Positions 1-64,000 of a DNA stretch of 64,000 nt are shown here, piece after piece (positions within the stretch are counted from its first letter, which is position 1; each line of letters starts with the position of its first letter). Source of the stretch: Nemertoderma westbladi (Eukaryota > Animalia > Xenacoelomorpha); assembly GCA_032718475.1 (NCBI GenBank), contig JAUCBJ010009046.1, positions 1-64,000 on the forward strand. The letters run 5' to 3'. The notes beneath the pieces are model-generated. The model was not told the origin of the DNA, did no database searches, and was given only the letters and a program-made list of their open reading frames with translations. Position numbers and translations under genes: made by a program.

Positions 1-1734
1 GCGTAGTTGTGACCAGTTGTGTGGTATTTGTGAGTTTATAGGTGAATGTTACTGCTAAAGTGTGTTTACAGTAGCTAGTCGCAATCGTAAAAGTAACCTA
101 ATTCTCCAAGGAAAACCTGAAGTACATCTAAGCCTTTGGGACGGACAGTCGAGTGACTTGTGCCGGTTGTCGTTGTCGTTGTGCGGCTACGTCGTTGGCG
201 AAAGTACAGCGGCGACGACACATCGGCGCTGAGGATCTCGTACTGTCCGGGGGTTGATTGGGGTAGGCAGCGACGCCCGCTCGCCTAAATATAAACTCAT
301 TATAATATGGATAAACTCATATATAGCAGATATGACGGAGTTGATAGAAGATGGTCTTGGTATCGGGGAGCGATATACTCTACTTTTACAAGCGTTTGTT
401 GATAGCTTAATACGCGGCGACGTTAGTCCAACTGCTGCGGAGGACGATGGTCGTTATATCGAACCGCCAATGTCCCAAGAGCAGCTCGCGCGCGAGTTGG
501 ACTATAGAAAATTCGCTGCTCGATATACGCAGCGTAATGGTACGTATATGGTCTTCTTAACTACTGGTCATCCTATCGATTTACACAATACGGACTATGT
601 CGACTATATATCCTGCCCAGCGGAGTCGGAACCATAAACTGAAATTCGAATGCGAAAATTCTATTCGAAATCGACTCGAAAGAAAAGACACTAAAGAAAC
701 AAATAAACGCGGTAACTCCAACGTATATTTGGAATTCTTGATTGTAACAACAAATAAATATCACCCGCGTTTCCCCTACCAGACGTGCGTCTTTGGTATT
801 ATTACGGTAAATGCCCTAGACCCAGCCAACAAACGGAAAGACATAAACATCCATGGAAACGTTGTGTTAAACACAGTTGTGTTCGTTATATTTACTGGAG
901 TTTCGAGCGAAACTTGTTTGACGTATCACCTATGCTCACTCGGCTCTAACGATCCTAGAGTAAACCTACGATCAGAGTCCCGAAATACTCGGTCAAACCT
1001 CCTCATTCCCTAGTTGGACCTCAGACCTGCGATCCTGGTGGTGTCGCGGATCCTCGCGGACGGTATTCACTGTTCAAGATCTAGTGCTACCCTAACAATT
1101 AATCGGTAACACTCCGACAGTGATTTCTAGCTAGCCGCCCATCTTACCTAGCCGGATTATGACGCAGACACCTAATATCACTATCCAACCGTATGGTCGT
1201 CCCTGTTTAACGCGATACAACCCCTCATCAAGGTGAAGGAGAGCGTTGTACGAAACGAGTTAAACGCTATTCTACAAAGATCAAAAAAGAAACCTGCGTT
1301 TGTTCAGATAAACGTAAGTTATAACAGTAAGTCCAATCGATAAACGAATTGGCCTTATCTCAATTCGATTGGGAAATCCAGAATCTCTAAGAAGTTATCG
1401 AACTTGGACGATCCTATTCTCTGCGAGAGTTTTTGGATGAACGTATCCAGCTACGAGCGGAGGAAAATCAGCTCGAGGAGAAGCATATCGAAACAGCAGA
1501 TACCTCGACCATAAACCTAAACCTTCTGATGCAATCATATTGCACCCTTCACCCAGGCGTTATGGCCCTCCTAGTAAAGTGGCTCCCCCCAAAGAGAAAA
1601 GGACTCTTGCTAGCCTTAAGAAACTGCGTAAACGCCGTCCGCGCAAGAAAGACTAACTGTTTAGAGTATTTTTATATTTTAGAAACTGTGATTTTGTATA
1701 TTTTATAGACTTAAATCCCATTTTCTGGGAGCGG

Positions 1735-2420
1735 TGTAAAAGCTTTTGTGGGATAACTGATTCGTTTGCCTTGTTGGCCAGTTCCCCCCCAGTCGCTAAG
1801 AATACTCTCAAAGTGATCTATAACTAAAAATAGTGCAAGTTACCAGCTTATTGGCTGATTTGCTGTACGCAGGCATCTGGGCTCTGTTTAATCGGCCAAC
1901 AAGCCTAGGGAGGTTGCGTCATAGCCTTGTTTTGTATCTCCCAATAGAATTTGAGTTAGCCTTGATTTTGACCTATCACAGAGTACTGAACTGAAAATTT
2001 CCTATCTCACTGCTCTTTCTCTGTGTTGAACGGGAGCTTCGTGGAATAAGGGAGTTGGTATCCTCGTATAGAGCAGTAGTCACGAGTTTTTCAAAGCCAC
2101 GAAAGAACGGCTTTTTAGTGTTTTGTGCTTTCTGCTTTTTAGCTCAACACTAGCAGGTTTAATTATAAGGACATATATCCTTTAACTGATGACTGATCTG
2201 ATCACTGTAAATATCACTCTGCAATTTCGTAATCACTGCATACTGCAGTACTGCATACACTGCATACTGTGTAACACTGTGCATACTTTTATATTGTTAT
2301 ACTGCTATTTACTGTCAGTTCTTCATAATATGGTTGATGAATTATTATATTTGGAATAACGAGAAAGAACCCCGAAACCCAATATTCTTGATATACCGAA
2401 GGTAAGAGAGAAAGGTTACA
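1735..2420 (+). mobile_element. Possible 3' LTR of a degenerate LTR retrotransposon
   Basis: TGTAA...TTACA inverted termini, preceded directly by purine-rich gggagcgg (PPT-like). Upstream 1-1734 is CpG-rich with broken ORFs, unlike the host background. No recognisable gag/pol motif, so weak. Confidence 0.3.
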
Positions 2421-3077
2421 GATAAACGATTGTGACTTATGTTAAAGTGGTTTGAAGTGAATCTAATGTTATTTGATAGACCCTACATGAGTCAGTCTGT
2501 GTTCCTTTTATATGTGACTAAAATCAGTGAAGATTGGCAGATTAGTGTGCAGTATTGTGCAGCATTGTGTATGAGTGAGTCTGTTAAAGAAGCAATTCCT
2601 AAAGAATGCGCCATATATGTGAATTATAATTAAGCCATATCGTTGTGAGTAGTTTAAGTCATAACTCTGTTTATATAGATAAAGCGCCACGTCCTAAAGG
2701 AACTGTTAATATTCCCGAAGGTGAATAATATTGTCAGAGATTATATAATACTGTCAGTCGAATAATACATTAGGCTTACATAGCAATAAAATTAAACCGT
2801 CGAACCCAATCTCCCGGGAATATCCAGCGGGTGAATGGTCGCGCACGGATTGGTTTCGACTAGTGTAGTGAATCAAATACTTGTCATAGGCTAAAAAGCG
2901 ATTTAATATCTAGAAGACATCTTAATTTGGCGGGTTAAACTGCCAAAGGTCTGAAAGCGCGAACAAGTATGCACCTGGAATAAGTGGAGGTTTGATGTAA
3001 AAAGTTGTAATAATTATATACAAAAATAAATTCATGCGATATAAATAACATTATAGAACACTAATTACTAATTACCA

Positions 3078-3222
3078 ATTATAATGATAATTATAATAAT
3101 TATATAATTATAATTATAATATAATATATAATATATAATTATAATATAATATATAATTATAATATAATATATAATTATAATATAATATAATATAATATGT
3201 AATTATATAATTATTATAATTA
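3078..3222. repeat. AT-rich low-complexity tract
   Basis: Imperfect (tataa/tataat)n. Confidence 0.85.
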
Positions 3223-3390
3223 ATTAGCGCGTATAAAATAAAAATTGCAAAGTTAAAATACATTTTAATTAAACATTGAATGATTAAGCTAAATATTCCA
3301 TAACGCACAAATCGTAACGTATGCTATTGTAATATAAGCTATAAGTATTACTGCACCGTTATCATACTCTCTCATATAAATATTATAAAA

Positions 3391-6300
3391 AGCGAACGTT
3401 CACTCCCAGTTCTTAGTTCTTATTCCCAATACTAAGACGTTCACTCCCAGTTCTTAGTTCTTATTCCCAATACTAAGAGCGAACGTTCACTCCCAGTTCT
3501 TAGTTCTTATTTCCAATACTAAGAGCGAACGTTCACTCCCAGTTCTTAGTTCTTATTCCCAATACTAAGACCTTCACTCCCAGTTCTTAGTTCTTATTCC
3601 CAATAGTAAGACGTTCACTCCCAGTTCTTAGTTCTTATTCCCAATACTAAAACGTTCACTCCCAGTTCTTAGTTCTTATTCCCAATACTAAGACGTTCAT
3701 TCCCAGTTCTTAGTTCTTATTCCCAATACTAAGAGCGAACGTTCACTCCCAGTTCTTAGTTCTTATTTCCAATACTAAGAGCGAACGTTCACTCCCAGTT
3801 CTTAGTTCTTATTCCCAATACTAAGACCTTCACTCCCAGTTCTTAGTTCTTATTCCCAATAATAAGAGCGAACGTTCACTCCCAGTTCTTAGTTCTTATT
3901 CCCAATACTAAGATGTTCACTCCCAGTTCTTAGTTCTTATTCCCAATACTAAGAGCGAACGTTCACTCCAAGTTCTTAGTTCTTATTCCCAATACTAAGA
4001 GCGAACGTTCACTCCCAGTTCTTAGTTCTTATTCCCAATACTAAGACCTTCACTCCCAGTTCTTAGTTCTTATTCCCAATAATAAGAGCGAACGTTCACT
4101 CCCAGTTCTTAGTTCTTATTCCCAATACTAAGACGTTCACTCCCAGTTCTTAGTTCTTATTCCCAATACTAAAACGTTCACTCCCAGTTCTTAGTTCTTA
4201 TTCCCAATACTAAGACGTTCATTCCCAGTTCTTAGTTCTTATTCCCAATACTAAGAGCGAACGTTCACTCCCAGTTCTTAGTTCTTATTCCCAATACTAA
4301 GAGCGAACGTTCACTCTCAGTTCTTAGTTCTTATTCCCAATACTAAGACGTTCATTCCCAGTTCTTAGTTCTTATTCCCAATACTAAGACGTTCATTCCC
4401 AGTTCTTAGTTCTTATTCCCAATACTAAGAGCGAACGTTCACTCCCAGTTCTTAGTTCTTATTTCCAATACTAAGAGCGAACGTTCACTCCCAGTTCTTA
4501 GTTCTTATTCCCAATACTAAGACCTTCACTCCCAGTTCTTAGTTCTTATTCCCAATAATAAGAGCGAACGTTCACTCCCAGTTCTTAGTTCTTATTCCCA
4601 ATACTAAGATGTTCACTCCCAGTTCTTAGTTCTTATTCCCAATACTAAGAGCGAACGTTCACTCCAAGTTCTTAGTTCTTATTCCCAATACTAAGAGCGA
4701 ACGTTCACTCCCAGTTCTTAGTTCTTATTCCCAATACTAAGACCTTCACTCCCAGTTCTTAGTTCTTATTCCCAATAATAAGAGCGAACGTTCACTCTCA
4801 GTTCTTAGTTCTTATTCCCAATACTAAGACGTTCACTCCCAGTTCTTAGTTCTTATTCCCAATACTAAAACGTTCACTCCCAGTTCTTAGTTCTTATTCC
4901 CAATACTAAGACCTTCACTCCCAGTTCTTAGTTCTTATTCCCAATACTAAGAGCGAACGTTCACTCCCAGTTCTTAGTTCTTATTCCCAATACTAAGACG
5001 TTCACTCCCAGTTCTTAGTTCTTATTCCCAATACTAAAACGTTCACTCCCAGTTCTTAGTTCTTATTCCCAATACTAAGACGTTCATTCCCAGTTCTTAG
5101 TTCTTATTCCCAATACTAAGAGCGAACGTTCACTCCCAGTTCTTAGTTCTTATTCCCAATACTAAGAGCGAACGTTCACTCCCAGTTCTTAGTTCTTATT
5201 CCCAATACTAAGACGTTCACTCCCAGTTCTTAGTTCTTATTCCCAATACTAAAACGTTCACTCCCAGTTCTTAGTTCTTATTCCCAATACTAAGACGTTC
5301 ATTCCCAGTTCTTAGTTCTTATTCCCAATAATAAGAGCGAACGTTCACTCCCAGTTCTTAGTTCTTATTCCCAATACTAAGAGCGAACGTTCACTCCAAG
5401 TTCTTAGTTCTTATTCCCAATACTAAGAGCGAACTTTCACTCCCAGTTCTTAGTTCTTATTCCCAATACTAAGACCTTCACTCCCAGTTCTTAGTTCTTA
5501 TTCCCAATAATAAGAGCGAACGTTCACTCCCAGTTCTTAGTTCTTATTCCCAATACTAAGACGTTCACTCCCAGTTCTTAGTTCTTATTCCCAATACTAA
5601 GAGCGAACGTTCACTCCAAGTTCTTAGTTATTATTCCCAATACTAAGACGTTCACTCCCAGTTCTTAGTTCTTATTCCCAATACTAAGAGCGAACGTTCA
5701 CTCCCAGTTCTTAGTTCTTATTCCCAATACTAAGACGTTCACTCCCAGTTCTTAGTTCTTATTCCCAATACGAAGAGCGAACGTTCACTCCCAGTTCTTA
5801 GTTCTTATTCCCAATACTAAGACGTTCACTCCCAGTTCTTAGTTCTTATTCCCAATACGAATATGCGAACGTTCACTCCCAGTTCTTAGTTCTTATTCCC
5901 AATACTAAGACGTTCATTCTCAGTTCTTAGTTCTTATTCCCAATACTAAGACGTTCACTCCCAGTTCTTAGTTCTTATTCCCAATACTAAGAGCGAACGT
6001 TCACTCCCAGTTCTTAGTTCTTATTCCCAATACTAAGAGCGAACGTTCACTCCCAGTTCTTAGTTCTTATTCCCAATACTAAGACGTTCATTCTCAGTTC
6101 TTAGTTCTTATTCCCAATACTAAGACGTTCACTCCCAGTTCTGAGTTCTTATTCACAATACTAAGAGCGAACGTTCACTCCCAGTTCTTAGTTCTTATTC
6201 CCAATACTAAGACGTTCATTCTCAGTTCTTAGTTCTTATTCCCAATACTAAGACGTTCATTCTCAGTTCTTAGTTCTTATTCCCAATACTAAGACGTTCA

Positions 6301-8707
6301 CTCCCAGTTCTGAGTTCTTATTCACAATACTAAGAGCGAACGTTCACTCCCAGTTCTTAGTTCTTATTCCCAATACTAAGACGTTCATTCTCAGTTCTTA
6401 GTTCTTATTCCCAATACTAAGACGTTCACTCCCAGTTCTGAGTTCTTATTCCCAATACTAAGAGCGAACGTTCACTCCCAGTTCTTAGTTCTTATTCCCA
6501 ATAACTAAGACGTTCACTCCCAGTTCTTAGTTCTTATTCCCAATACTAAGACGTTCACTCTCAGTTCTTAGTTCTTATTCCCAATACTAAGACGTTCACT
6601 CCCAGTTCTTAGTTCTTATTCCCAATACTAAGAGCGAACGTTCACTCCCAGTTCTTAGTTCTTATTCCCAATACTAAGAGCGAACGTTTACTCCCAGTTC
6701 TTAGTTCTTATTCCCAATACTAAGACGTTCACTCCCAGTTCTTAGTTCTTATTCCCAATACGAAGAGCGAACGTTCACTCCCAGTTCTTAGTTCTTATTC
6801 CCAATACTAAGAGCGAACGTTCACTCTCAGTTCTTAGTTCTTATTCCCAATACTAAGACGTTCACTCCCAGTTCTTAGTTCTTATTCCCAATAATAAGAG
6901 CGAACGTTCACTCCCAGTTCTTAGTTCTTATTCCCAATACTAAGACGTTCACTCCCAGTTCTTAATTCTTATTCCCAATACGAAAAGCGAACGTTCACTC
7001 CCAGTTCTTAGTTCTTATTCCCAATACTAAGAGCGAACGTTCACTCTCAGTTCTTAGTTCTTATTCTCAATACTAAGACGTTCATTCCCAGTTCTTAGTT
7101 CTTATTCCCAATACTAAGACGTTCATTCCCAGTTCTTAGTTCTTATTCCCAATACTAAGAGCGAACGTTCACTCCCAGTTCTTAGTTCTTATTCCCAATA
7201 CTAAGAGCGAACGTTCACTCCCAGTTCTTAGTTCTTATTCCCAATACTAAGACCTTCATTCCCAGTTCTTAGTTCTTATTCCCAATAATAAGAGCGAACG
7301 TTCACTCCCAGTTCTTAGTTCTTATTCCCAATACTAAGACGTTCACTCCCAGTTCTTAGTTCTTATTCCCAATACTAAGAGCGAACGTTCACTCCAAGTT
7401 CTTAGTTCTTATTCCCAATACTAAGAGCGAACGTTCACGTCCAGTTCTTAGTTCTTATTCCCAATACTAAGACCTTCACTCCCAGTTCTTAGTTCTTATT
7501 CCCAATACTAAGACGTTCACTCCCAGTTCTTAGTTCTTATTCCCAATACTAAGACGTTCACTCCCAGTTCTTAGTTCTTATTCCCAATAATAAGAGCGAA
7601 CGTTCACTCCCAGTTCTTAGTTCTTATTCCCAATACTAAGACGTTCACTCCCAGTTCTTAGTTCTTATTCCCAATACTAAAACGTTCACTCCCAGTTCTT
7701 AGTTCTTATTCCCAATACTAAGACGTTCATTCCCAGTTCTTAGTTCTTATTCCCAATACTAAGAGCGAACGTTCACTCCCAGTTCTTAGTTCTTATTCCC
7801 AATACTAAGAGCGAACGTTCACTCCCAGTTCTTAGTTCTTATTCCCAATACTAAGACGTTCACTCCCAGTTCTTAGTTCTTATTCCCAATACTAAGAGCG
7901 AACGTTCACTCCCAGTTCTTAGTTCTTATTCCCAATACTAAGACGTTCACTCCCAGTTCTTAATTCTTATTCCCAATACGAAAAGCGAACGTTCACTCCC
8001 AGTTCTTAGTTCTTATTCCCAATACTAAGAGCGAACGTTCACTCTCAGTTCTTAGTTCTTATTCCCAATACTAAGACGTTCATTCTCAGTTCTTAGTTCT
8101 TATTCCCAATACTAAGACGTTCACTCCCAGTTCTTAGTTCTTATTCCCAATACTAAGAGCGAACGTTCACTCTCAGTTCTTAGTTCTTATTCCCAATACT
8201 AAGACGTTCATTCTCAGTTCTTAGTTCTTATTCCCAATACTAAGACGTTCATTCCCAGTTCTTAGTTCTTATTCCCAATACTAAGAGCGAACGTTCACTC
8301 CCAGTTCTTAGTTCTTATTCCCAATACTAAGACGTTCACTCTCAGTTCTTAGTTCTTATTCCCAATACTAAGACCTTCACTCCCAGTTCTTAGTTCTTAT
8401 TCCCAATACTAAGACGTTCACTCCCAGTTCTTAGTTCTTATTCCCAATACTAAGACGTTCACTCCCAGTTCTTAGTTCTTATTCCCAATACTAAGACGTT
8501 CACTTCCAGTTCTTAGTTCTTATTCCCAATACTAAGACGTTCACTCCCAGTTCTTAGTTCTTATTCCCAATACTAAGCCGTTCACTCCCAGTTCTTAGTT
8601 CTTATTCCCAATACTAAGACGTTCACTCCCAGTTCTTAGTTCTTATTCCCAATACTAAGAGCGAACTTTCACTCTCAGTTCTTAGTTCTTATTCCCAATA
8701 CTAAGAC
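3391..8707. repeat. 41/46-bp minisatellite (~120 copies)
   Basis: Unit cgttcactcccagttcttagttcttattcccaatactaaga, with or without a 5-bp gcgaa insert. Confidence 0.98.
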
Positions 8708-8945
8708 TCATATCTTAGTTCAAGTGTCGGACCATTCATCATCATTTAGAAAAAATCACTTATAAAGTGATTTTTGGGGCAGTATAATTAACAAATATAT
8801 GTGTCCGCTCAGGATACCTAGTTGTAGCGATTGTACATATTTTATAAATTCGTGGATGAACGTTAACAAGTTGGGTAAGCCCAATAAAGTTTAGGGAAAC
8901 GAACACAACAAATTCATAAAAAACAAAATAATGATGGAAATGCAT

Positions 8946-11267
8946 GTCCCATGCAGCTCGACTACTGCATTAGTCCCATGCAACTCGACTACTGCATTAG
9001 TCCCATGCAGCTCGACTACTGCATTAGTCCCATGCAACTCTTCTACTGCATTAGTCCCATGCAGCTCGACTACTGCATTAGTCCCATACAGCTCGACTAC
9101 TGCATTAATCCCATGCAGCTCTTCTACTGCATTAGTCCCATGCAGCTCGACTACTGCATTAGTCTCATGCAGCTCTTCTACTGCATTAGTCCCATGCAGC
9201 TCTTCTACTGCATTAGTCCCATGTAGCTCGACTACTGCATTAGTCCATGCAGCTCTTCTACTGCATTAGTCCCATGTAGCTCGACTACTGCATTAGTCTC
9301 ATGCAGCTCTTCTACTGCATTAGTCCCATGCTGCTCTTCTACTGCATTAGTCCAATGTAGCTCGACTACTGCATTAGTCCATGCAGCTCTTCTACTGCAT
9401 TAGTCCCATGTAGCTCGACTACTGCATTAGTCTCATGAAGCTCTTCTACTGCATTAGTCCCATGCAGCTCTTCTACTGCATTAGTCCCATGTAGCTCGAC
9501 TACTGCATTAGTCCCATGCAGCTCGACTACTGCATTAGTCCCATGCAGCTCGATTACTGCATTAGTCTCATGCAGCTCGACTACTGCATTAGTCCCATGC
9601 AGCTCAACTACTGCATTAGTCCCATGCAGCTCGATTACTGCATTAGTCTCATGCAGCTCGACTACTGCATTAGTCCCATGCAGCTCGACTACTGCATTAG
9701 TCCCATGCAGCTCGACTACTGCATTAGTCCCATGCAGCTCGGCTACTGCATTAGTCCCATGCAGCTCGACTACTGCATTAGTCCCATGCAGCTCGACTAC
9801 TGCATTAGTCCCATGCAGCTCGACTACTGCATTATTCCCATGCAGCTCGACCACTGCATTAGTCTCATGCAGCTCGACTACTGCATTAGTCCCATGCAGC
9901 TCGACTACTGCATTAGTCCTATGCAGCTCGACTACTGCATTAGTCCCATGCAGCTCGACTACTGCATTAGTCCCATGCAGCTCGACTACTGCATTAGTCC
10001 CATGCAGCTCGACTACTGCATTAGTCCCATGCAGCTCGACTACTGCATTAGTCCCATGCAGCTCGACTACTGCATTAGTCCCATGCAGCTCGACTACTGC
10101 ATTAGTCCCATGCAGCTCGACTACTGCATTAGTCCCATGCAGCTCGACTACTGCATTAGTCCCATGCAGCTCGACTACTGCATTAGTCCCATGCAGCTCG
10201 ACTACTGCATTAGTCCCATGCAGCTCGACTACTGCATTAGTCCCATGCAGCTCGACTACTGCATTATTCCCATGCAGCTCGACCACTGCATTAGTCTCAT
10301 GCAGCTCGACTACTGCATTAGTCCCATGCAGCTCGACTACTGCATTAGTCATATGCAGCTCGACTACTGCATTAGTCCCATGCAGCTCGACTACTGCATT
10401 ATTCCCATGCAGCTCGACCACTGCATTAGTCTCATGCAGCTCGACTACTGCATTAGTCCCATGCAGCTCGACTACTGCATTAGTCCTATGCAGCTCGACT
10501 ACTGCATTAGTCCCATGCAGCTCGACTACTGCATTAGTCCCATGCAGCTCGACTACTGCATTAGTCCCATGCAGCTCGAATACTGCATTAGTCCCATGCA
10601 GCTCGATTACTGCATTAGTCTCATGCAGCTCGACTACTGCATTAGTCCCATGCAGCTCGACTACTGCATTAGTCCCATGCAGCTCGACTACTGCATTAGT
10701 CCCATGCAGCTCGATTACTGCATTAGTCTCATGCAGCTCGACTACTGCATTAGTCCCATGCAGCTCAACTACTGCATTAGTCCCATGCAGCTCGACTACT
10801 GCATTAGTCCCATGCAGCTCGACTACTGCATTAGTCCCATGCAGCTCGACTACTGCATTAGTCCCATGCAGCTCGACTACTGCATTAGTCCCATGCAACT
10901 CGATTACTGCATTAGTCTCATGCAGCTCGACTACTGCATTAGTCCCATGCAGCTCGACTACTGCATTAGTCCCATGCAGCTCGACTACTGCATTAGTCCC
11001 ATGCAGCTCGACTACTGCATTAGTCCCATGCAGCTCGACTACTGCATTATTCCCATGCAGCTCGACCACTGCATTAGTCTCATGCAGCTCGACTACTGCA
11101 TTAGTCCCATGCAGCTCGACTACTGCATTAGTCCTATGCAGCTCGACTACTGCATTAGTCCCATGCAGCTCGACTACTGCATTAGTCCCATGCAGCTCGA
11201 CTACTGCATTAGTCCCATGCAGCTCGACTACTGCATTAGTCCCATGCAACTCGACTACTGCATTAGT
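8946..11267. repeat. 27-bp minisatellite (~86 copies)
   Basis: Unit cccatgcagctcgactactgcattagt. The variant ctcttctac is confined to the left end; the array abuts the 46-bp array. Confidence 0.98.
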
Positions 11268-11275
11268 GTACTGCG

Positions 11276-12655
11276 TAGTATATATCTTACTATAGGATGC
11301 ATACATTATAATTTGGTATGATAGTAGTGTATATCTTACTATAGGATGCATACACTATAATTTGGTATGATAGTGTATATCTTACTATATGATGCATACA
11401 CTATAATTTGGTATGATAGTGTATATCTTACTATATGATGCATACACTATAATTTGGTATGATAGTGTATACCTTACTATAGGATGCATACACTATAATT
11501 TGGTATGATGGTGTATATCTTACTATAGGATGCATACACTATAATTTGGTATGATAGTGTATATCTTACTATAGGATGCATACATTATAATTTGGTATGA
11601 TAGTAGTGTATATCTTACTATAGGATGCATACACTATAATTTGGTATTATAGTGTATATCTTACTATAGGATGCATACACTATAATTTGGTATTATAGTT
11701 TATATCTTACTATAGGATGCATACATTATAATTTGGTATGATAGTGTATACCTTACTATAGGATGCATACACTATAATTTGGTATGATAGTGTATATCTT
11801 ACTATAGGATGCATACACTATAATTTGGTATGATGGTGTATATCTTACTATAGGATGCATACACTATAATTTGGTATGATAGTGTATATCTTACTAAAGG
11901 ATGCATACATTATAATTTGGTATTATAGTTTATATCTTACTATAGGATGCATACACTATAATTTGGTATTATAGTGTATATCTTACTATAGGATGCATAC
12001 ACTATAATTTGGTATTATAGTTTATATCTTACTATAGGATGCATACACTATAATTTGGAATGATAGTGTATATCTTACTATAGGATGCATACACTATAAT
12101 TTGGTATGATAGTGTATATCTTACTATAGGATGCATACATTATAATTTGGTATGATAGTGTATACCTTACTATAGGATGCATACACTATAATTTGGTATG
12201 ATAGTGTATATCTTACTATAGGATGCATACACTATAATTTGGTATGATGGTGTATATCTTACTATAGGATGCATACACTATAATTTGGTATGATAGTGTA
12301 TATCTTACTATAGGATGCATACACTATAATTTGGTATGATAGTGTATATCTTACTATAGGATGCAAGTAGTGTATATCTTACTAAAGGATGCCTACACTA
12401 TAATTTGGTATGATAGTAGTGTATATCTTACTATATGGATGCCTACACTATAATTTGGTATGATAGTGTATATCTTACTATAGGATGCATACATTATAAT
12501 TTGGTATGATAGTAGTGTATATCTTACTATATGGATGCATACACTATAATTTGGTATTATAGTGTATATCTTACTATAGGATGCATACATTATAATTTGG
12601 TATGATAGTAGTGTATATCTTACTATATGGATGCATACACTATAATTTGGTATGA
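11276..12655. repeat. 46-bp minisatellite (~30 copies), about 180 bp downstream of the nAChR stop codon
   Basis: Unit tagtgtatatcttactataggatgcatacactataatttggtatga, with some +3 (tag) variants. Confidence 0.97.
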
Positions 12656-12832
12656 ACTCTTACTGTAAGATGAAAATCTTACTGTAATCCTATCTGTAAT
12701 GTGTCTTTTGTCTAACAATAGTTATGTATTTCATCAGGAGTAATTATTCCATCACACAAATCAAAAAGTATCAGATATCTGACGGTTTTAACATTTTTTG
12801 AAATTAAATTAATAGTCTGAAATCATCAAGTT

Positions 12833-13214
12833 TCAGTCAAATTCGATAAATAGATCCGGGTTTATGAAGAGACTAGCAGTGACGAATATAATAGACAATC
12901 CTACCGCCAAGAACAGAAATATCCACATAAATACTCGGTCGACGATTAGAGCTGCTAGCTGCCATTCCTCGCTGACCTCTTCCTTGTAACTATAAAGGGC
13001 TACACGCTCAACTATCTCATCCAACCGTTTCTCTATCCGAGCCAACGCTGGGTTGTGGTATGCACGCTTATCCTGTTCATCTTCCTGTAGGTAATTGGTT
13101 GGTGACGTCACAACGTTAGATTTAATATGGTTGGTATTTTGGTCACCGTAATTGGTTGCAGAACTATCATTCATTATTGGATTGTCATACCCATTTGTAT
13201 CTGGTTTCGATGAA
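12833..13214 (-). CDS. nAChR alpha-type subunit, terminal coding exon (MA helix, M4, stop)
   Basis: tctttctttgcag | (R)SSKPDTNGYDNPIMNDSS...EEWQLAALIVDRVFMWIF...IEFD*. The EWxxAAxxxDRxF motif of M4; phase 2 matches the previous exon (cg+t = Arg). Confidence 0.94.
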
Positions 13215-13419
13215 CTGCAAAGAAAGATGTTATATTTTTAAATGGAACTTAATGGAAACTTTTAAATGGTTTAAATATTCCAGCTGTATTTTTTCATAAT
13301 GGTGAACATTATTATACTTTATAGTATATTGTAACTACCATGATCCATATCTATACACCCAACATTTCTAATATATACTACAGTACTGTTCCATATAAAA
13401 TTCCAGGTTACACACACCT

Positions 13420-16400
13420 ACCTGCTCCACTACTAAATATAAACCTGCTCCACTACTCCATATAATCCTGCTCCACTACTAAATATAACCTGCTCCACTA
13501 CTAAATATAAACCTACTCTACTACTAAATATAAACCTGCTCCACTACTCCATATAATCCTGCTCCACTACTAAATATAACCTGCTCCACTACTAAATATA
13601 AACCTACTCCACTACTCCATATAAACCTGCTCCACTACTCCATATAAACCGTCTCCACTACTCGATATAAACCTGCTCCACTACTCCATATAAACCTGCT
13701 CCACTACTAAATATAACCTGCTCCACTACTAAATATAAACCTGCTCCACTACTAAATATAACCTGCTCCACTACTAAATATAACCTGCTCCACTACTAAA
13801 TATAAACCTACTCTACTACTCCATATAAACCTGCTCCACTACTCCATATAAACCTGCTCCACTACTAAATATAACCTGCTCCACTACTAAATATAAACCT
13901 ACTCTACTACTAAATATAAACCTGCTCCACTACTCCATATAATCCTGCTCCACTACTAAATATAACCTGCTCCACTACTAAATATAAACCTACTCCACTA
14001 CTCCATATAAACCTGCTCCACTACTCCATATAAACCGTCTCCACTACTCGATATAAACCTGCTCCACTACTCCATATAAACCTGCTCCACTACTAAATAT
14101 AAACGTACTCCACTACTAAATATAAACCTGCTCCACTACTCCAAATAAACCTGCTCCACTACTAAATATAAACCTGCTCCACTACTCCATATAAACCTGC
14201 TCCACTACTAAATATAACCTGCTCCACTACTAAATATAAACCTGCTCCACTACTCCATATAAACCTGCTCCACTACTAAATATAACCTGCTCCACTACTC
14301 CATATAAACCTGCTCCACTACTCCATATAAACCTGCTCCACTACTCCATATAAACCTGCTCCACTACTAAATATAACCTGCTCCACTACTAAATATAAAC
14401 CTGCTCCACTACTCCATATAAACCTGCTCCACTACTAAATATAACCTGCTCCACTACTAAATATAAACCTGCTCCACTACTCCATATAAACCTGCTCCAC
14501 TACTAAATATAACCTGCTCCACTACTCCATATAAACCTGCTCCACTACTCCATATAATCCTTCTCCACTACTCCATATAAACCTGCTCCACTACTCCACA
14601 TAAACCTGCTCCACTACTAAATATATACCTGCTCTACTACTCCATATAAACCTGCTCCACTACTAAATATAAACCTGCTCCACTACTCCATATAAACCTG
14701 CTCCACTACTCCATATAATCCTGCTCCACTACTAAATATAAACCTACTCTACTACTAAATATAAACCTGCTCCACTACTCCATATAATCCTGCTCCACTA
14801 CTAAATATAACCTGCTCCACTACTAAATATAAACCTACTCCACTACTCCATATAAACCTGCTCCACTACTCCATATAAACCTGCTCCACTACTAAATATA
14901 AACCTGCTCCACTACTCCATATAAACCTGCTCCACTACTAAATATAACCTGCTCCACTACTAAATATAAACCTGCTCCACTACTCCATATAAACCTGCTC
15001 CACTACTCCATATAATCCTTCTCCACTACTCCATATAAACCTGCTCCACTACTCCACATAAACCTGCTCCACTACTAAATATATACCTGCTCTACTACTC
15101 CATATAAACCTGCTCCACTACTAAATATAAACCTGCTCCACTACTAAATATAACCTGCTCCACTACTAAATATAAACCTGCTCCACTACTCCACATAAAC
15201 CTGCTCCACTACTCCATATAAACCTGCTCCACTACTAAATATAACCTGCTCCACTACTAAATATAAACCTGCTCCACTACTCCATATAAACCTGCTCCAC
15301 TAAAACATATAAACCTGCTCCACTACTCCATATAAACCTGCTCCACTACTAAATATAAACCTGCTCCACTACTCCATATAAACCTGCTCCACTACTCCAT
15401 ATAAACCTGCTCCACTACTCCATATAAACCTACTCCACTACTCCATATAAACCTGCTCCACTACTCCACATAAACGTGCTCCACTACTAAATATAAACCT
15501 GCTCCACTACTCCATATAAACCTGCTCCACTACTCCATATAAACCTGCTCCACTACTCCATATAATCCTGCTCCACTACTAAATATAAACCTGCTCCACT
15601 ACTCCATATAATCTTGATCCACTACTCCATATAAACCTGCTCCACTACTCCATATAAACCTGCTCCACTACTCCATATAAACCTACTCCACTACTCCATA
15701 TAAACCTGCTCCACTACTCCACATAAACGTGCTCCACTACTAAATATAAACCTGCTCCACTACTCCATATAAACCTGCTCCACTACTCCATATAAACCTG
15801 CTCCACTACTCCATATAATCCTGCTCCACTACTAAATATAAACCTGCTCCACTACTCCATATAATCTTGATCCACTACACCATATAATCCTGCTCCACTA
15901 CTCCATATAAACCTGCTCCACTACTCCATATAATCCTGCTCAACTACTCCATATAATCCTGCTCCACTACTCCACATAAACCTGCTCCACTACTCCATAT
16001 AAACCTGCTCCACTACTAAATATAACCTGCTCCACTACTAAATATAAACCTGCTCCACTACTCCATATAAACCTGCTCCACTACTCCATATAAACCTGCT
16101 CCACTACTCCATATAAACCTGCTCCACTACTCCATATAAACCTGCTCCACTACTAAATATAAACCTGCTCCACTACTCCATATAAACCTGCTCCACTACT
16201 AAATGTAACCTGCTCCACTACTCCATATAAACCTGCTTCACTACTAAATATAAACCTGCTCCACTACTCCATATAAACCTGCTCCACTACTAAATATAAC
16301 CTGCTCCACTACTAAATATAAACCTGTTCCACTACTAAATATAACCTGCTGCACTACTAAATATAAACCTGCTCCACTACTAAATATAAACCTGCTCCAC

Positions 16401-19400
16401 TACTCCACATAAACCTGCTCCACTACTCCATATAAACCTGCTCCACTACTAAATATAACCTGCTCCACTACTAAATATAAACCTGCTCCACTACTCCATA
16501 TAAACCTGCTCCACTACTCCATATAATCCTGCTCCACTACTCCATATAATCCTGCTCCACTACTCCACATAAACCTGCTCCACTACTCCACATAAACCTG
16601 CTCCACTACTCCATATAAACCTGCTCCACTACTAAATATAACCTGCTCCACTACTAAATATAAACCTGCTCCACTACTCCATATAATCTTGATCCACTAC
16701 ACCATATAATCCTGCTCCACTACTCCATATAAACCTGCTCCACTACTCCATATAATCCTGCTCCACTACTCCATATAATCCTGCTCCACTACTCCATATA
16801 ATCCTGCTCCACTACTCCACATAAACCTGCTCCACTACTCCATATAAACCTGCTCCACTACTAAATATAACCTGCTCCACTACTAAATATAAACCTGCTC
16901 CACTACTCCATATAAACCTGCTTCACTAAAACATATAAACCTGCTCCACTACTCCATATAAACCTGCTCCACTACTAAATATAAACCTGCTCCACTACTC
17001 CATATAAACCTGCTCCACTACTCCATATAAACCTGCTCCACTACTCCATATAAACCTACTCCACTACTCCATATAAACCTGCACCACTACTCCACATAAA
17101 CCTGCTCCACTACTCCATATAGACCTGCTCCACTACTCCATATAATCCTGCTCCACTACTAAATATAAACCTGCTCCACTACTCAATATAATCCTGCTCC
17201 ACTACTAAATATAAACCTGCTCCACTACTCCATATAATCTTGATCCACTACACCATATAGACCTGCTCCACTACTCCATATAAACCTGCTCCACTACTCC
17301 ATATAAACCTGCTCCACTACTCCATATAAACCTGCTCCACTACTCCATATAAACCTGCTCCACTACTAAATATAAACCTGCTCCACTACTCCATATAAAC
17401 CTGCTCCACTACTCCATATAAACCTGCTCCACTACTCCATATAAACCTGCTCCACTACTAAATATAAACCTGCTCCACTACTCCATATAAACCTGCTCCA
17501 CTACTAAATGTAACCTGCTCCACTACTCCATATAAACCTGCTTCACTACTAAATATAAACCTGCTCCACTACTCCATATAAACCTGCTCCACTACTAAAT
17601 ATAACCTGCTCCACTACTAAATATAAACCTGTTCCACTACTAAATATAACCTGCTGCACTACTAAATATAAACCTGCTCCACTACTAAATATAAACCTGC
17701 TCCACTACTAAATATAACCTGCTCCACTACTAAATATAAACCTGCTCCTCTACTTCATATAAACCTGTTCCACTACTGCATATAAACCTGCTCCACTACT
17801 AAATATAACCTGCTCCACTACTAAATATAAACCTGCTCCACTACTAAATATAACCTGCTCCACTACTAAATATAACCTGCTCCACTACTAAATATAAACC
17901 TGCTCCACTACTCCATATAATCCTGCTCCACTACTCCATATAAACCTGCTCCACTACTCCATATAAACTTGCTCCACTACTCCACATAAACCTGCTCCAC
18001 TACTCCATATAAACCTGCTCCACTACTAAATATAACCTGCTCCACTACTAAATATAAACCTGCTCCACTACTCCATATAATCCTGCTCCACTACTCCATA
18101 TAAACCTGCTCCACTACCCCATATAAACCTGCTACACTACTCCACATAAACCTGCTCCACTACTCCATATAAACCTGCTCCACTACTCCATATAAACCTG
18201 CTCCACTACTCGATATAAACCTGCTCCACTACTCCATATAAACCTGCTCCATTACTCCATATAATCCTGCTCCACTACTCCATATAAACCTGCTCCACTA
18301 CCCCATATAAACCTGCTACACTACTCCACATAAACCTGCTCCACTACTAAATATAAACCTGCTCCACTACTCCATATAATCCTGCTCCACTACTCCATAT
18401 AAACCTGCTCCACTACCCCTTATAAACCTGCTACACTACTCCACATAAACCTGCTCCACTACTCCATATAAACCTGCTCCGCTACTCCATATAAACCTGC
18501 TCCACTACTCGATATAAACCTGCTCCACTACTCCATATAAACCTGCTCCATTACTCCATATAATCCTGTTCCACTACTCCATATAAACCTGCTCCACTAC
18601 CCCATATAAACCTGCTACACTACTCCACATAAACCTGCTCCACTACCCCATATAAACCTGCTACACTACTCCACATAAACCTGCTCCACTACTCCATATA
18701 AACCTGCTCCACTACTCCATAAAAACCTGCTCCACTACTCCATATAAACCTGCTACACTACTCCACATAAACCTGCTCCACTACTCCATATAAACCTGCT
18801 CCACTACTCCATATAAACCTGCTCCACTACTCGATATAAACCTGCTCCACTACTCCATATAAACCTGCTCCAATACTCCATATAATCCTGCTCCACTACT
18901 CCATATAATCCTGCTCCACTACTCCACATAAACCTGCTCCACTACTCCATATAAACCTGCTCCACTACTCCACATAAACCTGCTCCACTACTCCATATAA
19001 ACCTGCTCCACTACTCCATATAATCCTGCTCCACTACTAAATATAAACCTGCTCCACTACTCCATATAAACCTGCTCCACTACTCCATATAAACCTGCTC
19101 CACTACTCCATATAAACCTGCTCCACTACTCCATATAAACCTGCTCCACTACTAAATATAACCTGCTCCACTACTAAATATAAACCTGCTCCACTACTCC
19201 ATATATACCTGCTCCACTACTCCATATAAACCTGCTCCACTATTCCATATAATCCTGCTCCACTACTCCATATAAACCTGCTCCACTACTCCATATAAAC
19301 CTGCTCCACTACTCCATATAAACCTGCTCCACTACTCCATATAAACCTGCTCCACTACTCCACATAAACCTGCTCCACTACTCCACATAAACCTGCTCCA

Positions 19401-22314
19401 CTACTCCATATAAACCTGCTCCACTACTCCACATAAACCTGCTCCACTACTCCATATAATCCTGCTCCACTACTCCATATAAACCTGCTCCACTACTCCA
19501 CATAAACCTGCTCCACTACTCCACATAAACCTGCTCCACTACTCCATATAAACCTGCTCCACTACTCCACATAAACCTGCTCCACTACTCCACATAAACC
19601 TGCTCCACTACTCCATATATACCTGCTCCACTACTCCATATAAACCTGCTCCACTACTCCACATAAACCTGCTCCACTACTCCATATAAACCTGCTCCAC
19701 TACTCCACATAAACCTGCTCCACTACTCCATATATACCTGCTCCACTACTCCATATAAACCTGCTCCACTACTCCACATAAACCTGCTCCACTACTCCAT
19801 ATAAACCTGCTCCATTACTCCATATAATCCTGCTCCACTACTCCATATAAACCTGCTCCACTACTAAATATAACCTGCTCCACTACTAAATATAAACCTG
19901 CTCCACTACTCCATATATACCTGCTCCACTACTCCATATAAACCTGCTCCACTATTCCATATAATCCTGCTCCACTACTCCATATAAACCTGCTCCACTA
20001 CTCCATATAAACCTGTTCCACTACTCCATATAAACCTGCTCCACTACTCCATATAAACCTGCTCCACTACTCCATATAAACCTGCTCCACTACTCCACAT
20101 AAACCTGCTCCACTACTCCACATAAACCTGCTCCACTACTCCATATAAACCTGCTCCACTACTCCACATAAACCTGCTCCACTACTCCATATAATCCTGC
20201 TCCACTACTCCATATAAACCTGCTCCACTACTCCACATAAACCTGCTCCACTACCCCATATAAACCTGCTACACTACTCAACATAAACCTGCTCTACTAC
20301 CCCATATAAACCTGCTACACTACTCCACATAAACCTGCACCACTACCCCATATAAACCTGCTACACTACTCCACATAAACCTGCTCCACTACTCCATATA
20401 AACCTGCTCCACTACTCCATATAAACCTGCTCCACTACTCCATATAAACCTGCTACACTACTCCACATAAACCTGCTCCACTACTCCATATAAACCTGCT
20501 CCACTACTCCATATAAACCTGCTCCACTACTAAATATAAACCTGCTCCACTACTCCATATAATCCTGCTCCACTACTCCATATAATCCTGCTCCACTACT
20601 CCATATAATCCTGCTCCACTACTCCACATAAACCTGCTCCACTACTCCATATAAACCTGCTCCACTACTCCACATAAACCTGCTCCACTACTCCATATAA
20701 ACCTGCTCCACTACTCCATATAATCCTGCTCCACTACTAAATATAAACCTGCTCCACTACTCCATATAAACCTGCTCCACTACTCCATATAAACCTGCTC
20801 CACTACTCCATATAAACCTGCTCCACTACTCCATATAAACCTGCTCCACTACTCCATATAATCCTGCTCCACTACTCCATATAAACCTGCTCCACTACTC
20901 CACATAAACCTGCTCCACTACTCCATATAAACCTGCTCCACTACTAAATATAACCTGCTCCACTACTAAATATAAACCTGCTCCACTACTCCATATATAC
21001 CTGCTCCACTACTCCATATAAACCTGCTCCACTATTCCATATAATCCTGCTCCACTACTCCATATAAACCTGCTCCACTACTCCATATAAACCTGCTCCA
21101 CTACTCCATATAAACCTGCTCCACTACTCCATATAAACCTGCTCCACTACTCCATATAAACCTGCTCCACTACTCCACATAAACCTGCTCCACTACTCCA
21201 CATAAACCTGCTCCACTACTCCATATAAACCTGCTCCACTACTCCACATAAACCTGCTCCACTACTCCATATAATCCTGCTCCACTACTCCATATAAACC
21301 TGCTCCACTACTCCACATAAACCTGCTCCACTACTCCACATAAACCTGCTCCACTACTCCATATAAACCTGCTCCACTACTCCACATAAACCTGCTCCAC
21401 TACTCCACATAAACCTGCTCCACTACTCCATATATACCTGCTCCACTACTCCATATAAACCTGCTCCACTACTTCACATAAACCTGCTCCACTACTCCAT
21501 ATAAACCTGCTCCACTACTCCACATAAACCTGCTCCACTACTCCATATATACCTGCTCCACTACTCCATATAAACCTGCTCCACTACTCCACATAAACCT
21601 GCTCCACTACTCCATATAAACCTGCTCCATTACTCCATATAATCCTGCTCCACTACTCCATATAAACCTGCTCCACTACTAAATATAACCTGCTCCACTA
21701 CTAAATATAAACCTGCTCCACTACTCCATATATACCTGCTCCACTACTCCATATAAACCTGCTCCACTATTCCATATAATCCTGCTCCACTACTCCATAT
21801 AAACCTGCTCCACTATTCCATATAAACCTGCTCCACTACTCCATATAAACCTGCTCCACTACTCCATATAAACCTGCTCCACTACTCCATATAAACCTGC
21901 TCCACTACTCCACATAAACCTGCTCCACTACTCCACATAAACCTGCTCCACTACTCCATATAAACCTGCTCCACTACTCCACATAAACCTGCTCCACTAC
22001 TCCATATAATCCTGCTCCACTACTCCATATAAACCTGCTCCACTACTCCACATAAACCTGCTCCACTACCCCATATAAACCTGCTACACTACTCAACATA
22101 AACCTGCTCCACTACTCCATATAAACCTGCTCCACTACTCCACATAAACCTGCTCCACTACTCCACATAAACCTGCTCCACTACTCCATATAAACCTGCT
22201 CCACTACTCCACATAAACCTGCTCCACTACTCCATATAAACCTGCTCCACTACTAAATATAAACCTGCTCCACTACTCCATATAAACCTGCTCCACTACT
22301 CCACATAAACCTAC
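13420..22314. repeat. 22/23-bp minisatellite filling 8.9 kb of the 9.1-kb last intron
   Basis: Plus-strand unit aaacctgctccactactccatat, with variants ...ctaaatat and ...ccacat. About 390 copies; begins on the donor GT of the M3 exon. Confidence 0.98.
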
Positions 22315-22519
22315 CGTTTTCTTTTGCTTCGAAGTCGGACTGACTTGGAGGATTCCGTGTCCATACAGAGCAGAGAAGCGCAGAATCCCAGAATGAGTCG
22401 GCGCATCCAGATTGGTAATGGTTTACACTTGGGCCCCTCGCGGTGGTGAATATTGAGAACAACAACAGTGAGGATGATTGATAGACCAATGAGAACGAGA
22501 GCACAGAAGAAATATATTC
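22315..22519 (-). CDS. nAChR alpha-type subunit, M3 and start of intracellular loop exon
   Basis: tatttccag | (G)IYFFCALVLIGLSIILTVVVLNIHHREGPKCKPLPIWMRRLILGFCASLLCM...RSKRK(R) | gtaggt. 205 nt, phase 1 to phase 2. VLNIHHR and PxW motifs. Confidence 0.94.
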
Positions 22520-23421
22520 CTGGAAATAATAGGTAGTTATTGAAGTTGTTACGAAATACGGCGTTTGCTCGAAAGGGCCCCATTATTACAGTAGACACAG
22601 AATTAACGAGAGACAGGCCTGGAACATTTTTTAGAAGGATGATTTATTATGTACGTCCTAAGAATGTGAATATTTTATAATAAAACCAGTAATATGTAAT
22701 TAAAACATATAAATTCAGCATTAATAATGCTGTCCTACAGTAAATTTACATCAATTGCCTTACTGTCCTCGATATTTATATATTCCGTCATTACCAATTT
22801 AGATATACGCGAAATTTTGATTATATATTTCTAGCTTTGTGATTGGACGCATCCCTGGCGATGAACTCAGTATGCTATAATTTACTAGAATATTCTACAG
22901 GTAAATTCAATTTGAATACCGTAGCGATAATAATAATATAAACAGATAACATAGTGAAAATACATTTCCCCTAAAGGGAAGTACATTTCCAGACTTGAGC
23001 CCTTACGTAAATAATTAGTTAGACATTTACTTATTGTATTGTGCCGCCACACCCTCGCGGTACTATATATTAGTGAAATATTATAGATGATCCATTACCG
23101 TCATAGACTGAGCGAAGCATTGAGCAATTCGAGACAGTTTTTGGGATCAGGGAATATAAGTGATTCACTTGAGCGGCCTTCCTTCGAAGGTACACTAGCG
23201 CCATTACCGTTTAAAAGTCTATCAGACTGGGTTTCTGACTTGCGTTTTTACATACTCTACAAAAACGATCAGAGAGAGTGAAAATATACAAGATTGGGGA
23301 TAAAAACGTATTTTTTGTCAAATGCTCTAACAATAATTATTACACTGACTGATTAATTTTGTAATATATCTGATTTGAAACGGTGTTTCATCTCAATTGA
23401 ATGTTTAATTGCAGAATAGTT

Positions 23422-23867
23422 TGTAACAGCCTGATCCTAAATCAGTAACTCAGCAATGCGATCCGCAGTCAGCATGCTAGGCTATAGGAGGCACAAGGCG
23501 CACGACCGGGTAGCCGACGGCGGAGGGGGCGGCAATGATGGTCTAGATTGCAACCGGCACTCATGGCAAAGCGCGAAGGTGCGGAGGGCGCTGTGGAGGT
23601 GGAAGTCGGGGCTACTGGTTGTCCCAAGGGAGTGAAGAGGAAACATTCCGGATTATGTGCCTATTTCAGCTGTTTCGGGTCTGAATCATTAGGTAGCCTG
23701 TGTTGTTTACACTAATGCTGTAATGCTGGACGCTAATACTGTTAGGTACTGACTGAAGCTATTGCTGATGCTTGTTGCTATTTCTATTTTCTTATTTGCT
23801 AACTCTATTGAATCATTAATTAGGCTAATCTTATGTAAACTATTAGTGTACTAAAATAAGGGTTACA
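23422..23867. mobile_element. Possible solo LTR
   Basis: 446-bp, partly GC-richer island bounded by TGTAAC...GTTACA inverted termini. Flanks agtt / aatt match 3 of 4 as a putative target-site duplication. Confidence 0.4.
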
Positions 23868-24250
23868 AATTCTGGAATACAAAAAAATTAGATAGGCCTG
23901 ATTGGATAAATTGGACTGTATAAATATCGATATTTGTAAATTGTTAGTTAGCGTGGCGCCAATACATTAGGTAAGTTGGAGAAAATTAAGCTGCATATCG
24001 GAGAATAGGGCTAGTTTGTATACGTTTGCGAAACTAATATCTGTGTCTATTTCTACGTTAAGCGGTTGTCAAAAAAAAAGGGATTTATCAGTAATTTTAG
24101 CAGTTGTCAGTAACCCAGCAGGCAATAAATGTACTGATTTTACATCAGTGCACAGGTCAGCCCAGTTTCCACCCACGGAAGGAATTTCTAGAAATAAATC
24201 AGTTTCCCTTTAAATTATAAAATAATCCAAACAACAGCCTTACGATTTGG

Positions 24251-27141
24251 TACTACTATACTACTATGATCGGCATGCTGCATTGAAACTGCACTTTTAA
24301 GAATGCTGTGCCGGCTTGTCGACAAAATGGCGCCGGCACAACTCCCTATAACCCATGACATTTGCTAGATCATCCGCATCGTCAAGACCAGTGTCCTTTA
24401 AGATGCGTCTCAAGAAAGTCATGGGCTGTCCACCATGCTTTTTCACTCCATGAGGCTGCCAAAGTACAAGATTATGCACTGGCTGGTCCTCACGGCGAAA
24501 GCAATGTCCTGCAAAGCAGAGGCGATTTTGTTCTAGTGTCAAGCTTGGGGGAACCAATAAGACACCTCCAATGTTATATAGTGTCGGGTTGGAGATGTGT
24601 GCATTGTACTTGATACAATGAACCCGGCGTAGCATTCTTGTGAATGTACCATCCCGAGATTTGGTGTCCTCAGCAGTTAGAGCCCAGCATGGACTCCCAA
24701 GGAGGAGTACTGGAACTACTGCTGCTCTAAATAATCGGACCTTAAGTTTTCGATTAATTCTCGGTGACTTCCAAATCCTGGAAAGCCTATTCAAGGCTGC
24801 CCATGCCTTTCCCTTGCGTATTCGAAGGTCCTCACCTGACTTCCGGATCCATGATCCCAGGTAACAGAAGTCGTCCACATGCTCAAGCATACCACCCTTT
24901 GAGCTTATCCTCATCCGATCAGAGACTTGCTGAGGACTTTCAAAGTTAACTGTAAAAATTTTGGTTTTTCTGGAGTTAATAAAAAGACCAACACTAGAAG
25001 CAGCATGTTCTAATGAGCTGAGGAGCCGTTGGGCTCCCTCTAGTGATTCTGAGAGTACTCCTAAGTCATCAGCAAAGTCTTGATCAATTAGGTACTTGGC
25101 AGGATTTCCTCGACTTCTGGAGCCAGTAGGTGGAGTTATCATCACCCCATCATCATTATGATGATCTAAGGACATGCGTAGAACATAGTCAACCACAACT
25201 ATGAACAAGAATGGTGCAAGTGTGTCTCCCTGGAGGACGCCCCATAACACTGCAAATGGTTCTGTGTCACCGTCAACAGTAGACACAAATGTTGTCGAAC
25301 CATCGCATACTGATCTGATTGCTGCAATCATTTCATCAGGAATCCCATATAATAAACGTATGCTGAACATGCGTGAGCGAGAGACTGAATCAAAGGCCTT
25401 GAAGAAGTCAACAAAGATAACAGCCAGATGCCTGTCTTTCTTTTTTTGATAACTCTTCAATTAGCCGTCTAAGTGCCAAAATGGGCTCCATGGTCCCACG
25501 ACCTTTACGGAACCCATTCTGATTTCCACGGAGCAGTCTCTCAATGGGATCCTTGATGCGATTTAATAGAATTCCTATTGTATAGCTTTGCAGCAATCGA
25601 GATCAATGAGATTCCCCGAAAAGAACCATAGAATGTTAGGTTGCCCTTCTTGGGAACTGGCACCAACTTATTTGTTTTCATTTCTTGTGGGCCTCTTGTT
25701 GTTCGGTACATGTCTACTATGATGAGATAGATGAGCTTTAAACACTCAGGTATTTTAAAGACCTCAGGGGGAAAACCATCTACTCCACTGGCACGATTGG
25801 TCTTAATGCTCTTTGCAGTAGCCTTCACTTCTGCAAAGGTGATATCGCCAATGGGAATATCTGGGAGTACAGACTCAGACACTTTTACTTCTATAAAGTT
25901 ATCAGGCAATACCCTGTCATTATTGAGGAGCTTTTCAAAGTGGGCCTTCCAACCATTGAGGCGATCGGCTGGTGATTCAGCCTTAACCTTGGTGGTTGGT
26001 TGGCTTTTCCGACCAGTAGCAAGTTGATCGATTTCCATGCCTGGGATGATTGCCTGCTCTCGTCAGCATCATTGATGGCATCAACCTGTTGGTTTATTAG
26101 CTCCTGTAGATTAACAGAGTACTGCCTATTCAGGGACCTACATGCAGCCTTAACTGCATTCTTGGCCGCTGTAGTCTGTTTGAGTCGGGACTCTTTCTGC
26201 GCCTTATAAAGGTCATTTCGGCACTTCTGAATTTTGTTGTCAGTCCAGGGGGCCCTTTTCCTGTTTCGAGGGTATACAGGAACTGTTTCTGCAGCTGCTA
26301 ACTTAACTGCTTCTGTAAAGGCAGTATAGCCCTCACAGTGATCTGCCGCCTCAGAGGCAAGAGCCTCATACCTGTTGCTCAGCTGTAGTGTGAAGCTGGA
26401 TCTCACACTTGGCTGTTGCAACAGAGAGGACCAGTCATGCCGTGGCAAGGCAGATTTCGTTGTTCTGCTAGCACGCAGACTAAGTCTTACCTTGGCCACA
26501 ATAAGGCGGTGATCACTGGAGAAGGGTCGAAGTGTAAATGCATTACAGTCTTGTATAGAGCTCCTGTATTTCCTACGAAACAGAATATGGTCTATCTGGG
26601 ACTTGTGACCACTGGGTCCACTATGAGTCCATAGCTTTCCAGTTCGCTTCTTGAACTGGGTTCCAGCCGAAAACAATCCATTTCCAGAGATAAAATCCTG
26701 AAGATGGACAGAATTTCGGTTAACACTATTGCTATAGACCCAGGGCGATGTAGGTGATTGATGCAGACTTGCATTAAAGTCTCCCAGGAATGTTAAGAAT
26801 GCATGCTGATCCACTCCATCAGTTGCTGCTTGTAGATTGTGGTAGAAATTTTCCACCTCCTCTACAGGGGCAACACTAGTTGGAGAGTAGCACACAATCA
26901 GAACCGCCTTAGGAAACTTCTTAGCCAGTCTTCCAGAACATGAGAAGTGGCAACGGATGATGCGGTTAGAGATTTGGTCTATTTTGTCCAATGCTGCATG
27001 TGCAGTTGGATTCATCAATAGACCAATTCCACCATTGCCACTATCATCTGCTGACGCGAGGGCGAGTCGCCAACCGCCCCCCATGTCCTTAATCAGAACC
27101 TCATCAGTCTGTCCAGTCTGCATTCGGTGCTCCTGTATCAA
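24251..27141 (-). mobile_element. RTE-clade non-LTR retrotransposon (APE endonuclease + RT), 5'-truncated, frameshifted
   Basis: Four overlapping ORF pieces (27141-25891, 26038-25541, 25596-25408, 25460-24297), implying three frameshifts. APE motifs IQEH, GDFNA, IDH, SDH. RT motifs QNGFRKGR, FVDFFKAFDSV, GVLQGDTLAPFLF, FADD, YLG. RTE-like C-terminus RLCFAGHCFR. Very short 3' UTR ending in a (TAG)n-like tail at 24251-24266. Confidence 0.93.
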
Positions 27142-27396
27142 CCACCCTCCGTGAACGCAGATTAAGATTCAGTGGGCACTGCTGGCGAAGTAAAGACGAG
27201 GTCATACCAGATCTACTTCTCTGGCAACCAACTCATGGAAAGCGTAGTCGTGGACGACCTGCCATAACATATATAGATCAACTTGAAAGGGATAATGAAC
27301 TTGGGAGAAACGAAATTGCGACAACTATGGAGAATTGGGAAATCTGGAAGGATCTCATTTCCACTGTCCGAGTTCGCTCGACCTAGTAGTAGTAGT
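27138..27396 (+). mobile_element. 3' end of a second, different RTE-clade LINE
   Basis: Manual translation from 27141: TTLRERRLRFSGHCWRSKDEVIPDLLLWQPTHGKRSRGRPAITYIDQLERDNELGRNEIATTMENWEIWKDLISTVRVRST*, directly followed by a (TAG)4 tail. Homologous to, but diverged from, the C-terminus of the minus-strand element. Not in the ORF track. Confidence 0.88.
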
Positions 27397-27439
27397 TGTG
27401 ATTTATGATATGTATTAAAATGAATTGGTAAAGTAAAAG

Positions 27440-27760
27440 CTCCCAAAACACAGGCAAGTTAACAATCAGTGGTAAGATTGATGTAATCAACGCCGGTGAC
27501 TAGACATCCACTGAGACCCAATAAGAAAGCCCTATTCGCAATGGAAGGAAGAGAATCGCAATGGAAGGAAGAGAAACAGAATGCCATGGTAGCCACGGAA
27601 TAATCAACGCTGATTGTCTGCCTCACTGGAAGGTTCATTTCGAGAAAGATCTCATCAAAGATTGAGTACTGCCAGGTAACTTCACTATACACTAATATTG
27701 TGACAAGAAAAATGAGGTCCCATAATATGATTGCTGTCTCAAAGAAGGACAACTAACGCT
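27440..27760 (+). mobile_element. Old degenerate RTE-like fragment (EN-RT linker region)
   Basis: Broken plus-strand peptides KIDVINAGD, WKVHFEK and MRSHNMIAVSKKDN parallel, in order, QVDAINDAD, WKAHFEK and MKTNKLVPVPKKGN of the neighbouring RTE. Contains stops, deletions and a 20-bp tandem duplication (tcgcaatggaaggaagagaa). Confidence 0.5.
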
Positions 27761-28273
27761 CTATCAGGTAGACTTGTCATATTTTAGTGATGTAAGGTGA
27801 TAAATCTATCAAGGAAAAGAGTTATTATCCCATGAAACTGTCAGTACCATATCATCTCCACAAAGTTTCTTTAGAAGGTCACGTGATCAGTGATTAGGTT
27901 CAGGTGATTAGGATCAGTAATTGGGTGAAGTATAATTTTGAATGCTCTTCCTATGTTCTAGTGCCAGCTGCTGTTATGTTTGTAAGGAGGAAATTACACA
28001 TTATTCCGAATCACTTTTGTACTTGCTGATATACAGCCCAAGAATAGCTGCCTACACCTTCAACAGCATAAGGATTAAAAATCATCTAAAATTGGAGCAC
28101 TATAGTTGAGGGCATGACTATCACTTTGGGAATGAGCGCAGTGTGTATAGATAGTCCAATACAAATAAAGAGAGAGATACTATAAGGTATGATCAGCTTA
28201 TGGAATACAATGAGGAGGATTAATTTGTTGATGAATCCTCATTCCAACGCTCTAAGCAAACAAATTCCATAGC

Positions 28274-28557
28274 AAGCTGCTGTGTTGATACATTGGCTTC
28301 TGGGGTGGCACAGTAAGCTGCTGTGTTGATACATTGGCTTCTGGGGTGGCACAGTAAGCTGCTGTGTTGATACATTGGCTTCTGGGGTGGCACAGTAAGC
28401 TGCTGTGTTGATACATTCGCTTCTGGGGTGGCACAGTAAGCTGCTGTGTTGATACATTGGCTTCTGGGGTGGCACAGTAAGCTGCTGTGTTGATACATTG
28501 GCTTCTGGGGTGGCACAGTAAGCTGCTGTGTTGATACATTGGCTTCTGGGTGGCACA
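28274..28557. repeat. 41-bp minisatellite (~7 copies)
   Basis: Unit aagctgctgtgttgatacattggcttctggggtggcacagt, about 110 bp into the intron from the M2-exon donor. Confidence 0.96.
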
Positions 28558-28665
28558 ATTCTTACAAACCTGTGTTTTTTGGGATCTTCTATTAATACAA
28601 ATTATAATTATTTATGAAATATTTACCAATAAATATAGCGAAGCCATTGCAATATGCTCACTTAC

Positions 28666-28888
28666 CTATATAGGGTATGCTGTCTGAAGTAGGAGGCATA
28701 TTTTCCGCGACTAGCAATAGGAATACAGTGAGTGAGAGAAGTATGGTTATCTGTAGGCCTATTTTCTCTCCACTGGCACAAGGTAAATAGAACCCAATAA
28801 GAGCCACAAATGTAATGAGGATGCAGGGTAGGAGAATGTTGATGATGTAATACAGAGGTAGTCGTATCAACACCATTTTGTAGGTCAC
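28666..28888 (-). CDS. nAChR alpha-type subunit, M1-M2 exon
   Basis: ttttccttaag | [74 protein letters not shown](G) | gtaagt. 223 nt. SGEK motif before M2 and PPTS M2-M3 loop; preceded by a 132-bp intron. Confidence 0.96.
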
Positions 28889-29020
28889 CTTAAGGAAAAT
28901 GTAATAAATCATAAAACAGATTTTAACATCTGTTGAGAATATTTAATTGATTTTGTCAAACGTGTCCTTCACTTTTAATATTGAAAAATTTGCCCTGAAC
29001 TGTAAATAACTCAAACTTAC

Positions 29021-29161
29021 CGTGGTATAAGGAGTATTTGGACAGCAAGGGTAAAAAAGGTTTTCTTCTATTCCTTTAAATTGAGCTAAATCCCATTCTC
29101 CATTTGTCTGGAAACTTCCCTTTTGGTCTTCCAGTGTTCTGTGCCTAACACTTAAGTTCAC
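29021..29161 (-). CDS. nAChR alpha-type subunit, loop C exon (vicinal cysteines)
   Basis: aatatag | VNLSVRHRTLEDQKGSFQTNGEWDLAQFKGIEENLFYPCCPNTPYTT | gtaagt. 141 nt, phase 0/0. NGEW and YxCC...PY define an alpha subunit. Confidence 0.95.
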
Positions 29162-29627
29162 CTATATTAGCAACGAAAAACACAATTAGGCAAGTTATCA
29201 AAGGCTAAGTAGGTTTTAATGTCTGCTGATAAGTTTCCGGTTTCAATGAATCCAGGTCAAGCACAAGGGAATATTATCACTATAAGAATCCACCACATCC
29301 TTTCTTATGTGTCAAGTGGTTCCAGACATAGGCATGCAATTAGGACAGTGATATTCGCACCCAGCTAATTGGGTAATTGGGATAGGTACATGTGCGCATA
29401 TGGTATTAATACACAGCGGTCATTCATAGTCATTCATATTTTCTAATTGCCAGATCGGTGACACAGGAAATCGATATCCTGTGAGGGTTGGCTGCTCATG
29501 CAACAACATTTAATCCTTTGACTTGTGATCTGAGTTGGTAAAGCTCGAAATTCTGCGTGATCCATACTGTAGCAAGCAAACAGTTGGCCGAGGCCAGAGG
29601 CGAGCCAAAGACTCTTTCGATAGCTGA

Positions 29628-30636
29628 TACCCGAAGGTAGGTAGGGGTGGGTGTTACTCCTATCTGCTACCCGATGGTAGGGGCGGGCGCTACTCCTATC
29701 TGCTAGCCGAAGGTATGGTTGGGCGCTACTCCTATCTGCTAACCGAAGGTAGGGGCGGGCGCTACTCCTATCTGCTAGCCGAAGGTATGGTTGGGCGCTA
29801 CTCCTATCTGCTAACCGAAGGTAGGGGCGGGCGCTACTCCTATCTGCTAACCGAAGGTAGGGGCGGGCGCTACTCCTATCTGCTACCCGAGGGTAGGGGT
29901 GGGCGCTACTCCTATCTGCTACCCTAAGGTAGGGGCGGGCGCTACTCCTATCTGCTAACCGAAGGTAGGAGTGTGCGCTACTCCTATCTGCAACCCGAAG
30001 GTAGGGGTGGGCGCTACTCCTATCTGCTACCCGAAGGTAGGGGTGGGCGCTACTCCTATCTGCTACCCGAAGGTAGGGGTGTGCGCTACTCCTATCTGCT
30101 ACCCGCAGGTAGAGGTGGGCGCTACTCCTATCTGCTACACGAAGGTAGGGGTGGGCGCTACTCCTATCTGCTAACCGAAGGTAGGGGCGGGCGCTACCCC
30201 TATCTGCTAACCGAAGGTAGGGGCGGGCGCTACTCCTATCCGCTACCCCAAGGTAGGGGTGGGCACTACTCCTATCTGTTACCCGAAGCTAGGGGTGGGC
30301 GCTACTCCTATCTGCTAGCCGAAGGTAGGGGTGGGCACTACTCCTACCTGTTACCACAAGGTAGGGGTGGGCGCTACTCCTATCTGCTACACGAATGTAG
30401 GGGTGGGCGCTACTCTTATCTGCTACCTGAAGGTGCGGGTGGGCGCTACTCCTATCTGCTACCCGATGGTAGGGGTGGGCGCTACTCCTATCTGCTACCC
30501 GAAGGTAGGGGTGGGCGCTACTCCTATCTGCTACCCGAAGGTAGGGGTGGGCACTACTCCTATCTGCTACCCGAAGGTAGGGGTGGGCGCTACTCCTATC
30601 TAGTACCCGAGGGTAGGGGTGGGCGCTACTCCTATC
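29628..30636. repeat. 36-bp GC-rich minisatellite (~28 copies)
   Basis: Unit ccgaaggtaggggtgggcgctactcctatctgctac; more diverged than the neighbouring arrays. Confidence 0.96.
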
Positions 30637-31094
30637 CCTTGTTTTGCTCCCAGTAATTTAACTGGTACTCATATGAATCCATTCATATGCATACTGTGAA
30701 CTATGTATTGTACAAGCACTTATCATATTGGAAAAAATATATTTATATATTTTTTTTATGAAAACTTTTATTTTTAATTGGTATATAATAACTGTAACAT
30801 TGCATACTTTGTACCATCACGGCAACATATTATTAATTAAATAGCCGTATGTATAGTATATTAGTAAGATTATTAATAATAATGCAGGACGTATAACCAC
30901 AACTCAATGCCGCCCTGAAGACATAGCGGATGAATGTTGCCAGTCACTTCTGCCAGATCTTATCAGTCTGTACAGGAAGCCGTTCTAACGTAGCCGCCTA
31001 TCTGGTGGTAGGAATGGTTGTAGTTACACATTAACATTCCGGACATGTTTTCTAAAAGACACTACTGGTCTGGATAGTGCAGCAGTCGGACCGG

Positions 31095-32150
31095 TGGTTA
31101 TGCCTACTAGTGGTGTTGGCGATGTATTGGTTATGCCTACTAGTGGTGTTGGCGATGTATTGGTTATGCCTACTAGTGGTGTTGGCGATGTATTGGTTAT
31201 GCCTACTAGTGGTGTTGGCGATGTATTGGTTATGCCTACTAGTGGTGTTGGCGGTGTATTGGTTTTGCCTACTAGTGGTGTTAGCGATGTATTGGTTATG
31301 CCTACTAGTGGTGTTGGCGATGTATTGGTTATGCCTACTAGTGGTGTTGGCGGTGTATTGGTTAGGCCTACTAGTGGTGTTGGCGATGTATTGGTTATGC
31401 CTACTAGTGGTGTTGGCGATGTATTGGTTATGCCTACTAGTGGTGTTGGCGGTGTATTGGTTATGCCTACTAGTGGTGTTGGCGATGTATTGGTTATGCC
31501 TACTAGTGGTGTTGGCGGTGTATTGGTTATGCCTACTAGTGGTGTTGGCGATGTATTGGTTATGCCTACTAGTGGTGTTGGCGATGTATTGGTTATGCCT
31601 ACTAGTGGTGTTGGCGATGTATTGGTTATGCCTACTAGTGGTGTTGGCGATGTATTGGTTATGCCTACTAGTGGTGTTGGCGATATATTGGTTGTGCCTG
31701 CTAGTGGTGTTGGCGATGTATTGGTTATGCCTACTAGTGGTGTTGGCGATGTATTGGTTATGCCTACTAGTGGTGTTGGCGATGTATTGGTTATGCCTAC
31801 TAGTGGTGTTGGCGATGTATTGGTTATGCCTACTAGTGGTGTTGGCGATGTATTGGTTATGTCTACTAGTGGTGTTGGCGATGTATTGGTTATGCCTACT
31901 AGTGGTGTTGGCGATGTATTGGTTATGCCTACTAGTGGTGTTGGCGATGTATTGGTTATGCCTACTAGTGGTGTTGGCGATGTATTGGTTATGCCTACTA
32001 GTGGTGTTGGCGATATATTGGTTATGCCTACTAGTGGTGTTGGCGATGTATTGGTTATGCCTACTAGTGGTGTTAGCGATGTATTGGTTATGCCTACTAG
32101 TGGTGTTGGCGATGTATTGGTTATGCCTACTAGTGGTGTTGGCGATGTAT
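31095..32150. repeat. 33-bp minisatellite (~32 copies)
   Basis: Unit tggttatgcctactagtggtgttggcgatgtat; very homogeneous. Confidence 0.97.
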
Positions 32151-32409
32151 ATATTTTATGTACAATTTAAGTTCGCAGTCATTTATTGTAAGAAATTATA
32201 AATTTTATATGGTTTGTACAATTTTACGTTATCATCTTCCCGAAAACTTTATAATTCCTTTAGTAACCGTGTGGTGCTGGCAGCTAACACCATAAATTAG
32301 TTATGCAATACTTCGTTGTTTTTTGTTGCTGATAATATTACCTAGTGATCTGGTAGTTATTAATATCAGATTGATTGAAATAAATGTGTTCACCTTTCTG
32401 TGGTGACTT

Positions 32410-32589
32410 TCGGGTTAAATGGTATATCTTATATTCGCGATTAAAATGGTATATCTTATATTCGCGTTTAAAATGGTATATCTTATATTCGCGTTTAAAA
32501 TGGTATATCTTATATTCGCGATTAAAATGGTATATCCTATATTCGCGTTTAAAATGGTATATCTTATATTCGCGAGTAAAATGGTATAT
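32410..32589. repeat. 27-bp minisatellite (~6.5 copies)
   Basis: Unit taaaatggtatatcttatattcgcgtt. Confidence 0.93.
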
Positions 32590-33379
32590 TCAATGTTGTT
32601 AATTATATGTTATTATGCGAATAATGAAATTATATTAATTACAGTTATTCAGGTGTCCCATTGTTACTTTCAGACATCTGACACAGTTATAATTAAACAT
32701 TTTATTATTTATATTTTATTATAAGGTATGTTATTAATTACAAACTGTATAAAGGGTGTCATTCACTCATTCTAAGTAGTTATAATAAAAATTTATTGAT
32801 TTATTTTATTAAACGACTTGTTCTGCCTAATAACGCTTTCTTATTAAACCTACTGACGCAGGACTTCAGGTTAGGCATTGATCCTTGTTGAACCCTGGCG
32901 TGGCTATAGAACTTCTATCTACATATTAATAAAAAAATCGCTACATGTCACACCTGTTAAACACACCGCTTGAATAGGTTCTTAATTAACTGTTCCAATT
33001 GAATGCCCGGCAATGTAATCTCGCACCGTAACCACTTCATATGCTATAACCTTTGTGATACGGAAAGACGCCCTGAACAGGGATATTATTATTAAGAAAT
33101 GAATCACAGAAAATTCCCAGAAGTAAATTAATTGGTGATTCAAAAAGAATGACGGATCTCTTCAGATGGGAAGAAATAATAAAATAATTAAATAAACTAT
33201 CAGGCAATTAATTGTTTTATAGTTTATATGTTCTGTCTGAATGATTAGCTGTCCAAGCTATCATGATTTCATTTTATACTATTTAAGAACATTTTTTTAT
33301 ATTATAATTAAAAATGCATCAAAAAAAATGTTATAAAGGCAAAACATCTCGGGGATGGGCAATTATCCAGGGACACATC

Positions 33380-34343
33380 ACTCACCTTTGATGCATCAAA
33401 GACCCACGGACCCATAGTGATACACTCACCTTTGATGCATCATAGACACACGGACCCATAGTGTTACACTCACCTTTGATGCATCATAGACCCACGGGAC
33501 CCATAGTGATACACTCACCTTTGATGCATCATAGACCCACGGACCCATAGTGTTACACTCACCTTTAATGCATCATAGACCCACGGACCCATAGTGTTAC
33601 ACTCACCTTTGATGCATCATAGACCCCATGGACCCATAGTGATACACTTACCTTTGATGCATCATAGACCCACGGACCCATAGAGATACACTCACCTTTG
33701 ATGCATCATAGACCCACGGGACCCATAGTGATACACTCACCTTTGATGCATCAAAGACCCACGGACCCATAGTGATACCACCTTTGATGCATCATAGACT
33801 CCATGGACCCATAGTGATACACTCACCTTTGATGCATCATAGACCCACGGACCCATAGAGATACACTCACCTTTGATGCATCATAGACCCACGGGACCCA
33901 TAGTGATACACTCACCTTTGATGCATCAAAGACCCACGGACCCATAGTGATACCACCTTTGATGCATCATAGACCCCATGGACCCATAGTGATACACTCA
34001 CCTTTGATGCATCATAGACCCACTGACCCATAGTGATACACTCACCTTTGATGCATCATAGACCCACGGTCCCATAGAGATACACTCACCTTTGATGCAT
34101 CATAGACCCACGGGACCCATAGTGATACACTCACCTTTGATGCATCAAAGACCCACGGACCCATAGTGATACCACGTTTGATGCATCATAGACTCCATGG
34201 ACCCATAGTGATACCACCTTTGATGCATCATAGACTCCATGGACCCATAGTGATACACTCACCTTTGATGCATCATAGACCCACTGACCCATAGTGATAC
34301 ACTCACCTTTGATGCATCATAGACCCACGGACCCATAGTGATG
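33380..34343. repeat. 44-bp tandem array made of the Cys-loop exon 3' end plus its splice donor
   Basis: Sense unit atcactatgggtccgtgggtctatgatgcatcaaag|gtgagtgt. 22 junction copies counted, including the genuine one at 34307/34306. Confidence 0.97.
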
Positions 34344-34490
34344 TTACAGTGTTGGTAATCAAACGGATAGTATTGGACGTTGATTTTACAGTAAGTCTCA
34401 AAGAATTCTGGTTTCAGCCACCCAAGATTGCCACTGTGGCTTCCAGTAATATCGGTAAGCCAAATCCCTGGGATTTCCTTATCTGCGGCA
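34307..34490 (-). CDS. nAChR alpha-type subunit, Cys-loop / loop B exon
   Basis: ttctcttcag | (S)AADKEIPGIWLTDITGSHSGNLGWLKPEFFETYCKINVQYYPFDYQHCNITMGPWVYDASK | gtgagt. Cys-x13-Cys loop with YPFD, loop B GPWVYD. 184 nt; phase matches the previous exon (ag+t = Ser). Confidence 0.95.
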
Positions 34491-34938
34491 CTGAAGAGAA
34501 AATAAATTAAAAATGATGCAAATTAAATGTAAATAAGATATCCGACACCGAAAGTTCCGGTTCGCGCGGTTTCGGCAAGAATGAATCCGGTTAATTAAGT
34601 AGAGGATTTCTGTATTCAACACGATGAGTAGCATGTGGTTCAGAAAATGGTAATGGGGATAATCCACAAAACGATGGAAGTCCTACTAACTCAAACTCAA
34701 TGTGGATCATTTAGTTTACATTATAATGGAGATAGGCGTGTGGGTGTGGGTATGTTCCTGCCATGAATATACTTACATCTCTAGTCTAGATAGAAATGAA
34801 AGATATAGATGCTAAAATCACAAGAATTGTGTTGATTCTCTAACGAGTGAATGTTGAATCATGTCATTGCATTTTGATTAAAATGCATTCAGATAATAAT
34901 AATACTACTGAATCAAATGTATTTACTAATATTACTAC

Positions 34939-35090
34939 CTGTTGTAGACCATTACATCGGGTCGCCAACAGTCGTTTGGGTCGAACGCTGTATGCGAGAT
35001 ATTAAACTCAGAGAGTTTCCAAGACAACAGTTCATCTGTCCAATATAGCCGATTCCAGACCATAAATTTAACCATTTGGTTTTTTTCATC
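34939..35090 (-). CDS. nAChR alpha-type subunit, first exon visible in window (DEKNQ...loop D...loop A)
   Basis: Manual reverse-complement translation: ttttcag-type acceptor (attatttcag) | DEKNQMVKFMVWNRLYWTDELLSWKLSEFNISHTAFDPNDCWRPDVMVYN(S) | gtagta donor. 152 nt, phase 0 to phase 2. DEKNQ, WxD and WxPDxxxYNS are hallmark nAChR motifs. Not in the ORF track. Confidence 0.93.
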
Positions 35091-35180
35091 CTGAAATAAT
35101 TAGTCCCGCGATGTTATAGAAACAATGTGATTCAGTTAAACTACTTAATAGAGTTAATAATAAGGGCGATGATAAGTTAA

Positions 35181-38100
35181 GTAAGTCGTCCAATAACTTA
35201 CAACATCTGGTACCATCCGTATGTCATACAATCACTTACAACATCTAGTACCATCCGTATGTCATACAATCACTTACAACATCTAGTACCATCCGTAAGT
35301 CATACAATCACTTACAACATCTAGTACCATCCGTAAGTCATACAATCACTTACAACATCTAGTACCATCCGTAAGTCATATACAATCACTTACAACATCT
35401 AGTACCATCCGTAAGTCATACAATCACTTACAACATCTAGTACCATCCGTAAGTCATATACAATCACTTACAACATCTAGTACCATCCGTAAGTCATACA
35501 ATCACTTACAACATCTAGTACCATCCGTAAGTCATATACAATCACTTACAACATCTAGTACCATCCGTAAGTCATATACAATCACTTACAACATCTAGTA
35601 CCATCCGTAAGTCTATACAATCACTTACAACATCTAGTACCATCCGTAAGTCATATACAATCACTTACAACATCTAGTACCATCCGTAAGTCTATACAAT
35701 CACTTACAACATCTAGTACCATCCGTAAGTCATATACAATCACTTACAACATCTAGTACCATCCGTAAGTCTATACAATCACTTACAACATCTAGTACCA
35801 TCCGTAAGTCATATACAATCACTTACAACATCTAGTACCATCCGTATGTCATACAATCACTTACAACATCTAGTACCATCCGTAAGTCATATACAATCAC
35901 TTACAACATCTAGTACCATCCGTATGTCATACAATCACTTACAACATCTAGTACCATCCGTAAGTCATATACAATCACTTACAACATCTAGTACCATCCG
36001 TATGTCATACAATCACTTACAACATCTAGTACCATCCGTAAGTCATATACAATCACTTACAACATCTAGTACCATCCGTATGTCATACAATCACTTACAA
36101 CATCTAGTACCATCCGTAAGTCATACACAATCACTTACAACATCTAGTACCATCCGTATGTCATACAATCACTTACAACATCTAGTACCATCCGTATGTC
36201 ATACAATCACTTACAACATCTAGTACCATCCGTAAGTCATATACAATCACTTACAACATCTAGTACCATCCGTAAGTCACACAATCACTTACAACATCTA
36301 GTACCATCCGTAAGTCATACAATCACTTACAACATCTAGTACCATCCGTATGTCATACAATCACTTACAACATCTAGTACCATCCGTAAGTCATACACAA
36401 TCACTTACAACATCTAGTACCATCCGTATGTCATACAATCACTTACAACATCTAGTACCATCCGTATGTCATACAATCACTTACAACATCTAGTACCATC
36501 CGTAAGTCATATACAATCACTTACAACATCTAGTACCATCCGTAAGTCACACAATCACTTACAACATCTAGTACCATCCGTAAGTCATACAATCACTTAC
36601 AACATCTAGTACCATCCGTAAGTCATACAATCACTTACAACATCTAGTACCATCCGTAAGTCATATACAATCACTTACAACATCTAGTACCATCCGTAAG
36701 TCATATACAATCACTTACAACATCTAGTACCATCCGTAAGTCATATACAATCACTTACAACATCTAGTACCATCCGTAAGTCATATACAATCACTTACAA
36801 CATCTAGTACCATCCGTAAGTCATACAATCACTTACAACATCTAGTACCATCCGTAAGTCATATACAATCACTTACAACATCTAGTACCATCCGTAAGTC
36901 ATACAATCACTTACAACATCTAGTACCATCCGTAAGTCATACAATCACTTACAACATCTAGTACCATCCGTAAGTCATATACAATCACTTACAACATCTA
37001 GTACCATCCGTAAGTCATATACAATCACTTACAACATCTAGTACCATCCGTAAGTCATATACAATCACTTACAACATCTAGTACCATCCGTAAGTCATAT
37101 ACAATCACTTACAACATCTAGTACCATCCGTAAGTCATACAATCACTTACAACATCTAGTACCATCCGTAAGTCATACAATCACTTACAACATCTAGTAC
37201 CATCCGTAAGTCATACAATCACTTACAACATCTAGTACCATCCGTAAGTCATATACAATCACTTACAACATCTAGTACCATCCGTAAGTCATACAATCAC
37301 TTACAACATCTAGTACCATCCGTAAGTCATACAATCACTTACAACATCTAGTACCATCCGTAAGTCATACAATCACTTACAACATCTAGTACCATCCGTA
37401 AGTCATACAATCACTTACAACATCTAGTACCATCCGTAAGTCATACAATCACTTACAACATCTAGTACCATCCGTAAGTCATACAATCACTTACAACATC
37501 TAGTACCATCCGTAAGTCATACAATCACTTACAACATCTAGTACCATCCGTAAGTCATACAATCACTTACAACATCTAGTACCATCCGTAAGTCATACAA
37601 TCACTTACAACATCTAGTACCATCCGTAAGTCATACAATCACTTACAACATCTAGTACCATCCGTAAGTCATACAATCACTTACAACATCTAGTACCATC
37701 CGTAAGTCATACAATCACTTACAACATCTAGTACCATCCGTAAGTCATACAATCACTTACAACATCTAGTACCATCCGTAAGTCATACAATCACTTACAA
37801 CATCTAGTACCATCCGTATGTCATACAATCACTTACAACATCTAGTACCATCCGTAAGTCATATACAATCACTTACAACATCTAGTACCATCCGTAAGTC
37901 ATATACAATCACTTACAACATCTAGTACCATCCGTAAGTCATATACAATCACTTACAACATCTAGTACCATCCGTAAGTCATATACAATCACTTACAACA
38001 TCTAGTACCATCCGTAAGTCATATACAATCACTTACAACATCTAGTACCATCCGTAAGTCATATACAATCACTTACAACATCTAGTACCATCCGTAAGTC

Positions 38101-41100
38101 ATATACAATCACTTACAACATCTAGTACCATCCGTATGTCATACAATCACTTACAACATCTAGTACCATCCGTATGTCATACAATCACTTACAACATCTA
38201 GTACCATCCGTATGTCATACAATCACTTACAACATCTAGTACCATCCGTATGTCATATACAATCACTTACAACATCTAGTACCATCCGTAAGTCGTCATA
38301 CAATCACTTACAACATCTAGTACCATCCGTAAGTCATATACAATCACTTACAACATCTAGTACCATCCGTATGTCATACAATCACTTACAACATCTAGTA
38401 CCATCCGTAAGTCATATACAATCACTTACAACATCTAGTACCATCCGTAAGTCATATACAATCACTTACAACATCTAGTACCATCCGTAAGTCATATACA
38501 ATCACTTACAACATCTAGTACCATCCGTAAGTCATACAATCACTTACAACATCTAGTACCATCCGTATGTCATACAATCACTTACAACATCTAGTACCAT
38601 CCGTATGTCATATACAATCACTTACAACATCTAGTACCATCCGTAAGTCATATACAATCACTTACAACATCTAGTACCATCCGTATGTCATACAATCACT
38701 TACAACATCTAGTACCATCCGTATGTCATATACAATCACTTACAACATCTAGTACCATCCGTATGTCATACAATCACTTACAACATCTAGTACCATCCGT
38801 ATGTCATATACAATCACTTACAACATCTAGTACCATCCGTAAGTCATATACAATCACTTACAACATCTAGTACCATCCGTAAGTCATATACAATCACTTA
38901 CAACATCTAGTACCATCCGTAAGTCATACAATCACTTACAACATCTAGTACCATCCGTAAGTCATACAATCACTTACAACATCTAGTACCATCCGTATGT
39001 CATACAATCACTTACAACATCTAGTACCATCCGTAAGTCATATACAATCACTTACAACATCTAGTACCATCCGTATGTCATATACAATCACTTACAACAT
39101 CTAGTACCATCCGTATGTCATACAATCACTTACAACATCTAGTACCATCCGTAAGTCATACAATCACTTACAACATCTAGTACCATCCGTAAGTCATATA
39201 CAATCACTTACAACATCTAGTACCATCCGTAAGTCATATACAATCACTTACAACATCTAGTACCATCCGTAAGTCATACAATCACTTACAACATCTAGTA
39301 CCATCCGTAAGTCATATACAATCACTTACAACATCTAGTACCATCCGTAAGTCATACAATCACTTACAACATCTAGTACCATCCGTAAGTCATACAATCA
39401 CTTACAACATCTAGTACCATCCGTAAGTCATACAATCACTTACAACATCTAGTACCATCCGTAAGTCATATACAATCACTTACAACATCTAGTACCATCC
39501 GTAAGTCATACAATCACTTACAACATCTAGTACCATCCGTATGTCATACAATCACTTACAACATCTAGTACCATCCGTAAGTCATACAATCACTTACAAC
39601 ATCTAGTACCATCCGTAAGTCATATACAATCACTTACAACATCTAGTACCATCCGTAAGTCATATACAATCACTTACAACATCTAGTACCATCCGTAAGT
39701 CATATACAATCACTTACAACATCTAGTACCATCCGTAAGTCATACAATCACTTACAACATCTAGTACCATCCGTAAGTCATATACAATCACTTACAACAT
39801 CTAGTACCATCCGTAAGTCATACAATCACTTACAACATCTAGTACCATCCGTATGTCATACAATCACTTACAACATCTAGTACCATCCGTAAGTCATACA
39901 ATCACTTACAACATCTAGTACCATCCGTAAGTCATATACAATCACTTACAACATCTAGTACCATCCGTAAGTCATATACAATCACTTACAACATCTAGTA
40001 CCATCCGTAAGTCATATACAATCACTTACAACATCTAGTACCATCCGTAAGTCATACAATCACTTACAACATCTAGTACCATCCGTAAGTCATATACAAT
40101 CACTTACAACATCTAGTACCATCCGTAAGTCATACAATCACTTACAACATCTAGTACCATCCGTATGTCATACAATCACTTACAACATCTAGTACCATCC
40201 GTAAGTCATACAATCACTTACAACATCTAGTACCATCCGTAAGTCATATACAATCACTTACAACATCTAGTACCATCCGTAAGTCATACAATCACTTACA
40301 ACATCTAGTACCATCCGTATGTCATACAATCACTTACAACATCTAGTACCATCCGTATGTCATACAATCACTTACAACATCTAGTACCATCCGTAAGTCA
40401 TACAATCACTTACAACATCTAGTACCATCCGTAAGTCATATACAATCACTTACAACATCTAGTACCATCCGTAAGTCATATACAATCACTTACAACATCT
40501 AGTACCATCCGTAAGTCATATACAATCACTTACAACATCTAGTACCATCCGTAAGTCATACAATCACTTACAACATCTAGTACCATCCGTAAGTCATATA
40601 CAATCACTTACAACATCTAGTACCATCCGTAAGTCATACAATCACTTACAACATCTAGTACCATCCGTATGTCATACAATCACTTACAACATCTAGTACC
40701 ATCCGTAAGTCATACAATCACTTACAACATCTAGTACCATCCGTATGTCATACAATCACTTACAACATCTAGTACCATCCGTATGTCATATACAATCACT
40801 TACAACATCTAGTACCATCCGTAAGTCATACAATCACTTACAACATCTAGTACCATCCGTAAGTCATACAATCACTTACAACATCTAGTACCATCCGTAT
40901 GTCATACAATCACTTACAACATCTAGTACCATCCGTATGTCATATACAATCACTTACAACATCTAGTACCATCCGTATGTCATACAATCACTTACAACAT
41001 CTAGTACCATCCGTATGTCATACAATCACTTACAACATCTAGTACCATCCGTAAGTCATATACAATCACTTACAACATCTAGTACCATCCGTATGTCATA

Positions 41101-44100
41101 CAATCACTTACAACATCTAGTACCATCCGTAAGTCATACAATCACTTACAACATCTAGTACCATCCGTATGTCATACAATCACTTACAACATCTAGTACC
41201 ATCCGTAAGTCATACAATCACTTACAACATCTAGTACCATCCGTAAGTCATATACAATCACTTACAACATCTAGTACCATCCGTAAGTCATATACAATCA
41301 CTTACAACATCTAGTACCATCCGTAAGTCATATACAATCACTTACAACATCTAGTACCATCCGTATGTCATACAATCACTTACAACATCTAGTACCATCC
41401 GTAAGTCATATACAATCACTTACAACATCTAGTACCATCCGTATGTCATACAATCACTTACAACATCTAGTACCATCCGTAAGTCATACAATCACTTACA
41501 ACATCTAGTACCATCCGTAAGTCATACAATCACTTACAACATCTAGTACCATCCGTAAGTCATATACAATCACTTACAACATCTAGTACCATCCGTATGT
41601 CATACAATCACTTACAACATCTAGTACCATCCGTATGTCATACAATCACTTACAACATCTAGTACCATCCGTAAGTCATATACAATCACTTACAACATCT
41701 AGTACCATCCGTATGTCATACAATCACTTACAACATCTAGTACCATCCGTATGTCATACAATCACTTACAACATCTAGTACCATCCGTATGTCATACAAT
41801 CACTTACAACATCTAGTACCATCCGTAAGTCATATACAATCACTTACAACATCTAGTACCATCCGTAAGTCATATACAATCACTTACAACATCTAGTACC
41901 ATCCGTATGTCATACAATCACTTACAACATCTAGTACCATCCGTATGTCATACAATCACTTACAACATCTAGTACCATCCGTAAGTCATATACAATCACT
42001 TACAACATCTAGTACCATCCGTAAGTCATACAATCACTTACAACATCTAGTACCATCCGTAAGTCATACAATCACTTACAACATCTAGTACCATCCGTAA
42101 GTCATATACAATCACTTACAACATCTAGTACCATCCGTAAGTCATACAATCACTTACAACATCTAGTACCATCCGTAAGTCATATACAATCACTTACAAC
42201 ATCTAGTACCATCCGTAAGTCATACAATCACTTACAACATCTAGTACCATCCGTAAGTCATACAATCACTTACAACATCTAGTACCATCCGTATGTCATA
42301 CAATCACTTACAACATCTAGTACCATCCGTATGTCATACAATCACTTACAACATCTAGTACCATCCGTATGTCATACAATCACTTACAACATCTAGTACC
42401 ATCCGTATGTCATACAATCACTTACAACATCTAGTACCATCCGTAAGTCATATACAATCACTTACAACATCTAGTACCATCCGTATGTCATACAATCACT
42501 TACAACATCTAGTACCATCCGTATGTCATACAATCACTTACAACATCTAGTACCATCCGTAAGTCATACAATCACTTACAACATCTAGTACCATCCGTAA
42601 GTCATATACAATCACTTACAACATCTAGTACCATCCGTAAGTCATATACAATCACTTACAACATCTAGTACCATCCGTATGTCATACAATCACTTACAAC
42701 ATCTAGTACCATCCGTATGTCATACAATCACTTACAACATCTAGTACCATCCGTATGTCATACAATCACTTACAACATCTAGTACCATCCGTATGTCATA
42801 TACAATCACTTACAACATCTAGTACCATCCGTAAGTCGGTCATACAATCACTTACAACATCTAGTACCATCCGTAAGTCATATACAATCACTTACAACAT
42901 CTAGTACCATCCGTATGTCATACAATCACTTACAACATCTAGTACCATCCGTAAGTCATATACAATCACTTACAACATCTAGTACCATCCGTAAGTCATA
43001 TACAATCACTTACAACATCTAGTACCATCCGTAAGTCATATACAATCACTTACAACATCTAGTACCATCCGTAAGTCATACAATCACTTACAACATCTAG
43101 TACCATCCGTATGTCATACAATCACTTACAACATCTAGTACCATCCGTATGTCATATACAATCACTTACAACATCTAGTACCATCCGTAAGTCATATACA
43201 ATCACTTACAACATCTAGTACCATCCGTATGTCATACAATCACTTACAACATCTAGTACCATCCGTATGTCATATACAATCACTTACAACATCTAGTACC
43301 ATCCGTATGTCATACAATCACTTACAACATCTAGTACCATCCGTATGTCATATACAATCACTTACAACATCTAGTACCATCCGTAAGTCATATACAATCA
43401 CTTACAACATCTAGTACCATCCGTAAGTCATATACAATCACTTACAACATCTAGTACCATCCGTAAGTCATACAATCACTTACAACATCTAGTACCATCC
43501 GTATGTCATACAATCACTTACAACATCTAGTACCATCCGTATGTCATACAATCACTTACAACATCTAGTACCATCCGTAAGTCATATACAATCACTTACA
43601 ACATCTAGTACCATCCGTATGTCATATACAATCACTTACAACATCTAGTACCATCCGTATGTCATACAATCACTTACAACATCTAGTACCATCCGTAAGT
43701 CATACAATCACTTACAACATCTAGTACCATCCGTAAGTCATATACAATCACTTACAACATCTAGTACCATCCGTAAGTCATATACAATCACTTACAACAT
43801 CTAGTACCATCCGTAAGTCATACAATCACTTACAACATCTAGTACCATCCGTAAGTCATACAATCACTTACAACATCTAGTACCATCCGTAAGTCATACA
43901 ATCACTTACAACATCTAGTACCATCCGTAAGTCATACAATCACTTACAACATCTAGTACCATCCGTATGTCATACAATCACTTACAACATCTAGTACCAT
44001 CCGTATGTCATATACAATCACTTACAACATCTAGTACCATCCGTATGTCATACAATCACTTACAACATCTAGTACCATCCGTATGTCATACAATCACTTA

Positions 44101-47100
44101 CAACATCTAGTACCATCCGTAAGTCATATACAATCACTTACAACATCTAGTACCATCCGTATGTCATACAATCACTTACAACATCTAGTACCATCCGTAA
44201 GTCATACAATCACTTACAACATCTAGTACCATCCGTAAGTCATATACAATCACTTACAACATCTAGTACCATCCGTAAGTCATATACAATCACTTACAAC
44301 ATCTAGTACCATCCGTAAGTCATATACAATCACTTACAACATCTAGTACCATCCGTAAGTCATACAATCACTTACAACATCTAGTACCATCCGTAAGTCA
44401 TATACAATCACTTACAACATCTAGTACCATCCGTATGTCATACAATCACTTACAACATCTAGTACCATCCGTAAGTCATATACAATCACTTACAACATCT
44501 AGTACCATCCGTAAGTCATACAATCACTTACAACATCTAGTACCATCCGTAAGTCATATACAATCACTTACAACATCTAGTACCATCCGTATGTCATACA
44601 ATCACTTACAACATCTAGTACCATCCGTATGTCATACAATCACTTACAACATCTAGTACCATCCGTAAGTCATATACAATCACTTACAACATCTAGTACC
44701 ATCCGTATGTCATACAATCACTTACAACATCTAGTACCATCCGTATGTCATACAATCACTTACAACATCTAGTACCATCCGTATGTCATACAATCACTTA
44801 CAACATCTAGTACCATCCGTAAGTCATACAATCACTTACAACATCTAGTACCATCCGTAAGTCATATACAATCACTTACAACATCTAGTACCATCCGTAA
44901 GTCATACAATCACTTACAACATCTAGTACCATCCGTAAGTCATATACAATCACTTACAACATCTAGTACCATCCGTAAGTCATACAATCACTTACAACAT
45001 CTAGTACCATCCGTAGTCATACAATCACTTACAACATCTAGTACCATCCGTATGTCATACAATCACTTACAACATCTAGTACCATCCGTATGTCATACAA
45101 TCACTTACAACATCTAGTACCATCCGTAAGTCATATACAATCACTTACAACATCTAGTACCATCCGTAAGTCATACAATCACTTACAACATCTAGTACCA
45201 TCCGTAAGTCATACAATCACTTACAACATCTAGTACCATCCGTAAGTCATACAATCACTTACAACATCTAGTACCATCCGTAAGTCATATACAATCACTT
45301 ACAACATCTAGTACCATCCGTATGTCATACACAATCACTTACAACATCTAGTACCATCCGTATGTCATACAATCACTTACAACATCTAGTACCATCCGTA
45401 AGTCATACAATCACTTACAACATCTAGTACCATCCGTAAGTCATATACAATCACTTACAACATCTAGTACCATCCGTAAGTCATATACAATCACTTACAA
45501 CATCTAGTACCATCCGTAAGTCATATACAATCACTTACAACATCTAGTACCATCCGTAAGTCATATACAATCACTTACAACATCTAGTACCATCCGTAAG
45601 TCATATACAATCACTTACAACATCTAGTACCATCCGTAAGTCATATACAATCACTTACAACATCTAGTACCATCCGTAAGTCATATACAATCACTTACAA
45701 CATCTAGTACCATCCGTAAGTCATATACAATCACTTACAACATCTAGTACCATCCGTAAGTCATATACAATCACTTACAACATCTAGTACCATCCGTAAG
45801 TCATACAATCACTTACAACATCTAGTACCATCCGTAAGTCATACAATCACTTACAACATCTAGTACCATCCGTAAGTCATATACAATCACTTACAACATC
45901 TAGTACCATCCGTAAGTCACACAATCACTTACAACATCTAGTACCATCCGTAAGTCATACAATCACTTACAACATCTAGTACCATCCGTATGTCATACAA
46001 TCACTTACAACATCTAGTACCATCCGTATGTCATACAATCACTTACAACATCTAGTACCATCCGTAAGTCATATACAATCACTTACAACATCTAGTACCA
46101 TCCGTAAGTCATATACAATCACTTACAACATCTAGTACCATCCGTAAGTCATACAATCACTTACAACATCTAGTACCATCCGTAAGTCATATACAATCAC
46201 TTACAACATCTAGTACCATCCGTATGTCACACAATCACTTACAACATCTAGTACCATCCGTAAGTCATATACAATCACTTACAACATCTAGTACCATCCG
46301 TAAGTCATATACAATCACTTACAACATCTAGTACCATCCGTATGTCACACAATCACTTACAACATCTAGTACCATCCGTAAGTCATATACAATCACTTAC
46401 AACATCTAGTACCATCCGTATGTCACACAATCACTTACAACATCTAGTACCATCCGTATGTCACACAATCACTTACAACATCTAGTACCATCCGTATGTC
46501 ACACAATCACTTACAACATCTAGTACCATCCGTATGTCATACAATCACTTACAACATCTAGTACCATCCGTATGTCACACAATCACTTACAACATCTAGT
46601 ACCATCCGTAAGTCATATACAATCACTTACAACATCTAGTACCATCCGTATGTCACACAATCACTTACAACATCTAGTACCATCCGTATGTCATACAATC
46701 ACTTACAACATCTAGTACCATCCGTAAGTCATACAATCACTTACAACATCTAGTACCATCCGTATGTCATACAATCACTTACAACATCTAGTACCATCCG
46801 TATGTCATACAATCACTTACAACATCTAGTACCATCCGTAAGTCATACAATCACTTACAACATCTAGTACCATCCGTATGTCATACAATCACTTACAACA
46901 TCTAGTACCATCCGTAAGTCATACAATCACTTACAACATCTAGTACCATCCGTAAGTCATATACAATCACTTACAACATCTAGTACCATCCGTAAGTCAC
47001 ACAATCACTTACAACATCTAGTACCATCCGTATGTCATACAATCACTTACAACATCTAGTACCATCCGTAAGTCATACAATCACTTACAACATCTAGTAC

Positions 47101-50100
47101 CATCCGTAAGTCACACAATCACTTACAACATCTAGTACCATCCGTAAGTCATATACAATCACTTACAACATCTAGTACCATCCGTATGTCATACAATCAC
47201 TTACAACATCTAGTACCATCCGTATGTCATACAATCACTTACAACATCTAGTACCATCCGTAAGTCATATACAATCACTTACAACATCTAGTACCATCCG
47301 TAAGTCATATACAATCACTTACAACATCTAGTACCATCCGTAAGTCATATACAATCACTTACAACATCTAGTACCATCCGTAAGTCATATACAATCACTT
47401 ACAACATCTAGTACCATCCGTAAGTCATATACAATCACTTACAACATCTAGTACCATCCGTAAGTCATATACAATCACTTACAACATCTAGTACCATCCG
47501 TAAGTCATATACAATCACTTACAACATCTAGTACCATCCGTAAGTCATATACAATCACTTACAACATCTAGTACCATCCGTAAGTCATATACAATCACTT
47601 ACAACATCTAGTACCATCCGTATGTCATACAATCACTTACAACATCTAGTACCATCCGTAAGTCATATACAATCACTTACAACATCTAGTACCATCCGTA
47701 AGTCATATACAATCACTTACAACATCTAGTACCATCCGTATGTCATACAATCACTTACAACATCTAGTACCATCCGTATGTCATATACAATCACTTACAA
47801 CATCTAGTACCATCCGTATGTCATACAATCACTTACAACATCTAGTACCATCCGTATGTCATACAATCACTTACAACATCTAGTACCATCCGTATGTCAT
47901 ACAATCACTTACAACATCTAGTACCATCCGTATGTCATACAATCACTTACAACATCTAGTACCATCCGTAAGTCATATACAATCACTTACAACATCTAGT
48001 ACCATCCGTATGTCATACAATCACTTACAACATCTAGTACCATCCGTATGTCATACAATCACTTACAACATCTAGTACCATCCGTATGTCATACAATCAC
48101 TTACAACATCTAGTACCATCCGTATGTCATACAATCACTTACAACATCTAGTACCATCCGTATGTCATACAATCACTTACAACATCTAGTACCATCCGTA
48201 AGTCATATACAATCACTTACAACATCTAGTACCATCCGTATGTCATACAATCACTTACAACATCTAGTACCATCCGTATGTCATATACAATCACTTACAA
48301 CATCTAGTACCATCCGTATGTCATACAATCACTTACAACATCTAGTACCATCCGTAAGTCATACAATCACTTACAACATCTAGTACCATCCGTAAGTCAT
48401 ATACAATCACTTACAACATCTAGTACCATCCGTAAGTCATATACAATCACTTACAACATCTAGTACCATCCGTATGTCATACAATCACTTACAACATCTA
48501 GTACCATCCGTAAGTCATATACAATCACTTACAACATCTAGTACCATCCGTAAGTCATATACAATCACTTACAACATCTAGTACCATCCGTAAGTCATAC
48601 AATCACTTACAACATCTAGTACCATCCGTAAGTCATACAATCACTTACAACATCTAGTACCATCCGTAAGTCATACAATCACTTACAACATCTAGTACCA
48701 TCCGTAAGTCATACAATCACTTACAACATCTAGTACCATCCGTATGTCATACAATCACTTACAACATCTAGTACCATCCGTATGTCATACAATCACTTAC
48801 AACATCTAGTACCATCCGTATGTCATATACAATCACTTACAACATCTAGTACCATCCGTATGTCATACAATCACTTACAACATCTAGTACCATCCGTATG
48901 TCATACAATCACTTACAACATCTAGTACCATCCGTATGTCATACAATCACTTACAACATCTAGTACCATCCGTATGTCATACAATCACTTACAACATCTA
49001 GTACCATCCGTAAGTCATATACAATCACTTACAACATCTAGTACCATCCGTATGTCATACAATCACTTACAACATCTAGTACCATCCGTATGTCATACAA
49101 TCACTTACAACATCTAGTACCATCCGTATGTCATACAATCACTTACAACATCTAGTACCATCCGTATGTCATACAATCACTTACAACATCTAGTACCATC
49201 CGTATGTCATATACAATCACTTACAACATCTAGTACCATCCGTATGTCATACAATCACTTACAACATCTAGTACCATCCGTATGTCATACAATCACTTAC
49301 AACATCTAGTACCATCCGTATGTCATACAATCACTTACAACATCTAGTACCATCCGTATGTCATACAATCACTTACAACATCTAGTACCATCCGTAAGTC
49401 ATATACAATCACTTACAACATCTAGTACCATCCGTATGTCATACAATCACTTACAACATCTAGTACCATCCGTATGTCATACAATCACTTACAACATCTA
49501 GTACCATCCGTATGTCATACAATCACTTACAACATCTAGTACCATCCGTATGTCATACAATCACTTACAACATCTAGTACCATCCGTATGTCATATACAA
49601 TCACTTACAACATCTAGTACCATCCGTATGTCATACAATCACTTACAACATCTAGTACCATCCGTATGTCATACAATCACTTACAACATCTAGTACCATC
49701 CGTAAGTCATATACAATCACTTACAACATCTAGTACCATCCGTAAGTCATACAATCACTTACAACATCTAGTACCATCCGTAAGTCATACAATCACTTAC
49801 AACATCTAGTACCATCCGTATGTCATACAATCACTTACAACATCTAGTACCATCCGTAAGTCATACAATCACTTACAACATCTAGTACCATCCGTATGTC
49901 ATACAATCACTTACAACATCTAGTACCATCCGTATGTCATACAATCACTTACAACATCTAGTACCATCCGTATGTCATATACAATCACTTACAACATCTA
50001 GTACCATCCGTATGTCATACAATCACTTACAACATCTAGTACCATCCGTATGTCATACAATCACTTACAACATCTAGTACCATCCGTATGTCATATACAA

Positions 50101-53100
50101 TCACTTACAACATCTAGTACCATCCGTATGTCATACAATCACTTACAACATCTAGTACCATCCGTATGTCATACAATCACTTACAACATCTAGTACCATC
50201 CGTATGTCATATACAATCACTTACAACATCTAGTACCATCCGTATGTCATACAATCACTTACAACATCTAGTACCATCCGTATGTCATACAATCACTTAC
50301 AACATCTAGTACCATCCGTAAGTCATATACAATCACTTACAACATCTAGTACCATCCGTAAGTCATACAATCACTTACAACATCTAGTACCATCCGTATG
50401 TCATACAATCACTTACAACATCTAGTACCATCCGTAAGTCATACAATCACTTACAACATCTAGTACCATCCGTATGTCATACAATCACTTACAACATCTA
50501 GTACCATCCGTATGTCATACAATCACTTACAACATCTAGTACCATCCGTATGTCATATACAATCACTTACAACATCTAGTACCATCCGTATGTCATACAA
50601 TCACTTACAACATCTAGTACCATCCGTATGTCATACAATCACTTACAACATCTAGTACCATCCGTAAGTCATATACAATCACTTACAACATCTAGTACCA
50701 TCCGTAAGTCATACAATCACTTACAACATCTAGTACCATCCGTAAGTCATATACAATCACTTACAACATCTAGTACCATCCGTAAGTCATACAATCACTT
50801 ACAACATCTAGTACCATCCGTAAGTCATACAATCACTTACAACATCTAGTACCATCCGTAAGTCATATACAATCACTTACAACATCTAGTACCATCCGTA
50901 AGTCATACAATCACTTACAACATCTAGTACCATCCGTATGTCATACAATCACTTACAACATCTAGTACCATCCGTATGTCATACAATCACTTACAACATC
51001 TAGTACCATCCGTATGTCATACAATCACTTACAACATCTAGTACCATCCGTAAGTCATACAATCACTTACAACATCTAGTACCATCCGTAAGTCATACAA
51101 TCACTTACAACATCTAGTACCATCCGTATGTCATACAATCACTTACAACATCTAGTACCATCCGTATGTCATACAATCACTTACAACATCTAGTACCATC
51201 CGTAAGTCATATACAATCACTTACAACATCTAGTACCATCCGTAAGTCATACAATCACTTACAACATCTAGTACCATCCGTAAGTCATACAATCACTTAC
51301 AACATCTAGTACCATCCGTAAGTCATACAATCACTTACAACATCTAGTACCATCCGTAAGTCATATACAATCACTTACAACATCTAGTACCATCCGTATG
51401 TCATACACAATCACTTACAACATCTAGTACCATCCGTATGTCATACAATCACTTACAACATCTAGTACCATCCGTAAGTCATACAATCACTTACAACATC
51501 TAGTACCATCCGTAAGTCATATACAATCACTTACAACATCTAGTACCATCCGTAAGTCATATACAATCACTTACAACATCTAGTACCATCCGTAAGTCAT
51601 ATACAATCACTTACAACATCTAGTACCATCCGTAAGTCATATACAATCACTTACAACATCTAGTACCATCCGTAAGTCATATACAATCACTTACAACATC
51701 TAGTACCATCCGTAAGTCATATACAATCACTTACAACATCTAGTACCATCCGTAAGTCATATACAATCACTTACAACATCTAGTACCATCCGTAAGTCAT
51801 ATACAATCACTTACAACATCTAGTACCATCCGTAAGTCATATACAATCACTTACAACATCTAGTACCATCCGTAAGTCACACAATCACTTACAACATCTA
51901 GTACCATCCGTAAGTCATACAATCACTTACAACATCTAGTACCATCCGTAAGTCATATACAATCACTTACAACATCTAGTACCATCCGTAAGTCATACAA
52001 TCACTTACAACATCTAGTACCATCCGTAAGTCATACAATCACTTACAACATCTAGTACCATCCGTATGTCATACAATCACTTACAACATCTAGTACCATC
52101 CGTATGTCATACAATCACTTACAACATCTAGTACCATCCGTAAGTCATATACAATCACTTACAACATCTAGTACCATCCGTAAGTCATATACAATCACTT
52201 ACAACATCTAGTACCATCCGTAAGTCATACAATCACTTACAACATCTAGTACCATCCGTAAGTCATATACAATCACTTACAACATCTAGTACCATCCGTA
52301 TGTCACACAATCACTTACAACATCTAGTACCATCCGTAAGTCATATACAATCACTTACAACATCTAGTACCATCCGTAAGTCATATACAATCACTTACAA
52401 CATCTAGTACCATCCGTATGTCACACAATCACTTACAACATCTAGTACCATCCGTAAGTCATATACAATCACTTACAACATCTAGTACCATCCGTATGTC
52501 ACACAATCACTTACAACATCTAGTACCATCCGTATGTCACACAATCACTTACAACATCTAGTACCATCCGTATGTCACACAATCACTTACAACATCTAGT
52601 ACCATCCGTATGTCATACAATCACTTACAACATCTAGTACCATCCGTATGTCACACAATCACTTACAACATCTAGTACCATCCGTAAGTCATATACAATC
52701 ACTTACAACATCTAGTACCATCCGTATGTCACACAATCACTTACAACATCTAGTACCATCCGTATGTCATACAATCACTTACAACATCTAGTACCATCCG
52801 TAAGTCATACAATCACTTACAACATCTAGTACCATCCGTATGTCATACAATCACTTACAACATCTAGTACCATCCGTATGTCATACAATCACTTACAACA
52901 TCTAGTACCATCCGTAAGTCATACAATCACTTACAACATCTAGTACCATCCGTATGTCATACAATCACTNNNNNNNNNNNNNNNNNNNNNNNNNNNNNNN
53001 NNNNNNNNNNNNNNNNNNNNNNNNNNNNNNNNNNNNNNNNNNNNNNNNNNNNNNNNNNNNNNNNNNNNNCAATCACTTACAACATCTAGTACCATCCGTA

Positions 53101-56100
53101 TGTCATACAATCACTTACAACATCTAGTACCATCCGTAAGTCATACAATCACTTACAACATCTAGTACCATCCGTAAGTCATACAATCACTTACAACATC
53201 TAGTACCATCCGTATGTCATACAATCACTTACAACATCTAGTACCATCCGTAAGTCATACAATCACTTACAACATCTAGTACCATCCGTATGTCATACAA
53301 TCACTTACAACATCTAGTACCATCCGTATGTCATACAATCACTTACAACATCTAGTACCATCCGTAAGTCATATACAATCACTTACAACATCTAGTACCA
53401 TCCGTAAGTCATATACAATCACTTACAACATCTAGTACCATCCGTAAGTCATATACAATCACTTACAACATCTAGTACCATCCGTAAGTCATACAATCAC
53501 TTACAACATCTAGTACCATCCGTATGTCATACAATCACTTACAACATCTAGTACCATCCGTAAGTCATATACAATCACTTACAACATCTAGTACCATCCG
53601 TAAGTCATACAATCACTTACAACATCTAGTACCATCCGTAAGTCATACAATCACTTACAACATCTAGTACCATCCGTAAGTCATACAATCACTTACAACA
53701 TCTAGTACCATCCGTAAGTCATACAATCACTTACAACATCTAGTACCATCCGTAAGTCATACAATCACTTACAACATCTAGTACCATCCGTAAGTCATAT
53801 ACAATCACTTACAACATCTAGTACCATCCGTAAGTCATATACAATCACTTACAACATCTAGTACCATCCGTATGTCATACAATCACTTACAACATCTAGT
53901 ACCATCCGTAAGTCATATACAATCACTTACAACATCTAGTACCATCCGTATGTCATACAATCACTTACAACATCTAGTACCATCCGTAAGTCATATACAA
54001 TCACTTACAACATCTAGTACCATCCGTAAGTCATATACAATCACTTACAACATCTAGTACCATCCGTAAGTCATACAATCACTTACAACATCTAGTACCA
54101 TCCGTAAGTCATACAATCACTTACAACATCTAGTACCATCCGTAAGTCATACAATCACTTACAACATCTAGTACCATCCGTAAGTCATATCAATCACTTA
54201 CAACATCTAGTACCATCCGTAAGTCATATACAATCACTTACAACATCTAGTACCATCCGTAAGTCATATACAATCACTTACAACATCTAGTACCATCCGT
54301 AAGTCATATACAATCACTTACAACATCTAGTACCATCCGTAAGTCATACAATCACTTACAACATCTAGTACCATCCGTAAGTCATACAATCACTTACAAC
54401 ATCTAGTACCATCCGTAAGTCATACAATCACTTACAACATCTAGTACCATCCGTAAGTCATATACAATCACTTACAACATCTAGTACCATCCGTAAGTCA
54501 TACAATCACTTACAACATCTAGTACCATCCGTAAGTCATACAATCACTTACAACATCTAGTACCATCCGTATGTCATACAATCACTTACAACATCTAGTA
54601 CCATCCGTAAGTCATACAATCACTTACAACATCTAGTACCATCCGTAAGTCATACAATCACTTACAACATCTAGTACCATCCGTAAGTCATACAATCACT
54701 TACAACATCTAGTACCATCCGTAAGTCATACAATCACTTACAACATCTAGTACCATCCGTATGTCATACAATCACTTACAACATCTAGTACCATCCGTAA
54801 GTCATACAATCACTTACAACATCTAGTACCATCCGTAAGTCATATACAATCACTTACAACATCTAGTACCATCCGTAAGTCATATACAATCACTTACAAC
54901 ATCTAGTACCATCCGTAAGTCATATACAATCACTTACAACATCTAGTACCATCCGTAAGTCATACAATCACTTACAACATCTAGTACCATCCGTAAGTCA
55001 TATACAATCACTTACAACATCTAGTACCATCCGTAAGTCATACAATCACTTACAACATCTAGTACCATCCGTAAGTCATATACAATCACTTACAACATCT
55101 AGTACCATCCGTAAGTCATATACAATCACTTACAACATCTAGTACCATCCGTAAGTCATACAATCACTTACAACATCTAGTACCATCCGTAAGTCATACA
55201 ATCACTTACAACATCTAGTACCATCCGTAAGTCATACAATCACTTACAACATCTAGTACCATCCGTAAGTCATATACAATCACTTACAACATCTAGTACC
55301 ATCCGTAAGTCATATACAATCACTTACAACATCTAGTACCATCCGTAAGTCATACAATCACTTACAACATCTAGTACCATCCGTAAGTCATACAATCACT
55401 TACAACATCTAGTACCATCCGTAAGTCATATACAATCACTTACAACATCTAGTACCATCCGTAAGTCATACAATCACTTACAACATCTAGTACCATCCGT
55501 AAGTCATATACAATCACTTACAACATCTAGTACCATCCGTAAGTCATATACAATCACTTACAACATCTAGTACCATCCGTAAGTCATACAATCACTTACA
55601 ACATCTAGTACCATCCGTAAGTCATATACAATCACTTACAACATCTAGTACCATCCGTAAGTCATACAATCACTTACAACATCTAGTACCATCCGTAAGT
55701 CATATACAATCACTTACAACATCTAGTACCATCCGTAAGTCATACAATCACTTACAACATCTAGTACCATCCGTAAGTCATACAATCACTTACAACATCT
55801 AGTACCATCCGTAAGTCATACAATCACTTACAACATCTAGTACCATCCGTAAGTCATACAATCACTTACAACATCTAGTACCATCCGTAAGTCATATACA
55901 ATCACTTACAACATCTAGTACCATCCGTAAGTCATACAATCACTTACAACATCTAGTACCATCCGTAAGTCATATACAATCACTTACAACATCTAGTACC
56001 ATCCGTAAGTCATATACAATCACTTACAACATCTAGTACCATCCGTAAGTCATATACAATCACTTACAACATCTAGTACCATCCGTAAGTCATACAATCA

Positions 56101-59100
56101 CTTACAACATCTAGTACCATCCGTATGTCATACAATCACTTACAACATCTAGTACCATCCGTAAGTCATATACAATCACTTACAACATCTAGTACCATCC
56201 GTAAGTCATACAATCACTTACAACATCTAGTACCATCCGTAAGTCATATACAATCACTTACAACATCTAGTACCATCCGTAAGTCATATACAATCACTTA
56301 CAACATCTAGTACCATCCGTAAGTCATATACAATCACTTACAACATCTAGTACCATCCGTAAGTCATATACAATCACTTACAACATCTAGTACCATCCGT
56401 AAGTCATATACAATCACTTACAACATCTAGTACCATCCGTAAGTCATATACAATCACTTACAACATCTAGTACCATCCGTAAGTCATATACAATCACTTA
56501 CAACATCTAGTACCATCCGTATGTCATACAATCACTTACAACATCTAGTACCATCCGTAAGTCATATACAATCACTTACAACATCTAGTACCATCCGTAA
56601 GTCATATACAATCACTTACAACATCTAGTACCATCCGTATGTCATACAATCACTTACAACATCTAGTACCATCCGTAAGTCATATACAATCACTTACAAC
56701 ATCTAGTACCATCCGTATGTCATACAATCACTTACAACATCTAGTACCATCCGTAAGTCATACAATCACTTACAACATCTAGTACCATCCGTATGTCATA
56801 CAATCACTTACAACATCTAGTACCATCCGTAAGTCATATACAATCACTTACAACATCTAGTACCATCCGTAAGTCATATACAATCACTTACAACATCTAG
56901 TACCATCCGTAAGTCATACAATCACTTACAACATCTAGTACCATCCGTATGTCATACAATCACTTACAACATCTAGTACCATCCGTAAGTCATACAATCA
57001 CTTACAACATCTAGTACCATCCGTAAGTCATACAATCACTTACAACATCTAGTACCATCCGTAAGTCATATACAATCACTTACAACATCTAGTACCATCC
57101 GTAAGTCATATACAATCACTTACAACATCTAGTACCATCCGTAAGTCATATACAATCACTTACAACATCTAGTACCATCCGTAAGTCATACAATCACTTA
57201 CAACATCTAGTACCATCCGTAAGTCATATACAATCACTTACAACATCTAGTACCATCCGTATGTCATACAATCACTTACAACATCTAGTACCATCCGTAA
57301 GTCATATACAATCACTTACAACATCTAGTACCATCCGTAAGTCATATACAATCACTTACAACATCTAGTACCATCCGTATGTCATACAATCACTTACAAC
57401 ATCTAGTACCATCCGTAAGTCATACAATCACTTACAACATCTAGTACCATCCGTAAGTCATACAATCACTTACAACATCTAGTACCATCCGTAAGTCATA
57501 TACAATCACTTACAACATCTAGTACCATCCGTAAGTCATATACAATCACTTACAACATCTAGTACCATCCGTAAGTCATACAATCACTTACAACATCTAG
57601 TACCATCCGTAAGTCATATACAATCACTTACAACATCTAGTACCATCCGTATGTCATACAATCACTTACAACATCTAGTACCATCCGTAAGTCATATACA
57701 ATCACTTACAACATCTAGTACCATCCGTATGTCATACAATCACTTACAACATCTAGTACCATCCGTAAGTCATATACAATCACTTACAACATCTAGTACC
57801 ATCCGTAAGTCATATACAATCACTTACAACATCTAGTACCATCCGTAAGTCATACAATCACTTACAACATCTAGTACCATCCGTAAGTCATACAATCACT
57901 TACAACATCTAGTACCATCCGTATGTCATACAATCACTTACAACATCTAGTACCATCCGTAAGTCATATACAATCACTTACAACATCTAGTACCATCCGT
58001 AAGTCATATACAATCACTTACAACATCTAGTACCATCCGTAAGTCATACAATCACTTACAACATCTAGTACCATCCGTAAGTCATATACAATCACTTACA
58101 ACATCTAGTACCATCCGTAAGTCATACAATCACTTACAACATCTAGTACCATCCGTAAGTCATACAATCACTTACAACATCTAGTACCATCCGTAAGTCA
58201 TATACAATCACTTACAACATCTAGTACCATCCGTAAGTCATACAATCACTTACAACATCTAGTACCATCCGTAAGTCATATACAATCACTTACAACATCT
58301 AGTACCATCCGTAAGTCATATACAATCACTTACAACATCTAGTACCATCCGTAAGTCATACAATCACTTACAACATCTAGTACCATCCGTAAGTCATATA
58401 CAATCACTTACAACATCTAGTACCATCCGTAAGTCATACAATCACTTACAACATCTAGTACCATCCGTAAGTCATATACAATCACTTACAACATCTAGTA
58501 CCATCCGTAAGTCATATACAATCACTTACAACATCTAGTACCATCCGTAAGTCATATACAATCACTTACAACATCTAGTACCATCCGTAAGTCATACAAT
58601 CACTTACAACATCTAGTACCATCCGTATGTCATACAATCACTTACAACATCTAGTACCATCCGTAAGTCATATACAATCACTTACAACATCTAGTACCAT
58701 CCGTAAGTCATACAATCACTTACAACATCTAGTACCATCCGTAAGTCATATACAATCACTTACAACATCTAGTACCATCCGTAAGTCATACAATCACTTA
58801 CAACATCTAGTACCATCCGTAAGTCATATACAATCACTTACAACATCTAGTACCATCCGTAAGTCGTCATACAATCACTTACAACATCTAGTACCATCCG
58901 TATGTCATACAATCACTTACAACATCTAGTACCATCCGTAAGTCATATACAATCACTTACAACATCTAGTACCATCCGTAAGTCATATACAATCACTTAC
59001 AACATCTAGTACCATCCGTAAGTCATACAATCACTTACAACATCTAGTACCATCCGTATGTCATATACAATCACTTACAACATCTAGTACCATCCGTAAG

Positions 59101-62100
59101 TCATACAATCACTTACAACATCTAGTACCATCCGTAAGTCATATACAATCACTTACAACATCTAGTACCATCCGTAAGTCATATACAATCACTTACAACA
59201 TCTAGTACCATCCGTATGTCATATACAATCACTTACAACATCTAGTACCATCCGTAAGTCATACAATCACTTACAACATCTAGTACCATCCGTAAGTCAT
59301 ATACAATCACTTACAACATCTAGTACCATCCGTAAGTCATACAATCACTTACAACATCTAGTACCATCCGTAAGTCATATACAATCACTTACAACATCTA
59401 GTACCATCCGTAAGTCATATACAATCACTTACAACATCTAGTACCATCCGTAAGTCATATACAATCACTTACAACATCTAGTACCATCCGTAAGTCATAC
59501 AATCACTTACAACATCTAGTACCATCCGTAAGTCATATACAATCACTTACAACATCTAGTACCATCCGTAAGTCGTCATACAATCACTTACAACATCTAG
59601 TACCATCCGTAAGTCATATACAATCACTTACAACATCTAGTACCATCCGTAAGTCATACAATCACTTACAACATCTAGTACCATCCGTAAGTCATATACA
59701 ATCACTTACAACATCTAGTACCATCCGTAAGTCATACAATCACTTACAACATCTAGTACCATCCGTATGTCATATACAATCACTTACAACATCTAGTACC
59801 ATCCGTAAGTCATATACAATCACTTACAACATCTAGTACCATCCGTAAGTCATATACAATCACTTACAACATCTAGTACCATCCGTAAGTCGGTCATACA
59901 ATCACTTACAACATCTAGTACCATCCGTATGTCATATACAATCACTTACAACATCTAGTACCATCCGTAAGTCGTCATACAATCACTTACAACATCTAGT
60001 ACCATCCGTATGTCATATACAATCACTTACAACATCTAGTACCATCCGTAAGTCGTCATACAATCACTTACAACATCTAGTACCATCCGTAAGTCATATA
60101 CAATCACTTACAACATCTAGTACCATCCGTAAGTCATACAATCACTTACAACATCTAGTACCATCCGTAAGTCATATACAATCACTTACAACATCTAGTA
60201 CCATCCGTAAGTCATACAATCACTTACAACATCTAGTACCATCCGTATGTCATATACAATCACTTACAACATCTAGTACCATCCGTAAGTCATATACAAT
60301 CACTTACAACATCTAGTACCATCCGTAAGTCATATACAATCACTTACAACATCTAGTACCATCCGTAAGTCATACAATCACTTACAACATCTAGTACCAT
60401 CCGTAAGTCATATACAATCACTTACAACATCTAGTACCATCCGTAAGTCATATACAATCACTTACAACATCTAGTACCATCCGTAAGTCATACAATCACT
60501 TACAACATCTAGTACCATCCGTAAGTCATACAATCACTTACAACATCTAGTACCATCCGTAAGTCATACAATCACTTACAACATCTAGTACCATCCGTAA
60601 GTCATACAATCACTTACAACATCTAGTACCATCCGTAAGTCATACAATCACTTACAACATCTAGTACCATCCGTAAGTCATATACAATCACTTACAACAT
60701 CTAGTACCATCCGTAAGTCATATACAATCACTTACAACATCTAGTACCATCCGTAAGTCATACAATCACTTACAACATCTAGTACCATCCGTAAGTCATA
60801 TACAATCACTTACAACATCTAGTACCATCCGTAAGTCATATACAATCACTTACAACATCTAGTACCATCCGTAAGTCATATACAATCACTTACAACATCT
60901 AGTACCATCCGTAAGTCATATACAATCACTTACAACATCTAGTACCATCCGTATGTCATATACAATCACTTACAACATCTAGTACCATCCGTAAGTCATA
61001 TACAATCACTTACAACATCTAGTACCATCCGTATGTCATATACAATCACTTACAACATCTAGTACCATCCGTAAGTCATATACAATCACTTACAACATCT
61101 AGTACCATCCGTAAGTCATATACAATCACTTACAACATCTAGTACCATCCGTATGTCATATACAATCACTTACAACATCTAGTACCATCCGTAAGTCATA
61201 TACAATCACTTACAACATCTAGTACCATCCGTAAGTCATACAATCACTTACAACATCTAGTACCATCCGTAAGTCATATACAATCACTTACAACATCTAG
61301 TACCATCCGTAAGTCATATACAATCACTTACAACATCTAGTACCATCCGTAAGTCATACAATCACTTACAACATCTAGTACCATCCGTATGTCATATACA
61401 ATCACTTACAACATCTAGTACCATCCGTATGTCATATACAATCACTTACAACATCTAGTACCATCCGTAAGTCATATACAATCACTTACAACATCTAGTA
61501 CCATCCGTATGTCATATACAATCACTTACAACATCTAGTACCATCCGTAAGTCATATACAATCACTTACAACATCTAGTACCATCCGTATGTCATATACA
61601 ATCACTTACAACATCTAGTACCATCCGTAAGTCATACAATCACTTACAACATCTAGTACCATCCGTAAGTCATATACAATCACTTACAACATCTAGTACC
61701 ATCCGTAAGTCATACAATCACTTACAACATCTAGTACCATCCGTAAGTCATATACAATCACTTACAACATCTAGTACCATCCGTAAGTCATACAATCACT
61801 TACAACATCTAGTACCATCCGTATGTCATATACAATCACTTACAACATCTAGTACCATCCGTATGTCATATACAATCACTTACAACATCTAGTACCATCC
61901 GTAAGTCATATACAATCACTTACAACATCTAGTACCATCCGTATGTCATATACAATCACTTACAACATCTAGTACCATCCGTAAGTCATATACAATCACT
62001 TACAACATCTAGTACCATCCGTATGTCATATACAATCACTTACAACATCTAGTACCATCCGTAAGTCATACAATCACTTACAACATCTAGTACCATCCGT

Positions 62101-64000
62101 AAGTCATATACAATCACTTACAACATCTAGTACCATCCGTAAGTCATACAATCACTTACAACATCTAGTACCATCCGTAAGTCATATACAATCACTTACA
62201 ACATCTAGTACCATCCGTAAGTCATACAATCACTTACAACATCTAGTACCATCCGTAAGTCATATACAATCACTTACAACATCTAGTACCATCCGTAAGT
62301 CATATACAATCACTTACAACATCTAGTACCATCCGTAAGTCATACAATCACTTACAACATCTAGTACCATCCGTAAGTCATACAATCACTTACAACATCT
62401 AGTACCATCCGTAAGTCATACAATCACTTACAACATCTAGTACCATCCGTAAGTCATACAATCACTTACAACATTTAGTACCATCCGTAAGTCATACAAT
62501 CACTTACAACATCTAGTACCATCCGTAAGTCATATACAATCACTTACAACATCTAGTACCATCCGTAAGTCATATACAATCACTTACAACATCTAGTACC
62601 ATCCGTAAGTCATACAATCACTTACAACATCTAGTACCATCCGTAAGTCATATACAATCACTTACAACATCTAGTACCATCCGTAAGTCATACAATCACT
62701 TACAACATCTAGTACCATCCGTAAGTCATACAATCACTTACAACATCTAGTACCATCCGTAAGTCATATACAATCACTTACAACATCTAGTACCATCCGT
62801 AAGTCATATACAATCACTTACAACATCTAGTACCATCCGTAAGTCATACAATCACTTACAACATCTAGTACCATCCGTAAGTCATATACAATCACTTACA
62901 ACATCTAGTACCATCCGTAAGTCATACAATCACTTACAACATCTAGTACCATCCGTATGTCATATACAATCACTTACAACATCTAGTACCATCCGTAAGT
63001 CATATACAATCACTTACAACATTTAGTACCATCCGTAAGTCATATACAATCACTTACAACATCTAGTACCATCCGTAAGTCATATACAATCACTTACAAC
63101 ATCTAGTACCATCCGTAAGTCATATACAATCACTTACAACATCTAGTACCATCCGTAAGTCATATACAATCACTTACAACATCTAGTACCATCCGTAAGT
63201 CACACAATCACTTACAACATCTAGTACCATCCGTAAGTCATATACAATCACTTACAACATCTAGTACCATCCGTAAGTCATACAATCACTTACAACATCT
63301 AGTACCATCCGTAAGTCATACAATCACTTACAACATCTAGTACCATCCGTAAGTCACACAATCACTTACAACATCTAGTACCATCCGTAAGTCATATACA
63401 ATCACTTACAACATCTAGTACCATCCGTAAGTCATACAATCACTTACAACATCTAGTACCATCCGTAAGTCATACAATCACTTACAACATCTAGTACCAT
63501 CCGTAAGTCATATACAATCACTTACAACATCTAGTACCATCCGTAAGTCATACAATCACTTACAACATCTAGTACCATCCGTAAGTCATATACAATCACT
63601 TACAACATCTAGTACCATCCGTAAGTCATATACAATCACTTACAACATCTAGTACCATCCGTAAGTCATATACAATCACTTACAACATCTAGTACCATCC
63701 GTAAGTCATATACAATCACTTACAACATCTAGTACCATCCGTAAGTCATATACAATCACTTACAACATCTAGTACCATCCGTATTTCATACAATCACTTA
63801 CAACATCTAGTACCATCCGTAAGTCATATACAATCACTTACAACATCTAGTACCATCCGTATTTCATACAATCACTTACAACATCTAGTACCATCCGTAA
63901 GTCATATACAATCACTTACAACATCTAGTACCATCCGTAAGTCATATACAATCACTTACAACATCTAGTACCATCCGTATTTCATACAATCACTTACAAC
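35181..64000. repeat. Giant 38/40-bp tandem array in the nAChR intron; unit resembles exon end plus GTAAGT donor on the sense strand
   Basis: Plus-strand unit caatcacttacaacatctagtaccatccgta(a/t)gtcata(ta). About 740 copies by length; runs off the right edge and spans a gap. Confidence 0.98.
52970..53069. other. Assembly gap (100 N) inside the giant array
   Basis: Exactly 100 N, typical of a placeholder of unknown size. The repeat has the same orientation on both sides. Confidence 0.99.

Follow-up and report, generated by a model that had tools for sequence, protein, structure and literature searches.

The window, i.e. the whole 64000-nt stretch of Nemertoderma westbladi DNA analysed here, carries on its minus strand a nicotinic-receptor-like gene (Table 1), whose pieces were first found by translating the sequence outside the repeats in six frames. 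The visible part comprises six exons (A to F) separated by GT-AG introns, and when spliced they give an open frame of 428 codons that ends in TGA and contains no stop or frameshift; the first exons of the gene lie beyond the window. The first-pass annotation had six introns in view, a count that we confirmed as five whole and one partial. Five of the six exons match Neur_chan_LBD or Neur_chan_memb (Pfam), and the protein keeps the 15-residue Cys-loop, the loop B tryptophan, the vicinal cysteines of loop C and M2. Judged by these domains and motifs, the gene encodes a putative alpha-type subunit of the nicotinic acetylcholine receptor. Its identity to 28 full-length homologues is 28-35%, and a FastTree phylogeny of 17 of these 28 places it on a long branch beside invertebrate alpha9/10-like proteins. 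Searches for close orthologues gave a single candidate for exon B, which was not significant, and no word match for exon A, whose 86 phmmer hits did not exceed 48% identity. The exon E donor falls in the unconserved M3-M4 loop, and its probable position at 22314 is set by splice signals and reading frame only.

Table 1. Positions of the exons and tandem arrays discussed, in window coordinates (a slash marks the splice point)
Feature	Position	Strand	Remarks
38/40-bp array	35181-64000	-	738 donor copies; continues past window edge
Assembly gap in 38/40-bp array	52970-53069		100 N in the sequence
Diverged last unit of 38/40-bp array, likely original intron start	35181-35218	-	ACTTAC 15 nt after donor G
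Exon A (DEKNQ...VMVYN)	34939-35090	-	Ligand-binding domain, Pfam Neur_chan_LBD; aligns with alpha7 residues 66-116 (full-length)
Exon B (Cys-loop, loop B)	34307-34490	-	Neur_chan_LBD; its final 36 nt recur in the 44-bp unit
44-bp array	33379-34342	-	22 copies: real donor at 34306 and 21 copies of exon end plus donor
Four other intronic arrays (41, 36, 33 and 27 bp units)	28274-32589		108-2075 nt from nearest donor; within-gene comparison set
Exon C (loop C, vicinal cysteines YPCC)	29021-29161	-	No Pfam match on its own
Exon D (M1-M2)	28666-28888	-	Neur_chan_memb
Exon E (M3 and start of cytoplasmic loop)	22315-22519	-	Neur_chan_memb; donor ACG/GTAGGT at 22314
22/23-bp array	13420-22314	-	About 388 units; fills 8895 of the 9100 nt of intron E-F
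Exon F (loop end, M4, stop)	12833-13214	-	Neur_chan_memb

Ten tandem arrays with units of 23-46 bp, unrelated in sequence to one another, cover 50202 of the 64000 nt (78%). Seven of them lie within the gene, four of these away from splice sites, and arrays of equal length are also present outside it. The remaining three, which include the window's two longest, are those that we treat below as donor-seeded; at their periods of 44, 38/40 and 22/23 bp they show a tandem identity of 92-96% matches. A 24-nt unit pattern had no match in metagenome contigs. The idea that an antisense coding exon ends at the 36-bp array was rejected, as positions 29455-29635 have stops in all three frames.

Three arrays at visible or probable 5' splice sites of one gene

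The array behind exon B is, as the first-pass annotation had it, a set of 22 copies of an exon end with its donor. The 44-bp unit joins the 36 nt at the end of exon B to 8 nt of intron (GTGAGTGT), and in the 21 downstream copies 33-36 positions are identical to the exonic 36-mer. Since its unit spans exon end and donor, this array is a donor-spanning minisatellite. AAG/GTRAGT is kept in 17 of the 21 downstream donors and degraded in the other four, and the copy at 33651 is closer to the donor consensus than the real donor. The full frame is obtained from only one of the 22 unit donors, the first; with any other, translation ends at codon 127 of the part that is visible. Counting all 140 GT/GC positions, three preserve the frame, the additional two being poor non-consensus sites at +6 and +18.

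The head-to-tail junction of the 44-bp unit is also present, as loose contig ends, in three of four sequencing runs (X1, X2 and X3). Six runs were listed in all, none recorded as RNA, a result without bearing on whether the gene is expressed. X1 and X3 represent one sample, and X1-X3 two samples, either of which could have supplied the window. Contigs of X1 and X3 show two single-letter differences from the window, and a contig of X2 links exon B with the first unit and continues beyond it. In X1-X3 the summed contig depth over the unit exceeds the flanking depth by a factor of 11 to 90, a ratio that does not give a copy number. The fourth run, X4, contains 0.32 of the words of 28600-29200, yet has no contigs on 34299-35218, and could represent RNA, sparsely covered DNA or an individual that has diverged.

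The 22/23-bp array was described as about 390 units starting on a donor GT, offering hundreds of near-identical donors. The first half of this description stands: the first unit begins on the donor GT at 22314. The second does not, the repeated sites being mostly GC (GCAGGT begins 309 of the 375 parsed units, GCAGGA 39 and GTAGGT 10). Many units have an inner CAG/GTTTAT, which is another site and a poorer one; at its far end the array reads CAG/GTAGGT at 13421. The array contains no exon sequence (its longest match to exon E is 6 nt) and is not donor-spanning: it is a donor-abutting intronic minisatellite. One of its 1566 GT/GC positions keeps the frame.

The largest array lies upstream of exon A. 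Its unit would consist of about 21 nt of a likely upstream exon end, followed by GTAAGT and 9-13 nt of intron. Read in the phase of exon A, the bases ahead of GTAAGT translate as LRMVLDV; at this place, preceding DEKNQ, the homologues read xLxQIxDV. In vertebrate alpha7 an intron lies directly before residue 66, the residue at which the alignment of exon A begins. Against the 28 full-length homologues, LRMVLDV/GTAAGT was the best of 76 registers, with a score equalled by 2 of 20000 shuffles and by 1 of 27058 background sites. It was again the best against a second homologue set (59 of the 86 phmmer proteins, those with a match from residue 1), where 1 of 100000 shuffles reached the score, and it brought a profile gain of 9 bits versus 4.5 for the next of 44 stop-free registers. 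The register tests on both homologue sets and the profile strongly support the earlier proposal that the unit copies an upstream exon end plus GTAAGT, and we therefore consider that the array very probably copies the end of the upstream exon, which lies outside the window. If the real upstream donor equals its copies, GTT/GTAAGT would be weak on its exon side, matching the consensus at 6 of 11 positions.

The array had been reported as some 740 or more units of 38/40 bp. The number agrees with our count of 738 GTT/GTAAGT sites, but a 100-N gap lying within the array had been overlooked, and because of it the true length is uncertain. On the gene side of the gap 458 units run unbroken for 17.8 kb next to exon A, and 277 units lie past it. 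There are 20 unit types among 736 pieces, and their order lacks the periodicity of a collapsed consensus. Series of variants, up to 24 units long, are found again in identical form, the longest 157 units away, where 30 shuffles gave series of at most 11; the recurring 24-unit block adjoins the gap, fits unequal exchange and could also be an assembly overlap. In-frame stops are present in seven of the eight commonest variants and absent from a 39-nt variant (3 copies). The statement that only the first donor keeps the frame is hence true of the unit donors in the 44-bp and 23-bp arrays, and has its exceptions in this variant and in the +6 and +18 sites of the 44-bp array.

The three units had been called unrelated. 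This is so for the 23-mer against the 44-mer and against the 38-mer, both at shuffle level, while similarity between the 44-mer and the 38-mer is slightly above it (reached by 12 of 500 shuffles), as would be expected if both contain a donor. A common origin of the three units was rejected by this comparison.

Donor choice and precedents in other genomes

Donor-spanning minisatellites are a known kind of sequence, found in human and lancelet genes, and what is notable here is their size and the presence of two or three in one gene. The closest human parallel is the 37-bp VNTR of F7 intron 7, alongside which the published passages cite IFI6 (6-16), CBS, LMNB2 and PDGF (Borensztajn et al., 2006; PMC1557585). 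As described there, these genes share with ours a first unit lying across the exon-intron boundary, donor repeats within the intron and units of tens of bases. They differ in scale, with 5-25 spare donors against 21 and at least 458 here (738 in the assembly), in that donor use and length polymorphism were measured in the F7 type while our arrays are known from DNA sequence, and in that our gene has more than one array. The human CBS repeat, a 31-bp VNTR given as c.1444_1467+7(16_21) with 16-21 copies (PMC2630376), has a unit of 24 exonic and 7 donor nt according to that description, and so resembles the 36+8 layout of the 44-bp unit. Among invertebrates, the passages on lancelet 'mirage' minisatellites describe tandem copies of exon-intron boundaries in Adh3, the globins BflGb6 and BflGb9, troponin C and PGBD5, which leave splicing undisturbed (PMC3087553, PMC3902484). 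Several mirages may occur per gene, with units of 10-160 bp, a splice signal kept in many but not all copies, and diverged end units. As reported, however, mirage copies number 2-7 (globin, PGBD5) versus hundreds here, and mirages include acceptor-side cases, of which we found none at six acceptors. Nearer in scale to the 23-bp array are the long intronic VNTR of ABCA7 intron 18 (PMC6660495) and the 10-19 kb minisatellite introns of earthworm metallothionein (PMC12783039), both with units of about 25 bp; the passages on these describe no donor repetition, and report measured length effects for ABCA7 alone.

How splicing would settle on the first of so many donors can be judged by analogy. In human F7, 50 constructs are reported in which the most upstream donor was chosen although the copies were functional; the same source has only the real site used in LMNB2 and PDGF, and two pseudo-sites in use as well in IFI6 and CBS (PMC1557585). 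First-come use of the 5'-most donor is thus plausible for our gene and in line with F7, and is not a new idea.

Masking of the spare donors by RNA structure had been put forward as another means of choice. For the 44-bp array we reject it: the predicted unpaired probability averaged 0.62 over 17 copies, compared with a value of 0.47 at the real donor, so that the copies are predicted to be no more paired than the real site. For the 38/40-bp array masking would at best be weak, with predicted values of 0.11-0.38 for the copies and of 0.10-0.59 for the gene's five real donors. ACTTAC, the complement of the unit's own donor, is present in 511 of 734 units and is predicted to form a 7-8 bp stem. 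With 30 nt of intron in the model, pairing of the first donor equals that of a copy (0.16-0.18 vs 0.12); the first donor would be freer only when about 12 nt of intron have been made (0.42, sd 0.17, vs 0.19). A donor-closing hairpin in the 38/40-bp copies may be seen as a weak lead. Recursive splicing was also considered and dropped: the AG/GT words in the units come without a pyrimidine tract.

Origin of the arrays

We consider it probable that these donor-side minisatellites arose from chance duplications followed by ordinary turnover, and that they are tolerated through splicing at the first donor. Tandem duplications seeded by microhomology are common and mostly neutral, according to the passages of PMC13167724. 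Each array would have started as one duplication of 23-47 nt between short matching words: for the 23-mer, GTAGGT and GCAGGT, 23 nt apart, the donor word probably serving as one of this near-matching pair; for the 38-mer, possibly TTAC, common to exon and intron. Growth would have proceeded by slippage and unequal exchange, of which the repeated variant blocks and the diverged end units may be signs; the end-unit divergence in the 38/40-bp array parallels that described for the lancelet mirages (in the passages of PMC3087553 and PMC3902484). A duplication across a donor would leave the real exon and donor intact and first in line, as is the case here. If the 5'-most donor is picked during RNA synthesis, as F7 suggests, this first donor would be used, and the arrays would for that reason be tolerated and likely harmless. 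Use of a later unit donor leads, by translation, to an early stop, and on general knowledge such RNA would be expected to undergo nonsense-mediated decay. On the same footing, short duplications spanning an acceptor would be lost more often, since they would place a wrong AG first, and this selective loss would produce a donor-side bias without targeting.

Several observations speak against this explanation. Drift and tolerance predict no donor excess over neutral intron DNA, yet an excess is observed, and the two longest arrays belong to it. The published cases, as far as their passages go, have 5-25 spare donors, and a first-come choice over 700 is an extrapolation from them. Pseudo-site use in IFI6 and CBS, as given in PMC1557585, and the weak exon side of GTT/GTAAGT point the same way.

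To estimate the excess, each array was collapsed to one unit and the gene's seven arrays were considered against six donors: three of the seven are donor-seeded (two on a stricter count) versus 0.15-0.27 expected by chance. The corresponding probabilities, post hoc and in-window, are about 0.0003-0.0016 for three or more and 0.009-0.026 for two or more, but as the window was picked for this very pattern they overstate the case and give a hint only. These numbers bear on the proposal, already made in the first-pass annotation, that some process preferentially duplicates exon-intron junctions. On this reading a mutational bias would seed duplications at the 5' splice sites of this genome, for instance through breaks or slippage where the polymerase and U1 act on nascent RNA, or through the composition step between exon and intron, with growth and tolerance as above. 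The in-window count permits such a bias, and further points in its favour are the unrelatedness of the three units, the 23-mer, which starts on a donor yet gains nothing from it, and the repeated lancelet cases (Adh3, globins, TnC, and PGBD5 at two 5' splice sites, in the passages of PMC3087553 and PMC3902484). Nevertheless, this is one window, selected for its pattern; the comparison between donors and acceptors within it (3 of 6 vs 0 of 6) is not significant (Fisher p 0.18); and the antisense strand of other units also has donor-like words, such as AAG/GTA in the 36-mer and CC/GTAAGT in the 38-mer. We regard a seeding bias as rather unlikely. A genome-wide test of repeat enrichment at donors was not found in the literature surveyed, which covered few subscription papers; PMC10078293 catalogues splicing-linked repeats, in passages that contain no donor-anchoring test. 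A more elaborate reading, in which donor-preferring seeding would be joined to a ladder of more than 700 donors (about 29 kb) and to ACTTAC hairpins shutting the copies while the first donor, preceded by exon alone, is briefly open on emerging from the polymerase, strikes us as quite unlikely.

That the arrays are kept by selection, tuning receptor dose via transcription delay or via unproductive splicing to decay-bound RNA, is highly improbable in our view. The early stops from later unit donors would suit such a role, as would the tendency of longer ABCA7 intron repeats in people to go with reduced expression and skipped exons (reported in the passages of PMC6660495), but nearly any intron gives an early stop after a missed donor. 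Besides, the donor is lost in 4 of the 21 downstream 44-bp copies and in most 23-bp copies, arrays are equally long outside the gene, and the mere 20 unit types in the 736 pieces of the 38/40-bp array fit recent growth. It is, finally, very doubtful that the length of the 38/40-bp array is partly a product of assembly, that the units past the gap come from another place, or that the gene no longer works. The gap within the array, the identical 24-unit run beside it and the position of the 5' exon outside the window raise this suspicion; set against it are the 458 gap-free units beside exon A with their non-periodic variant order, the X2 contig reaching from exon B through the first 44-bp unit, and a 428-codon frame with neither stop nor shift. 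Chance duplication, turnover and tolerance through first-donor splicing is the explanation that we prefer.

With these arrays the spare donors that follow a real one number hundreds instead of tens, more than in any published case that we found. They also call for caution when genes are predicted in repeat-rich genomes, since arrays of this sort supply hundreds of false exon ends. Given RNA sequence from the animal, the gene would offer a test, at a new scale, of the reach of the 'first donor wins' rule known from F7. If the donor excess were true genome-wide, it would point to splicing or transcription as linked to the birthplace of minisatellites.

Motifs within the arrays, some probably older

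The unit of the 38/40-bp array (35181-64000) carries GTAAGT on both strands, forming a short inverted repeat with a spacing of 9-11 nt; in non-array DNA, this word is contained in ~0.7% of 25-nt windows. The diverged last unit of the array also bears the inverted repeat, which is therefore likely older than the array itself. A 24-unit run of variants at 52934, adjoining the assembly gap, recurs identically at 46858, ~6.1 kb away.

In the 44-bp array, built on the end of exon B and its donor, far copies (33473-33606) have GTGTAACACT in place of the GTGTATCACT of near copies. Both are derivable from the exon's TGTAACATCACT, which may be a trace of the first junction.

Other elements in the window

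Translation and domain matches showed that the coding sequence of the LINE in intron D-E is split over three frames; a short TAG-rich tail belonging to it lies near 24250. Beyond the nicotinic-receptor-like gene, the 27-bp and 46-bp arrays are separated by 8 nt. On the plus strand, 233-1708 holds several frames without stops (105-150 codons) and is CpG-rich and element-like in appearance.

Features in and around the gene
Feature	Position	Strand	Description
Broken LINE	24300-27460	minus, as the gene	intron D-E; endonuclease and reverse-transcriptase domains (Exo_endo_phos, RVT_1)
Three further arrays	3396-12655		units 41/46, 27 and 46 bp, unrelated; 3' of the gene's stop
181-nt stretch	29455-29635	plus	AG with pyrimidine tract ahead of the stretch, AAG|GTAGGT following it
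36-bp array	29639-30636	plus-strand reading	begins directly at the AAG|GTAGGT that follows the 181-nt stretch

A splice-like stretch before the 36-bp array

No open frame was found on the plus strand of the 181-nt stretch, and the splice-like signals around it could be due to chance or mark a non-coding antisense exon. If it is such an exon, the 36-bp array would make a fourth donor-seeded array, i.e., one whose seed unit touches a 5' splice site.

Follow-up and report, generated by a model that had tools for sequence, protein, structure and literature searches.

In human F7, intron 7 carries a 37-bp variable number tandem repeat (VNTR) whose first unit spans the exon-intron boundary, and the splice donor is reiterated within the intron (PMC1557585). 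The accessible part of that report lists 25 such pseudo-sites or copies in the interferon-inducible gene 6-16, 15-20 in intron 13 of CBS, 10-15 in LMNB2 and 16-18 in intron 4 of PDGF. Splicing is described there as using the upstream donor only in F7, LMNB2 and PDGF, and the upstream donor plus two pseudo-sites in 6-16 and CBS. In amphioxus, "mirage" minisatellites have been described from Adh3, the globins BflGb6/BflGb9, TnC and PGBD5 together with normal splicing (available text of PMC3087553 and PMC3902484), and internal tandem repeats of variable number occur at human exon-intron boundaries (sections consulted of PMC2812944). Long repeat-filled transcription units form a further group: the fertility genes of the Drosophila Y chromosome have satellite-filled introns of hundreds of kb to Mb (portions consulted of PMC11207136 and PMC6508613), and the non-coding chicken repeat RNA LL2R, built of 446-bp units, is rich in predicted donors (available part of bioRxiv 10.64898/2026.03.19.712899).

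We analyzed a stretch of 64,000 nucleotides from Nemertoderma westbladi (contig JAUCBJ010009046.1), called the window below, which holds six minus-strand exons of an acetylcholine receptor gene and, upstream of them on the same strand, a large array of 38- and 40-bp units. We put the probability at about 0.8 that this array derives from the last eight codons of the preceding exon and the first bases of its intron by tandem amplification. The arrangement itself has already been described; what is new is the scale, since the cases in the texts available to us have no more than 25 copies and this array has about 740.

The six exons join into 428 open codons, beginning with DEKNQ, and a stop. They comprise exon b (34939..35090), which opens with DEKNQ and encodes part of the ligand-binding domain; exon c (34307..34490) with the Cys loop; exon d (29021..29161) with loop C and the vicinal cysteines YPCC; exon e (28666..28888) with transmembrane region; exon f (22315..22519) with transmembrane region and the beginning of the intracellular loop; and exon g (12833..13214) with the last transmembrane helix and the stop. 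All five visible introns are GT-AG, with lengths of 448, 5145, 132, 6146 and 9100 bp. Pfam Neur_chan_LBD or Neur_chan_memb scored above cut-off in exons b, c, e, f and g, the five exons scanned. Since the model has both a Cys loop (C-x13-C at residue 85) and YPCC (at residue 149), the gene is, judged by its sequence, a divergent alpha-type subunit of the nicotinic acetylcholine receptor with an open frame. Its named relatives are alpha7-, alpha9- and alpha10-like, with best blastp identities of 29-40% for the gene model. Protein searches gave 86 hits for exon b (best identity 48%), no hit from one candidate for exon c, and 40 hits from 154 candidates for exon e (best identity 70%); no protein of the same species was among the database hits for these three exons. 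A quick tree placed the gene on a long branch (1.78) in an unresolved group of 36 rows (SH-aLRT 82) and in no subfamily. Judging by aligned relatives, a signal peptide and about 40 residues of the mature protein precede DEKNQ; here they would lie outside the window.

The large array occupies 35181..64000 and runs past the window end; TRF reports a period of 38, 740.6 copies and 96% matches. Splitting the minus strand at GTAAGT yields 738 donors; the 737 units between successive donors fall into 18 types, with 396 units of 38 bp and 328 of 40 bp (724 of the 737), 12 of 37-42 bp and one that spans a gap. Each unit consists of 24 nt encoding DLRMVLDV (511 of the 736 gap-free units) or DIRMVLDV (218 of 736), followed by 14-16 nt that begin with the donor. 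The sequence-only reading had included a tyrosine codon before this octapeptide in the exon copy; that codon belongs to the stretch in which units differ in length, and it probably does not come from the exon. That reading had also called the donor a consensus one. This holds for GTAAGT, which is retained in every gap-free unit, and fails on the exon side, where the bases are GTT; measured against the donor consensus, it matches 6 of 11 positions, against 7-8 of 11 at the five visible donors of the gene.

Several other parts of the sequence-only reading were borne out on renewed measurement. The next exon does open with DEKNQ, and the last donor of the array, a variant copy at 35201, is followed by a remnant of 111 bp (35091..35201) up to the acceptor AG ending at 35091. 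The first 21 nt of this remnant form a partial, diverged unit carrying GACTTAC, with which the exon-like part of the unit begins as well. The statement that reading past a donor meets TAG in 38-bp units and TGA in 40-bp units before the next donor is right for 729 of 736 gap-free units; the remaining seven are free of in-frame stops.

For the main question, whether the unit copies the end of the missing upstream exon, the eight codons before the donor were scored against the eight family columns before DEKNQ in three profiles. With a narrow profile of 22 unique rows, the unit peptide reached only 1.1 bits, with the donor register the best of 76-80 in all six main unit types. As high a score was obtained by 635 of 200,000 shuffles and at 136 of 70,308 window positions, the unit peptide fell under all 22 family rows, and one unrelated array reached up to 2.4 bits in some register. 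A profile of 60 unique rows, drawn from the 86 hits after leaving out 16 whose alignment began beyond query position 2 and three too near the N-terminus, gave 10.5 bits, with the next register at 1.7 or less and the donor register best in all four main types tested. Only 14 of 200,000 shuffles reached this score, as did one of 70,300 non-array window positions and none of 96 positions preceding GTRAG, and the unit equalled or exceeded 34 of the 60 leave-one-out rows. In 14 of these 60 rows a Q directly precedes the DEKNQ-like motif, and in most of them the sequence further upstream is unrelated. These rows weaken the profile; they hint at gene calls running through the acceptor CAG and at a phase-0 intron before DEKNQ that may be widespread. 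A third profile was built from 44 full-length proteins, which left 37 unique rows once five long-branch rows had been dropped; it gave 6.7 bits, a score matched by 52 of 200,000 shuffles. Under this profile 61 of 153 true 8-mers of the gene itself score no higher than the unit peptide, a score that is ordinary for this divergent gene. Vertebrate alpha7 and alpha9 genes carry a phase-0 intron before a DEKNQ-like motif, and, judged indirectly by the 14 rows with Q, the intron position before DEKNQ appears to be shared with other genomes.

An origin from the exon-donor junction, as the sequence-only reading had proposed, is thus well if indirectly supported by the peptide and its register, and some observations count against it. 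Five positions before DEKNQ the unit has M, where the family has Q in 21 of 22 rows of the narrow profile, in 30 of 60 of the second and in 32 of 37 of the third. Relatives with the motif L-R-Q-(I/V)-L-D-(V/L) exist (P0067, P0088 and P0089), and one relative (P0112) has M at this position. The weak exon side of the donor and the scaffold gap described below, which leaves the join unproven, also speak against an exon-end origin. A competing reading is an unrelated intronic satellite with a chance likeness to an exon end, its GTAAGT forming one half of an inverted repeat within the unit. The unit does contain an inverted repeat, and T-type units show GTAAGT on both strands. GTRAGT appears on one strand in 20,563 of 300,000 shuffles of the whole unit and is by itself weak evidence of an exon-end origin; the low score under the narrow profile and the Q-to-M mismatch fit such a satellite as well, and so does the generally repeat-prone character of the region, where tandem repeats, the majority without relation to exons, make up about 61% of positions 1-35180. 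Donor and peptide together, by contrast, were recovered in only five of 300,000 shuffles, and the array lies on the strand, in the register and at the position that an exon-end origin requires. With a visible analogue of the proposed process in the same gene, we regard a chance satellite as improbable.

This analogue is a 44-bp array at 33379..34342 on the minus strand, with 22 copies of the end of exon c and a GTGAGT donor. Its first copy is coding: the last 36 nt of exon c form its first unit, visible and in frame. Among the 21 downstream copies, 17 keep AAG/GTRAGT (the slash marks the splice site), and splicing from the donor of any later copy would end the reading frame at codon 128 of the gene model. 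Judged by its structure, the 44-bp array belongs fully to the donor-spanning minisatellites, and it shows directly, within the same gene, the process that we propose for the large array. The sequence-only reading did not mention it. In read data, the depth steps up exactly at 34342/34343 in three of three runs (from 21 to 424, from 29 to 227 and from 6 to 487), and the unique contigs stop at 34313. A third array begins close to a donor: 388 copies of a 23-bp unit (13420..22312, minus strand) start 2 nt past the donor of exon f, occupy 8.9 kb of the 9.1-kb intron and end in a donor-like CAG/GTAGGT. It contains no exon bases and is ruled out as a copy of an exon end.

Arrays thus open three of the gene's six introns, one of the three being inferred. 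Within the visible gene, two of six arrays begin 40 nt or less from a donor (P about 0.02, a post hoc value), and several arrays that have no donor have expanded in the gene too. In this genome, splice donors might be hotspots at which tandem arrays start and from which introns grow to gigantic size, with the large array possibly acting as a sink for U1, a doubtful idea that we rate well below the exon-end origin itself.

The sequence-only reading had put the large array at more than 28.8 kb and about 740 copies. The donor count and the TRF estimate agree with this copy number, and the length depends on a scaffold join, since a gap of 100 N (52970..53069), overlooked in that reading, lies inside the array and divides it into 458 donors (17.8 kb) contiguous with the gene and 280 donors beyond. 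The intron upstream of exon b is accordingly at least 17.9 kb long in contiguous sequence and about 29 kb as assembled, scaffold join included. The claimed inflation of a 0.1-kb intron by more than 250-fold becomes about 160-fold for the contiguous part; 260-fold needs both the scaffold join and an exon at the array end. Long blocks of the unit-type string repeat kilobases apart within the array, as expected from unequal exchange.

These features invite the suspicion that the array is an assembly artefact, as the scaffold sequence is gapped and the recurring blocks could be partly mis-assembled. Read data speak otherwise. Three of six runs (X1, X2 and X3), from two samples that are possibly the source of this DNA, contain the unique flank, and in all three the words of the large-array unit are hundreds of times deeper than this flank. 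In X1 the flank contig has a depth of 21 and unit contigs have depths of 2,800-12,143, and the jump is similar in X2 and X3. Two 31-letter core contigs in X1 (12,000 and 3,700) together amount to about 750 times the flank depth, an order-of-magnitude figure only, which is roughly compatible with a single locus. If these two contigs correspond to two variants, the T:A ratio is 76:24 in X1, close to the 70:30 counted in the window. Contig depth is a poor measure of copy number, two runs of one sample giving about 8-fold and about 78-fold at the exon c array; rough as it is, the depth of the large array points to tens of kb. The array was not invented by the assembly, and we consider an artefact extremely improbable. 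Contigs matching exon b and the last two units in X1-X3 had no loose end into an upstream exon among the records listed, and X5 had no contig matching exon b and the last two units. This blank carries no information, because the same method did not recover the far flank of the 44-bp array either, although that flank is known.

A different concern is that the unit does stem from this gene's exon end while the array is now detached from it: the 5' end of the gene may have been cut off or silenced, the exon may since have changed, or the scaffold may join the gene to a different block. The gap within the array and a window that contains no upstream exon are compatible with this, as are the last unit and the remnant, which deviate from the amplified consensus at several bases. 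The visible part of the gene speaks against it, with 428 open codons over six exons, five GT-AG introns and both the Cys loop and the vicinal cysteines preserved; unit types A-D, moreover, occur before and beyond the gap without a change of orientation. We regard a detached array as unlikely, if less so than a chance satellite.

Under the exon-end origin, the diverged last unit would preserve a trace of the founding event. Its GACTTAC is likely the microhomology of the first duplication, in which GACTTAC in the exon end would have slipped against GACTTAC about 14 nt into the intron and produced the first duplicate. Slippage and unequal exchange would then have expanded and homogenised the array. 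We predict that its far end is the real upstream exon and that splicing proceeds via the first, most upstream donor, as in human F7, with the remaining copies being silent intron. Transcripts with premature stops are removed by nonsense-mediated decay, and use of a later copy is predicted to add such a stop and to expose the transcript to this decay. In its effect on the gene the array would then be neutral filler that lengthened a 0.1-kb intron at least 160-fold.

The array may also have had this origin and yet be maintained or adjusted by selection. A nascent RNA with about 51 donors in every 2 kb could recruit U1 snRNPs in large numbers and thereby retard or dampen expression of the receptor. 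That no gap-free unit has lost GTAAGT agrees with this, and splicing factors accumulate on chicken LL2R RNA, for which more than five donors per 2 kb are predicted (available part of bioRxiv 10.64898/2026.03.19.712899); the donor density of the large array is about ten times that of LL2R. Since the units are almost invariant throughout, however, donor retention is uninformative as a test of selection, and we dropped purging of donors as a test for the same lack of power. The weak exon side of the donor does not suggest a strong U1 target, and by prediction most of the donor is base-paired (0.81-0.95; the exon c donor has 0.64; values computed without a shuffle control); masking of the donors by hairpins was set aside as evidence. 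Expansion of donor-less arrays in the same gene calls for no donor-based advantage, and the described cases, in the texts available, splice normally or use the first few copies only. Selection for U1 binding is very unlikely on this evidence, and neutral growth from the exon end remains our preferred reading.

Its unit size and the donor reiterated in the intron liken the large array to the F7-type VNTRs; a head-to-tail unit of tens of bases and a reiterated intronic donor suggest that it likely behaves as a donor-spanning minisatellite. It differs from them in having about 740 copies rather than 5-25 and in a unit with about 24 putative exon bases, where the F7 unit has four. In the F7-type genes, moreover, the first unit and its splicing were observed, whereas for the large array both are predicted. 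Mirage minisatellites share with the arrays described here the tandem copying of exon-intron boundaries, the invertebrate host, the occurrence at several loci in one lineage, units in the range of 10-160 bp and edge units that escape homogenisation. According to the available text of PMC3087553 and PMC3902484, mirages duplicate both 5' and 3' boundaries, in contrast to the donor-side arrays found here, the BflGb6 mirage has 3-6 copies, and arrays on the kilobase scale are not described.

The human boundary repeats are reported, in the part of PMC2812944 consulted, to give rise within duplicated genes to new introns or to splicing alternatives, whereas here the intron seems older than the array; the large-array unit also has no AG directly before GT. 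Intron gain by tandem duplication of AG/GT (the Rogers model, as cited in PMC3087553) does not fit the large array, since the intron position is apparently shared and the unit reads GTT/GT. Tandem repeats form long transcribed stretches in the gigantic Drosophila Y introns and in LL2R, which resemble the present intron in this respect. The Drosophila introns, at hundreds of kb to Mb, exceed the assembled length of the intron here, and no derivation from a host exon end is described for either in the sections of the sources consulted. Among the papers listed by searches of open PMC and bioRxiv, no title or abstract opening reports a donor-spanning array with hundreds of copies.

For genome annotation, arrays of this kind matter as they break assemblies and conceal 5' exons. 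If the proposed origin is true, the large array represents one route by which an intron of 0.1 kb can grow to tens of kb. If donors do act as hotspots, about 740 U1-binding sites would be loaded on a single nascent RNA, and with an intact gene behind it the array would put first-donor selection to a stronger natural test than any before. Should the far end of the array prove to be a real exon and the mRNA normal, the spliceosome would be selecting one of about 740 near-identical donors over at least 18 kb, and the rule that the upstream donor is used, for which F7 has provided tests with 5-9 copies according to the available text, would be extended by about two orders of magnitude.

The gene for the nicotinic acetylcholine receptor alpha-type subunit lies in a region rich in tandem repeats, with ten arrays of periods 6-46 covering about 61% of window positions 1-35180. 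Three of these, with units of 41, 27 and 46 bp, adjoin one another and occupy 3396-12655, beyond the stop codon on the downstream side of the gene. A LINE-like element was also detected in the e-f intron on the gene's own strand (24297-27168, minus strand); it is frameshifted, with its endonuclease (PF03372) and reverse transcriptase (PF00078) each in a different frame.

The unit of the 44-bp array (33379-34342, minus strand) consists of the end of exon c and its donor, and the donor is gone from 4 of the 21 later copies. The two junction variants of this array look like alternative 3-nt deletions of exon sequence where units join. The intron between exons f and g is almost entirely occupied by 388 copies of a 23-bp unit (13420-22312, minus strand), beginning 2 nt past the exon f donor. 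Most of these units terminate in CAG/GT, and the last bases of the array, CAG/GTAGGT, lie about 200 nt ahead of the intron acceptor and are nearer to the donor consensus than the real donor of exon f.

Within the large array of donor-containing units (35181-64000, minus strand), long strings of unit types at about 52900-51100 and 47100-45200 repeat each other several kilobases apart, with further recurrence at about 43000 and 38900. One recurring string begins at the scaffold gap; these strings could reflect either local mis-assembly or duplication of whole blocks. GTAAGT and its reverse complement ACTTAC are spaced 9-11 nt apart, both in T-type units and in the remnant intron, and could possibly form a hairpin covering the donor. 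Folding of the units predicts pairing at this site, a prediction with no control set beside it.

At the near edge of the array, the unique contig of sample S2 reaches 35194 while that of sample S1 reaches 35239 (window 35191-35239), so the edge may differ between the two samples. At 35111, within the remnant intron, S2 also shows a single-base difference from the window. Among the 60 unique rows obtained from exon b matches, 14 (such as P0073, P0101 and P0115) carry Q immediately before the DEKNQ-like motif; these database proteins look like gene calls running through an intron acceptor. At the far end (60900-64000, minus strand), the 38-bp A-type unit is absent from the first 74 units and Leu-type units predominate; the real upstream exon is therefore predicted to end in DLRMVLDV.
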